Shown: piece after piece, positions 1 to 26,616 of the stretch
Numbering within the stretch: position 1 is the stretch's first letter
Layout of the letters: each line of letters opens with the position of its first letter
NCBI GenBank assembly: GCA_966677695.1
Contig: CBKWTF010000001.1
Coordinates: 1 to 26,616 of the forward strand
DNA length: 26,616 nt
Reading direction: 5' to 3'
DNA from: an uncultured bacterium
Lineage (GTDB): Bacteria > Patescibacteriota > Minisyncoccia > Phycocordibacterales > JAACPR01
Notes under the pieces: generated by a model
What the model was told of the DNA's origin: nothing
What the model saw: only the letters and a program-made list of their open reading frames with translations
Databases searched by the model: none
Program-made: the position numbers and the translations under genes

Positions 1-3000
1 GTGGCAGGAACCGCGCGCATCACCGGCGCTTCGGTCTTTGACTCGACACTTTCCGCGTCGGGTGCGGTGACGTTCTCCTCATCGCTCGGAGTGACCGGAC
101 ACGCGACCCTTGCAACGGCATCATCCACCAGCCTCACCGTTTCCGGAAACTCATATCTCGGCACGGTGCAGAGCGGAACGTGGAACGGAAGTACGATCTC
201 CTCGACGTATCTGGACAGCTCGCTTATTCTCTCGAGCGAGATTGATTCCTCGTCGGAGTTGGCGGGAATAGTGAGCAATGAGACGGGATCGGGATCTCTC
301 GTCTTCGGAACATCTCCGACCTTTACCACGAACGCGAACTTCTTCGGCGACACGATTTCTGACTTCACCGGTACGGGACTCGTGCTTTCCGGATCAACGC
401 TGACGGTCTCGACGTCGTCGCTTGGCATCACGAGCTCGCAGTGGACGACGAGCGGATCAGACGTCTACTACTCTGCAGGTAAGGTGAGCGTAGGAACGAC
501 GACTCCCGCTACGGGTGCGCAGGTGAGCATATACGGAAATTCCTCGATCGGTCTGCATGTAACCAGCGGGTCGGGAAGCGGAAACCTGTATGGTGTCTAT
601 GCGGTGGCACCGTATGCGGCTGAAGGAATTTCGACAGGCGTATATGGCGAGGGTGCCGACGTCGGAATTTCCGGCTACAGTGAGTTCGGCAACGGAGTTT
701 ACGGAGGAAGCGACAACGCGGCTGGAGTTTCTGGTTCTGGACTGTACGGTGTGTCCGGTAGCTCAAACAATGCGTCTGGCCGAGCGGGATATTTCAGTCA
801 GTCGAACGCAAGCGGCTACTCTCTCTATGCCACAGGAGGAATCAATTACATCCAGAACAGTCTCGGAATCGGAACTTCGACGCCCGCAGCAAAGCTGCAC
901 GTGGACGACGCGACGAACAGTACGCTGCGCGTGTCCTCGGGCTCGAGAAGAGTGTCGCTTTCTGCTGTCGCGGCAGATACCAACTACCTGTCATCGGTAG
1001 GTGCGTCGCTGCGCCTTCTCTCTTCTGACAACGACGTACAGGTTTGGTCAAACGGAACCGTACATACGTACTTCAATACATCAGGTCAGCTTCTTCTAGC
1101 GGGGACAAGCACCGCTGCATCGCCGGGAATTTCCACCTATGCATACAACACGTCAGGAATGTTTTTCCCGTCATCTGGCGTACTTGGCTTCTCGACGGCA
1201 TCGACCGAGCGGATGCGCATCGACTCGTCCGGCAACGTCGGAATCGGAACGACAACGCCGTCAAATAAGCTTGCTGTATCAAGCGATGGGCATACCGTTT
1301 TGAGCATAGACACGACCACGACCTCCAACTCAGCACGGCTTTACTTTACGGAGAAAGCCGCAGTAAAAAGTGCCATAATGAGTGCCGGTTCAGCCTTCGC
1401 GACGACCGACCGACAGAATGATCTTGAGCTGTTTTCGTATTCAGGGGATGTATCTTTTTGGCCGGGAGGTGCGCAGGCTGTTACCTTCAAGTCGGGCGGC
1501 AACGTCGGAATCGGAACGACAAGCCCTTCCAGCCTGCTACACGTGGTCGGCAGCGGACAGGTCCTAGCCGGATTCGAAAATTCTTCAACTGGTTCCGCGG
1601 TGGTTGAATTCAAAAATGTCGGGGGTGATTCATGGTCGTTGGGTACTTCTGGAGTTCTCGATTCAAACCCGAGTGTTTTTCATATCAATTACAACAGTAC
1701 AAGTTTTGCAGATTCAGACTTCGTGATTGATACTGCAGGCAACGTCGGAATCGGAACGACGACGCCGTCTGCGAAGCTTGATGTTGACGGTACGCTTATG
1801 GCTTCGGGGGCGGCCACGCTCAATGCCGGCTTGACCGTAAACGGGGGCAATATTTCAATTCCGAATACGGCATATAAGCTTCTCTTCAATAACCAGTCAT
1901 CGATCTGGGGCGGTACAAGCCTTGTGTTTGATGCGCTGGGGGGTTCGCACCAGTTCCGGAACAACTCGACGGAACTGATGAGGCTCACTTCGGCCGGCAA
2001 TCTCGGAATCGGAACGACAACTCCGGGATATGGGCTTACCGTAGCAGGAGACGCAAGCATAACAGGCGCGCTGCGCTTCGGCGGGAATGCGGGCACAAGC
2101 GGGTACATTCTCCAGACCACCGGCTCAAGTGCCCAGTGGGTCGCCACGTCGACGCTCGGCATCACGAGCTCGCAGTGGACGACGAGCGGTTCGAATATCT
2201 ATTACAATACTTCCGGAAACGTAGGCGTCGGAACAAGCTCTCCGGATGCGAAGCTTGCGGTATACGGCACGAGCGGTCTCGGAGGAACAGCGTTTCTGGT
2301 GAAGGGTGCTACTGGAATAGGGATATTCAACGGCACCGCCGGAGAAGGAAACGGCATCCTGATGACTGCAGGTAACGGAGGCGATTCAATTATGGGTACT
2401 GGCGGTGACGGAGGAAGCATCGTGCTCAATCCTGGGGCTGCGGGCGCGGGAGGGTCTGCGGACGGCTCAGACGGCAACATTATTCTCGCCAACCTTCAGG
2501 GAAGCGTCGGTATCGGCACGACTACGCCTGCGGACAAGCTGGTTGTTGCCGGCGACATCAACCTAACGGGCGCACTCAAGTTCTCAGGATCCGCGGGCAC
2601 ATCGGGCCAGATCCTTCAGACTACGGGGACTACGGCACAGTGGGTCGCCACGTCGACGCTCGGATTCGTCGGGGCAAACAATGACTACGGTACACAGGGA
2701 AGCGTAGTATTTCTTGGCGCAAACGGTGCGTTGACCGAAAACAATACGAACTTCTTCTGGGATAACTCTTCGCAAATTTTTAGGATTGGATCGACAGGGA
2801 CATCATCTCAACTTCGCGTGATAAGCAACGGAGGAATTGGAAGTCAGATATTTGACATGACCAACAACGTCGATGCAAACATTCAGGTTCGAGTGACGGC
2901 CTCGGGCGCGGGGGACAAGTACGGTATGATCACCTCGACCACGGGAACCGATATCGTTATTGGTCCAAACACGACTGAAAGAATGCGAATCACCAATGGT

Positions 3001-6000
3001 GGAAACGTCGGAATAGGTACGGATGCTCCGGGAAAGCTCCTAGACGTAAACGGAGACGTGAGGATCCGGGGCGACAACGCGACCCTTAACTTCTACCGGT
3101 CATCGTCGCCGACCGACATCGCGTATCTGCAGTATGACAATGCGAGCTCGACTTTCAATATTGCGGCGAACAACAAGAGCATCCGCTTCCTGAACGGAAT
3201 CGGGTTCACGGAGACCCTCGAGATCGACAGTGAGGGAAAGTTCGGTCTTAACCTGGATGCAACATCGTTAGGTGTGATGTTCGGATCGAAGGCGAACAGC
3301 GACGCTCGAATGGCCGGCTTGTTCAGGGCCAACAGCGCTACGCAGTCCGCCTCGATATTCGGGGTCCAGAACCATGACGGGTCGTCAAGTTACCTGACCG
3401 TTGATGCTGATGGAGATGTCGGTGTCGGCACGTCTACTCCGGACGTCAGGTTCCAGGTGTCTGGTGGCAGCATCAAGCTGGACAATAACCAGAAGCTCGT
3501 CTGGAGGAATGCTGCGGGAAGTGCGAACCAGAACGTCCTGCATCTGGATAGCGCAGACAACACCGTCCTTACGTCCGGAACCGGTGCCGTCGCCCTGTAT
3601 GACGGATCTGCGGCTCACCGGCTGGACGTGTATAACGGCACAACGGTAGCGAACCGTATCAACTCAAACGGAGCCTCCTATATCAACGGAGGAGACTTTG
3701 TTGTCGGAGGAACCTCAAGCCTCGGGCGCTTTACGGTATACGGTACGTCGACGTCCCAGATAAGCCAGGTCATTCGAATGGCAACAAGCCAGACCGCGGA
3801 TTCGTTTGTTGTCGAGGATTCCGCGGGTAACGACCTGCTCCGACACTGGACCGCATCCGGACTCGGTTCCGTGCTCAGGGTCATGTCCACCTCGACCAAG
3901 TACTTCCAGATGGAGTCATATGCTGCTGACAATAACTATTTCTCCGCGGCAGGCGCACCGTTTACCATCAGAACAAGCGGCGGTTCTTACAACCTGAACT
4001 TCTTTACGAATACGACAGACCAGCGCATGGCGATATCAGCATCGACCGGACACGTAATTGTCGGTTCGACCGCGACAAACGGAAATGCGCGAGTGCATTC
4101 CATCTGGAACGGTGGTCCGCAGCTGAGGTTGGGCGTCGACACATCAAATACCGCATACATGGACGCGACTGTCGGGTCGACGGGCGTCGCTACGTTTGAC
4201 GCGTCTGGAAGCGCTGCGGCATTCTCATTCAGTGACAACGTCGGGATCGGTACTACCAGTCCGTCCGCCAGGCTTGCCGTCACCGGCGCGTCCGGCTCGA
4301 CGGACAATGTTTTCGTCATAGCGTCATCGACGAACGCCATTCTGGCCTCGGTTTCGCCTGTCGGTATGATTACTGCCAACCAGAGTAACCTGGCTGTGAA
4401 AATCGGAGGTTTGCCGGGCTCCGAAGGCTCGTATTCAGGCGTATGGCTCGGCGGAGGAACGCCGTCCGCATCGAACTATGCCTTCCTGGGATCAACCCAG
4501 CAGACGTTCTTCAATGCACCCAATGCAGGAATTGCAGACATAGAGTTCAGGATCGGAAACACTACGGAATTCACCGTAGGTGCTAACGGTGCAGCCGTGG
4601 GCTTGTCAGGGAACACGGCCCCGACGTATCCGTTCCAGGTCAAGACCGCATCCAGCGACTTCATAGTAAATTCCTCGGGAAACGTTGGAATCGGAACGAC
4701 GACGCCGAGCGAGATGCTTACCGTAGCGGGCAACATCAACCTGACCGGGGCACTCAAGACCAATGGTAACGCCGGCACTTCGGGCTACCTGCTCCAGACT
4801 ACCGGCACCGGCGTGCAGTGGGTCGCCACGTCGACGCTCGGCATCGGAGGGGGTGGATCGAGTCAGTGGACGACGAGCGGAAGCGACATCTACTACAATG
4901 ATGGCGCTGCTTCGGTTGGAACAACGACTCCGTTTGCAAACTCGAAACTGACCGTTAGAAGTTCCACGTCCGGAACTTCGGACGCATATGCGGTTCGCGG
5001 ATATTCGTACCTCAGTGACGGAAGCTTTAGCGCCAGTTCCTACGGAGGATATTTCGTGGCTTCAGGTGCGGACCATGACCTGAGCGTGGGAGTGTACGGA
5101 CAGGGAGACTGGACTTCGAACTATGCATATGGAGTGTGGGGTAATTCGACGGCAGTTGGAGTATACGGATCGGGAGATGAAATAGGAGTTCAGGGAACCG
5201 GACTTACCGGAGTGTACGGAACGTCCAACAGCGCTTCGGGGAAAGCGGGGCACTTCAGTCAGTCAAACGCTGCCGGATATTCGCTGTATGCGTCAGGAGG
5301 AGTCAACTATATCCAGAACAATCTCGGTTTGGGAGTCACGTCTGCCAGCGCTCGGCTGCACGCCGTCTCGACTACGGAACAGTTGCGCGTCGGATACGAT
5401 ACGTCAAACTATCTAGCTATTACGGTTGCGTCGGATGGAAACGTGAACTTCACTGCCGTCGGTACTGATCCAGAATACGCGTTCATGAACAATATTGGTA
5501 TCAATACCGCATCGCCCGCAACGGAGCTCGATATCTACGGCTCAAACGGGGGTGCAGCAAACATATATCTGACGCGAAACGACTCAACAACCGTTACCGA
5601 TGACGAGTTGGGCGGAATCGCGTTCGGATCATCTGACGGACCGAGCCCGAATGCTGCAGCGATTAATGCGTACGCTTCGGAAAACTATTCATCCTCGAAC
5701 GCGGGATCGTACCTCGTGTTCCGTACCAGTCAGACCGGTGGAGACACCATCAGCGAGCGCATGAGGATTACTGATGCTGGAAGCGTCGGAATCGGAACGA
5801 CTTCTCCTCAGCGAAGGCTCCACGTGCGAACGACAGCAGACGAGGCGCCGGTTCGGTTCGAGGACTCAAGCGGATACTGTGAGATTAACCCTATATCAAC
5901 AACCTGGTCGTGTACGTCTGACGAGCGGCTAAAGGATAACATCCGGGACCTTGCATCGGTACAAATCGGATCAAGTACGGACGAGACCATTCTCGAGCGG

Positions 6001-7002
6001 GTGTCGAACCTTCGACCAGTAGCCTTTACCTGGAGAAGCGACGATGACCAGGTCGACCGAACAGGACTTATCGCACAGGAGGTCGAGAAGATTTTCCCTG
6101 ATCTTGTGAATACTGACGAGCGAGGATACAAGTCCGTATCATACGGAGGATTTACCGTGTACCTTATCGGCGCCCTGAAGGAACTGGTTGCTCGGCTGGA
6201 GAATGTTGAGAACGCGATTGCCAGCCTTTCGGGCGGCATGGTCTCAAACGTTCAGGCCGGGGTAGCGGGCATCTTCTCTCGTTTGACCGTGGGTTCTGCG
6301 GAAAAACCGACAGGAATCACGCTGTATGACGAAGAGACCGGAGAGCCGTACTGTCTCAAGGTCCGAAACGGGGAGACAACCACGACGCCGGGAGAGTGTA
6401 CAGTCGCTGACCTGACACCTGACAATACGCCGGTGCCACCGGTACAGACTGATCCTGGAACCACTACGCCTGACACGAACGGAGGAACAGGTGACGGAGG
6501 CGGGCAGCCGGCCGGAGATCAGGGAACGGCCGGTGACGCTGCAGGAGACGGGTCTGGTTCAGGAGACGACGCTTCGGCAGGAACCTCGGGCGGGGGAACG
6601 ACCGGAGACGGCTCGACCGGAGACGATGCTGGCTCATCGTCCGGAGGGGGAGCGGGATCAGGAACGACGGGTACGGGAACCGGTGATGCGACCGGAACAG
6701 GGGGCGGCACGACATCCGGCACGGGTAACGCTGCAGGAAGCGATCCTACTTCAGGAAGCGGGTCTTCGACGGGAACTTCAGCCGCAGGAACGGCCGGAAG
6801 CGGCGTCTCTCAGTCCGGAACCTCTGGGGACGGATCGACCGGAGGCGATGCTGGCTCATCGTCCGGAGAGGGAGCGGGGGACGGTTCGGGCGCTTCGACC
6901 GGGTCGGCCTCGGGCAGTGACGGAGGGGGATCTGGCGGAGATGCTGGCAGCTCCGGTTCGGGAACGTCGGGAGACTCTTCGGGCTCAGTAGGAGGGGTAT
7001 AG
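1..7002 (+). CDS. Giant phage-tail-fibre-like surface adhesin (5'-truncated, >=2333 aa) with G[IV]GT shaft repeats and a peptidase S74 intramolecular chaperone
   Basis: The ORF is open from base 1 to TAG at 7000-7002 and the first residues are already repeat-like, so the true start lies upstream. It has 12 xG[IV]GT motifs (e.g. GNVGIGTTTPS at 1231, 1738, 4678), GVYG-rich segments, QWVATSTLG linkers, and SDERLK...GLIAQEVEKIFPDLV...coiled coil near the C-terminus. Confidence 0.88.
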   Translation: MAGTARITGASVFDSTLSASGAVTFSSSLGVTGHATLATASSTSLTVSGNSYLGTVQSGTWNGSTISSTYLDSSLILSSEIDSSSELAGIVSNETGSGSLVFGTSPTFTTNANFFGDTISDFTGTGLVLSGSTLTVSTSSLGITSSQWTTSGSDVYYSAGKVSVGTTTPATGAQVSIYGNSSIGLHVTSGSGSGNLYGVYAVAPYAAEGISTGVYGEGADVGISGYSEFGNGVYGGSDNAAGVSGSGLYGVSGSSNNASGRAGYFSQSNASGYSLYATGGINYIQNSLGIGTSTPAAKLHVDDATNSTLRVSSGSRRVSLSAVAADTNYLSSVGASLRLLSSDNDVQVWSNGTVHTYFNTSGQLLLAGTSTAASPGISTYAYNTSGMFFPSSGVLGFSTASTERMRIDSSGNVGIGTTTPSNKLAVSSDGHTVLSIDTTTTSNSARLYFTEKAAVKSAIMSAGSAFATTDRQNDLELFSYSGDVSFWPGGAQAVTFKSGGNVGIGTTSPSSLLHVVGSGQVLAGFENSSTGSAVVEFKNVGGDSWSLGTSGVLDSNPSVFHINYNSTSFADSDFVIDTAGNVGIGTTTPSAKLDVDGTLMASGAATLNAGLTVNGGNISIPNTAYKLLFNNQSSIWGGTSLVFDALGGSHQFRNNSTELMRLTSAGNLGIGTTTPGYGLTVAGDASITGALRFGGNAGTSGYILQTTGSSAQWVATSTLGITSSQWTTSGSNIYYNTSGNVGVGTSSPDAKLAVYGTSGLGGTAFLVKGATGIGIFNGTAGEGNGILMTAGNGGDSIMGTGGDGGSIVLNPGAAGAGGSADGSDGNIILANLQGSVGIGTTTPADKLVVAGDINLTGALKFSGSAGTSGQILQTTGTTAQWVATSTLGFVGANNDYGTQGSVVFLGANGALTENNTNFFWDNSSQIFRIGSTGTSSQLRVISNGGIGSQIFDMTNNVDANIQVRVTASGAGDKYGMITSTTGTDIVIGPNTTERMRITNGGNVGIGTDAPGKLLDVNGDVRIRGDNATLNFYRSSSPTDIAYLQYDNASSTFNIAANNKSIRFLNGIGFTETLEIDSEGKFGLNLDATSLGVMFGSKANSDARMAGLFRANSATQSASIFGVQNHDGSSSYLTVDADGDVGVGTSTPDVRFQVSGGSIKLDNNQKLVWRNAAGSANQNVLHLDSADNTVLTSGTGAVALYDGSAAHRLDVYNGTTVANRINSNGASYINGGDFVVGGTSSLGRFTVYGTSTSQISQVIRMATSQTADSFVVEDSAGNDLLRHWTASGLGSVLRVMSTSTKYFQMESYAADNNYFSAAGAPFTIRTSGGSYNLNFFTNTTDQRMAISASTGHVIVGSTATNGNARVHSIWNGGPQLRLGVDTSNTAYMDATVGSTGVATFDASGSAAAFSFSDNVGIGTTSPSARLAVTGASGSTDNVFVIASSTNAILASVSPVGMITANQSNLAVKIGGLPGSEGSYSGVWLGGGTPSASNYAFLGSTQQTFFNAPNAGIADIEFRIGNTTEFTVGANGAAVGLSGNTAPTYPFQVKTASSDFIVNSSGNVGIGTTTPSEMLTVAGNINLTGALKTNGNAGTSGYLLQTTGTGVQWVATSTLGIGGGGSSQWTTSGSDIYYNDGAASVGTTTPFANSKLTVRSSTSGTSDAYAVRGYSYLSDGSFSASSYGGYFVASGADHDLSVGVYGQGDWTSNYAYGVWGNSTAVGVYGSGDEIGVQGTGLTGVYGTSNSASGKAGHFSQSNAAGYSLYASGGVNYIQNNLGLGVTSASARLHAVSTTEQLRVGYDTSNYLAITVASDGNVNFTAVGTDPEYAFMNNIGINTASPATELDIYGSNGGAANIYLTRNDSTTVTDDELGGIAFGSSDGPSPNAAAINAYASENYSSSNAGSYLVFRTSQTGGDTISERMRITDAGSVGIGTTSPQRRLHVRTTADEAPVRFEDSSGYCEINPISTTWSCTSDERLKDNIRDLASVQIGSSTDETILERVSNLRPVAFTWRSDDDQVDRTGLIAQEVEKIFPDLVNTDERGYKSVSYGGFTVYLIGALKELVARLENVENAIASLSGGMVSNVQAGVAGIFSRLTVGSAEKPTGITLYDEETGEPYCLKVRNGETTTTPGECTVADLTPDNTPVPPVQTDPGTTTPDTNGGTGDGGGQPAGDQGTAGDAAGDGSGSGDDASAGTSGGGTTGDGSTGDDAGSSSGGGAGSGTTGTGTGDATGTGGGTTSGTGNAAGSDPTSGSGSSTGTSAAGTAGSGVSQSGTSGDGSTGGDAGSSSGEGAGDGSGASTGSASGSDGGGSGGDAGSSGSGTSGDSSGSVGGV
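1231..1760 (+). repeat. Three identical 23-nt boxes GGCAACGTCGGAATCGGAACGAC (1231, 1498, 1738) encoding GNVGIGT, with near-copies at 1996, 4678 and 5779
   Basis: Direct sequence comparison; identity includes third codon positions. Confidence 0.93.
2134..4841 (+). repeat. Three identical 26-nt boxes CAGTGGGTCGCCACGTCGACGCTCGG (2134-2159, 2638-2663, 4816-4841) encoding QWVATSTLG
   Basis: Direct sequence comparison. Each copy ends a ~42-aa module L[TV]VAG[DN]xx[IL]TGAL[RK]xxGxAGTSGxxLQTTGxxxQWVATSTLG. Confidence 0.95.
5917..6228 (+). other. Peptidase S74 / intramolecular chaperone autoprocessing domain
   Basis: TWSCT-SDERLKDNI...LRPVAFTW...TGLIAQEVEKIFPDLV...YKSVSY...LIGALKELVARLENVE: the S-D-x-R-x-K cleavage motif, the GxIAQEV motif and a terminal coiled coil typical of the family. 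Confidence 0.9.
6481..6999 (+). repeat. Low-complexity Gly/Ser/Thr/Asp C-terminal tail with an internal 50-nt duplication (6607-6656 vs 6829-6878, 47/50 identical)
   Basis: The translation is dominated by G, S, T, D and A; DGSTG[DG]DAGSSSG[GE]GAG occurs twice. Confidence 0.9.
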
Positions 7003-7008
7003 CCCGGA

Positions 7009-7028
7009 CTATACATATATATGTATAG
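7009..7028. promoter_or_regulatory. Perfect 20-bp AT-rich palindrome CTATACATATATATGTATAG (possible operator or weak hairpin)
   Basis: Self-reverse-complementary; 6 bp after the fibre stop codon and ~37 bp upstream of the proposed rpsL -35. Function is inferred. Confidence 0.45.
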
Positions 7029-7065
7029 CATAGGGGATAGGCACATTCTGAAATCCGGTCGGCAC

Positions 7066-7094
7066 TTGCAAAAAATCCCTATTTGTATTACAGT
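7066..7094 (+). promoter_or_regulatory. Putative sigma70 promoter for rpsL-rpsG
   Basis: TTGCAA (7066-7071), 17 bp, TACAGT (7089-7094), 25 bp before the rpsL ATG. Confidence 0.5.
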
Positions 7095-7119
7095 AGCACT
7101 CACAACACCCATATTAGAT

Positions 7120-7536
7120 ATGCCAACAGTAAATCAGCTCGTAAAGCGAAATCGAAAGAAGACAGTCCGCAAGTCAAAGGCGGTTGCCCTTACTCGTGGA
7201 TTCAATACTCTTAAGAACCGACCATCTTTTTACAAGTCTCCGTTCAAGCGAGGCGTATGTACCAAGGTGACCACCAAGACACCTAAGAAGCCTAACTCAG
7301 CAATCCGAAAGATTGCCCGAGTACGACTTTCAAACGGATTTGAGGTTACTGCCTACATTCCAGGAATGGGACACAACCTGCAGGAGCACTCGATGGTGCT
7401 TCTACGAGGAGGACGAGTAAAGGACGTAGGAATCCGATACACCGTCGTTCGAGGTATGCTTGACTCTGAGGGAGTGCAGAAGCGAATGAAGGGACGATCT
7501 CGATACGGAGCTAAGCGACCTAAGGCAGCTAAATAA
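7120..7536 (+). CDS. rpsL: 30S ribosomal protein S12 (138 aa)
   Basis: MPTVNQLV...[45 protein letters not shown]...RGGRVKD...SRYGAKRPK. The true start is ATG 7120, inside the track ORF 7021-7536. Confidence 0.99.
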
Positions 7537-7567
7537 GCCATACAGTAACTAACTTTTATTACATACC

Positions 7568-8038
7568 ATGCGAAGACCAGTAAAAAACCGAAATATTCCA
7601 AAGCCTGACACCAAGTACGGTTCCGAGAAGGTGGCCAAGTTCATCAACCACATCATGGAGCGAGGAAAGAAGGACATCGCCCGAAAGATCGTGTACCAGG
7701 CGTTTGAGGAAATCAAGGCCAAGGCGCAGGTAGAGAATCCGCTAGAGATTTTCGATGCAGCCCTTAAGAATGCCGCTCCGGTGATGGAGGTTCGATCACG
7801 ACGAGTGGGAGGAGCGAACTACCAGGTTCCTCGAGAGGTTCGACCAGAGCGACGAAACTTCCTTGCCATGACCTGGATGATCCAGGCTGCGCAGGCAAAA
7901 TCAGGAACTCCTATGTACAAGCGACTTGCCGAGGAGCTGATGCTCGCAAGCAAGAACGAGGGTTCTGCAGTAAAGAAGAAGGAGGATACGCACCGAATGG
8001 CCGAGGCCAACAAGGCGTTTGCGCACTTCGCGTGGTAA
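7568..8038 (+). CDS. rpsG: 30S ribosomal protein S7 (156 aa)
   Basis: PD.KYGS..VAKFIN.IM..GKK..A..IVY...EVRSRRVGGANYQVP.EV...RR...A..W...KKKEDTHRMAEANKAFAHFAW. Confidence 0.99.
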   Translation: MRRPVKNRNIPKPDTKYGSEKVAKFINHIMERGKKDIARKIVYQAFEEIKAKAQVENPLEIFDAALKNAAPVMEVRSRRVGGANYQVPREVRPERRNFLAMTWMIQAAQAKSGTPMYKRLAEELMLASKNEGSAVKKKEDTHRMAEANKAFAHFAW

Positions 8039-8053
8039 TACTCTCATCCCAAT

Positions 8054-8087
8054 AAGAAAAGGCGCGCCGTACGGCGCGCCTTTTCTT
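8054..8087. terminator. Perfect 34-bp palindrome, probable bidirectional intrinsic terminator after rpsG
   Basis: AAGAAAAGGCGCGCCGTACGGCGCGCCTTTTCTT is self-complementary, has a GC-rich stem, is followed by a T-rich tract and lies 15 bp after the rpsG stop. Confidence 0.8.
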
Positions 8088-8117
8088 TATATCTACTTGA
8101 TTTAGGGCTGAATCGGC

Positions 8118-8145
8118 TTTACTTATCTTATATTTTCAGTACAAT
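8118..8145 (+). promoter_or_regulatory. Putative dedicated fusA promoter
   Basis: TTTACT (8118-8123), 16 bp, TACAAT (8140-8145), downstream of the rpsG terminator. Confidence 0.5.
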
Positions 8146-8208
8146 GAGCCTACCTTTTCCAGGGGGATTTTTATTTATCTACGTTATTAAATTACACATA
8201 CATATATT

Positions 8209-10353
8209 ATGAGTCGAGAGTATCCACTAAGCCGCGTTCGAAACTTCGGTATCATTGCCCATATCGACGCCGGAAAGACGACAACTTCGGAGCGAATTCT
8301 GTTCTATACCGGAGTGTCTCACAAGATCGGAGAGGTGCATGAGGGAGCTGCCATCATGGACTGGATGGAGCAGGAGCAGGAGCGAGGTATTACCATTACG
8401 TCAGCTGCCACTACCTGTTTCTGGACACCTACATACGCGCCAGGAAACACTGAGCTGAAGCACCAGTTCAACATTATCGATACCCCGGGTCACGTGGACT
8501 TCACCGTGGAGGTGGAGCGATCACTCAAGGTGCTCGACGGAGGAGTGGTGGTGTTCGACGGAGTGGCCGGAGTGGAGCCGCAGTCAGAAACCGTGTGGCG
8601 ACAGGCTGACAAGTACAAGGTTCCACGAATCTGCTTCATCAACAAGCTTGATCGAACCGGAGCGTCATTTGAGCGATCATACAAGTCGATAATCGACCGA
8701 CTCGCAAAGCGAGCGGTGCGAGCCCAGATCCCGATGGGAGAGGAGTCGGACCTGCACGGAGTGATCGACCTTCTTAAGATGAAGGCGTATACCTTCGAGG
8801 GAGACATGGGAAACAAGGTGGTTGAGCAGGAGATCCCTGAGAAGTACAAGGAGGATGCCGAGCTGTACCGAGCCGAGCTCGTTGAGCGAATCGTGGAGAA
8901 CGACGAGGCACTTATGAACAAGTTCTTCGCCGGAGAGGAGATCGCCCTTGAAGACCTCAAGAAGACGCTGCGAAAGGCGGTGATCGAGAACAAGCTCGTT
9001 CCGGTATTCACCGGATCGGCGCTTAAGAACACCGGAGTTCAGCTGGTGCTGGATGCCGTGGTTGACTACCTTCCAGCCCCTACGGACATTCCTGCGATTA
9101 AGGGAAACGATGTCGAGACTGGAGAGGAGATGGAGCGACAGTCTGATGACAAGGAGCCTCTTGCCGCGCTCGCCTTCAAGCTTCAGACTGATCCGTACGT
9201 TGGACAGCTGACCTACATCCGAGTGTATTCGGGAGTGCTCGAGGCCGGATCATACGTTCTGAACACTACGACCGGAGAGAAGGAGCGAGTAGGACGAATT
9301 CTGCGAATGCATGCCAACGACCGAGAGGAGGTGAAGACCGTGTATGCCGGAGAGATTGCTGCGGCGGTAGGACTTAAGAACACGCACACGTCTGATACGC
9401 TGTGTGATCCTGAGCATCCAATCGAGCTGCACCGAATCGAGTTCGCCGAGCCGGTGATCGCCCTTCGAATCGAGCCGAAGACCAAGGCCGACCAGGAGAA
9501 GATGGGAATGGCGCTCAAGAAGCTCTCGGAGGAGGATCCTACGTTCAAGGTTTCAACCGACGAGGAGACCCTCGAGACTATTATTGCGGGTATGGGAGAG
9601 CTTCACCTTGAGATTCTCGTTGATCGAATGAAGCGAGAGTTCAACGTCGAGGCGAACGTTGGTAAGCCGCAGGTGGCATACCGAGAGACCATCTCTGCCG
9701 ATGCGAACGCGGACTACAAGTACGTGAAGCAGTCAGGAGGTAAGGGACAGTACGGACACGTGAAGATCAACATCAAGCCGATGGATCATAACGTTGATCT
9801 CGAGAACCTTCCGAAGAACGTGAAGCGATCAGAGGGACTTGAGTTCATCAACAACATCAAGGGAGGAGCGATTCCCGGAGAGTTCATCGCGCCGATCGAG
9901 AAGGGAATCAAGGAGGCGATGCAGCGAGGAGTCGTTGCCGGATACAAGATGGTGGACGTGTCAGTCGAGCTGTATGACGGATCGTTCCACGAGGTGGACT
10001 CGTCCGAGATCGCCTTCAAGCTTGCTGCGCTCTACGCGTTCCAGGAGGCTGCCGCCAAGGCCCGACCCGTGCTGCTTGAGCCGGTCATGAAGGTTGAGGT
10101 AACCGTACCCGAGAAGTTCCTCGGAGACATCACCGGAAACCTGTCTTCAAAGCGAGGACAGATCGAGGGAACTCAGGACCGAGGAAACGGAATCGTGGCC
10201 ATCGGTGCAAAGGTGCCTCTGTCTGAGATGTTCGGATACACGACGTCGCTTCGATCAATGACCGAGGGGCGAGGGGCTATGACCATGGAGTTCAGCAACT
10301 ACGAGACCGTGCCGCAGAACGTGGCCGAGGAGATCAAGAAGACTCGAGGATAA
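8209..10353 (+). CDS. fusA: Elongation factor G (714 aa)
   Basis: [79 protein letters not shown] and [10 protein letters not shown] motifs. Confidence 0.99.
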
Positions 10354-10426
10354 TCAGAGACGGAAATATACATAGCCATGACGGGCGGCCGCCACCAACG
10401 TTCCCCCCCGCCTTGCGTTGGGCCTG

Positions 10427-10435
10427 TGATATACT
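10427..10435 (+). promoter_or_regulatory. Putative extended -10 promoter for the small membrane protein gene
   Basis: TG-A-TATACT, 23 bp upstream of ATG 10459. Confidence 0.4.
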
Positions 10436-10458
10436 TTAGGCATAACCGAAGCAATAGC

Positions 10459-10731
10459 ATGAACGTACAGTTTGACGAAGATAATTTCTCAGGACCCCAG
10501 AACTTCGGCGGAATGCCTCAGCAGCCGCAAAGCAGTTCCGGTTCGGGCATGATCGGCTGGATGGTGAGGTCCGGACTGGCAAAGGATACGAATTCCGCAA
10601 ACGTCATCCTTACGATACTGGCCCTAATCGTGTTCGGAATCTCGATCTACTTCTTTATGTTCGGATTCTCCAAGCCGACCTTCTCCGGACCCCAGCAGCC
10701 GCCGCAGGAGATACCGGGGGTTACTCTATAA
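10459..10731 (+). CDS. Small single-pass membrane protein, hypothetical (90 aa)
   Basis: MNVQFDEDNF... start preferred over 10378. Amphipathic MIGWMVRSGLAKD, hydrophobic NVILTILALIVFGISIYFFMFGF, Pro/Gln-rich ends; has its own promoter-like and terminator-like signals. Confidence 0.8.
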   Translation: MNVQFDEDNFSGPQNFGGMPQQPQSSSGSGMIGWMVRSGLAKDTNSANVILTILALIVFGISIYFFMFGFSKPTFSGPQQPPQEIPGVTL

Positions 10732-10761
10732 AAAAGACGCACTGATGAAGTGCGTCTTTTT
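10731..10761. terminator. Intrinsic (bidirectional) terminator
   Basis: AAAAAGACGCAC-TGATGAA-GTGCGTCTTTTT, a perfect 12-bp stem overlapping the stop codon of the small gene. Confidence 0.85.
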
Positions 10762-10833
10762 CTTGTGGCTGATAAGTGTTGTATGTTAGCGCCCGGCAGA
10801 ATTCATCGGTCTCCAAGAAGAGCGGTCAGGCGC

Positions 10834-10861
10834 TTGAATTTTCATGGAAATATGATATTGT
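10834..10861 (+). promoter_or_regulatory. Putative rplJL promoter
   Basis: TTGAAT (10834-10839), 16 bp, TATTGT (10856-10861) preceded by TG-A (extended -10), just 5' of the leader RNA. Confidence 0.5.
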
Positions 10862-10869
10862 ATTTTCCA

Positions 10870-11006
10870 TAAGGCCGAAGACAAGAGGCGACCATAAGTC
10901 CTCTCGAGGTTTGTTTCGAAGAAGCGCACTGCGCGTTTTCGAGGCGACAAATCTCTTAACCAGAATTATCTGACCTTCGGCCTTAGTTGGTCGGATAATT
11001 TTATTT
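10870..11006 (+). ncRNA. L10-leader-like cis-regulatory RNA (ribosomal protein L10/L12 autoregulation) with terminator hairpin
   Basis: CCGAAGACAAGAGG-CGACCATAAGT-CCTCTCGAGG resembles the L10_leader core (AGAC.G.AGG...UAA...CCU..CGAGG). It lies directly upstream of rplJ and has a second stem (10910-10950) and a hairpin at 10964-11000 followed by T's. Confidence 0.7.
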
Positions 11007-11009
11007 AGT

Positions 11010-11498
11010 ATGGCAATTACAAAAGACAAAAAGAAATCAATCCTGGAGAAGCTTGACGGGATCAAGGACAGCGAGTCAGTTGTCTTCGTGAACTTCAAGG
11101 GACTTCCGGTTTCCGAGTCTACTGCTATGCGACGAGAGCTCTCAAAGAGCGACGTCTCATACTACGTAGCGAAGAAGACATTGGTGAAGAGAGCTTTTGC
11201 GGATGCAGGTATCGAAGGGGACATCCCGGCACTTGATGGAGAGTTGGCGGTCGTATACGGAAACGATGCGACGGCGCCGGCACGCGAGATCTTCGCGTTC
11301 CAGAAGAAGTTTGACGGGAAGGTGACCATGCTCGGCGGAGTGTTCGAGAAGAAATTCATGAGCAAGGTCCAGATCGAGGAGGTCGCCAAGATCCCTTCGA
11401 TGCATGTCCTTCGAGGAATGTTCGTAAACGTGATCAACTCACCGATCCAAGGTTTTGCAATGGCCGTCAAAGCTATCGCAGACAAGAAGGCAGCCTAG
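11010..11498 (+). CDS. rplJ: 50S ribosomal protein L10 (162 aa)
   Basis: MAITKDKKK..L..L...SVVFVNFKGL.V.E...MR.EL...YYVAKKTL...G..A..YG...KIPS...L.GMFVNVINSPI; adjacent to rplL. Confidence 0.97.
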   Translation: MAITKDKKKSILEKLDGIKDSESVVFVNFKGLPVSESTAMRRELSKSDVSYYVAKKTLVKRAFADAGIEGDIPALDGELAVVYGNDATAPAREIFAFQKKFDGKVTMLGGVFEKKFMSKVQIEEVAKIPSMHVLRGMFVNVINSPIQGFAMAVKAIADKKAA

Positions 11499-11546
11499 CC
11501 TATATCAAGGCGTCAGTTAACCGTTACTTAATTCTAAAATTAATTT

Positions 11547-11966
11547 ATGTCAGAGGATACACAGGTACAGGACGTACAGGCAGAGGAGACCGTCGAGGTT
11601 CCTGCCAAGTTCAAGTCACTCGTAGAGTCAATCGAGTCTATGTCAGTGCTTGAGCTCCACGAGCTCGTAAAGCTTCTTGAGAAGAAGTTCGGAGTGTCAG
11701 CAGTCGCAGCCGCAGCGCCAGCAGCGGGAGGGGCAGCGGACGCAGCCGAGGAGAAGTCAGACTTCACCGTCCACCTTAAGGATGCCGGAGCTTCGAAGAT
11801 CGGAGTGATCAAGGTAGTCAAGGAGGCGCTTGCTCTCGGACTTAAGGAGGCGAAGGATCTAGTCGATGCCGCTCCGTCAGACCTGAAGTCAGGTGTGAAG
11901 AAGGAGGAGGCCGAGGCGATCAAGAAGCAGCTTGAGGATGCCGGAGCAACAGTCGAGTTGAAATAA
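11547..11966 (+). CDS. rplL: 50S ribosomal protein L7/L12 (139 aa, acidic N-terminal extension)
   Basis: [21 protein letters not shown], Ala-rich hinge, [24 protein letters not shown]...[38 protein letters not shown]. Confidence 0.99.
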
Positions 11967-12030
11967 CTAGGATTTGCTTAGGATTTCGTTTCTTATGATT
12001 TGGTTCGATACGGTCAGTGGGATCAATTCA

Positions 12031-12084
12031 AACGAACTGAACTCACATGTTCGAACGAACTGACATCTAAACGAAACGAACTAG
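12031..12084 (+). repeat. Three phased direct repeats AACGAACT(GA/AG) at 12031, 12054 and 12075
   Basis: Read directly; spacing is 23 and 21 bp. They are preceded by TAGGATTT/TAGGATTT/TATGATTT at 11968, 11979 and 11994. Confidence 0.65.
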
Positions 12085-12088
12085 CTAG

Positions 12089-12124
12089 GAAAACCGTCGG
12101 ACCCATTTGGGTCCGACGGTTTTC
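12089..12124. terminator. Intrinsic terminator for rplJL
   Basis: GAAAACCGTCGGACCC-ATTT-GGGTCCGACGGTTTTC, a perfect 16-bp stem followed by GTTTTG. Confidence 0.85.
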
Positions 12125-12268
12125 GTTTTGCCGATACCTCGAAACAAGGGGGAGGTTACGAATTTGCCGCAAAACACGCCGAGGAAATGTGCTGAGAAAC
12201 GGGGCGTTGCAGTACCTTCTTGAAGGCCCTTTGAACATGAGAATTTTCACTCAAAAACACGTGTCAAG

Positions 12269-12277
12269 TTATCCACA
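12269..12277 (+). promoter_or_regulatory. Consensus DnaA box TTATCCACA
   Basis: Exact match to the TTATNCACA consensus; single copy, in an AT-rich intergenic stretch upstream of the giant gene promoter. Confidence 0.6.
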
Positions 12278-12288
12278 AAATTTCGGTA

Positions 12289-12323
12289 TATAACTTGTTA
12301 TAAAAAACAAATTGCTGCATAAT
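12289..12323 (+). promoter_or_regulatory. Putative promoter of the giant gene with an overlapping inverted-repeat operator
   Basis: TTGTTA (12295-12300), 17 bp, CATAAT (12318-12323). TATAAC-TT-GTTATA (12289-12302) overlaps the -35. Confidence 0.45.
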
Positions 12324-12338
12324 CAACGTATTGGTATG

Positions 12339-12373
12339 GGGGCTGAAACGCGTAATCGCGTTTCAGCCCCTTT
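12339..12373 (+). terminator. Strong leader hairpin (terminator/attenuator-like or 5' stabiliser) before the giant gene
   Basis: GGGGCTGAAACGCG-TAAT-CGCGTTTCAGCCCC, a perfect 14-bp stem followed by TTTGTCATTT, ending 42 bp before ATG 12413. Confidence 0.6.
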
Positions 12374-12412
12374 GTCATTTATCAAATCAACAACATTACA
12401 AACAAAACCATT

Positions 12413-15400
12413 ATGAAAAAATTACTAATCATCGGATCATCACTTGTGGCGCTGACCATCTTCGCGTTGGGCGGAAGTATTCCTGACTCAAGAAGTTCCG
12501 CATCGGTCACGGACCTGATACCCAAAAGAACCGAACCGGTATCGGACGGAATTCCGACGGAAATCCTGGCACAAAACGAGTCACCCCAAGAAGTCTCCGC
12601 ACAAACGGAGACATTCGTCGTTAATGGGGGGGCAACGACAAAGTCAGCAAGTTCCGACGAACTGGCTTTTGCGGGCTCACGTGATGTTGTTGATCACACT
12701 AACTCTTCGTCCGACTCTTCGGACTTCGTCGCTGTGGCGACGCCTGAGTCACGCGACTCGGGAGGCTCGTCTCTCAGATCTGCAGAGACCGCTGAACTTT
12801 CTGCATCTGCTCCGACACGGGTGCCGTCATACGGTCCGAACGGTACTCACTGGCCAAGCAACATTCCGACCCCGTTCATGTACGACACTACTGTGCCGAA
12901 CATCATCGAGGTTGAGCCGAACTGGACGGATCTTTCTAACGCAATCAAGAGCGTGACCGATCAGCAGGCAAACGAGGGAACGCTGATTCTCATCAAGTCC
13001 GGAACCGTAGAGAACCCGACGGTCATGAGGGGAAACGGAAACGGGTCAGGCTCTGACCCTGTGCTTGCCGAGATTGGTTCCGAAATCAGAAACAGCGAAT
13101 TTCCAAATCGGCCTCGAACGAAGCGAATCACCGTAGCGCCTTCGAACGGATACGGAACGCTGCGATGGGAGAACGGAGTGCACATCCGAAGAGTAAAGGG
13201 AGTGGCCTTTGCCGGAATTATCGCTGATCAGGGAATCAAGTCACGAGGAAACACGCAGTCTGCCTTTGCGTGGATTCTTGCGGAAAGCGGACAGACCGGT
13301 TTCTACGGTCATAAGGATCAGGATACCTACGGCATGGAAATCGTGGAGTATGTTGTTCCTGAGGCCCAGGCAAAAAGCGACGATACCGCGGACGTCTATT
13401 CTGTTGACGGAGTGGTTGAGGACTTTGACGTTGTGGGAAGCTACTTCGCTCCGCGGTTCTGGCTGTACAGCGACTGTACTCCGCAGGACTGTCCGCACAC
13501 CGATACCTTCCAGTACGCTACCGGAGGAGGGGGAAGTTACGGCGACATGTCTCTGAGCGACAGCGTATTTTTTGCATCAAACAACAGTGTAATTCAGACC
13601 GGTAACGTTATCGGTCTCGACATCGACCACTCGTTCATCGTTGGAGGAGACGAGTCGTTCAAGAGATATCCGATTACGGGAGGAAGTGACGTCTCGCGAG
13701 AGGGTAACTTCTCAGCCTTCAACGGATCCGGTCGAGGGTTCAATCTGACAAACTCATTCGTATTCGGAGAGATCAAGCTCAATAACCGAGACGCGTCGAG
13801 GGTGTGGAGTAACGTTTCAAATACCAAGATCGCCCAGCCAAGCGGAAAGTATGACGGAGGACTTAACGACCCGCTTTCCGGAGACTGGACATACGAGTCC
13901 GGCATGACGATGGCGAGTGCCGGCATTCCGGCAAAGCCGACGGAGGAGTACCTGCTTACAATCTGGGGCAAGGACATTACGCCTCGCACGGCTGCACCCG
14001 AGTTTAGCCCGAGCGGAACGAGCTTCAACGACTCAGTCACCGTCTCGCTTTCGAGCAACACGGCTGGCGCGGCCATATACTACACAACCAACGGAAGTAC
14101 CCCGACGACCTCTTCGACACGATATGCCGGACCATTTACGCTTTCTTCCTCGGCTACGGTAAAGGCAATCGCGGTATCGGCTGGTCTTGATAACAGCTTT
14201 GTGCAGTCAAAGACCTACACGATCGTACAGCCGGGTCTGCCGGTCATTACAAGGCAGCCTGCTGCCCAGTCGGCACCGGTCGGATCAAGTGCGACCTTCA
14301 CCGTCGAGGCTACCGGAAATCCAGCAGTCAGCGGATATCAGTGGAAGAAGAACGGCGCAAGCATCGCGGGCGCAACCAGCGCAAGCTACACCACGCCTGC
14401 CCTGACTTCTGCCGACAGCGGTTCCACATATACTGTCGTAGTGACGAACGCGCAGGGAAGCGTCGAGTCACAGGGCGCAGCGCTTCTTGTCGCTGACATG
14501 ACGTCTGACAGCTCATATCAGGAGCGATCAATCAGCTCGCTGTCAGGAACATTCACCTATGAGTTCAGCGTGACTCCGCTTGCGGCGAACATGAACGCCG
14601 TAACCGGACTTACGGGCAAGTCATCAGCCGTAAGCGACTATGGCGACTTCTCGATGATGATCCGAATGTACGACGGTCGATTCGACGCGCGAAACGGAGG
14701 CGCATACGGGTACAATGGCGCCCAGGAGGTTCGCTTCGAGGTAGGACGAACATACCAGGTCAAGTTCGTGGTCGACAGCTCGGCAAAGGAATATGACGTA
14801 TTTGTTGACGGCAAGCTCATCGGAGACAATTTTGATTTCCGAAATACAACCTATACAACGTTTAACAAGATCGCGTATCGAGCCGAAGTCGGATCGCATA
14901 CGATCGGACTGACAGGATCAACGGGAGGAGGGGAGGATACCCAGGCTCCGGTCGTCAATGCCGGACCGGACCAGACCATCACGCTTCCGACGAACAGCGT
15001 GACGCTCAACGCTGACGTCTCAGACAATCAGCCGGTCACGAATCTTGCAAACGTCTGGACGCGACAGAGCGGACCGGCCGCCGTTTCGTTCGGCAACGAG
15101 AACTCGATCGACACGACCGCGACATTTACGACCGCAGGAACATACGTGCTCAGGCTGACCTCAAACGACGGAGACAACACCGGATACGACGAGATTACGA
15201 TCGTCGTACGTCCGCAGGAGGGAGTGAACCAGGCTCCGGTCGTCAGCGCGGGTTCTGACGTTTCAATTACCACCGGAGGAACCGCGACACTCGACGGAAC
15301 CGTTACGGATGACGGACTTCCAGCCGGTTCAACGGTCGCCCAGACATGGAGCCGTGTGGAGGGTCCTGGAACGGTGACATTTGCCAATCCCTCCGCTCAG

Positions 15401-18400
15401 GATACGACCGCGACATTCTCTGCACCCGGTATCTACACTTTGCGCCTTACCGCAACCGACGGAACGCTGCAGGCGACTGACGACGTCGTCGTAAGCGTCG
15501 GAGGAGGAACGGGGGAGATCGTCCTTTCTGGAGAGCGAAAGCAGTGGCATAAGATTACTCTGACAATGGACGGTCCAAACACAAGCGAATCCGCATCGAC
15601 AAACCCATTCAGGGACTACCGTGTTGACGTAACCTTCACCCATCCCTCGTCAGGTACGACATATATAGTGCCCGGATATTATGCGGCTGACGGAAACGCT
15701 GCCGAATCTTCTGCGTCTGCAGGAAACAAGTGGCGCGCGCACTTTGCTCCGGACCGAACCGGAACGTGGAACTACTCAGTATCGTTCCGAACCGGATCAA
15801 ATGTCGCAATCGCAGCCAGCCGAACGGCCGGAACAAGCGCCGGATACTTTGACGGCCAGACCGGAAGTTTCTCGGTATCTGCTACCGACAAGTCAGGTAA
15901 GGACCTTCGAGGAAAGGGAAGACTCGTCTATGACGGAGAGCATTATCTTAAGTTTGCCGGAACAGGGGAGCGATTCATCAAGGCGGGAGTCGACTCACCG
16001 GAGAACCTTCTTGCCTATGAGGACTTTGACAATACGCCTCGAGTGGGTGGCGGAACGATCAAGAGCTATTCTGCCCATGCGGGAGACTATGCCTCAGGCG
16101 ATCCCGAGTGGCAGAACAACAAGGGAACCGAGCTTATCGGCGCAATCAACTACCTTTCAAGCGAGGGACTGAACGCGATATCGTTCCTGACATTCAACGT
16201 TGACGGTGACGACGGTAACGTATATCCGTTTACGGCTGAAAACGTAGAGGACCGATTCGACGTCTCAAAGCTCGACCAGTGGCAGATCGTATTCGACCAT
16301 GCGACCGCGAAGGGAATGTACCTGCACTTCAAGCTGATGGAGGCGGAGAACGACGGCAACCTGGTAACCGAGCAGTTCAAGCTGTATACCCGAGAGCTGA
16401 TCGCTCGATACGGGCACGAGCTTGCGCTCAACTGGAACTTGGGAGAGGAGAACGGACTGAGCGCTTCGATCTTGACCGATTGGGCTCAGTACCTCAAGGA
16501 TACGGATCCGTACCAGCATAACCGCGTACTTCATCTGCTCTGCGGTGACTTCGGCACATGTACAAGCAAGTACTTCGGCATGATGGGCAGCAACTCACAG
16601 CTCACCGGATTCTCACTCCAGGGAACTGACGCCTCAGATTTCCAGAATACGTTTGCACACGTGAAGGCGTTCGTTGACGAGTCAGCGGAAAGAGGAAAGA
16701 AGTGGGTGGTGGCGATGGACGAGCCGGGAGACTCATCAGCCGGAGTAAAGGCTGATACTGCAAGCAGCAACAACCAGGACATAGCGCGAAAGCACGGACT
16801 CTGGGGAACGATCATGGCCGGAGGACAGGGAGTCGAGTGGTACTTCGGATCCTCGGACGACATCGCGCTGCAGAACTTCAGGACCCGAGACAATTTCTAC
16901 GCATACAACAAGTACGCGGTCGACTTCCTGACCTCAAACGGACTTCCGGTAGCCGGACTGACGAACCAGAACTCGCTGATCAGCGGAGGAAGCGCGACGG
17001 GCAACAAGGTGCTTGCCAAGACGGGAGAAGTATATCTCGTGCAGCTTATCAACGGCGGAAACGCAACACTTAACCTGTCCGGCACGAGCGGAACGTTCAA
17101 CGTGAAGTGGCTCAACCCGCGGACAGGTGCGGTAACAACCGGTGCCAACGTGGCCGGAGGCTCCAGCGTAACCCTGAATGCGGCAGACTCAAATGACTGG
17201 GTCGTGCTGGTAAAGAGGGGAACAGGAACGGTTGATCCGGACCCGACCGGCGCATACCAGGAGAACGGAGGCGTAGTAGTCATCGAGGCAGAGAATACGG
17301 CGTCCGACCGGGAGGACGGTACCGACTTCTGGGCACTTCGAAGGCCGGGTGACTCACGATATGTCGCAAATGCGACAAACGACGCTCACCTTGAGTACCG
17401 AAGCAATACGTCGCTTGACGATACTCCGGGAGCGGTTCCTGTTACGTATACATTTAAAATTAACGAAGGAGGATATTACCAGCTGCATATCCGAGCGCAT
17501 AAGAATATTGAGGATGAGACACGGCCTGACCTGAACAATGATGCGTACATCAAGGTCAGCGGCGTAAACGGAAGCACCTACACCGCCGGTCCGAATGCGG
17601 GCAGCACGCACCTCAAGGACGCACCTCTCTCGATGCTTCAGAACTACACGAAGATTGCCGGAGGGTCAGACAGCACATGGGCATGGGCGGACCAGCTTGA
17701 CGCAGGAGGAGACAACAACAAGCGATGGCCGGTATACGGATTCCAGACCGGAGGAACCTATACGCTTACGATGTCAGGACGATCGCGAGGATTCGCGCCG
17801 GACCGATTCGTCTTCCGAAAGGTCGATGAGATTCCGATGCCGCTCGCCAAGAACTATGCGATACCAGAGTCGTCAAAGGTTGAAGGGGGTACAAATCCGA
17901 ACATTACGCCTATCACGAACGGATCAACCCAGGTGCGAACACTTGAATATGTGAATGTTCGAACCGTGCCGTCGGTAAGCGGAAATACGCCGCTTGGACG
18001 CATGCCGTTCGGATCACAGGGAACAATTATGGAAGGACCGGTCGTCTCGTCTGACAACCTGGTATGGTGGCGCGTAAACTTCGCCGCAACCTCAACTGAC
18101 GGATGGACCGGAGGCGACAACCTCGAGGTTATTCCCGGAACAGGAGGAGGGGATGAGAACCTGGCTCCTACCGTAAACGCCGGTGCCGACCAGGCCATCA
18201 CGCTTCCGACAAATTCGGTGACTCTTACGGGGACCGCTACGGATTCTGACGGAACCGTTTCGTCACGACAGTGGACAAAGGTAAGCGGAGGAACTGCCAA
18301 CCTTTCAGGAGCTACGACAAACACACTGAGCGTATCCGGTCTTGAGGAGGGGACATACGTATTCCGATTCACGGCAACCGACAATGAGGGGGCATCATCG

Positions 18401-21400
18401 TCCGACGAGATGACGGTAACGGTGAGCCGGCAGGTGGCAGTCGGGTCTGCGGTATACGTTCGGGCTGGAGCGGCCGGAAACGGAAGCAGCTGGACAAACG
18501 CGCTCGGATCAATTCCTCCATCGGCAAGTCTTGAGCGAGGAATGACATACTATATTGCTGACGGATCATACGGGTCATATCTCTTCGATAAGGCCAAGGA
18601 TGGAACTAAGCTTGTTACTTTCAAGAAGGCGACAGTCGCAGATCACGGAACTAACGAAGGATGGCAGTCTTCATACGGAGACGGTCAGGCAGTATTTACC
18701 TCGTTCAAGATCGATGGAACTGGATACTTCACGCTTGACGGAAACATCGGATCGGACAAGTTTGCGGAAAAGGGAATTCTTATCAGTTCGCAGAGCCGAC
18801 AGACAGCCTTTCGAATTGACGACTCTGACTACGTAACCATCGAGGGAATCGAGGTCGACGCCAACTACGACGATCGAATCTCGTGTAACGTTGCAGAGGT
18901 TATCGGGCAGGACATTTCGGACGGTGGATACAACACGACAAATATCACCATTAAGAAGAGCCACTTCCGAAACGGAGGAGACGATGGATTGGTGCTCTAC
19001 AACGTAAAGGACCTCATCTTCGAGGACAACGAAATATCGGATCTCTTCGGATACAATATTGAGGCGCATCCAACTGACGGTTGTGGAAACGGACACAGTG
19101 ACGGAATCGAGATCAAGACAGTTACGAATGCGGTCTTCAACCGAAACTACTTCCACTCAATCGACAAGACGTCGGCATTTCTTCCAAGTAACTGGACGTC
19201 GAACTACGGAACCGCATCAAGCGATGCCGAGGAGCGGAACATTACCGTAACGAACAACATCTTCCACACACCTAACGCATCCGGTGCCGTGTACGTGCAG
19301 CACATGAAGGACGCGAAGTTCTTCCATAACACGATCTCACAGGGACAGTATTCCGGAGTGATCATGGAAACAAAGGGAGATTACAAGATCGTCGAGAACT
19401 TCGACATAGCAAACAACATCATCTCCGCATTTGCAATCAAGGATGAGGTTGGAAACAGCCAACTCGACATCGACTACAATCTGCTTATCGGACCGGAGGT
19501 GCACTCGTTCAACCCGCACGTACCGTCGACAAACGATATTAACCTCGGTTGGGAGATGAACAAGGCCTTCCCTGCAAACCTATACGCTGGATCGGACGTG
19601 AACGCCCACTACGTACCGGGTAAGGGTCATCCGAACTGGGGACCTGAGGCATCGGCCTTTACGCCTGCTGCGACAAACCCTGGAATCAACAAGGGAAAGA
19701 CAGGACTTCCAACAAGCGTGACGATCGGCGGAGTAACGGTGGACATCTCGAAGGACTTCTTCGGAAACTCACGATCAGGAGCGCCTGACATGGGAGCCAT
19801 CGAGTTCTCGGGATCATCACAGGCAAACAGGCTCGTTGCGGTAACGGTCTTCGGGGCAGGAGACGTGACAGGTAATGGAATCTCATGCGGAGCAGACTGT
19901 TCAGAAGTGTACTCGTCAGGCGAGAGCGTGACTCTTACCGCAACGCCTCGACCAAATGCGACGTTCGCCGGATGGAGTGGAGCATGTGCCGGAACAGGAA
20001 CGTGTACCGTGACGGTAAGCGACTTCAAGAACGTCATCGCGACATTCAACGGAGGAATCGATCCGGACGCATGGCAGGTCGGAGATCGCGTTGAGGCGAC
20101 AAAGACCGTCCGAGTTCGATCGGGAGCCGGAACAGGATTTGCAACCGTTATCCCGGATCAGAACGAGGGTGCACAGGGAACCGTTACAGGAGGACCTGCC
20201 TCGGGATCAGGGTTGACATGGTACAAGATCAAGTATGACGGATATACAACCGAGGGATGGACAGGAGCAGACGGACTCGTGCGACTTTCGGGAGGAGGGG
20301 AGCCTGACAGCACGGCACCTACAGTTCCTGGAAACCTTTCAGAGGTATCCGTGACAAATACGTCAGCGTCGATCTCATGGACTGCGTCGACTGATGCGGT
20401 CGGAGTGACAGGGTATGAGATCCTTCGAAACGGATCAGTGGTAGGAAACTCAAATACCAACTCATACACGCTTACAGGTCTTGCAAAGGGAACTACCTAC
20501 ACGATTACGGTAAAGGCGTTCGACGCTGCGGGCAACAAGTCTGCCGCATCTGCAGCTTTGACCGTAACAACGTCAGACTCCGTCGACTCAATTGCGCCAA
20601 GCGTACCTGCTGGCCTCACAAAGGGAACAGTGACAAACACGTCAGCGTCGATCTCATGGACTGCGTCGACTGACAACGTCGAGGTAACTGGTTACGACAT
20701 CTACCGTGACGGTGCGCTTGTCGGATCATCGGCAGGTACTTCGTACTCAGAATCCGGATTGGCGAAGGCTACGACATATAGTTACACCGTCAAGGCAAAG
20801 GATGCTGCAGGAAACGTTTCTGCGCCATCGGCCATCCTGTCGGTAACGACCACGAACATCGAGTCGAAGATTCCAGTTCGAGTGAAGTCGTTCGGACCGA
20901 ACGGTACTCACTGGCCGGACAAGATCGATACGCCATTCATGTACGATGACACGGTCACGTCGATTGTCATCAACCCAAGCTGGACAGAGCTTCAGGCGGC
21001 GCTTGATAGCGTAACCAAGGCACAGGCAGATGCGGGACTTCGAATCCTTATCAAGCCGGGAACGATGGCAGGAAAGGGAATTACCGGAGGTTCTCAGAAG
21101 ATGATAGCCGACACCGGATCAGCAGCGTGGGACCAGCGAGTGGTGGTGGCTCCAAGAGACGGTTACGGAACCGTAACGTGGACCGGAGGAGTGCGAATCG
21201 AAAATGTCGAAGGGGTTGCCTTCGCTGGACTTAAGGTTGAAGAGCCGGGAATCCGATTCAAGGGTAATAATCGATCTGCTCTTGCGTGGATCAATATCTC
21301 AGGCGGAAACGCGACGCCTACCCAACTTCTCGTAGGGGCATCAAACGAGAAGTCTGTAGCTGATGTCGAAATTGTCGAGGTGGTAATGAGGGATTCCGAG

Positions 21401-24400
21401 GCGACAGACTCTGACGCTTCTGCGGTTCAGGGACTAAGCAGCGGGTCGAACTCAATCAAGCGAGTGACATATGCCGGGTCATATCTTGCACCTAAGTTCG
21501 TGACGGGAAGCGGACATACTGACACGCTTCAGTTTGCGACCGGAAACTACCAGGATCAGGTAGGCTCAAGCATCGTCGATACCGCGCTCTTCGGATCAAG
21601 CAACGCGACGCTCCAGGTAGGAAGTACAAACGGTCTCAAGATCGACCACTCGTTCCTTGTCGCCGGTGAGACATCGCTCTCACGATACCCGGTTCTTCCC
21701 GGGGGAGACGGGCCGGTAGAGGTAGTGTTCAACGGAGGTTCGACCGGAATGACGGCATACGATTCAATCTTTGTCGGAGGAATGGGAGCGCCGAAGTGGA
21801 CCGAGGTTCGAAACACTCGAACGGCTAAGGCAGGCAATACCCCATCACAAGGTGAGTGGACCGTAGACCCGAGCCTTTACGATATGAGGGACGATGCGGC
21901 AGGATACAAGAATCTCGTACCGTATCCTACTGACGCGTATCTTGCGCAGATCTGGGCAAAGGACGGAAATCCCGTTACATACCGAACCCTTACGATTAAC
22001 AAGACAGGATCAGGATCGGTAACAGGAGCGACATCAGGGGAGTCGTTCATGGACGGATCGAGCGTGATTCTTACTGCGGTGCCCGCAACAGGAGCGACAT
22101 TCACAGGATGGAGCGGGGCATGTACCGGAACGAACGCGACGTGTACGGTAGTCATGTCGGCAGACAAAACCGTTTCCGCATCGTTCTCTGCGGTTGCGAA
22201 TCCCGAGTATGCCATCACTATCGCAAAGACCGGAACAGGAACGGGAACGGTTTCAGGCGCTACGTCTGGACAGCAGTTCACATCAGGAACCGTCGTGACA
22301 CTGACAGCGACTCCTGCAAGCGGATCTACGTTCGCGGGATGGAGCGGGTCATGTGCGGGAACCAACGCGACATGTGCCGTGACTATGGATGCGGCTAAGT
22401 CCGTGACGGCAACATTCAACATCGCCACGGTCGCACAGTACACCCTGACAGTCTCAAAGAGCGGAACGGGAACAGGAACTGTATCTGGAAGCGCAGCCTC
22501 ACAGGCGTACAACTCGGGAACTGTGGTTACCCTTACGGCAACTCCAGACGCTTCATCAAACTTCACAGGATGGAGCGGGGCATGTACCGGAACGAACGCG
22601 ACGTGTCAGGTCACAATGAGCTCGAACAAGACGGTGACAGCAACGTTCGCAGCAAAGCCGGCAGACCAGGTCGCTACGCCGACATTCTCACCGACTTCGA
22701 CTTCGTCTGCGGACCCGATTACGGTGACGATCAGTTCGGCGACAACAGGCGCGACAATCCGATACACAACTAACGGAAGCACGCCTACGACAAGTTCGGC
22801 TCAGTACACAGGACCGATCACCGTCTCTTCATCACAGACAATCAAGGCGATCGCTACAAAGTCAGGAATGACAAACAGCGCCGTAGGGGAGGCGACATAT
22901 GCGATCGTTCCTGTCACGGGCGGAGCGGGTCCGTTCACCTCAAGCCTCAGCTGGCTGAACAAGTCCTTCCTTGAGCTGTCCGGAACAGCGAACCGAACCG
23001 GAATCTTCACGGTAACGTTCAACGCAACTCCGCTGGACAACGACATCGACGTCGTGACCGCGCTTACGGACGGAGCGGCTGACGGATTCAACGATCTTGC
23101 GGCAACGATCCGATTCAACAAGCTCGACCCTTCATACATCGATACGGTAAACGGGGGATCATACGATGTCGATGATGAGATCGTGTACGAGGAGGACGAA
23201 ACATATCCTGTTCGAATGGTCGTCGACGTTCCGAACCGACATTACTCCGTATGGGTAACGGTAAATGGGGTTGAGAGGCAGATTGCTCGAGATTACGCAT
23301 TCCGAACGGGAAGTGGCGTAACCCAGGTATCAAAGCTTACCAACTTCTCTATCCGAGCGGTTACCGGAACGCACCGAATTACGAACGTGGTGATCGGTCA
23401 GGACGGAGGATCGTCTGACACACAGGCTCCGAGCACGCCAGTCGGATTGTCGTCATCGAACGTCACAAGCTCATCGGCGACTGTCTCATGGAACGCGTCA
23501 AGCGATAACGTCGGCGTAACAGGATACGAGGTGCTGCGGGGAACAAGTGCCGGCAACTTGTCGACGGTCACGACCGTTACAGGAACCTCGTTCGTAGATA
23601 GTGCACTGTCTGCCAATACGACATACTACTACGCTGTGAAGGCAAAGGATGCTGCAGGCAATGTGTCAGCCGCGTCAAATGCGCTTACTGTCCGAACCAA
23701 CAACGTTGCGGACATTCAGGCGCCTACTGTGCCTACAAACGCGCAGACATCTCGAGAGTCAACAACGAGCGTCCTTATAGAGTGGACCTCGTCGAGCGAT
23801 AACGTGGGAGTGTCGTACTACAACATCTACCGAGACGGATCCGTCGTGGCTACAAGTCCGTACCCTGCATACGAGGACTCAGGACTGACACCGAATACCA
23901 CATATGTATACCGGGTTTCCGCAGTTGACGGAGCCCAGAACGAATCCGGGCTGTCCTCAGCGGTAAGCACGCGGACACTAAGCGATGTCGACGACATTGC
24001 GCCTGAGATCCGATCGTTCTCTGTGCCTTCGACCTCAAATTCCCTTACTGTCGCTGTCAACTCATTTGCGGCAAGCGACAACGGAGAAACGGTAGAGTAC
24101 TACATCACGGAGAGCGAAGCGGTTCCTTCGGGACCATCCGTTGCGTGGTCATACGCCGCGCCGACAAGCTATACGATCAAGAGTGGTATCGGAAGCGGAA
24201 CGTATACGCTTTATGCATGGGCACGTGATGCGGCGGGAAATATCTCAACACCGCGAATTGCCACAGTTGTCGTGACGCTTCCGGATACGATCCTTCCAGA
24301 GGTGGTCATCACGGCTCCCGCAGCAAACTCACTGGTATCAGGAACGTCGGTTGCGATTAGCGCGACCGCCACTGACAACGTCAGGGTGGCTTCGGTCCAG

Positions 24401-26332
24401 TTCCGGGTAGACAATACCGTCATCGCGAATGATACGGCGGCACCGTATGCAGCGACATTCAACGCGTCTGCTCTTGCAAGCGGAGCGCATACGATCTACG
24501 CAATCGCTCGAGATGCGGCCGGAAACGTCCGAACCGCATCGGTCTCGGTAATCGTGGGAACAACACAGCCGGTCGACAGTGACCAGGACGGGGTGCCTGA
24601 CCTGGTTGACCGATGTCCGAATACTCCTGAGCAGTTCCGAAACAACGTGAACCGATACGGATGTCCGAAGCCGAAGGCCAATAACTTCGACCTCACGACA
24701 AACTTCGATGATGTTGATCTTGCCGCCGTGCAGAACCTGCAGATCGGTATCAGCAACATTGGAAAAATCGAGTATTCGAACCAGACAATTAACCTGGTAC
24801 AAAGCAACGGAAGCTCTCAGTTCGACATCGATACCCATGTGGACATCGATCCGGGAAGGGTATCTGTCGACTCGTCACGAGCTCCGCAGCTCAACAAGCC
24901 TGCGACGATCACGCTCTACAACATCACTACGCCAAACCCTGTGATCATGAGAGACGGTCAGGTGTGTACGAACTGTACGATTGTGTCACACGTGAACGGA
25001 GTGCTTGTCTTCACGGTGCAGGGATTCTCGACATATACCGTAGTGGGTGACTCACAGGCGCCTACGGTGCCGGGAGGACTGTCGTCTTCCGACGTAACCT
25101 CTTCGCGCATAACGCTCTCGTGGAACGCGTCAACCGACAACGTCGGCGTGACTGCGTACGAGGTGTACCGTGACTCGACCCTTGTCACAACGACAAGCCT
25201 GCGAACGTATACGGATAGCAACCTGTCGCCCGATACGTCCTACACCTATACTGTCAGGGCGAAGGATGCGGCAGGAAATCGGTCTTCTGCATCAGCGGAC
25301 CACACCGTAAGGACCGACAAGAGCTCATCAGGCTCAGGAGGAAGCTCGGGCGGAGGAGGCGGAGGATCGTCTTCGAAGGGGATCAAGGTTTCGTGTACGA
25401 TTTCGGACACCAGCATCGCTCCGGGAAGTGTCATTACGATCGGAGCAATCGTGTCAGGAGGAAAGTCTCCGTATACGTATTCTTGGACAAAGGATGCCTC
25501 TGACATCTCAGGGTTCAATCGAACGGCTCAGAACCAGTCGGTACGAATGAGCGAGAAGGGATCGTACAGCCTGTCGGTAAAGGTTACGGATGCGGACAAG
25601 AGGTCGAAAACTGACAGCTGTTCTCGAATTACGGTAAGCGAGAGGTATAACACCACTTCCGGTTCAACAGGATCTATGGGCTCAACCGGGTCGACTGGAT
25701 CGACCGGAAGCACCGGTTCATCTGGCTCAGTCGGAGGAACTGCATATGCCTTCTACCGGGACCTGACCATCGGGTCGACCGGTGAAGACGTACGACAGCT
25801 GCAGAGGTTCCTGAACGCTCAAGGATTCACTGTCTCGGTATCCGGGGCGGGATCAGTAGGAAACGAGAGCTCCTACTTCGGTCCTGCTACAACCGCGGCG
25901 CTTGCGCGGTACCAGGCGGCAAACGCCATCAGTCCTGCGGTGGGATACTTCGGTCCTCTGACCCGAACGCGGGCAAACGGAGGGACAACCGTGTCTGCGC
26001 CTTCTGTGGCGACGCCGTCGGTAACGCCTCCAGTCGTGACGACTCCGGTAGTTACCGCGCCGTCTACGGGAACAACATCCGTCTACCTGGGCAAGAATCT
26101 TGCTCCGGGCGTGACTGATGCGGATGTTCTCATCCTGCAGAAGTTCCTTAACAAGTACGGATTTACTGTTGCGGTTTCAGGATCAGGGGCTCCTGGAAAC
26201 GAGAGTACGTACTATGGTGAGCTGACTAAGCAGGCGGTAAAGCGGTTCCAGGCCTCGAAGGGACTTCCGTCTGACGGATGGACCTACGAGCGAACCAGAG
26301 CGGCAATCAATGCCGCAGGAGCGTCGATTTAG
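12413..26332 (+). CDS. Giant (4639 aa) secreted multidomain glycan-active surface protein / adhesin with C-terminal peptidoglycan-binding domains
   Basis: A single uninterrupted ORF with the N-terminal signal/anchor MKKLLIIGSSLVALTIFALG and about 30 recognisable modules. These are 3 beta-helix-like domains, DUF5060+TIM barrel+collagen-bind-like, a CBM-like module, 2 lectin-like, 2 SH3b, 3 PKD/REJ, 5 chitinase-type FN3, 2 Fn3-associated, 4 InlB-B/Flg_new-like, Ig-like domains, a TSP3 motif and 2 PG_binding_1. Confidence 0.93.
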   Translation: MKKLLIIGSSLVALTIFALGGSIPDSRSSASVTDLIPKRTEPVSDGIPTEILAQNESPQEVSAQTETFVVNGGATTKSASSDELAFAGSRDVVDHTNSSSDSSDFVAVATPESRDSGGSSLRSAETAELSASAPTRVPSYGPNGTHWPSNIPTPFMYDTTVPNIIEVEPNWTDLSNAIKSVTDQQANEGTLILIKSGTVENPTVMRGNGNGSGSDPVLAEIGSEIRNSEFPNRPRTKRITVAPSNGYGTLRWENGVHIRRVKGVAFAGIIADQGIKSRGNTQSAFAWILAESGQTGFYGHKDQDTYGMEIVEYVVPEAQAKSDDTADVYSVDGVVEDFDVVGSYFAPRFWLYSDCTPQDCPHTDTFQYATGGGGSYGDMSLSDSVFFASNNSVIQTGNVIGLDIDHSFIVGGDESFKRYPITGGSDVSREGNFSAFNGSGRGFNLTNSFVFGEIKLNNRDASRVWSNVSNTKIAQPSGKYDGGLNDPLSGDWTYESGMTMASAGIPAKPTEEYLLTIWGKDITPRTAAPEFSPSGTSFNDSVTVSLSSNTAGAAIYYTTNGSTPTTSSTRYAGPFTLSSSATVKAIAVSAGLDNSFVQSKTYTIVQPGLPVITRQPAAQSAPVGSSATFTVEATGNPAVSGYQWKKNGASIAGATSASYTTPALTSADSGSTYTVVVTNAQGSVESQGAALLVADMTSDSSYQERSISSLSGTFTYEFSVTPLAANMNAVTGLTGKSSAVSDYGDFSMMIRMYDGRFDARNGGAYGYNGAQEVRFEVGRTYQVKFVVDSSAKEYDVFVDGKLIGDNFDFRNTTYTTFNKIAYRAEVGSHTIGLTGSTGGGEDTQAPVVNAGPDQTITLPTNSVTLNADVSDNQPVTNLANVWTRQSGPAAVSFGNENSIDTTATFTTAGTYVLRLTSNDGDNTGYDEITIVVRPQEGVNQAPVVSAGSDVSITTGGTATLDGTVTDDGLPAGSTVAQTWSRVEGPGTVTFANPSAQDTTATFSAPGIYTLRLTATDGTLQATDDVVVSVGGGTGEIVLSGERKQWHKITLTMDGPNTSESASTNPFRDYRVDVTFTHPSSGTTYIVPGYYAADGNAAESSASAGNKWRAHFAPDRTGTWNYSVSFRTGSNVAIAASRTAGTSAGYFDGQTGSFSVSATDKSGKDLRGKGRLVYDGEHYLKFAGTGERFIKAGVDSPENLLAYEDFDNTPRVGGGTIKSYSAHAGDYASGDPEWQNNKGTELIGAINYLSSEGLNAISFLTFNVDGDDGNVYPFTAENVEDRFDVSKLDQWQIVFDHATAKGMYLHFKLMEAENDGNLVTEQFKLYTRELIARYGHELALNWNLGEENGLSASILTDWAQYLKDTDPYQHNRVLHLLCGDFGTCTSKYFGMMGSNSQLTGFSLQGTDASDFQNTFAHVKAFVDESAERGKKWVVAMDEPGDSSAGVKADTASSNNQDIARKHGLWGTIMAGGQGVEWYFGSSDDIALQNFRTRDNFYAYNKYAVDFLTSNGLPVAGLTNQNSLISGGSATGNKVLAKTGEVYLVQLINGGNATLNLSGTSGTFNVKWLNPRTGAVTTGANVAGGSSVTLNAADSNDWVVLVKRGTGTVDPDPTGAYQENGGVVVIEAENTASDREDGTDFWALRRPGDSRYVANATNDAHLEYRSNTSLDDTPGAVPVTYTFKINEGGYYQLHIRAHKNIEDETRPDLNNDAYIKVSGVNGSTYTAGPNAGSTHLKDAPLSMLQNYTKIAGGSDSTWAWADQLDAGGDNNKRWPVYGFQTGGTYTLTMSGRSRGFAPDRFVFRKVDEIPMPLAKNYAIPESSKVEGGTNPNITPITNGSTQVRTLEYVNVRTVPSVSGNTPLGRMPFGSQGTIMEGPVVSSDNLVWWRVNFAATSTDGWTGGDNLEVIPGTGGGDENLAPTVNAGADQAITLPTNSVTLTGTATDSDGTVSSRQWTKVSGGTANLSGATTNTLSVSGLEEGTYVFRFTATDNEGASSSDEMTVTVSRQVAVGSAVYVRAGAAGNGSSWTNALGSIPPSASLERGMTYYIADGSYGSYLFDKAKDGTKLVTFKKATVADHGTNEGWQSSYGDGQAVFTSFKIDGTGYFTLDGNIGSDKFAEKGILISSQSRQTAFRIDDSDYVTIEGIEVDANYDDRISCNVAEVIGQDISDGGYNTTNITIKKSHFRNGGDDGLVLYNVKDLIFEDNEISDLFGYNIEAHPTDGCGNGHSDGIEIKTVTNAVFNRNYFHSIDKTSAFLPSNWTSNYGTASSDAEERNITVTNNIFHTPNASGAVYVQHMKDAKFFHNTISQGQYSGVIMETKGDYKIVENFDIANNIISAFAIKDEVGNSQLDIDYNLLIGPEVHSFNPHVPSTNDINLGWEMNKAFPANLYAGSDVNAHYVPGKGHPNWGPEASAFTPAATNPGINKGKTGLPTSVTIGGVTVDISKDFFGNSRSGAPDMGAIEFSGSSQANRLVAVTVFGAGDVTGNGISCGADCSEVYSSGESVTLTATPRPNATFAGWSGACAGTGTCTVTVSDFKNVIATFNGGIDPDAWQVGDRVEATKTVRVRSGAGTGFATVIPDQNEGAQGTVTGGPASGSGLTWYKIKYDGYTTEGWTGADGLVRLSGGGEPDSTAPTVPGNLSEVSVTNTSASISWTASTDAVGVTGYEILRNGSVVGNSNTNSYTLTGLAKGTTYTITVKAFDAAGNKSAASAALTVTTSDSVDSIAPSVPAGLTKGTVTNTSASISWTASTDNVEVTGYDIYRDGALVGSSAGTSYSESGLAKATTYSYTVKAKDAAGNVSAPSAILSVTTTNIESKIPVRVKSFGPNGTHWPDKIDTPFMYDDTVTSIVINPSWTELQAALDSVTKAQADAGLRILIKPGTMAGKGITGGSQKMIADTGSAAWDQRVVVAPRDGYGTVTWTGGVRIENVEGVAFAGLKVEEPGIRFKGNNRSALAWINISGGNATPTQLLVGASNEKSVADVEIVEVVMRDSEATDSDASAVQGLSSGSNSIKRVTYAGSYLAPKFVTGSGHTDTLQFATGNYQDQVGSSIVDTALFGSSNATLQVGSTNGLKIDHSFLVAGETSLSRYPVLPGGDGPVEVVFNGGSTGMTAYDSIFVGGMGAPKWTEVRNTRTAKAGNTPSQGEWTVDPSLYDMRDDAAGYKNLVPYPTDAYLAQIWAKDGNPVTYRTLTINKTGSGSVTGATSGESFMDGSSVILTAVPATGATFTGWSGACTGTNATCTVVMSADKTVSASFSAVANPEYAITIAKTGTGTGTVSGATSGQQFTSGTVVTLTATPASGSTFAGWSGSCAGTNATCAVTMDAAKSVTATFNIATVAQYTLTVSKSGTGTGTVSGSAASQAYNSGTVVTLTATPDASSNFTGWSGACTGTNATCQVTMSSNKTVTATFAAKPADQVATPTFSPTSTSSADPITVTISSATTGATIRYTTNGSTPTTSSAQYTGPITVSSSQTIKAIATKSGMTNSAVGEATYAIVPVTGGAGPFTSSLSWLNKSFLELSGTANRTGIFTVTFNATPLDNDIDVVTALTDGAADGFNDLAATIRFNKLDPSYIDTVNGGSYDVDDEIVYEEDETYPVRMVVDVPNRHYSVWVTVNGVERQIARDYAFRTGSGVTQVSKLTNFSIRAVTGTHRITNVVIGQDGGSSDTQAPSTPVGLSSSNVTSSSATVSWNASSDNVGVTGYEVLRGTSAGNLSTVTTVTGTSFVDSALSANTTYYYAVKAKDAAGNVSAASNALTVRTNNVADIQAPTVPTNAQTSRESTTSVLIEWTSSSDNVGVSYYNIYRDGSVVATSPYPAYEDSGLTPNTTYVYRVSAVDGAQNESGLSSAVSTRTLSDVDDIAPEIRSFSVPSTSNSLTVAVNSFAASDNGETVEYYITESEAVPSGPSVAWSYAAPTSYTIKSGIGSGTYTLYAWARDAAGNISTPRIATVVVTLPDTILPEVVITAPAANSLVSGTSVAISATATDNVRVASVQFRVDNTVIANDTAAPYAATFNASALASGAHTIYAIARDAAGNVRTASVSVIVGTTQPVDSDQDGVPDLVDRCPNTPEQFRNNVNRYGCPKPKANNFDLTTNFDDVDLAAVQNLQIGISNIGKIEYSNQTINLVQSNGSSQFDIDTHVDIDPGRVSVDSSRAPQLNKPATITLYNITTPNPVIMRDGQVCTNCTIVSHVNGVLVFTVQGFSTYTVVGDSQAPTVPGGLSSSDVTSSRITLSWNASTDNVGVTAYEVYRDSTLVTTTSLRTYTDSNLSPDTSYTYTVRAKDAAGNRSSASADHTVRTDKSSSGSGGSSGGGGGGSSSKGIKVSCTISDTSIAPGSVITIGAIVSGGKSPYTYSWTKDASDISGFNRTAQNQSVRMSEKGSYSLSVKVTDADKRSKTDSCSRITVSERYNTTSGSTGSMGSTGSTGSTGSTGSSGSVGGTAYAFYRDLTIGSTGEDVRQLQRFLNAQGFTVSVSGAGSVGNESSYFGPATTAALARYQAANAISPAVGYFGPLTRTRANGGTTVSAPSVATPSVTPPVVTTPVVTAPSTGTTSVYLGKNLAPGVTDADVLILQKFLNKYGFTVAVSGSGAPGNESTYYGELTKQAVKRFQASKGLPSDGWTYERTRAAINAAGASI
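12818..13975 (+). other. Unassigned ~386-aa domain, copy 1 (predicted right-handed beta-helix, lyase-like)
   Basis: RVPSYGPNGTHWP...APSNGYGTLRW...VKGVAFAGI...SYFAPRF...PHTDTFQY...IDHSFIVGG...IWGKD; colinear with copy 2. Confidence 0.6.
15512..17218 (+). other. DUF5060 + clan GH-A-like (beta/alpha)8 glycoside hydrolase (DUF4038/GH140-like architecture) + collagen-binding-2-like beta domain
   Basis: GERKQWHKITLTMDGP...NPFRDYRVDVTFTHP...GYYAADG...WRAHFAPDRTGTWNY; RFDVSKLDQWQIVFDHA; NWNLGEEN (16433-16453); WVVAMDEPG (16715-16729); LWGTIMAGGQGVEWYFG; WLNPRTG...DWVVLVKR. Confidence 0.7.
17924..20284 (+). other. Two bacterial SH3-like domains (17924-18130 and 20072-20284)
   Basis: VNVRTVPS...G...GTIMEGP...WWRVNF...GWTGGDNL and VRVRSGAGT...GTVTGGP...WYKIKY...GWTGADGL fit the SH3b pattern. 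Confidence 0.7.
18452..19807 (+). other. Right-handed parallel beta-helix (pectin-lyase-like) domain with C-terminal PDMGAIE motif
   Basis: YVRAGAAGNGSSWTNA start; repeats TNITIKKSHF, KDLIFEDNEI, NAVFNRNYF, NITVTNNIF, AKFFHNTI, DIANNII; GHSDGIE; end DFFGNSRSGAPDMGAIEF. Confidence 0.8.
20879..21964 (+). other. Unassigned ~362-aa domain, copy 2
   Basis: RVKSFGPNGTHWP...APRDGYGTVTW...VEGVAFAGL...SYLAPKF...GHTDTLQF...IDHSFLVAG...IWAKD; 20 nt identical to copy 1 (12836-12855 vs 20897-20916). Confidence 0.6.
21980..22648 (+). repeat. Three tandem InlB-B/Flg_new-like repeats (a fourth copy at 19832-20047)
   Basis: Y.LT..K.G.G.G.V.G......G..V.LTA.P..G..F.GWSGAC.GT...C.V.M...K.V.A.F; copies at 22100-22144 and 22562-22606 share 45 identical nt. 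Confidence 0.85.
25751..26314 (+). other. Two peptidoglycan-binding (PG_binding_1-like) domains, 25751-25978 and 26087-26314
   Basis: RDLTIGSTGEDVRQLQRFLN.QGF...GNESSYFGPATTAALARYQ...GYFGPLTR and KNL.PG....DV..LQKFLN.YGF...GNESTYYGELTKQAVKRFQ. Confidence 0.9.
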
Positions 26333-26440
26333 GCGGAAATATCCTCAAGACATACTCATAATATGGCTTGAAATAAGGATAATGTGAGAACCAGTGTCTC
26401 TGTGACACCAAAGCAAGGCTCAAAGTAGGGGCAAAAACGC

Positions 26441-26468
26441 AAAGGGCGCGCCGATCGGCGCGCTTTTT
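26441..26468. terminator. Intrinsic terminator after the giant gene
   Basis: AAAGG-GCGCGCCGATCGGCGCGC-TTTTT: an 18-bp perfect palindromic core extended by G-U and A-U pairs, then a T tract. Confidence 0.75.
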
Positions 26469-26516
26469 CGCATGCACCGTTTGGTTGTCCTCAGTCGCTA
26501 GGCGATGAAAAGGCCA

Positions 26517-26616
26517 AGAAAAGGGACCTAAAGAAGGGCTCTCGGAGCGCGCCGGCGCGAGAGTGAGGCGATTTTTCAGCAGAAAATATGCCGTACCTTC
26601 TTTAGGTCCCTTTTCT
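26517..26616. mobile_element. ~100-bp MITE/REP-like element with perfect 21-bp terminal inverted repeats (may extend past the window end)
   Basis: AGAAAAGGGACCTAAAGAAGG (26517-26537) is the exact reverse complement of 26596-26616. The 58-bp interior has two further hairpins. No transposase is in the window, so mobility is not shown. Confidence 0.45.

What the first reader, a model, noticed from the sequence alone, without database searches (positions are those of the whole stretch)
1..7002. Chromosomal giant trimeric phage-fibre-like adhesin next to rpsL: a candidate host-recognition fibre
Seen: >=2333 aa of G[IV]GT-punctuated beta-rich shaft ending in an S74 chaperone, 117 bp from rpsL, with no phage structural, integrase or lysis genes nearby. 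Established: S74 chaperones fold and then self-cleave from trimeric beta-helical fibres and tailspikes (endosialidases, T5 L-fibre), and predatory Bdellovibrio use chromosomal S74-containing mosaic adhesive trimer fibres for prey recognition. Inference: in an epibiotic CPR cell this is a domesticated fibre that recognises host surface receptors, the CPR analogue of those prey-recognition fibres.
Basis: partly seen in the sequence, partly recalled or inferred. Interest (0 to 1): 0.72.

Follow-up and report, generated by a model that had tools for sequence, protein, structure and literature searches.

The report
Secreted trimeric S74 fibre adhesin, CPR
A tiny-genome (CPR/Parcubacteria-type) bacterium encodes a real, about 2,543-residue exported fibre protein built like the prey-recognition fibres of Bdellovibrio and the tail fibres of phages; it is the last gene of a pilus-like surface operon, so it is a good but untested candidate for how such cells grip their hosts.

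Summary
Window 1-7002 is one open frame of 2,333 codons cut by the contig end. It carries 13 G[IVL]G[TV] loop motifs (1.9 expected) and a Peptidase_S74 chaperone with an intact SDxxxK dyad at S1973/K1978, 117 bp before rpsL.

I recovered the upstream contig. G000:C16 overlaps the window start by 68 nt (67/68 identical, unique, in frame). It supplies a signal peptide and an N-terminal domain weakly matching NCBIfam Bdello_MAT_N. Full length is about 2,543 aa.

There are no phage genes upstream. Instead there are four surface genes resembling the recently described CPR Pam pilus operon. This cassette of about 11.6 kb is missing from the same slot in five near relatives. It recurs, with a fibre, in other CPR genera.

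The last 305 residues before the tail model as an intertwined homotrimer (ipSAE 0.94, best control 0.01). The closest solved relatives are Bdellovibrio MAT fibres, the MyRF chaperone domain and phage T5/K1F fibres.

S74 matches occur in 90 of 401 sampled CPR genomes. NCBI already names such proteins "tail fiber domain-containing", and a 2026 preprint notes in one sentence a tail-fibre-like gene beside pam operons.

Verdict: a new CPR member of the MAT-like fibre family. The architecture is well supported. Host recognition is inferred.

The parts
1..7002 (+). C-terminal 2,333 codons plus the stop of the fibre gene. The first 210 codons lie on contig G000:C16 (L009:10305-10934).
   Evidence: The open frame is shown. 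The 68-nt overlap between the C16 end and the C1 start is 67/68 identical, unique in the assembly and in frame. Synteny with relatives (LactB-L28-M50-HTH_17 ... rpsL) supports the join.
406..984 (+). Shaft module (aa 136-328), duplicated at aa 1608-1814 (nt 4822-5442) with 45-55% identity.
   Evidence: Window-against-self BLASTP. At the DNA level, boxes D6/D7 are 82-88% identical.
1231..5830 (+). Shaft with the recurring GNVGIGTTxPxxKL loop motif that separates mosaic modules. The motif G positions are aa 289, 414, 503, 583, 669, 742, 837, 1004, 1141, 1415, 1563, 1776 and 1930.
   Evidence: Motif positions and shuffle test are, and DNA repeat families D1, D2 and D4. The same 'ERMRI..GNVGIGT..P...LHV' stretch aligns to the solved MAT fibres 8ond and 8oml.
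5368..5916 (+). Distal tip that would be exposed after cleavage (aa 1790-1972), ending in the Cys pair C1960/C1971 (GYCEINP..TW.CT).
   Evidence: This stretch lies inside the modelled trimer, whose contacts run along its whole length. The motif is conserved in P0003, P0005, P0007, P0019 and P0032.
5917..5934 (+). Predicted autocleavage and catalytic motif S1973-D-E-R-L-K1978.
   Evidence: The Ser and the Lys are invariant in the 85-sequence alignment A1. The SDxxxK dyad is defined in PMC10769870.
5917..6225 (+). S74 intramolecular chaperone domain (aa 1973-2075), comprising the Pfam core 1973-2036 and a C-terminal helix.
   Evidence: The PF13884 hit is. The model shows a helix at 273-304 of the fragment with pLDDT above 94. 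Foldseek finds 7dc3, 4uw8, 3gw6 and 3gud.
6226..6405 (+). Post-chaperone Cys-pair module (aa 2076-2135; ITLYDEETGEPYC...GEC).
   Evidence: The same module lies 120-150 residues after the catalytic Ser in 30 of 168 S74-bearing relatives. It has no Pfam family.
6406..6999 (+). Acidic Gly/Ser/Thr-rich low-complexity tail (aa 2136-2333: 68 G, 37 S, 30 T, 22 D+E, 0 K+R).
   Evidence: Composition is and direct repeat D8. Close relatives carry similar tails.
7003..7119 (.). Intergenic spacer of 117 bp before rpsL.
   Evidence: Sequence read.
7120..7536 (+). rpsL, the start of the chromosomal rpsL-rpsG-fusA block that fixes the fibre in the backbone.
   Evidence: Pfam hits. The same block follows the HTH_17 gene in five relatives.

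Best explanation
The gene encodes a Sec-exported, homotrimeric fibre adhesin of the MAT-like ('tail fiber domain-containing') family. It is about 2,543 aa long once the upstream contig is joined.

Shown or directly supported:
- a 32-aa signal peptide;
- a conserved beta-rich N-terminal base domain of about 100-130 aa;
- a mosaic shaft of about 1,750 aa in which modules are separated by GNVGIGTTxP loop motifs homologous to the beta-helix repeats of solved Bdellovibrio MAT fibres;
- a distal tip with one Cys pair;
- a C-terminal S74 intramolecular chaperone with an intact Ser/Lys dyad, followed by a conserved Cys-pair module and an acidic Gly/Ser tail.

Inferred mechanism:
1. After export, the three chains are registered and folded from the C-terminal chaperone.
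2. The chaperone cuts itself off before S1973 (window numbering). The 361-residue C-terminal piece leaves.
3. A mature fibre of about 2,150 residues stays on the cell through its N-terminal base domain, with the freshly exposed tip pointing outwards to bind a surface polymer of another cell.
4. Scaling from Bd3182 (782 residues, about 550 A) gives roughly 150 nm, which is only an extrapolation.

The gene is the last of a five-gene, same-strand cassette: two PamT-like or pilin-like proteins, a membrane-anchored Ig-fold chaperone-like protein, and an FnIII protein with a C-terminal membrane helix. The cassette resembles the CPR Pam pilus operon and is inserted between a conserved HTH_17 membrane protein gene and rpsL. 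The cassette products are the most likely docking or assembly partners of the fibre base.
For: Reality of the gene and motifs.

S74 domain: PF13884 E 1.5e-13. S1973 and K1978 are invariant in 85 relatives.

Trimer: complex prediction on aa 1776-2080 in three copies gave ipSAE 0.94 against a best control of 0.01. Partner pLDDT was at least 89 and the three runs agreed in at least 97% of contacts. The mark was reached by 20 of 30 proteins solved as pairs of one chain and by 1 of 23 solved as single chains.

Homology to MAT fibres: phmmer against the PDB gave 8ond (Bd2133) 4.3e-7, 8oml 8.6e-7, 8ojn 6.9e-4 and 8on4 8.8e-4. Foldseek gave 7dc3 at 6.6e-5, then 8ond, 8oml, 4uw8, 8onf, 8onc and 3gw6.

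N-terminus: the signal peptide and base domain lie on C16. NF053851 Bdello_MAT_N matches at E 1.5e-7. The domain model has pLDDT 89 and matches the N-termini of S74, collar, YadA and collagen fibre proteins.

Cellular rather than viral:
- The four upstream genes have no PHROG hit.
- The backbone genes are syntenic in relatives.
- All 54 relatives with an N-terminal hydrophobic leader carry the long post-chaperone extension, whereas 64 of 101 leaderless ones end right after the chaperone.

Operon link:
- The cassette is collinear with L015 (A 52%, B 41%, C 39%, D 28%, fibre N-terminus 45% identity).
- C250 hits NF058579 PamT at E 1.3e-8.
- B/C-like genes sit directly upstream of a fibre with this N-terminal domain in 8 further genomes of 7 genera.
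- The Pam preprint notes a co-localised tail fibre-like gene (PMC13278184).

Spread: S74 matches occur in 90 of 401 CPR genomes, mostly in open frames of 1,000-8,800 aa.
Against: No experiment or expression data exist for this organism.

- The C16-C1 join rests on a 68-nt overlap with one mismatch plus synteny, not on reads.
- The trimer pass may partly reflect the model's memory of solved S74 and MAT trimers. It covers only 305 of about 2,500 residues.
- The Bdello_MAT_N hit (31.3 bits) is below its curated cut-off of 60. The PamT hit (34.5 bits) is far below its equivalog cut-off of 240.
- No NCBIfam model matched the A, B or D proteins, so 'Pam-like' rests on one weak hit, paralogy, topology and neighbourhood.
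- Nothing identifies a ligand. The tip has no recognised lectin or enzyme domain.
- Five near relatives lack the cassette at this site, so it is not essential for the lineage.
Confidence: 0.72

Rival explanations
1. The fibre is not a free-standing adhesin. It is the distal adhesin or a docked component of a Pam-type (membrane-anchored chaperone, donor-strand) pilus encoded by the four genes in front of it. The organelle would then be a composite of a pilus stalk and a phage-type trimeric tip.
For: - The five genes lie on one strand with gaps of 6-62 nt.
- The cassette is collinear in L015.
- B/C-like genes are directly upstream of such fibres in 7 further genera.
- There are PamT-like hits.
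- The B and D proteins have the topology described for PamC/D and PamR.
- The preprint remarks on a co-localised tail fibre-like gene.
Against: - No PamA/B/E-type pilin model matched.
- A trimeric base is hard to fit onto a single-file donor-strand filament.
- The N-terminal domain models as a complete fold on its own (pLDDT about 97 over residues 10-100), not as a strand-deficient pilin.
- Many S74 fibres in CPR are not next to B-like genes (G057, G218, G245).
Confidence: 0.25
2. It is a prophage or phage-remnant tail fibre gene that happens to lie next to rpsL. It would work only as part of a virion or a tailocin.
For: The shaft and C-terminus hit PHROG tail-fibre families (phrog_9942 at 5.7e-30, phrog_18345, phrog_5668, phrog_1980). 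S74 chaperones are classic phage fibre parts.
Against: - A cleavable signal peptide is found on C16.
- No capsid, portal, terminase, tail tube, baseplate, integrase or lysis gene lies within 10 kb upstream or 19 kb downstream.
- The neighbours are exported surface proteins conserved with the fibre in other CPR genomes.
- No tRNA or att-like feature is present.
- A second such fibre in the genome is also in a cellular context.
Confidence: 0.04
3. It is mainly an enzyme (a tailspike-like depolymerase that cuts a host or matrix polysaccharide) rather than a binding fibre.
For: S74 chaperones were first found on endosialidase tailspikes. The best monomer match of the MAT tip Bd3182 is the P22 tailspike.
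Against: No glycosidase, lyase or pectin-lyase-fold family matched any part of the 2,333 residues at E below 1. The modules align to non-enzymatic MAT shaft repeats. The modelled tip is a slim intertwined trimer, not a wide right-handed beta-helix.
Confidence: 0.08

Closest known systems
Bdellovibrio bacteriovorus MAT (mosaic adhesive trimer) fibres, S74 subgroup, e.g. Bd3182 (Caulton et al. 2024, PMC10769870; PDB 8ojn/8onb/8onc, 8ond, 8oml)
   Same: Shared features are a signal peptide and a conserved beta-rich N-terminal domain (weak NF053851 hit). The intertwined trimeric shaft has ERMRI..G-N-V-G-I-G-T..P...L loop motifs that align to the solved MAT fibres. The modules are mosaic. The C-terminal S74 chaperone has the SDxxxK dyad. 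The gene is chromosomal, in a cell that lives on other bacteria.
   Different: - It is about 2.5 times longer (about 2,543 aa against about 1,000 aa).
- The host cell is a CPR bacterium presumed to lack an outer membrane.
- 361 residues follow the cleavage Ser (140 in Bd3182), including a Cys-pair module and an acidic Gly/Ser tail.
- It is encoded in a pilus-like operon.
- The N-terminal domain scores below the family's curated cut-off.
- No localisation or binding data exist.
Phage fibres and spikes with S74 intramolecular chaperones (K1F endosialidase 3gw6, T5 L-shaped fibre pb1 4uw8, GA-1 3gud) and the eukaryotic MyRF ICA domain (7dc3)
   Same: The chaperone fold and the Ser/Lys dyad are the same. 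The chaperone sits C-terminal to a trimeric beta-structure. The protein also matches PHROG tail-fibre families.
   Different: It has a signal peptide and no virion genes around it. The chaperone is not the last domain. The leaderless relatives end right after the chaperone in 64 of 101 cases, whereas all 54 with a leader carry an extension.
Pam pilus operon of CPR bacteria (Troman et al. 2026 preprint, PMC13278184)
   Same: The four genes upstream have the described parts list by topology: small exported Ig-type proteins (one hits PamT), an exported protein with a C-terminal membrane helix as in PamC/D, and an FnIII protein with a C-terminal membrane helix as in PamR. The preprint reports a tail fibre-like gene consistently near pam operons.
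   Different: Only PamT is detected, far below its cut-off. No PamA/B/E match was found. The preprint finds Pam mainly in Saccharimonadia and Microgenomatia, whereas this genome is Parcubacteria/Paceibacterota-like. The preprint does not analyse the fibre.
WxL / WxL-interacting-protein surface loci of Bacillota
   Same: The B protein gives a near-threshold PF06030 WxLIP_PGBD hit (25.5 bits, cut-off 27.3) and has the same leader plus C-terminal helix layout. Language-model neighbours of A and B include WxL and WxLIP clusters.
   Different: No WxL motif family reaches threshold, and those loci are not known to carry S74 fibres. This is a lead only.

Membership tests
Peptidase_S74 / intramolecular chaperone auto-processing domain (PF13884) | HMM match above the curated cut-off | tested here: met
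   51.2 bits against a cut-off of 22, E 1.5e-13, aa 1973-2036; 58.3 bits in the genome search.
Peptidase_S74 / intramolecular chaperone auto-processing domain (PF13884) | Catalytic Ser-Lys dyad in an SDxxxK motif at the domain start | tested here: met
   The motif is S1973-DERL-K1978. Both residues are invariant in 85 aligned relatives. The motif is as defined in PMC10769870.
Peptidase_S74 / intramolecular chaperone auto-processing domain (PF13884) | Sits C-terminal to a trimeric beta-structure and trimerises with it | tested here: met
   Three-copy model: ipSAE 0.94 against a best control of 0.01, pLDDT 90, contacts from residue 11 to 301 of the fragment. This is a model only and may lean on solved relatives.
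Peptidase_S74 / intramolecular chaperone auto-processing domain (PF13884) | Autoproteolytic release of the chaperone | not testable with these tools
   This needs expression of wild type and S1973A, or proteomics.
MAT fibre family (Caulton et al. 2024) | Signal peptide followed by the conserved beta-rich N-terminal domain of about 130 aa | tested here: inconclusive
   The signal peptide and a conserved domain are present on C16. NF053851 Bdello_MAT_N matches at E 1.5e-7 but with 31.3 bits, under the cut-off of 60, and over 67 of 162 positions. The result also depends on the C16-C1 join.
MAT fibre family (Caulton et al. 2024) | Shaft homologous to MAT beta-helix repeats with capping-loop motif V-G-G/N-pi-x-x-P-x-x-x-L | tested here: met
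   phmmer against the PDB: 8ond 4.3e-7, 8oml 8.6e-7, aligned on ERMRI..GNVGIGT..P...LHV. The motif here is V-G-I-G-T-T-x-P-x-x-K-L, one residue longer than the published consensus.
MAT fibre family (Caulton et al. 2024) | Trimerisation along the fibre | tested here: met
   Tested only for the last 305 residues before the tail. The remaining shaft was not modelled.
MAT fibre family (Caulton et al. 2024) | Surface display and binding of another cell's surface | not testable with these tools
   No culture, proteome or imaging exists for this organism.
Phage tail fibre (virion part) | Encoded among phage structural genes | tested here: not met
   No structural, integrase or lysis gene lies 10 kb upstream or 19 kb downstream. 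The flanks are syntenic chromosomal genes in relatives.
Phage tail fibre (virion part) | Sequence homology to phage fibre families | tested here: met
   phrog_9942 at 5.7e-30, phrog_18345 at 1.2e-25, phrog_5668 at 2.2e-17. This shows shared ancestry, not virion membership.
CPR Pam pilus operon (PMC13278184) | Pam pilins, PapD-like chaperone with C-terminal helix, PamT, and FnIII PamR with C-terminal helix in one operon | tested here: inconclusive
   PamT model: E 1.3e-8 and 7.3e-11, but 34-42 bits against a cut-off of 240. The topologies of B and D fit. No model matched A, B or D.
Trimeric autotransporter adhesin | C-terminal outer-membrane beta-barrel anchor | tested here: not met
   No YadA_anchor or other barrel family is present; the C-terminus is the S74 domain plus an acidic tail. 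Only the paralogue on C38 carries YadA_head repeats.

The most novel reading that the evidence does not exclude
In many CPR bacteria a phage-type, self-cleaving trimeric fibre is a built-in part of the Pam-type pilus system: it is exported, folded by its S74 chaperone, and then mounted on or beside a donor-strand pilus by the membrane-anchored chaperone-like and FnIII proteins encoded just upstream. This would be a composite attachment organelle, with exchangeable fibre modules setting host range.
Probability: 0.25. Interest if true: 0.75.

Novelty: new member of a known kind. Interest (0 to 1): 0.5.

Why it matters
How CPR/Patescibacteria cells find and hold their hosts is largely open. Only type IV pili, and very recently Pam pili, have experimental support.

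This locus gives a concrete, testable candidate: an exported trimeric fibre of perhaps 150 nm, built from mosaic modules, with a tip that is unmasked by self-cleavage. The family is common. S74 matches occur in 90 of 401 sampled CPR genomes, and the N-terminal base domain is joined to many different tips. The fibre is repeatedly encoded next to pilus-like genes.

If the fibre sets host specificity, its modular tips could be used to predict host range from metagenomes. Its orthologues in cultivable Saccharimonadia could be knocked out directly.

The result also shows that the MAT design of Bdellovibrio is not a peculiarity of predators with two membranes.

Tried and rejected
1. A general link between S74 fibres and type IV pilus genes. 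The paralogue on C38 and its orthologues P0003 and P0007 follow pilC. Across 36 well-assembled CPR genomes, however, only 4 of about 47 S74 frames lie within 15 kb of a pilC gene, which is about the chance rate. I rejected it as a rule and kept it as a note for the paralogue.

2. The search for related loci on genome contigs with alignment A1 failed because no stretch was conserved enough, so I have no named-organism survey of the tip.

3. I looked for the missing N-terminus by homology to P0003/P0007. That search found only the C38 paralogue. The true upstream contig came from synteny instead.

4. I first assumed that the missing N-terminus was an HTH_17 plus membrane-helix anchor, as in P0019. 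In this genome the HTH_17 protein is a separate gene of 391 aa and the fibre has its own signal peptide, so I dropped that idea.

5. Pfam, NCBIfam and PHROGs gave nothing for the post-chaperone module, the acidic tail or the mid-shaft modules.

6. The PDB fold search of the N-terminal domain found no match at E of 0.001 or better.

7. Full-text searches found no paper that analyses S74 fibres in CPR bacteria. The nearest is one sentence in PMC13278184.

8. Self-BLAST of the whole protein returned only the identity hit. I replaced it with a sliding-window search.
Full report
**Observation**

The window is the whole of contig C1 of a 657,675-bp, 91-contig genome. That genome is estimated to be 96% complete and 1.2% contaminated.

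Positions 1-7002 on the plus strand are one frame without a stop. It is open at the contig start and encodes 2,333 residues. The motif G[IVL]G[TV] occurs 13 times against 1.9 +/- 1.3 in 2,000 shuffles. The longer form G[NSD]xGxG[TV]xx[PA] occurs 10 times against none expected.

Pfam finds a single family, Peptidase_S74, at residues 1973-2036 (E 1.5e-13, 51.2 bits, cut-off 22). rpsL starts at 7120, so the gap is 117 bp. rpsG, fusA, rplJ, rplL and a 4,639-residue exported protein follow. There are no tRNA genes.

**Organism**

The EF-G of the window is 85-91% identical to proteins that the databases name Candidatus Parcubacteria. It is 75-78% identical to proteins named Paceibacterota, Nomurabacteria and 'Patescibacteria group'. 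The genome is therefore a CPR genome of the Parcubacteria/Paceibacterota type. Its lifestyle is inferred from the phylum, not shown.

**Recovering the start**

Near relatives have the gene order LactB, L28, M50 peptidase, an HTH_17 membrane protein, then rpsL, rpsG, fusA. In the window's own genome the first four of these genes lie on contig C16.

The last 68 nt of C16 match the first 68 nt of C1 at 67 of 68 positions. This is the only such overlap in the assembly, and it is in frame. On C16 the fibre frame begins with MTFDFFKKITVGLLAFFIAFSPLAPVAHVAYA, a signal peptide, followed by DINPEINYQGKL....

With this join the protein has 210 + 2,333 = 2,543 residues. The join rests on the overlap and on synteny. 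Reads were not available.

**N-terminal domain**

The roughly 100-130 residues after the signal peptide are conserved in more than 130 proteins. Almost all the named ones come from CPR lineages. Their C-terminal parts differ widely: S74, YadA head, LVIVD, lectin-like, FGE-sulfatase, beta-helix and CBM.

The domain models with mean pLDDT 89. It has no PDB match at E of 0.001 or better. It matches the N-termini of predicted fibre proteins with S74, collar, collagen, fibrinogen or YadA parts in several phyla. NCBIfam's Bdello_MAT_N model matches at E 1.5e-7 but below its curated cut-off (31.3 against 60 bits). I read this as distant homology to the MAT base domain, not as membership.

**Shaft**

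The best sequence matches among solved structures are four Bdellovibrio MAT fibre fragments: 8ond at 4.3e-7, 8oml at 8.6e-7, 8ojn and 8on4. They align on the ERMRI..GNVGIGT..P...LHV stretch. The MAT paper describes this element as a capping loop that is also found in MyRF.

The shaft is mosaic. One module of about 190 residues is duplicated at 45-55% identity, and shorter junction boxes recur. PHROG tail-fibre families also match, which shows common ancestry with phage fibres.

**Chaperone and what follows it**

The motif S1973-D-E-R-L-K1978 is the SDxxxK dyad. Both residues are invariant in 85 aligned relatives.

Three copies of residues 1776-2080 were modelled as a complex:
- Score 0.94 against a best control of 0.01.
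- Partner pLDDT at least 89.
- The three runs agreed in at least 97% of contacts.
- Contacts run along the whole fragment.
- The mark was reached by 20 of 30 proteins solved as pairs of one chain and by 1 of 23 solved as single chains.

Related trimers have been solved, so part of this pass may be memory. It shows the likeness, not the binding itself.

The monomer model (pLDDT 78) finds the MyRF ICA domain (6.6e-5), then the MAT fibres, the T5 L-shaped fibre with its chaperone, and the K1F and GA-1 chaperones.

After the chaperone helix come two further elements. One is a small module with a Cys pair, which recurs 120-150 residues after the catalytic Ser in 30 of 168 S74-bearing relatives. The other is a 198-residue tail with 68 Gly, 37 Ser, 30 Thr, 22 acidic and no basic residues.

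Among relatives that start with Met and carry the S74 motif, all 54 with an N-terminal hydrophobic leader have more than 130 residues after the Ser. By contrast, 64 of 101 without a leader end within 130 residues. The extension thus goes with export. Its role is unknown.

**Neighbourhood**

Between the HTH_17 gene and the fibre, C16 carries four same-strand genes separated by 6-62 nt:
- A, 216 aa, exported.
- B, 332 aa, exported, with a C-terminal membrane helix. Its PF06030 WxLIP_PGBD hit is just under the cut-off.
- C, 250 aa, exported, a paralogue of A (E 4e-17). It matches NCBIfam CPR_pilus_PamT at 1.3e-8, far below the equivalog cut-off.
- D, 475 aa, with FnIII-type domains and a C-terminal membrane helix.

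None of the four has a PHROG match.

This parts list fits, by topology, the pam operon described in a 2026 preprint. That operon has small Ig-type pilins, PapD-like chaperones with a C-terminal helix, the tip pilin PamT and the FnIII anchor PamR. The authors state in one sentence that a tail fibre-like gene is consistently co-localised with it (PMC13278184).

The cassette is collinear with one in another CPR genome, L015, where two S74 fibres follow it. B-like genes occur in 171 of 401 sampled CPR genomes. In nine loci that I fetched, B- and often C-like genes lie directly upstream of a fibre with the same N-terminal domain. These loci come from eight genomes of seven genera. In three other genomes, S74 and B lie on one contig but far apart. 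Only the best 150 of 293 B matches were listed, so these counts are lower bounds. None of these claims rests on the unpublished genome G154.

**Insertion**

Five near relatives have the HTH_17 gene directly before rpsL. The five-gene cassette of about 11.6 kb is therefore an insertion at this site.

A more distant relative (L003) has a different S74 fibre in the same slot. That fibre is fused to the HTH_17/membrane-helix N-terminus and is followed by LamG proteins. The site upstream of rpsL seems to accept surface-protein genes repeatedly.

**Spread and prior knowledge**

- S74 matches occur in 90 of 401 sampled genomes of the phylum (77 of 320 genera), mostly inside open frames of 1,000-8,840 residues.
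- The C-terminal 386 residues have 71,363 cluster representatives at E of 0.001 or better, and 14,794 at 1e-10 or better.
- NCBI names such proteins 'tail fiber domain-containing protein' in Moraniibacteriota, Pacebacteria and others.
- The MAT paper lists relatives in Omnitrophica, Uabimicrobium and Micavibrio, but no CPR entry in the text held.
- I found no paper that analyses these fibres in CPR bacteria.

**Mechanism, and what is shown**

Shown by sequence or model:
- an export signal, subject to the contig join;
- a conserved base domain;
- a MAT-like shaft;
- an intact S74 dyad;
- a predicted intertwined trimer;
- a cellular rather than viral context;
- a conserved operon with pilus-like genes.

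Inferred:
- folding from the C-terminus;
- self-cleavage before S1973;
- release of the 361-residue piece;
- anchoring by the base domain to a product of the cassette;
- outward display of the tip;
- binding to a host-cell polymer.

The length of about 150 nm is an extrapolation from Bd3182.

**Verdict**

This is a real gene and an ordinary member, by design, of a family first characterised in Bdellovibrio and already auto-annotated across CPR genomes. What is added here:
- the complete gene model;
- the export-linked post-chaperone extension;
- the recurrent coupling to a Pam-like operon.

Interest is moderate. The fibre is a strong, testable candidate for host attachment in a group where that question is open, but its kind is known.

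Noticed in passing
G000:C38 (L010) 3-3695, minus strand: A second S74 fibre gene of at least 1,231 aa, cut at the contig end inside the chaperone. It has a signal peptide, a different Cys-containing N-terminal module and YadA_head repeats. It lies downstream of pilC, gatB and a sulfotransferase-like gene. Its orthologues P0003 and P0007 directly follow a full type IV pilus operon (pilM ... pilB, response regulator, pilT, pilC).
   Followed up: partly
L009 (G000:C16) 6374-10242: Four-gene exported cassette in front of the fibre: A 216 aa; B 332 aa with a near-threshold WxLIP_PGBD hit and a C-terminal helix; C 250 aa, PamT-like; D 475 aa, FnIII with a C-terminal helix. This is probably a diverged Pam-type pilus operon in a Parcubacteria-like genome, outside the classes where the preprint found Pam most often.
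   Followed up: partly
window 12000-26332 compared with L007, L011, L012: The slot after rplL is also variable. This genome has a 97-aa ORF and the 4,639-aa exported protein there. L011 has a 537-aa DUF285/Flg_new/PG_binding protein. L007 and L012 go straight to tuf and rpsJ. Both ends of the rpsL-rplL block therefore hold lineage-specific surface genes.
   Followed up: partly
L009 4934-6109 and L007 7760-8872 (P0376); P0019 residues 1-130: A conserved gene for a protein with an N-terminal HTH_17-type domain followed by a membrane helix sits before rpsL in all relatives examined. In one genome (L003) this N-terminus is fused to a 2,547-aa S74 fibre. Why a DNA-binding-type fold sits at the cytoplasmic end of surface proteins is unexplained.
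   Followed up: partly
window 405-471, 2139-2205, 4864-4896: Junction boxes around SSQWTTSGS are 82-88% identical at the DNA level, with an identical core of about 32 nt between the first two copies. This could support recombination between modules.
   Followed up: no
L003 15815-19623 and L014 12918-14124: Large LamG (Laminin_G_3) proteins directly follow fibre genes in two other CPR loci, and pilin-like N_methyl+LamG genes precede one of them. This may be another recurrent partner set for these fibres.
   Followed up: no
window 10378-10731: A 117-aa ORF between fusA and rplJ has no Pfam or PHROG match. Small ORFs of 84-93 aa occupy the same position in relatives.
   Followed up: no

What the first reader, a model, noticed from the sequence alone, without database searches (positions are those of the whole stretch)
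424..4880. DNA-identical junction boxes between divergent cassettes suggest a recombination-shuffled mosaic adhesin
Seen: the module boundaries are identical at nucleotide level, including wobble positions, while the enclosed cassettes are unrelated. The boxes are CAGTGGGTCGCCACGTCGACGCTCGG x3 (2134, 2638, 4816), GGCATCACGAGCTCGCAGTGGACGACGAGCGG x2 (424-455, 2158-2189; 17-nt core again at 4864) and GGCAACGTCGGAATCGGAACGAC x3 (1231, 1498, 1738). Other copies of the same peptide (2215, 2500, 3001, 3412, 4234) use different codons, so protein constraint alone does not explain the identity. Inference: the boxes are anchors for homologous recombination or gene conversion that swap, delete or duplicate cassettes, diversifying fibre length and specificity without a dedicated recombinase or DGR.
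Basis: partly seen in the sequence, partly recalled or inferred. Interest (0 to 1): 0.7.

Follow-up and report, generated by a model that had tools for sequence, protein, structure and literature searches.

The report
Recombination boxes in a fibre gene
Short stretches of identical DNA that recur inside a giant surface-fibre gene of an ultra-small (Patescibacteria) bacterium are real and are kept alike by copying between repeats. They also mark where a related bacterium's version of the gene has lost, gained or swapped whole modules, which is how phage tail-fibre genes are already known to evolve.

Summary
A synonymous-codon shuffle never reproduces them (0 of 500). They are islands of silent-site identity: 65 of 76 identical-residue codons match inside the boxes, against 26.5 expected. 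Outside the boxes the same module pairs are at the random level (103 of 262, against 90 expected).

Codon preference is not the cause. The same peptide is encoded differently in the paralogue on contig C38 and in the syntenic orthologue (L049/P0249). Each lineage has its own box haplotypes, which is the signature of concerted evolution by gene conversion.

The orthologue has one Box B where the window has two, and it lacks the whole 1734-nt block between them. Seven of eight block boundaries between the two genes lie within 8 residues of a box.

The gene encodes a secreted protein of about 2543 aa with a Peptidase_S74 domain, related to Bdellovibrio MAT fibres. The boxes encode conserved linker and capping-loop motifs.

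The cassettes are not all unrelated: several are old paralogues.

This scan has reported the same phenomenon before in fibre genes of other genomes. It parallels conserved-motif recombination in T-even phage adhesins, so this is a new member of a known kind.

The parts
1..7002 (+). 3' 2333 codons of a fibre gene of about 2543 codons. The first ~210 codons, including the start and a signal peptide, lie at the 3' end of contig C16.
   Evidence: ORF list. Peptidase_S74 at 51.2 bits. C16 and C1 overlap by 68 nt with 1 mismatch. The join is confirmed by collinearity with L049.
424..455 (+). Box B copy 1 (GITSSQWTTSG). It is preceded by a degenerate box A (405-423) and forms the left edge of the block missing from the orthologue.
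   Evidence: (family D8).
456..2189 (+). 1734-nt block (aa 153-724: X1, three Z modules, Y1, box A1, box B2) that has no collinear counterpart in the orthologue. It is bounded by the two identical Box B copies.
   Evidence: blastn and tblastn against L049. Three-way alignment A1. Sliding-window map against P0249.
1231..1253 (+). Box C copy 1 (GNVGIGTT), a capping-loop type motif of Z module 1.
1498..1520 (+). Box C copy 2. It is identical to copy 1 over 26 nt (1230-1255 against 1497-1522).
1738..1760 (+). Box C copy 3.
2134..2159 (+). Box A copy 1 (QWVATSTLG), the end of module Y1. It abuts Box B copy 2.
2158..2189 (+). Box B copy 2. Collinear homology with the orthologue resumes here.
2497..2520 (+). 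GSVGIGT motif (aa 834). Homology with the orthologue stops just after it.
2638..2663 (+). Box A copy 2, the end of module Y2. A cassette unique to this gene follows (aa 891-1120).
3412..3432 (+). GDVGVGT motif (aa 1138). The conserved block III (70-93% aa identity to the orthologue) starts here.
4678..4700 (+). Box C variant (2 silent differences, aa 1560). Conserved block IV starts here.
4816..4841 (+). Box A copy 3, the end of module Y3.
4864..4880 (+). Box B 17-nt core, copy 3. It follows a GGGG spacer, and conserved block IV ends here.
5779..5801 (+). Box C variant (GSVGIGT, aa 1927). In relatives P0004 and P0002 the two sides of this motif are separated by a cassette array of about 600-800 aa.
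5917..6108 (+). Peptidase_S74 intramolecular chaperone domain with an SDERLK motif.
   Evidence: The SDxxxK motif is as described in PMC10769870.
6268..6999 (+). Gly/Ser/Thr/Asp-rich low-complexity tail with its own imperfect repeats.
   Evidence: families D7, D10.

Best explanation
The gene encodes a secreted, probably trimeric, beta-helical surface fibre built from serial modules and ending in a Peptidase_S74 chaperone. It belongs to the phage tail-fibre / Bdellovibrio MAT-fibre superfamily.

Each module is bounded by a short, structurally obligatory peptide motif:
- GNVGIGTTTP, the capping-loop type motif (box C);
- QWVATSTLGI, the end of a Y module (box A);
- SSQWTTSGSxIYY, the start of the next module (box B).

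Because these peptides cannot change, their DNA stays similar enough for non-allelic pairing between copies. Pairing would be RecA-mediated (RecA is present, and MutS/MutL that would suppress mismatched pairing were not found) and/or by template switching.

Two outcomes follow.
1. Short-patch gene conversion homogenises the motif DNA into identical 23-32-nt boxes, while everything between them drifts to silent-site saturation. This concerted evolution is shown by comparison.
2. Crossovers between copies, or with other fibre genes, delete, insert or replace the modules in between, always in frame. One 1734-nt block is bounded by the two Box B copies, and several cassettes are replaced at motifs.

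That the identical boxes cause the exchange, rather than only resulting from it, is inferred. That exchange changes binding specificity is also inferred.
For: 1. Excess exact repeats over a synonymous-codon shuffle: 0 of 500 shuffles reach the observed counts.
2. Silent-site identity is confined to the boxes: 65/76 matching codons against 26.5 expected inside, 103/262 against 90 expected outside.
3. Codon preference is excluded.
   - The peptide QWVATSTLG occurs twice in the paralogue on C38 of the same genome, with different codons.
   - Box tripeptide encodings are used at only 2-25% in 683 other ORFs, mostly close to (up to about 3-fold above) the codon-usage expectation.
4. Concerted evolution.
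   - The orthologue's two box A copies differ from each other at 7 nt and from the window's positional orthologue at 8 nt of 30, while the window's three copies are identical.
   - The orthologue has its own identical 30-nt box C pair with a different codon haplotype.
   - Box B copies share AGT-GGG in the orthologue but AGC-GGN in the window.
5. Breakpoints.
   - L049 has one A'/B box where the window has two. Its left flank matches the window's copy 1 flank, and its right flank matches the copy 2 flank.
   - 7 of 8 block boundaries against P0249 lie within 8 aa of a box, although only 23% of the protein is within 12 aa of one.
6. Orthology: the locus order is 470-aa gene, fibre gene, rpsL, rpsG, and the upstream DNA also matches.
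7. Same pattern in other family pairs. P0002 and P0004 are syntenic with 87% flank identity, yet their central 1.9-2.4 kb is unrelated and both breakpoints lie in GN[VI]GIGT. P0095, P0103 and P0113 behave likewise.
8. All box pairs are in the same frame.
9. RecA is present; MutS_V, MutL and RVT_1 were not found in a 96%-complete genome.
10. Fibre identity: S74 domain, PHROG tail-fibre families, and PDB 8OND Bd2133 at E = 2.5e-13.
Against:
- Only one orthologous lineage was found, so insertion cannot be told from deletion and the timing of events is unknown.
- No recently duplicated cassette is present, so ongoing shuffling in this strain is not shown.
- In some relatives of similar G+C (P0002, P0004) motif copies are not DNA-identical, yet breakpoints still fall at the motif. 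Perfect identity is therefore not required, and breakpoint clustering could partly reflect selection for foldable joins.
- Boundaries were mapped at about 10-aa resolution.
- The cassette order in a short-read MAG contig could not be verified with reads.
Confidence: 0.65

Rival explanations
1. Selection filter only. Rearrangements arise by illegitimate or microhomology events anywhere, and only joins at module boundaries give a foldable fibre, so breakpoints appear at the motifs. On this view the identical boxes are a passive by-product of occasional conversion and are not used as anchors.
For: In P0002 and P0004 the motif copies within each gene are not identical, and the allelic motifs at the breakpoints are only about 72-85% identical, yet both breakpoints lie in the motif. 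The motifs are structural capping loops and domain ends, so joins elsewhere would probably be deleterious.
Against: The missing block is bounded by two perfect 32-nt direct repeats (57 of 67 nt over the wider element), which is the classical footprint of homology-dependent deletion or insertion. Conversion itself shows that these sites do pair. The two views are not exclusive.
Confidence: 0.22
2. Nucleotide-level or codon-level selection on the boxes themselves (translational accuracy or pausing at key residues, an mRNA structure, or a DNA-binding site) keeps the same codons in every copy.
For: The boxes use mostly the commonest codons of the gene. One encoding of GNVGIGT is more than 100-fold commoner in viral contigs than a composition-matched synonymous permutation, so something acts at DNA level across the family. 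Boxes A and B each contain an 8-nt palindrome.
Against: The same peptides in the C38 paralogue and in the orthologue use other codons. Adjacent equally conserved residues (AGTSG, LQTTG, TTTP) are silent-saturated. Genome-wide tripeptide encodings mostly lie within 2-fold of codon usage (one is about 3-fold above it), and neither palindrome is rare: both occur several-fold above a base-composition expectation. Haplotypes are lineage-specific.
Confidence: 0.07
3. Assembly artefact. The contig is a chimera joined at shared short k-mers, so the cassette order, and in particular the 456-2189 block, is not real.
For: The genome is a 91-contig MAG. The gene itself is broken across C16 and C1, with a 1-mismatch overlap. 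Reads could not be inspected.
Against: Assembly cannot create identical boxes. The repeats are at most 32 nt with unique flanks, which is shorter than the usual final k-mers. Several junctions (N-terminal block to A'/B, Y3-A-GGGG-B-X, motif to S74 block) are reproduced in independently assembled orthologues from other samples.
Confidence: 0.05
4. Chance plus codon bias acting on a repeated peptide.
For: Box C's 23-mer also occurs in 13 unrelated genomes and 7 viral contigs, as expected for a very abundant peptide motif.
Against: 0 of 500 synonymous shuffles reach the observed repeat counts. From the codon frequencies, my calculation gives roughly 2e-7 for three copies agreeing at all seven degenerate codons of box A.
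Confidence: 0.01

Closest known systems
Conserved-motif recombination in T-even phage distal tail-fibre and adhesin genes (gp37 His boxes, gp38 glycine-rich motifs; Tetart et al. 1996 and 1998, as cited in Trojet et al. 2011, PMC3157838)
   Same: Short, highly conserved motifs separate hypervariable segments of a receptor-binding fibre. Chimeras between relatives have their exchange points in or near those motifs. No dedicated recombinase is involved.
   Different: This is a chromosomal gene of a cellular organism next to rpsL, not a phage gene. The modules are 80-600 aa fibre segments rather than loops of one small domain. The motifs are unrelated in sequence. Concerted evolution of the motif DNA within one gene is shown here, whereas experimental recombinants are not.
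Mosaic adhesive trimer (MAT) fibres of Bdellovibrio bacteriovorus (Caulton et al. 2024, PMC10769870; PDB 8OND, 8OJN, 8OML)
   Same: Direct sequence homology of the Z modules (E = 2.5e-13). An S74 chaperone with an SDxxxK motif. A recurring capping-loop motif resembling VG.G...P...L. A conserved N-terminal region with varied distal parts, and a surface fibre of a bacterium that attaches to other cells.
   Different: The paper describes mosaicism at protein and structure level and suggests 'tip swapping'. In the passages I read it does not analyse DNA-identical boxes or breakpoints. The present protein is about 2.5 times longer and carries about 260 aa after the S74 domain.
Concerted evolution of intragenic repeats in bacterial surface proteins by gene conversion or unequal crossing-over (general knowledge, not checked in papers here)
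   Same: Paralogous repeats are more alike within a lineage than orthologous ones, and repeat-bounded in-frame indels change protein length.
   Different: Here homogenisation is confined to 23-32 nt motif cores. The long segments between them are saturated or unrelated, so whole repeat units are not being homogenised.
Programmed cassette systems: Neisseria pilE/pilS, Borrelia vlsE, Mycoplasma MgPa, and shufflons or Min/Cin invertible tail-fibre segments (general knowledge)
   Same: Conserved short sequences flank variable cassettes of a surface or receptor-binding protein.
   Different: No silent cassette archive was found: the boxes occur only in this gene and there is a single paralogue. All copies are direct, with no inverted copies. 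No reverse transcriptase was found. Nothing shows high-frequency programmed switching.

Membership tests
Peptidase_S74 tail-fibre-like / MAT fibre superfamily | C-terminal S74 intramolecular chaperone domain above the Pfam threshold | tested here: met
   PF13884 at 51.2 bits against a cut-off of 22, aa 1973-2036.
Peptidase_S74 tail-fibre-like / MAT fibre superfamily | SDxxxK catalytic motif | tested here: met
   SDERLK at the start of the domain (translation). The motif is as defined in PMC10769870.
Peptidase_S74 tail-fibre-like / MAT fibre superfamily | Sequence homology of fibre modules to solved MAT or phage fibre proteins | tested here: met
   8OND Bd2133 at E = 2.5e-13 and 8OJN at 2.6e-6. 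PHROG tail-fibre families at 4e-31 and 2e-29.
Peptidase_S74 tail-fibre-like / MAT fibre superfamily | N-terminal signal peptide (secreted or surface protein) | tested here: inconclusive
   The start on C16 reads as a basic n-region, a hydrophobic stretch and AYA before D. This was judged by eye only; no predictor was available.
Peptidase_S74 tail-fibre-like / MAT fibre superfamily | Trimerisation and autoproteolytic release of the chaperone | not testable with these tools
   Needs expression and SDS-PAGE, or a solved structure. No complex prediction was run.
Conserved-motif modular recombination (T-even adhesin type) | Conserved short motifs separate variable segments | tested here: met
Conserved-motif modular recombination (T-even adhesin type) | Mosaic boundaries between relatives fall in or next to the motifs | tested here: met
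   Box B indel. 7 of 8 boundaries lie within 8 aa of a box. Other family pairs show the same.
Conserved-motif modular recombination (T-even adhesin type) | Recombinants observed experimentally, with changed specificity | not testable with these tools
Concerted evolution by gene conversion | Paralogous copies within a lineage are more alike than orthologous copies between lineages | tested here: met
   Box A, B and C haplotypes in the window against L049 and against the C38 paralogue.
Concerted evolution by gene conversion | Identity tract with diverged flanks, in excess of a synonymous null | tested here: met
Diversity-generating retroelement | Reverse transcriptase and a template/variable repeat pair | tested here: not met
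   No RVT_1 in the 96%-complete genome. The repeats are identical, not adenine-mutated.
Shufflon / invertible tail-fibre segment | Inverted repeats flanking invertible segments | tested here: not met
   All box copies are on the + strand. A recombinase gene was not specifically searched for.
Silent-cassette antigenic variation (pilS or vls type) | Archive of promoterless cassettes sharing the boxes elsewhere in the genome | tested here: not met
   The boxes occur only in this gene. tblastn finds only the C16 continuation and one full-length paralogue on C38. The assembly is fragmented, so absence is not proven.

The most novel reading that the evidence does not exclude
The boxes are not merely local conversion products. 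They may be local dialects of a DNA-level 'universal adaptor' shared by fibre genes of phages, bacteria and archaea. One encoding of GNVGIGT occurs in at least 120 viral contigs, against 1 for a composition-matched synonymous permutation. The window's box C differs from that encoding at two silent sites. On this reading the motif DNA is maintained by second-order selection for recombinational compatibility, so that fibre modules form a cross-domain exchangeable pool from which a host-dependent CPR bacterium retools its attachment fibre.
Probability: 0.15. Interest if true: 0.75.

Novelty: new member of a known kind. Interest (0 to 1): 0.4.

Why it matters
Patescibacteria live attached to other cells, and how they recognise hosts is largely unknown. 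This locus shows that one of their largest surface proteins, a relative of the prey-recognition fibres of Bdellovibrio, evolves as a set of in-frame exchangeable modules joined at short DNA boxes. The organism has RecA but no detectable mismatch repair.

That gives a concrete and testable route to rapid change in fibre length and probably specificity, without a dedicated diversification machine. It also gives a practical rule for annotating these giant genes and for distrusting short-read assemblies of them. The principle itself is already known from phage adhesins and has been seen repeatedly in this scan, so the value lies in extending and documenting it rather than in discovering it.

Tried and rejected
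- Box A in 60 relatives' genomes: none.
- Box A in JGI metagenome contigs: none.
- Boxes A and B in viral contigs: none.
- Degenerate box A pattern in viral contigs: 1 hit.
- Near-identical strains: none among 5.8 billion proteins, whether full-length or fragments.
- N-terminal block in metagenome contigs and in 32 same-family genomes: no further orthologue.
- DNA for the intact orthologue P0249 was not retrievable.
- blastn of the gene against all fetched loci showed no recent inter-genome DNA exchange.
- Codon-context bias was tested genome-wide and rejected as the explanation.
- NCBIfam gave no hit.
- Rejected after testing: chance or codon bias, DGR, shufflon, silent-cassette archive.
- Not run: structure or complex prediction, because it would not bear on the DNA question.

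Full report
**What is there.**
The window is the whole contig C1 of a 658-kb, 91-contig, 96%-complete genome. ORF 1..7002 runs off the 5' end.

Its start lies on contig C16. C16's last 68 nt overlap the first 68 nt of C1 with one mismatch, and C16 supplies an ATG followed by a signal-peptide-like N-terminus. Collinearity with an orthologous contig confirms the join. The full protein is about 2543 aa.

The protein carries:
- a Peptidase_S74 chaperone domain with an SDERLK motif;
- a Gly/Ser-rich tail;
- PHROG tail-fibre matches;
- modules homologous to the solved Bdellovibrio MAT fibre Bd2133 (8OND, E = 2.5e-13).

Caulton et al. (PMC10769870) describe those fibres as surface-displayed trimeric beta-helices with recurring capping loops. 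More than 980 database proteins match at E <= 1e-10. Those that carry a source name include Patescibacteria 'tail fiber domain-containing' proteins. All match only in patches, 59-64% identity over 3-10% of the query.

**The observation.**
All boxes are exact at the stated coordinates. They are in the same frame and the same orientation. A synonymous-codon shuffle of the gene never approaches the observed number of exact repeats.

Self-comparison shows that the boxes lie in conserved motifs of old paralogous modules:
- box C is GNVGIGTT, at the start of Z and Y modules;
- box A is QWVATSTLG, ending Y modules;
- box B is (GIT)SSQWTTSG, starting the next module.

A and B together form a composite linker of about 67 nt, present three times, plus one copy of A alone.

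Codon-level alignments show that silent sites at conserved residues outside the boxes are at the random expectation (103 of 262 against 90 expected). Inside the boxes 65 of 76 codons are the same, against 26.5 expected. The boxes are therefore genuine islands of silent-site identity. However, the cassettes are not all 'unrelated'.

**Why codon preference is not the cause.**
- The paralogue on contig C38 of the same genome encodes QWVATSTLG twice, with codons that differ from each other and from box A.
- In 683 other ORFs of the genome the box tripeptide encodings occur at 2-25%, mostly within 2-fold of the codon-usage expectation and at most about 3-fold above it.
- Relatives of similar G+C (P0002, P0004) show no within-gene identity at the motif.

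**The orthologue.**
A 'shorter proteins' search found P0122. Its contig L049 matches C16's upstream gene and the N-terminal block of the fibre (84% aa identity). P0249, a member of the same protein cluster (2149 aa, from another sample), is the intact form. It sits between the same 470-aa gene and rpsL-rpsG, so the locus is orthologous.

Three results follow.

1. *Concerted evolution.*
   - L049's two box A copies differ from each other at 7 of 30 nt.
   - They differ from the window's positional orthologue at 8 of 30 nt, whereas the window's three copies are identical.
   - L049 has its own identical 30-nt box C pair with a different codon haplotype.
   - Box B copies share AGT-GGG in L049 and AGC-GGN in the window.
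   - Paralogues alike within a lineage and orthologues diverged between lineages is the classical signature of gene conversion.

2. *A repeat-bounded indel.* L049 has one A'/B box. Left of it the sequence follows the window's copy 1 flank. Right of it the sequence follows the window's copy 2 flank: a 421-nt HSP at 70% identity, sharing copy 2's indels. The 1734 nt between the window's two identical 32-nt Box B copies have no collinear counterpart.

3. *A mosaic map.* Conserved blocks at 70-95% aa identity alternate with unrelated cassettes.
   - 7 of 8 boundaries, mapped at about 10-aa resolution, lie within 8 aa of box A, box B or a GxVGxGT motif.
   - Only 23% of the protein lies within 12 aa of such a motif, so the rough binomial probability is 2e-4.
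   - The eighth boundary falls where the orthologue has a GSLGIGT motif and the window has a degenerate one.

**The family.**
- P0002 and P0004 are syntenic genes downstream of type IV pilus genes, with 87% identical flanks. They share the first 1475 nt and the last ~900 nt, but their central 1.9-2.4 kb is unrelated. Both breakpoints lie in GN[VI]GIGT.
- Relative to P0004, the window gene joins the two motif-flanking blocks directly at its GSVGIGT copy (5779).
- P0095, P0103 and P0113 behave likewise.
- Several homologues in related genomes also carry DNA-identical GNVGIGT boxes with random flanks.

**Mechanism.**
RecA is present. MutS, MutL and reverse transcriptase were not found. No box copies are inverted, and none lie elsewhere in the genome.

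The simplest reading is general homologous (homeologous) recombination and/or template switching between non-allelic motif copies. This gives short-patch conversion, which produces the boxes, and occasional crossovers, which produce module loss, gain or replacement. The box sizes of 23-32 nt are near the minimal length for efficient RecA-dependent exchange in E. coli; that figure is from my own knowledge and was not checked.

What is not shown: the direction and age of the events, activity in the present population, and any effect on specificity. The main rival is that selection for foldable joins, rather than homology, places the breakpoints. The two explanations are compatible.

**Context and novelty.**
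Earlier follow-ups in this scan reported the same kind of box in fibre genes of other genomes, and a widely shared GC-rich encoding of GNVGIGT. I tested the latter. The window's box C, which differs from the common encoding at two silent sites, is found in 7 viral contigs and in 13 genomes of many phyla. Boxes A and B have no such pool.

The closest published principle is recombination at conserved motifs in T-even adhesins (Trojet 2011, citing Tetart 1996 and 1998). A search of the held library found no paper describing this for Patescibacteria fibres. Verdict: a real feature, a well-supported interpretation, and a new member of a known kind.

Noticed in passing
Viral contigs; compare window 1231-1253: The encoding GGC AAC GTC GGC ATC GGG ACG AC of GNVGIGT occurs in at least 120 viral contigs, with up to 15 copies per contig. 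A permutation with the same codons in another order occurs in 1. The window's own variant occurs in 7. This DNA-level conservation across viruses and cells cannot be explained by site-independent codon usage.
   Followed up: partly
L049:4876-5137 (orthologue contig): The orthologous fibre gene is split into two overlapping frames (1173 + 894 aa) in L049, but is intact (2149 aa, P0249) in another sample. This is a frameshift near a Y module: sequencing error, pseudogene or on/off variation.
   Followed up: no
own genome, whole: RecA is present (C61), but MutS (PF00488) and MutL (PF01119) were not found in a 96%-complete genome. This is relevant to recombination between diverged repeats.
   Followed up: partly
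L045:1-2911, L046:1-2911, L047:9220-10332: Related fibre genes (P0004, P0002) lie directly downstream of type IV pilus genes (MshEN/T2SSE ATPases, response regulator, T2SSF). P0003 lies near pilM. This may be a functional link between these fibres and pili in Patescibacteria.
   Followed up: no
window 721-900 (aa 241-300) against 5191-5325 (aa 1731-1775): The core of module X1, which lies inside the block missing from the orthologue, is 77-87% identical to the orthologue's single X module. That is closer than the collinear X2 core (53-77%), although the whole modules are about equidistant (47-54%). This suggests patchwise exchange inside modules too.
   Followed up: partly
window 1-68 and the end of contig C16: The fibre gene is broken between two contigs that overlap by 68 nt with one mismatch (T/C at window position 14). 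This may be a strain polymorphism or a graph branch at a repeat-rich gene.
   Followed up: partly
window 12413-26332: The unrelated 4639-aa multidomain ORF (PKD, fn3, Big, PG_binding and others) also has more exact DNA repeats than a synonymous shuffle allows, for example a 45-nt pair at gene positions 9688 and 10150. Intragenic homogenisation is therefore not limited to the fibre gene.
   Followed up: partly
window 2147-2154 and 430-437 / 2164-2171: Boxes A and B each contain an 8-nt palindrome (CGTCGACG, CGAGCTCG). Genome-wide these occur 43 and 83 times, against about 13.5 expected from base composition. They are therefore not avoided, and the excess is probably a codon-usage effect.
   Followed up: partly
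window 6109-6999: About 300 aa follow the S74 domain: a Cys-containing segment, a Pro/Thr linker and a G/S/T/D low-complexity tail with imperfect 62-81-nt repeats. The orthologue conserves the first part (up to aa ~2140) but not the tail.
   Followed up: no

Follow-up and report, generated by a model that had tools for sequence, protein, structure and literature searches.

The window analysed here, a stretch of 26,616 nt, comes from a 657-kb CPR genome (G000, 96% complete) and ends in a long inverted repeat. Two shorter palindromes follow rpsG and a giant surface-protein gene, and the locus raises the question of whether all three belong to a single mobile family. An earlier note had described exactly that, one palindrome family in three forms, and every string that it quoted is present: 8054-8087 and 26441-26468 are palindromic, and CGCGCCGGCGCG lies at 26548-26559. 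We consider it very probable that the locus instead holds two unrelated kinds of hairpin, and that the long element belongs to a family of structured cassettes. The genes and short hairpins concerned are as follows.

7568..8038, + strand: rpsG, ribosomal protein S7 (Pfam Ribosomal_S7, E 1e-57)
8054..8087, no strand assigned: predicted rpsL-rpsG bidirectional intrinsic terminator, a perfect 17+17 palindrome
8118..8145, + strand: promoter-like site of fusA (TTTACT-16-TACAAT), whose spacer is also conserved in sister species G006
8209..10353, + strand: fusA, EF-G (Pfam GTP_EFTU, EFG_III, EFG_IV and EFG_C)
12413..26332, + strand: giant surface-protein gene, 4639 aa, assigned by domain content (PKD, fn3, InlB B-repeat and Ig-like domains, with peptidoglycan binding at the C-terminus)
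26441..26468, no strand assigned: predicted terminator hairpin of the giant gene, GCGCGCCG-AT-CGGCGCGC and then TTTTT

The rpsG hairpin begins 15 nt past the rpsG stop and consists of a GGCGCGCC stem with a GTAC centre, an A-tract upstream and a T-tract downstream; its 3' end reads CCTTTTCTTT, a T-run. The giant-gene hairpin is a palindrome with 15-nt arms, 87% complementary, and its 3' end reads CTTTTTCG. A consensus terminator scan misses both of these palindromes, because the T-run lies inside the stem. Like Rho-independent bidirectional terminators, the short hairpins place a GC-rich stem-loop directly 3' of a stop codon, in a position kept in relatives, and have the upstream A-tract and downstream T-tract that allow action on both strands. 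They differ in being unusually long, perfect palindromes with a centre of only 0-4 nt. Both combine a stem of only G and C and a very small loop with an A-tract and a T-tract.

The earlier note had held that the resemblance among its elements was not generic terminator composition, a view that genome-wide counts contradict. G000 contains 283 perfect hairpins, and AAAGG, AAAAG or GAAAG is found in the 5' arm of 89 of the 193 with arms of at least 10 nt. The outer arms AAGAAAAGG/CCTTTTCTT are generic in this genome: AAGAAAAGG occurs 15 times, and several of these occurrences directly adjoin other GC-rich palindromes. The stem GCGCGCCG-WW-CGGCGCGC is present in four copies (two on contig C1 and one each on C23 and C47), while the exact stem was found once each in two relatives and in none of 38 others. 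Stem sharing exceeded that in a position-wise shuffle (at least three hairpins sharing 10 nt, P ~0.003, by a crude test), as did several other stem groups in the genome, and some duplication or conversion between terminators may therefore have occurred. CGTACG centres are over-represented among the palindromes of G000.

Comparison with sister species speaks to the origin of the short hairpins. A hairpin directly follows rpsG in all six sister species compared, with a GCGCGCC stem common to G006 and G005. The copy that forms the rplE terminator (on C23) has a GGCGCGCC ortholog in G003 and graded variants in four other species. Because hairpins are kept after both rpsG and rplE, the stems appear to have been inherited rather than inserted. 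The orthologous rpsG terminators diverge gradually in all six species without the long form, the very pattern that the earlier note had set against its own proposal of a deletion derivative. These sequence comparisons indicate that the short hairpins are ordinary Rho-independent bidirectional terminators, probably inherited vertically and evolving slowly at their sites. Their likeness to one another, and to two further terminators of the genome, would reflect a narrow stem sequence space (AAAGG, a GC-only 8-mer and GTAC) together with shared site ancestry, and transposition would not be its source.

The same species bear on the str operon, which the earlier note had suggested was split by an insertion. 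The rpsG-fusA spacer, including the promoter-like site, is common to G000 and G006, other sister species have extra genes between rpsG and fusA, and the break after rpsG is common across the genus. The shared spacer and the extra genes show that the break is old, and splitting of the operon by an insertion is not supported. The earlier reading would have implied that a core ribosomal operon is being remodelled by an active, mobile palindrome, which is not what we found; the rpsG hairpin is best read as an old terminator.

The long element (26517-26616) is built differently. Perfect 21-nt inverted arms (26517-26537 and 26596-26616) enclose 58 nt, and by pairing they make a three-way junction of this two-hairpin core. 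The folding energy of the window copy is -61 kcal/mol (z -7.1). Its parts are the following.

26517..26537, + strand: 5' clamp arm (P1), specific to the window copy, from inverted-repeat and copy comparison
26538..26564, + strand: core hairpin H1, with a covarying base stem, a GGA/GA internal loop and a 4-bp GC stem
26567..26592, + strand: core hairpin H2, with a covarying lower stem, a bulge and a conserved UUUUUC-AGCA-GAAAA apex
26596..26616, + strand: 3' clamp arm (P1), which stops at the contig end

An element that ends exactly at a contig end, in a MAG whose contigs often break upstream of tuf, might be a fold-back or chimeric join that is absent from the organism. We regard such an assembly artefact as barely credible. 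The arms flank a non-palindromic 58-nt core with four paralogs inside contigs and hundreds of relatives elsewhere. Contigs from public runs extend past the window end; independent Logan contigs from three runs match 26338-26616 without differences and continue beyond it. The organism is present in soil samples, and one RNA run contains part of the window. The reverse strand of C23 overlaps the window by 24 nt and leads through a TTGACA...TACTAT promoter into tuf, a join that is supported by this overlap and by the same, conserved gene order in G001 and G005. The overlapping contig gives A as the base after 26616, where T had been predicted, so the arms are 21 nt long and not 22. The 21-nt arm has no further copy in G000 (the match on C23 is the same locus, seen through the contig-end overlap), and no metagenome sequence matched an exact pattern of both arms spaced 40-70 nt apart.

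What recurs is the centre. A BLAST search with 26380-26616 found the loop, but not the arms, on C70, C22, C60 and C7 at 81-83% identity, and the loop also in G003, G027, G029, G033, G035 and G039. G000 therefore has five core copies, with five different arm pairs. Where the family consensus has GCGCGACGGCGCG, as do the four other copies, a single A-to-C change at 26552, specific to the window copy, produces CGCGCCGGCGCG; the H1 tetraloop is accordingly GCCG in the window copy and GACG in the family. A covariance model of the family (R1) gave ~880 matches in 115 of 151 genomes of the order, with 1-31 per positive genome. The window copy scored 68.8 bits (E ~1e-21, at 26528-26608) as part of the R1 seed, while the four paralogs and the matches in 115 genomes are independent of it. 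All 17 folded copies have a long inverted clamp of copy-specific sequence, which is a perfect 21 bp in the window, and the core sequence is highly conserved across >100 families.

Searches of Rfam with the window end, the regions upstream of tuf in sister species and 16 related loci gave only chance matches, for example to microRNA or leader models, and RF00391 (RtT) did not match the window or 30 related loci at E up to 1-10. In a full-text literature search, repeats of this kind were not described for CPR bacteria. An nhmmer profile of module B of the sister species detected no copy in G000, so the window element is not of the module B family. Compared by eye for their conserved nucleotides, the hammerhead, twister, group II domain 5, SRP and tmRNA-like folds did not fit and had no Rfam support. 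A retroviral-type primer-binding site was discarded, as the mirror arm lacks the complement of CCA, and so was the copying of clamp arms from the upstream flank in copies away from tRNA genes, for which similarity was weak and ambiguous. By its sequence, the long element is a copy of a widespread folded repeat of CPR bacteria that is uncatalogued, with no match in Rfam. Through it, this genome is linked to a family that is very widespread among ultra-small bacteria.

Selection acts on the structure that one strand of the core forms. In 47 core copies aligned by fitting to the covariance model, 99.2% of cells were paired and 12 of 14 pairs had double-sided changes, values reached by none of 500 shuffles. 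In 15 of 17 copies the sense strand gave the better fold of the two, with more G-U pairs. Of the five G000 copies, two are antisense to the genes on both sides, a placement that would suit an RNA no better than a selfish element or one acting at the DNA level, and a T-run follows the stem in only some of the five.

Arms and core of the cassette come and go together when sister species are compared. G003 contig C22 has a ~119-nt unit where the orthologous spacer of G000 (on C48) has nothing, and at another orthologous spacer G003 has the cassette where G000 has a different elaborated hairpin. At most 1 nt is shared in a target-site duplication check of the window copy, and comparison of the filled G003 site with the empty G000 site revealed a weak GTA(A)G repeat. 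The earlier note's idea of a spreading repeat family thus survives for the family at the window end, with the correction that what repeats is the centre rather than the terminal inverted repeats. Of the 23 top-scoring loci scanned, drawn from genomes across the order, 16 have the cassette behind a same-strand tRNA gene. In tRNA-linked cassettes of other families the 3' arm exactly repeats the last 18-20 nt of the neighbouring tRNA, from the T-loop onward, and this repeat together with its mirror forms the clamp. The window copy is flanked by the giant gene and tuf and has arms that do not resemble tRNA; such placement of the core away from tRNA genes, with clamps unlike tRNA, is an additional observation on the family.

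Several known systems share some of these properties. RtT repeats (rttR, RF00391), found behind tyrT/tyrV in E. coli, resemble cassettes of other families in being a structured GC-rich unit behind a tRNA gene and in ending with a copy of the last 19 nt of the tRNA from the T-loop, with a partial mirror upstream. We checked this layout in E. coli K-12, where there are six direct copies of the 19-mer and GGGGAAGGAT is the partial mirror. However, the cassette has no sequence or covariance-model match to RtT, has another core and is far more widespread, and the window copy has neither an adjoining tRNA gene nor tRNA-like arms. Like MITE, REP/BIME and Correia-type repeats, the cassette is short, non-coding, multi-copy, intergenic and hairpin-forming, shows insertion/deletion polymorphism and could act as a terminator. 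The MITE arrangement is reversed, with conservation in the centre and a different pair of terminal arms on each copy; in addition, there is no clear target duplication and no RAYT, and the core is conserved across the whole order. At tRNA-gene integration sites of islands and prophages, as in cassettes of other families, a unit is bounded by the 3' end of a tRNA on one side and its exact duplicate on the other. Here, though, the bracketed unit is only ~100-170 nt and without genes, there is an extra mirror copy, one core family uses many different tRNAs, and no part of the likeness applies to the window copy.

These observations can be set against the alternatives. The proposal of one REP/MITE-like palindrome family that is spreading, with the long element as its full form and the short terminators as deletion derivatives retaining arms and core, draws on the occurrence of AAGAAAAGG, CGCGCCG and CCTTTTCT in common among the elements, on the four GC-stem copies in the genome and on stem sharing above a simple null. 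We judge it highly improbable. The terminal repeats of the long element have no further copy genome-wide, and its outer 9-mer is generic to the terminators of this genome. CGCGCCG is a single-base peculiarity of the window copy, since the other four core copies read GCGCGACGGCGCG and have different arms. In sister species, orthologs of the rpsG and rplE hairpins carry related stems. The RAYT/IS200-like HUH nuclease that the family might have used was not detected by a PF01797 (Y1 HUH/RAYT) profile search of G000, which was positive in control genomes, and the base predicted as T is A.

A stronger competitor, which we nevertheless hold to be unlikely, is that the cassette is a purely selfish DNA insertion module with no RNA role. 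It would land in or beside DNA able to form hairpins, for example tRNA T-arms or terminators, and build its clamp from the target, and a recombinase or nuclease that works on single-stranded DNA would recognise the conserved hairpins. Its gain and loss as a unit, the range of 0 to 31 copies per genome across the order, the two orientations of the G000 copies relative to flanking genes and the presence of different repeat families at the same orthologous spacers are all consistent with such a module, and the exact tRNA-end copy in the 3' arm of other families resembles a long target duplication. Against it, a search of G000 for a transposase or HUH enzyme was negative, and the window copy has no clear target duplication. 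Strand asymmetry and G-U pairs favour an RNA, although single-stranded DNA tolerates some G-T, and conservation of the core across >100 families would be unusual for a purely selfish repeat.

In the reading that we prefer, the 100-nt element is very probably one copy of a structured cassette widespread in this CPR (Paceibacteria-type) order, in which a perfectly paired long stem of copy-specific sequence closes a conserved ~58-nt two-hairpin core into the three-way junction. The cassette may act as an RNA, from read-through or local transcripts. Between protein genes, as in this genus, it could serve as a strong hairpin that insulates or terminates ahead of the tuf promoter, and it may spread as a non-autonomous element through an activity that is probably supplied by the host. 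We consider the chances of this RNA and insulator role to be about even. The giant gene has its own terminator 50 nt upstream of the long element, so a terminator role for the window copy is not needed. Placement away from tRNA genes, presence or absence as a block and the occurrence of other caps at similar sites make both the mode of spread and the choice between terminator and processed RNA testable.

Less probably, in our view, the cassette could belong to a wider, undescribed class of CPR 'capped hairpins', in which conserved structured caps are mobile, an enzyme makes the perfectly complementary arms, and plain terminators are converted or replaced between close species. Clamp stems would derive from neighbouring sequence or be adapted to it, for instance tRNA 3' ends or terminator arms, and the caps would include the window core, a second in sister species and a third, split type in G000. 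Such a class would amount to a novel mechanism by which transcript 3' ends are built and turned over. In spirit, one more part of the earlier note's proposal is borne out: sister species have, at matching sites, related and more elaborate hairpins in place of plain terminators. Sites of these kinds also hold other conserved caps, one of them at the rpsG terminator of a sister species.

The inverted repeat that closes the window, at 26517-26616, is a member, in a new context, of an uncatalogued family of structured repeats, and is referred to below as the cassette. The short hairpins of the window, after rpsG and after the second giant gene, are ordinary. The window spans the entire contig C1 of a soil genome (G000; 657,675 bases in 91 contigs, 96% complete), the closest named relatives of which by S7 protein are Patescibacteria/CPR MAGs. 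Its features, in order, are:

To 7002, 5' end open: first giant surface-protein gene
Between this gene and the hairpin at 8054-8087: rpsL, then rpsG
After the hairpin at 8054-8087: fusA and an ORF of 117 aa
Between the 117-aa ORF and the second giant gene: rplJ and rplL, then an ORF of 97 aa
12413-26332: second giant gene (4639 aa), followed by the hairpin at 26441-26468 and then the long inverted repeat to the contig end

The gene order is unusual, with rplJL and a giant gene placed between fusA and tuf (window 7021-12293 and its continuation on contig C23). The rplJL-before-tuf arrangement is common to the genus, and rplL directly precedes tuf in sister species G006 and G007. The first giant gene (1-7002) encodes at least 2333 aa, including a Peptidase_S74 intramolecular-chaperone domain, and extends onto contig C16 through a 68-nt overlap. 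The second giant protein carries PKD, fn3, InlB B-repeat and Ig-like domains, and two C-terminal peptidoglycan-binding domains. In the longest ORF of rpsL (7021-7536; 171 aa), the S12 domain begins at residue 67, indicating either that the protein has about 50 additional N-terminal aa or that the real start codon is further downstream.

The sole other match to the 21-nt cassette arm is the end of contig C23, which overlaps the end of C1 exactly over 24 nt. This match is the same locus, and the long element is therefore single-copy as regards its arms. The overlap gives A as the base after 26616, where T had been predicted, and public contigs from three runs span the window end with no differences and extend beyond it. 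Past the overlap lie tuf and, ahead of it, a TTGACA...TACTAT promoter kept in every genus member examined, placing the cassette between the terminator of the giant gene and the tuf promoter. The order rpsG, fusA, tuf is found on a single contig in sister species G001 and G005. In six of the seven genus members examined (G000, G001, G003, G004, G005 and G006), the tuf promoter is immediately preceded by a long hairpin whose loop is large and structured; G007 has a plain terminator.

In the cassette, 58 nt are enclosed by two perfectly complementary arms of 21 nt each (26517-26537 and 26596-26616). When 26380-26616 was compared by BLAST with relatives and G000 itself, the 58-nt loop was matched but the arms were not. 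In G000 the core was matched on contigs C70, C22, C60 and C7, at 81-83% identity; G003 and several further families of the order also gave matches. The five G000 copies have five different arm pairs, each perfectly or nearly perfectly complementary; relative to flanking genes, three are sense and two antisense. The first core hairpin, H1, reads GGA-GCGC-GACG-GCGC-GAG in the family. The window copy has C for A at 26552, and this change alone creates the CGCGCCGGCGCG palindrome that the earlier note matched to the terminator stem. The proposal that the three palindromes form one family thus fails, because the repeated part is the centre, the arms are copy-specific and CGCGCCGGCGCG arises from a single-base change. 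In the copies on G000 C7 (13640-13790) and G003 C12 (L084:66-240), the H1 tetraloop is interrupted by an additional hairpin of about 42 nt, a variant common to the two species at non-orthologous sites.

Folding of the window copy gives a three-way junction (-61 kcal/mol, z -7.1), and the remaining folded copies take the same layout of clamp, H1 and second hairpin, H2. A consensus fold of 15 copies has 14 pairs, 8 of them with compensatory changes. In a 47-copy alignment to R1, a covariance model of the core, pairing holds in 99.2% of cells, with double-sided changes in 12 of the 14 pairs, as read from an alignment fitted to the model; no shuffled or slid control came near the observed pairing. 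The structure is conserved on one strand. The sense strand is stabler than the antisense in 15 of 17 copies, with more G-U pairs, which points to a single-stranded form, probably RNA.

Of the 151 genomes sampled throughout the order, 115 contain the R1 core, with 1-31 copies each and about 880 matches in all, and searches of Rfam 15 gave no match to the cassette. Of the 23 best-scoring loci scanned in genomes from across the order, 16 lie 17-100 nt downstream of the end of a tRNA gene on the same strand. At these loci the last 18-20 nt of the tRNA, from the T-loop on, recur exactly as the 3' clamp arm and are mirrored in the 5' arm. The RtT repeats behind tyrT/tyrV, checked in E. coli K-12, have the same layout, with the last 19 nt of tRNA-Tyr in six copies and a partial mirror in each unit, but are unrelated to the cassette by sequence and by model. 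No assembled tRNA was found adjoining any of the five G000 copies, and at four of these sites the arms are not tRNA-like; by eye, the C7 arms resemble a tRNA T-stem and acceptor 3' strand, with no tRNA gene alongside.

The cassette is present or absent as a block, with copy-specific clamps and a wide distribution. The G000 spacer on C48 orthologous to that of the G003 C22 copy has the same flanking genes and lacks about 119 nt, comprising both arms and the core; no hairpin of any kind was found at this empty site. A second orthologous spacer, between convergent genes, holds a cassette in G003 and a different elaborated hairpin in G000. The cassette may spread as a non-autonomous unit; no RAYT-type gene was found in G000. 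We suggest that it would be transcribed within read-through or local transcripts, acting as a folded RNA or strong hairpin, and that the window copy could serve as an insulator before the tuf promoter.

Every string quoted in the earlier note was found where it had been placed, and the palindrome at 8054-8087 is perfect (17+17). The stem GCGCGCCG-WW-CGGCGCGC occurs four times in G000 (after rpsG, the giant gene and rplE on C23, and on C47), once each in 2 of 40 relatives and not in the other 38. When all hairpin arms were shuffled position by position, three arms with 10 nt in common were unlikely (P ~0.003); several other stem groups also beat this null, and contig overlaps inflate the result. 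Orthology was taken as the decisive test. A palindromic terminator lies within about 25 nt of the rpsG stop in all six sister species from which rpsG and its downstream flank were recovered; those of G006 and G005 have the same GCGCGCC stem with another loop, and the remainder are graded variants. The rplE copy has a GGCGCGCC ortholog in G003 and graded variants in four other species. These short terminator stems are inherited at their sites. Gradual variation among orthologs is the outcome that the earlier note itself named as contradicting its view of the rpsG terminator as a deletion derivative. Its suggestion that an insertion split the str operon is likewise untenable: the G000 rpsG-fusA spacer can be aligned with that of G006, including a promoter-like TTTACT-16-TACAAT, and in other sister species the two genes are separated by a further 0.7-3 kb, so that the break after rpsG is old and was not caused by a recent insertion. 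In the genus members examined, a terminator comes after rplE (G000 C23:360-830, L031; orthologs L032-L037), then about 400 nt containing a small opposite-strand ORF, and then a TTGACA-type promoter ahead of the S14 gene, so that the spc operon is interrupted at this point.

Plain and elaborated terminator forms do coexist at the level of the genus, though not for the three sequences or in the direction proposed. The earlier observation thus stands in part, and its interpretation, wrong in specifics, is partly borne out in spirit. Of seven sister species, five have a second conserved cap, at 2-10 copies and again enclosed by long, variable stems; searches of G000 and of 33 genomes from other genera recovered no copy, and Rfam had no match. 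Its 25-nt near-invariant centre surrounds a GCCG-UAAU-CGGC hairpin. In G002 this cap lies inside the rpsG terminator, the outer A-rich arms of which match the plain terminators of G005, G006 and G007, and in G005 it lies upstream of the tuf promoter. The cap, of about 33 nt, has compensatory variants around its near-invariant CTGGGTGCCGTAATCGGCGGGTCCC centre, and many copies are additionally flanked by conserved sequences of type GGTCTGCAGAATCGTTC and GGCTTCGACCTAAC. A five-copy G000 family, also without an Rfam match, has two conserved halves (about 26 nt each) around a variable terminator-like perfect palindrome, closed by a variable complementary outer stem. The loci are:

L050:1430-1590 and L038:1440-1580: second cap, examples among sister-species loci L038-L063
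C7:1847-1972, C8:11389-11513, C67:90-209, C63:2422-2527 and C4:11570-11677: five-copy family (L085-L089)

The earlier note took the likeness of the three palindromes to be more than generic terminator composition. Across the whole of G000 we found 283 perfect hairpins, dozens of which have 15-26-nt arms made of a purine/A-rich tract and GC stem, with a tiny centre and mirror image. AAAGG, AAAAG or GAAAG is present in 89 of the 193 with arms of at least 10 nt. There are 15 exact occurrences of the 9-mer AAGAAAAGG, several of them immediately 5' of unrelated GC palindromes (C14, C18 and C37). The outer arm is therefore generic, and the ends common to the rpsG hairpin and the long element reflect a general G000 terminator style. 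Stem sharing exceeded the position-wise shuffle for several hairpin groups beyond the one first noted. Many perfect G000 palindromes have a centre of 0-2 nt and arms of up to 26 nt, the commonest centre being CGTACG (9/68).

What the first reader, a model, noticed from the sequence alone, without database searches (positions are those of the whole stretch)
12413..26332. A single-chain, cellulosome-like glycan-attack protein of 4639 aa in a metabolically minimal bacterium
Seen: signal peptide, then at least four candidate catalytic units (two unassigned beta-helix-like domains, one GH-A-like barrel, one pectin-lyase-like beta-helix). These alternate with carbohydrate-binding-like modules, SH3b domains and rigid FN3/PKD/Ig/InlB spacers and end in two peptidoglycan-binding domains. 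Established: these spacer types separate catalytic and binding modules in secreted CAZymes, and PG_binding_1 and SH3b bind cell wall. Inference: a surface-tethered multi-enzyme arm that either anchors on its own wall and digests host capsule, EPS or S-layer glycan to reach the host surface, or grips host peptidoglycan directly. Together with the neighbouring fibre this suggests a two-part recognise-and-penetrate host-interaction kit. Most described CPR giant proteins are viewed as adhesins, so this many putative enzymes in one chain is notable.
Basis: partly seen in the sequence, partly recalled or inferred. Interest (0 to 1): 0.82.

Follow-up and report, generated by a model that had tools for sequence, protein, structure and literature searches.

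The report
Giant four-enzyme-like surface protein, CPR bacterium
A tiny-genome soil bacterium (Paceibacterota) encodes one real 4,639-residue exported protein with four enzyme-like sugar-polymer domains, at least three of them apparently acquired from other bacteria, so it is more likely a polysaccharide-cutting tool than a plain adhesin.

Summary
The ORF is real: 12413-26332 (+), 4639 aa, with one N-terminal hydrophobic signal and no other membrane segment. Four candidate catalytic modules are confirmed at fold level.

- **Domain A, two copies (135-530 and 2824-3225).** A rare, unnamed right-handed beta-helix family (AF2 pLDDT 94; Z 22 to PL9, PL6 and tailspikes). Both copies keep every family-conserved polar residue, including the HTDTxQ motif.
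- **DUF5060 cassette (1036-1605).** A DUF5060, (beta/alpha)8 barrel and Collagen_bind_2 unit with a clan GH-A-like fold (Z 30). The family-invariant E1346 and E1437 are present.
- **Beta-helix B (2005-2470).** A third beta-helix of another uncharacterised family.

Spacers (PKD, FN3, Ig, InlB-B, CHB_HEX_C) and two C-terminal PG_binding_1 domains are confirmed. The SH3b domains have only weak support. There is no cohesin or dockerin, so "cellulosome-like" is only an analogy.

Domain A was not found in 400 other Patescibacteria genomes. It nests inside Verrucomicrobiota sequences, which there sit in exopolysaccharide-synthesis loci. The barrel is 51-55% identical to Verrucomicrobiota proteins. 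Only one same-genus species has an orthologue (3821 aa, same site after rplL). That orthologue lacks the peptidoglycan-binding tail and has an unrelated module in place of beta-helix B.

The most likely function is a wall-tethered set of glycan-degrading enzymes acting on foreign bacterial exopolysaccharide. Activity and substrate are untested. The "two-part kit" with the neighbouring fibre is not supported. This scan has already reported similar but smaller CPR mosaic glycan-enzyme proteins on other genomes.

The parts
12094..12125 (+). rplL terminator hairpin followed by a T-run. It separates the giant gene from the ribosomal genes.
   Evidence: Read directly in the sequence: GAAAACCGTCGGACCC-ATTT-GGGTCCGACGGTTTTC followed by GTTTT.
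12295..12371 (+). Promoter-like hexamers (12295-12323), then a hairpin with a 15-bp stem (12338-12371) in the leader, 41 nt before the ATG. No clear Shine-Dalgarno sequence.
   Evidence: (consensus scan; the hit count is not above the shuffle expectation).
12413..12487 (+). Signal peptide or signal anchor (aa 1-25, MKKLLIIGSSLVALTIFALGG).
   Evidence: The only hydrophobic 19-mer region in the protein.
12488..12814 (+). Ser/Ala/Glu/Thr-rich low-complexity linker (aa 26-134).
   Evidence: Translation. No family hit.
12815..14002 (+). Domain A, copy 1 (aa 135-530). Right-handed beta-helix of an unnamed family. Conserved E309, E312, D324, H362-T-D364-x-x-Q367, D383, R418.
   Evidence: 144 representatives in 1.84 billion proteins. 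No Pfam, NCBIfam or PDB sequence hit. AF2 pLDDT 94. Z 22.1 to Pel9A with a flat list of PL/GH/tailspike matches. Conservation.
14009..14470 (+). CHB_HEX_C_1/Fn3_assoc domain (aa 533-602) and Ig_3 domain (aa 610-686).
   Evidence: Pfam.
14510..14947 (+). LamG/sialidase-CBM-like beta-sandwich, copy 1 (aa ~700-845). Weak assignment.
   Evidence: Pfam Sialidase-like_CBM, 21 bits, below the cut-off. 32% identical to copy 2.
14960..15517 (+). Two K319L-like PKD domains (aa ~850-1035).
   Evidence: Pfam. Matched to the PKD domains of Verrucomicrobiota DUF5060 proteins.
15518..17227 (+). DUF5060 Ig domain, (beta/alpha)8 barrel and Collagen_bind_2 beta-sandwich (aa 1036-1605). Candidate acid/base E1346 (NWNLGEE) and nucleophile E1437 (AMDEPG).
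   Evidence: Pfam. More than 5200 homologues at 50-55% identity. Invariant residues. AF2 pLDDT 80. Z 30.5 to 4n0r, 29.6 to ManDH5 (GH5), 25 to GH140. HMM alignment to the NE motif of 4n0r.
17330..17902 (+). GH115_C-like, CBM-like beta-sandwich (aa ~1640-1830).
   Evidence: Language-model look-alikes at 0.92 to GH115_C clusters. Homologous DUF5060 proteins carry PF17829 at the same place. Pfam on this copy gave no hit in the 1640-1840 segment; the only GH115_C signal, E=0.1, lies at aa ~1615-1695, mostly upstream of this part.
17924..18127 (+). SH3-like domain 1 (aa ~1838-1905). Weak assignment.
   Evidence: 34% identical to SH3-like domain 2. No Pfam hit.
18179..18424 (+). K319L-like PKD domain 3 (aa 1923-2004).
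   Evidence: Pfam (best-scoring stretch).
18425..19822 (+). Beta-helix B (aa 2005-2470). Uncharacterised right-handed beta-helix family. N-cap YVRxGAxGxG..W.NA, then KKATxxDHGTxxGW, and C-cap DxxGxxR..GAxE.
   Evidence: Pfam Beta_helix, 48.6 bits. 157 homologues. Conservation. Atlas look-alikes.
19844..20278 (+). InlB B-repeat 1 (aa ~2478-2548) and SH3-like domain 2 (aa ~2557-2622).
   Evidence: Pfam Flg_new_2. SH3_3 at E=0.013, below the cut-off.
20306..20878 (+). Two FN3 domains (aa ~2632-2822).
   Evidence: Pfam fn3.
20882..22087 (+). Domain A, copy 2 (aa 2824-3225). Conserved E2986, E2989, D3001, H3035-T-D3037-x-x-Q3040, D3056, R3091.
   Evidence: 36% identical to copy 1. All family-conserved residues kept. 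Forms one clade with copy 1.
22088..23617 (+). Three InlB B-repeats (aa 3226-3475), CHB_HEX_C_1 copy 2 (aa ~3480-3555), and LamG/CBM-like copy 2 (aa ~3560-3735).
   Evidence: Pfam. Internal duplication.
23645..24562 (+). Two FN3 domains (aa ~3745-3940) and Big_7/Big_13 Ig domains (aa ~3941-4050).
   Evidence: Pfam.
24566..25057 (+). TSP_3 calcium-binding repeat (aa 4055-4074) and a Nup98-S59-like beta-sandwich (aa ~4090-4215). The sandwich ends in GFSTY rather than HFS.
   Evidence: Pfam Nucleoporin2, 31.7 bits against a cut-off of 28.4, covering profile positions 14-94 of 148. Motif position.
25070..25741 (+). FN3 domain 5, a Gly/Ser run, a PKD-like domain, and an (STG)n linker (aa ~4220-4443).
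   Evidence: Pfam. Sequence.
25742..26329 (+). Two PG_binding_1 domains (aa ~4444-4520 and ~4563-4639).
   Evidence: Pfam, 85 bits on the segment, two stretches. Genome search found matches at 25778-25966 and 26117-26305.

Best explanation
The gene encodes one exported modular protein of a soil Paceibacterota (CPR) bacterium. After Sec export, the two C-terminal PG_binding_1 domains most likely hold it non-covalently on the cell's own peptidoglycan. The long chain of Ig, FN3, PKD and InlB-B spacers projects four glycan-active modules outward. Each module is paired with beta-sandwich binding-type modules.

The four modules are two copies of a new beta-helix family (domain A), a DUF5060-family clan-GH-A-like barrel that is probably a retaining glycosidase using E1346 and E1437, and a second type of beta-helix (B).

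Together they would cut a complex heteropolysaccharide. The most likely target is the exopolysaccharide or capsule of neighbouring or host bacteria, either to expose the host surface or to release sugars.

Domain A and the barrel were acquired horizontally. Domain A nests among Verrucomicrobiota genes, which in that phylum lie inside EPS-synthesis clusters. It was then duplicated inside the gene.

Shown here: the ORF, the domain folds, residue conservation, phylogeny, distribution and genomic contexts. Inferred: enzymatic activity, depolymerase rather than modifying chemistry, substrate, own-wall tethering and host-directed use.
For: **The ORF is real.**
- ORF and export signal.
- Same-genus rplL is 85-91% identical, so the contig belongs to this lineage.
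- An orthologue (3821 aa, 61% identity, colinear) sits at the same rplL-tuf site in independent assemblies.
- Contigs from four soil runs of four studies tile the gene at 95-99% identity or better, with no alternative joints.
- No long DNA repeats: at most 86% identity over 50 nt.

**Domain A.**
- pLDDT 94 beta-helix. The best structural matches (Z 18-22) are predominantly polysaccharide lyases, hydrolases, epimerases and phage depolymerases.
- Invariant D324, D364 and Q367, and near-invariant E312, H362 and D383, are kept in both copies.
- In Luteolibacter and an Akkermansiaceae-like MAG, a [domain A + 2x CHB_HEX_C] protein lies among Bac_transf, GT2, GT4 and acyltransferase genes.
- In Paenibacillus and Magnetospirillum it lies with CBMs, a sugar-binding protein, LacI and an MFS transporter. 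In a Bdellovibrionota MAG it is adjacent to a DUF5060-barrel protein.

**Barrel.**
- Three-domain fold, Z 30 to BVU_0362 and the GH5 mannanase ManDH5, Z 25 to GH140.
- NWNLGEE and DEPG are invariant in 20 of 20 sequences and lie at the ends of strands 4 and 7.
- E1346 aligns to the Glu of the N-E motif of 4n0r.

**Horizontal origin.**
- Domain A was found in 0 of 400 other Patescibacteria genomes. A barrel match (partial, cut at a contig end) was found in 1 of 400.
- Domain A was found in only 1 of 40 close relatives.
- In the tree, A1+A2 form one clade (99/91), sister to Bdellovibrionota (96/92), then to Verrucomicrobiaceae (98/93).

**Anchoring.** PG_binding_1 is the recurrent wall module of this genome, with 10 matches.
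Against: - No activity, substrate or expression data exist.
- The beta-helix fold also occurs in adhesins (PfbA, Z 18.4) and in NosD.
- Domain A has no invariant Lys. Its location in EPS-synthesis loci fits a polymer-modifying enzyme (AlgG/AlgE-type epimerase) as well as a depolymerase.
- The catalytic Glu assignment in the barrel rests on an HMM alignment and predicted strand ends, not on a superposition.
- Beta-helix B was not folded, and its central part is poorly conserved.
- The orthologue lacks the PG-binding tail and beta-helix B, so neither is essential to the core design.
- G000 has its own priming sugar transferase, so a self-directed role is not excluded.
- No single read or contig spans the 14-kb gene.
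Confidence: 0.5

Rival explanations
1. Nutrient scavenging. The same multi-enzyme protein degrades free environmental polysaccharide (soil microbial or plant glycans, necromass) to feed a fermentative cell with few biosynthetic pathways. It has no specific role in host contact.
For: Relatives of domain A in Paenibacillus and Magnetospirillum lie in catabolic-looking loci with a sugar-binding protein, LacI and an MFS transporter. The organism is widespread in soil and rhizosphere runs. Large multi-catalytic CAZymes of free-living degraders are built the same way (general knowledge).
Against: The closest donor-side context is EPS biosynthesis, not catabolism. The gene's domain A was found in only 2 of 8 species of the genus and in none of 400 other phylum members searched, which is odd for a core feeding function. 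Sugar uptake capacity of G000 was not examined here.
Confidence: 0.2
2. Self-directed glycan processing. As in the donor EPS loci, the beta-helix modules trim, epimerise or release the bacterium's own surface polysaccharide or S-layer glycan.
For: Domain A homologues in Verrucomicrobiota lie inside EPS-synthesis clusters, like AlgG, AlgL or PslG in known systems (general knowledge). The top Foldseek matches by E-value are mannuronan C-5 epimerases. G000 has a Bac_transf priming transferase.
Against: The gene is not next to any glycosyltransferase. It lies between rplL and the contig end, and in the orthologue before tuf. Four different catalytic-type modules plus many binding modules is excessive for processing one self polymer. 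Six of seven congeners searched lack domain A.
Confidence: 0.12
3. Pure adhesin. The beta-helices and the barrel have lost catalysis and act as lectin-like binding modules of a giant adhesin, the usual reading of CPR giant proteins.
For: Beta-helix adhesins exist (PfbA, Z 18.4). The protein is dominated by Ig, FN3, PKD and InlB-B modules typical of adhesins. CPR surface proteins with lectin, pectin-lyase and FN3 domains are generally discussed as attachment factors (PMC5220378).
Against: Every family-conserved polar residue is retained in both domain A copies after an old duplication (36% identity). The barrel's invariant Glu pair and about 120 other invariant positions are retained at 51-55% identity to stand-alone relatives of the same uncharacterised family.
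Confidence: 0.13
4. Assembly artefact. The ORF is a chimeric fusion of several genes from a fragmented MAG.
For: The MAG has 91 contigs. No single Logan contig spans the gene, and three single-contig loose ends were seen in one run.
Against: The independent orthologue is colinear over aa 1-2005, 2557-3412 and 3509-3664 at the same locus in two assemblies. Four runs from four studies tile the full length with no joints. There are no near-identical internal repeats. GC content is even along the gene.
Confidence: 0.03

Closest known systems
CPR/Patescibacteria exported mosaic surface proteins with lectin, pectin-lyase-fold and FN3 domains (Castelle et al. 2017, PMC5220378), and similar proteins reported earlier in this scan (e1-1281957, e1-4470598, e1-1125631)
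   Same: Small-genome host. N-terminal signal. Chains of FN3/Ig/PKD spacers. Beta-helix and GH-A-like modules. A peptidoglycan-binding tail. Strain-specific distribution.
   Different: About 2.5 times longer than the 1858-aa example. It has four catalytic-type modules in one chain, two of them from a family with no name. Here a horizontal origin is shown for domain A by a tree and inferred for the barrel from identity and distribution.
DUF5060 domain-containing proteins of Verrucomicrobiota and Planctomycetota (e.g. Luteolibacter, Haloferula). Structural relatives: BVU_0362 (PDB 4n0r), the GH5 mannanase ManDH5 (9gpe), and GH140 apiosidases (5msy, 8t9w)
   Same: 51-55% identity over about 580 aa. 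The flanking PKD and GH115_C-like modules are the same. Same three-domain fold, with Glu at the ends of strands 4 and 7.
   Different: No member of the DUF5060 sequence family was found to be characterised. Identity to solved structures is 15-19%. The canonical Asn before the acid/base Glu is a Glu (G-E-E) in this family. Here the cassette is embedded in the middle of a giant protein.
Right-handed beta-helix polysaccharide enzymes: PL9 Pel9A (1ru4), PL6 alginate and chondroitin lyases, mannuronan C-5 epimerases AlgE4/AlgE6/AlgG, GH28, GH138, and phage tailspike depolymerases
   Same: Fold (Z 18-22, 250-290 residues aligned). A row of conserved acidic and His residues. Occurrence in EPS loci, like AlgG. 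Use by a cell that attacks others, like tailspikes.
   Different: No sequence-family membership: no Pfam, NCBIfam or PDB hit. The match list is flat, so no family stands out. There is no invariant Lys of the PL9/PL6 type. The HTDTxQ motif did not match any Pfam, NCBIfam or PDB sequence profile.
Multi-catalytic modular CAZymes and cellulosomes
   Same: Several catalytic modules plus CBM-type modules and Ig/FN3 linkers act as one extracellular unit.
   Different: No cohesin, dockerin or scaffoldin. The modules are covalently linked in a single chain. None of the catalytic modules belongs to a defined cellulase or hemicellulase family.
Giant proteins of predatory Omnitrophota implicated in cell-wall degradation (bioRxiv 10.1101/2023.11.21.568195)
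   Same: Very large exported proteins of ultrasmall or predatory bacteria that combine enzyme-like and binding domains.
   Different: Those are at least 30,000 aa with other domain sets. This one is 4,639 aa with glycanase-type modules.

Membership tests
Clan GH-A retaining glycoside hydrolases | (beta/alpha)8 barrel fold | tested here: met
   AF2 model pLDDT 80, pTM 0.83. Z 30.5 to 4n0r, 29.6 to the GH5 enzyme ManDH5, 22-25 to GH140 and GH5.
Clan GH-A retaining glycoside hydrolases | Acid/base Glu at the end of strand 4 (N-E motif) and nucleophile Glu at the end of strand 7 | tested here: inconclusive
   E1345/E1346 follow predicted strand 310-316 and E1437 follows strand 403-407 of the segment. 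Both are invariant in 20 of 20 sequences. E1346 aligns to the Glu of the N-E motif in 4n0r, while the Asn position is Glu1345. No 3D superposition of catalytic residues was possible.
CAZy GH5 or GH140 (sequence families) | Significant match to the family profile (Pfam Cellulase PF00150 or DUF4038 PF13204) | tested here: not met
   Pfam at E<=1 reports only DUF5060 and Collagen_bind_2 for aa 1030-1640. phmmer against PDB gave nothing. The profile search hit only 4n0r, at E 6e-4.
Pectin-lyase-like right-handed beta-helix superfamily (domain A) | Right-handed parallel beta-helix fold | tested here: met
   pLDDT 94, pTM 0.93. Z 22.1 to Pel9A, and 360 chains with Z>=8.
Defined beta-helix enzyme families (PL1, PL3, PL6, PL9, GH28, GH55, GH87, AlgG/AlgE) | Family sequence profile and family catalytic motif | tested here: not met
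   No Pfam or NCBIfam hit for aa 1-535 or 135-530. No PDB sequence hit with the family profile. The family's own motif is HTDTxQ plus E, D and D.
Pfam Beta_helix (PF13229), beta-helix B | Score above the gathering cut-off | tested here: met
   48.6 bits against 25.9 when aa 2000-2500 is scanned alone. Catalytic status is unknown.
Cellulosome | Cohesin-dockerin pairs and a scaffoldin | tested here: not met
   No cohesin or dockerin family in any Pfam scan of the protein.
PG_binding_1 (PF01471) wall-binding modules | Score above the gathering cut-off, two copies | tested here: met
   85 bits, two stretches. The genome search also finds both. Binding itself is not testable here.
SH3b (SH3_3, PF08239) | Score above the gathering cut-off | tested here: inconclusive
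   16.1 bits against 27 for aa 2565-2617, and no hit for aa 1830-1925. The two copies are related to each other. The orthologue carries a precomputed PF08239 hit.
Nup98/Nup96 S59 autopeptidase | Full domain with the His-Phe-Ser cleavage motif | tested here: not met
   The Pfam hit (31.7 bits) covers only profile positions 14-94 of 148. The matching C-terminal strand reads Q-G-F-S-T-Y, with Gly in place of His.
CPR mosaic surface proteins | Patescibacteria genome, signal peptide, and FN3/lectin/beta-helix modules | tested here: met
   658-kb genome at 96% completeness. The same-genus MAG is labelled Candidatus Paceibacterota. Domains.

The most novel reading that the evidence does not exclude
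An epibiotic CPR lineage captured glycan enzymes that Verrucomicrobiota use in their own exopolysaccharide loci. Domain A, with its HTDTxQ motif, would be a new CAZy-type family. The lineage duplicated it and fused it with the other modules into a cell-borne counterpart of a phage tailspike depolymerase, aimed at the donor's capsule. A Bdellovibrionota lineage carries the sister copy, whether by the same or a separate transfer. If so, the gene would name the host group of a soil Paceibacterota, and 'borrowed EPS enzymes' could become a general way to predict CPR hosts.
Probability: 0.2. Interest if true: 0.75.

Novelty: new variant of a known kind. Interest (0 to 1): 0.52.

Why it matters
The hosts of almost all soil Paceibacterota, and how these bacteria make contact with them, are unknown.

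This protein offers concrete, expressible modules with retained candidate active sites. It also has a traceable origin, Verrucomicrobiota EPS-locus enzymes, which gives a testable guess at the target polymer and the partner organism.

It also defines a rare, unnamed beta-helix family (about 144 representatives at 50% clustering). Members occur in EPS-synthesis loci, in sugar-utilisation loci, next to a DUF5060 barrel in a Bdellovibrionota MAG, and twice in this CPR protein. That family is a candidate for a new polysaccharide lyase, hydrolase or epimerase family.

The general kind, CPR mosaic surface proteins with pectin-lyase-fold and FN3 domains, is already known. The advance is therefore one of degree and of testability, not of category.

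Tried and rejected
- **Cellulosome reading.** No cohesin or dockerin was found, so it was rejected as anything more than an analogy.
- **Two-part kit with the upstream S74-chaperone fibre.** The fibre has only partial, weak relatives in all five congeners tested. Domain A was found in only one of seven same-genus genomes searched. Six genes separate the two, five of them ribosomal-protein or EF-G genes. Rejected as unsupported.
- **NCBIfam 'exoglucanase CbhB' hit** (374 bits against a cut-off of 1950). It comes from the FN3 repeats only and was rejected.
- **Nup98-like autopeptidase.** The match is partial and the His of HFS is replaced. Not an autoprotease by this test.
- **General linkage of domain A and the DUF5060 barrel.** In four Verrucomicrobiota genomes the barrel paralogues are not next to domain A. 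They are adjacent only in the Bdellovibrionota MAG.
- **Alignment A2 as a query for the search for related loci.** It failed because no block was conserved enough. It was repeated with the closer set A3.
- **Literature on DUF5060 and ManDH5.** Nothing useful was found.
- **The orthologue's replacement module (P0122 aa 1985-2400).** No Pfam, NCBIfam or PDB match. It remains unidentified.
- **Runs labelled 'metatranscriptomic' (X8, X12).** They are flagged as probably DNA, so no expression claim is made.


Full report
**1. The observation**

The ORF listing gives one ORF, 12413..26332 on the + strand, with an ATG start and 4639 aa (translation).

The window is the whole of contig C1, the longest contig of a 657,675-bp assembly. 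The assembly has 91 contigs, 54% GC, 96% completeness and 1.2% contamination. GC is even along the gene, at 0.49-0.57.

The gene follows rpsL, rpsG, fusA, a 117-aa ORF, rplJ and rplL. A hairpin terminator after rplL (12094-12125) separates it from them. An AT-rich leader follows, with promoter-like hexamers and a hairpin with a 15-bp stem (12338-12371) 41 nt before the ATG.

Only residues 1-25 are hydrophobic. There is no LPXTG motif. The composition is rich in Thr, Ser, Gly and Ala, as in exported mosaic proteins.

**2. Whether the ORF is a chimera**

- Internal DNA repeats reach at most 86% identity over 50 nt.
- Twenty public soil and rhizosphere runs hold a 4-kb probe from the middle of the gene (window 17500-21500).
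- Contigs from four runs of four different studies tile the full length at 95-99% identity or better, with no alternative joints. No single contig spans the gene, and three single-contig loose ends appeared in one run.
- One orthologue exists (P0122, 3821 aa). It is colinear at 61-62% identity over aa 1-2005 and 2557-3412, and at 42% over aa 3509-3664. It lies at the same place, after rplJ-rplL and before tuf and the S10 operon, in an NCBI MAG and in an ENA assembly.

I put mis-assembly at about 3%.

**3. The organism**

- The orthologue's contig is titled 'MAG: Candidatus Paceibacterota bacterium isolate GFS_3417'.
- That genome is a same-genus relative of G000.
- The rplL of this contig is 85-91% identical to same-genus genomes.
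- All 40 relatives have genomes of 0.5-1.1 Mb.

'Metabolically minimal CPR bacterium' therefore holds.

**4. Anatomy**

Coordinates come and Pfam hits. In order along the chain:

| aa | Module |
|---|---|
| 1-25 | Signal |
| 26-134 | Low-complexity linker |
| 135-530 | Domain A, copy 1 |
| 533-686 | CHB_HEX_C, Ig |
| ~700-845 | LamG/sialidase-CBM-like sandwich (weak) |
| ~850-1035 | Two PKD |
| 1036-1605 | DUF5060, barrel, Collagen_bind_2 |
| ~1640-1830 | GH115_C-like sandwich |
| ~1838-1905 | SH3-like (weak) |
| 1923-2004 | PKD |
| 2005-2470 | Beta-helix B |
| ~2478-2622 | InlB-B, SH3-like (SH3_3 E=0.013) |
| ~2632-2822 | Two FN3 |
| 2824-3225 | Domain A, copy 2 |
| 3226-3735 | Three InlB-B, CHB_HEX_C, LamG-like |
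| ~3745-4050 | Two FN3, Big_7 Ig |
| 4055-4215 | TSP_3 repeat, Nup98-like sandwich |
| ~4220-4443 | FN3, PKD-like, Gly/Ser linkers |
| 4444-4639 | Two PG_binding_1 |

The block [A, CHB_HEX_C, LamG-like] is duplicated inside the protein. Identity between the copies is 36% for A, 59% for CHB_HEX_C and 32% for LamG-like.

**5. Domain A**

- It has no Pfam, NCBIfam or PDB sequence match.
- An exhaustive search of 1.84 billion cluster representatives finds only 144 relatives.
- With a 47-sequence alignment, AlphaFold2 gives pLDDT 94 and pTM 0.93. The model is a right-handed beta-helix.
- Foldseek's best E-values go to the mannuronan C-5 epimerases AlgE6 and AlgE4, tailspikes, GH87 and chondroitinase B.
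- VIA-align gives Z 22.1 to Pel9A. Below that is a flat list (Z 18-22) of PL6, PL31-type and GH138 enzymes, rhamnogalacturonan lyase, RbmB and tailspikes. The list also includes the adhesin PfbA and NosD. The fold is therefore certain, but the family is new.
- Invariant columns are P243, D324, D364 and Q367. Near-invariant columns are E312, H362 and D383. E309 and R418 are conserved in 83-89% of sequences. Both copies keep all of them. Retention of a polar cluster after an old duplication argues for a functional site.

**6. Contexts and origin of domain A**

Named genomes carrying it are Verrucomicrobiota, Paenibacillaceae, one Bdellovibrionota MAG, Magnetospirillum and many Microbacteriaceae.

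- In Luteolibacter sp. Populi and in an Akkermansiaceae-like MAG, a [domain A + 2x CHB_HEX_C] protein has the same pairing as here. It sits among a Bac_transf priming transferase, GT2s, GT4/GT1, and (in Luteolibacter) a hexapeptide transferase and an Acyl_transf_3. That is an EPS-synthesis cluster.
- In Paenibacillus it is fused to an F5/8-type-C module. It lies next to a CBM96 protein, a histidine kinase and a sugar-binding protein.
- In Magnetospirillum it lies between a LacI regulator and an MFS transporter.
- In the Bdellovibrionota MAG it is adjacent to an FN3x3, DUF5060, barrel, Collagen_bind_2 protein.

A maximum-likelihood tree of 75 sequences groups the four Paceibacterota copies together (99/91). 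They are sister to the Bdellovibrionota copy (96/92), and then to Verrucomicrobiaceae (98/93). All of this sits inside a clade dominated by Verrucomicrobiota, with Actinomycetota forming the other half. The root is at the midpoint.

Domain A was found in none of 400 evenly drawn Patescibacteria genomes and in only 1 of 40 close relatives. This fits one horizontal acquisition followed by intragenic duplication before the two species split.

**7. The barrel cassette**

- More than 5,200 homologues exist. The best are 50-55% identical. The named ones are 'DUF5060 domain-containing proteins' of Luteolibacter, Haloferula, Pirellulales and similar taxa. Many carry the same flanking PKD and GH115_C modules.
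- The AF2 model (pLDDT 80) has an N-terminal Ig, a (beta/alpha)8 barrel and a C-terminal sandwich.
- VIA-align gives Z 30.5 to BVU_0362 (4n0r), 29.6 to the GH5 beta-mannanase ManDH5 over all three domains, 24-25 to GH140 apiosidases, and then GH5, GH1 and GH2.
- NWNLGEE (1340-1346) and DEPG (1436-1439) are invariant in 20 of 20 sequences. They lie at the ends of the fourth and seventh barrel strands.
- In the profile alignment to 4n0r, E1346 matches the Glu of the N-E motif, and the Asn position is E1345.

This is what a retaining clan GH-A glycosidase looks like. No profile match to GH5 or GH140 exists, and I found no characterised member of the DUF5060 sequence family. A barrel match was found in only 1 of 400 other Patescibacteria genomes, a partial match cut off at a contig end.

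**8. Beta-helix B**

Pfam Beta_helix scores 48.6 bits on the segment. There are 157 homologues from many phyla, including Patescibacteria. The N-cap (YVRxGAxGxG..W.NA, then KKATxxDHGTxxGW) and the C-cap (DxxGxxR..GAxE) are strongly conserved, but the middle is divergent. It was not folded and its function is open.

In the orthologue this position holds an unrelated module of about 400 aa with no match anywhere. This indicates cassette exchange.

**9. Anchoring**

The two PG_binding_1 domains are solid. The family gives 10 matches in this 658-kb genome. That suggests it is this organism's general wall-docking module, so tethering to the cell's own wall is the simpler reading. The orthologue ends at the second LamG-like module and lacks the last 970 aa or so, so tethering is a species-level addition.

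**10. The locus**

The rplL-tuf interval varies within the genus:

| Genome | Content of the rplL-tuf interval |
|---|---|
| G000 | 4639-aa protein (tuf lies beyond the contig end) |
| G003 | 3821-aa orthologue |
| G001 | Unrelated 1199-aa protein with no Pfam hit |
| G005 | No large gene (one 143-aa reverse ORF in a ~1.2-kb interval) |
| G013 (another genus) | Three PG_binding_1 proteins |

The upstream S74-chaperone fibre has only weak, partial relatives in all five congeners tested. It is not co-distributed with this gene.

**11. Interpretation**

The most likely function (about 0.5) is a wall-tethered, outward-projecting set of glycan-degrading enzymes acting on foreign bacterial exopolysaccharide or capsule. 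It was built from horizontally acquired enzyme cassettes.

| Rival | Probability |
|---|---|
| General polysaccharide scavenging | 0.2 |
| Adhesin with dead enzymes | 0.13 |
| Processing of the cell's own surface glycan, including epimerase-type chemistry | 0.12 |
| Assembly chimera | 0.03 |

Activity, substrate and expression are all untested.

**12. Novelty**

CPR surface proteins with lectin, pectin-lyase-fold and FN3 domains are described in the literature (PMC5220378). Giant enzyme-bearing proteins are known in Omnitrophota. This scan has already reported smaller CPR beta-helix, GH-A barrel and PG-binding proteins on other genomes.

What is new here is the number of catalytic-type modules in one chain, the unnamed HTDTxQ beta-helix family, and the demonstrable horizontal origin, which suggests a target. 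I class it as a new variant of a known kind, with interest about 0.5.

Noticed in passing
window 12338-12371: A perfect hairpin with a 15-bp stem (10 G-C pairs) and a 4-nt loop, then TTGTCATTTA. It lies in the leader 41 nt before the giant gene's ATG, downstream of promoter-like hexamers. No Shine-Dalgarno sequence is visible.
   Followed up: partly
window 11967-12412, and loci L074, L075, L077: The interval between rplL and tuf is a variable slot for surface and wall proteins in this family. It holds a 4639-aa protein (G000), a 3821-aa protein (G003), an unrelated 1199-aa protein with no Pfam hit (G001), no large gene (G005), or three PG_binding_1 proteins (G013).
   Followed up: partly
window 7021-11966: Unusual gene order: rpsL, rpsG, fusA, a 117-aa ORF with no family hit, rplJ, rplL, then the giant gene, and (in the orthologue) tuf and the S10 operon. 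rplJ-rplL and the variable slot thus sit between fusA and tuf of the str operon.
   Followed up: no
window 24566-25057 (aa 4052-4215): A TSP_3 calcium-binding repeat with a Cys pair, followed by a beta-sandwich that passes the Pfam cut-off for the Nup98/96 S59 autopeptidase (31.7 against 28.4 bits). The match covers only the first two thirds of the profile. The domain ends in GFSTY instead of HFS, so it is probably not self-cleaving.
   Followed up: partly
P0122 aa 1985-2400 (L001, about 7066-8313): At the position of beta-helix B, the orthologue carries an unrelated module of about 400 aa with no Pfam, NCBIfam or PDB match. This is cassette exchange between two species of one genus.
   Followed up: partly
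L018 4957-11541 (Bdellovibrionota MAG DATLIP010000099.1): A domain A protein (723 aa) lies directly upstream of a 1437-aa FN3x3, DUF5060, barrel, Collagen_bind_2 protein. The same two enzyme families that are fused in the CPR protein are neighbours in a Bdellovibrionota MAG, a phylum known for predatory members.
   Followed up: partly
L024/L025 (Magnetospirillum sp. MAG) versus L022/L023 (Oleiharenicola lentus): The two domain A copies of the 'Magnetospirillum' MAG are almost identical to those of an Opitutaceae isolate (tree branch lengths 0.06-0.09). This indicates either very recent transfer or a mis-binned or mislabelled contig.
   Followed up: no
G000 genome (contigs C5, C20, C23, C36, C45, C47 and the window): PG_binding_1 gives 10 matches in at least seven ORFs of a 658-kb genome. 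It appears to be the standard wall-docking module of this organism's exoproteins.
   Followed up: partly
window 1-7002: The upstream ORF of at least 2333 aa (open at the contig start) has a Peptidase_S74 chaperone domain at aa 1973-2036 that is not C-terminal. No other Pfam hit was found over 2333 aa.
   Followed up: partly
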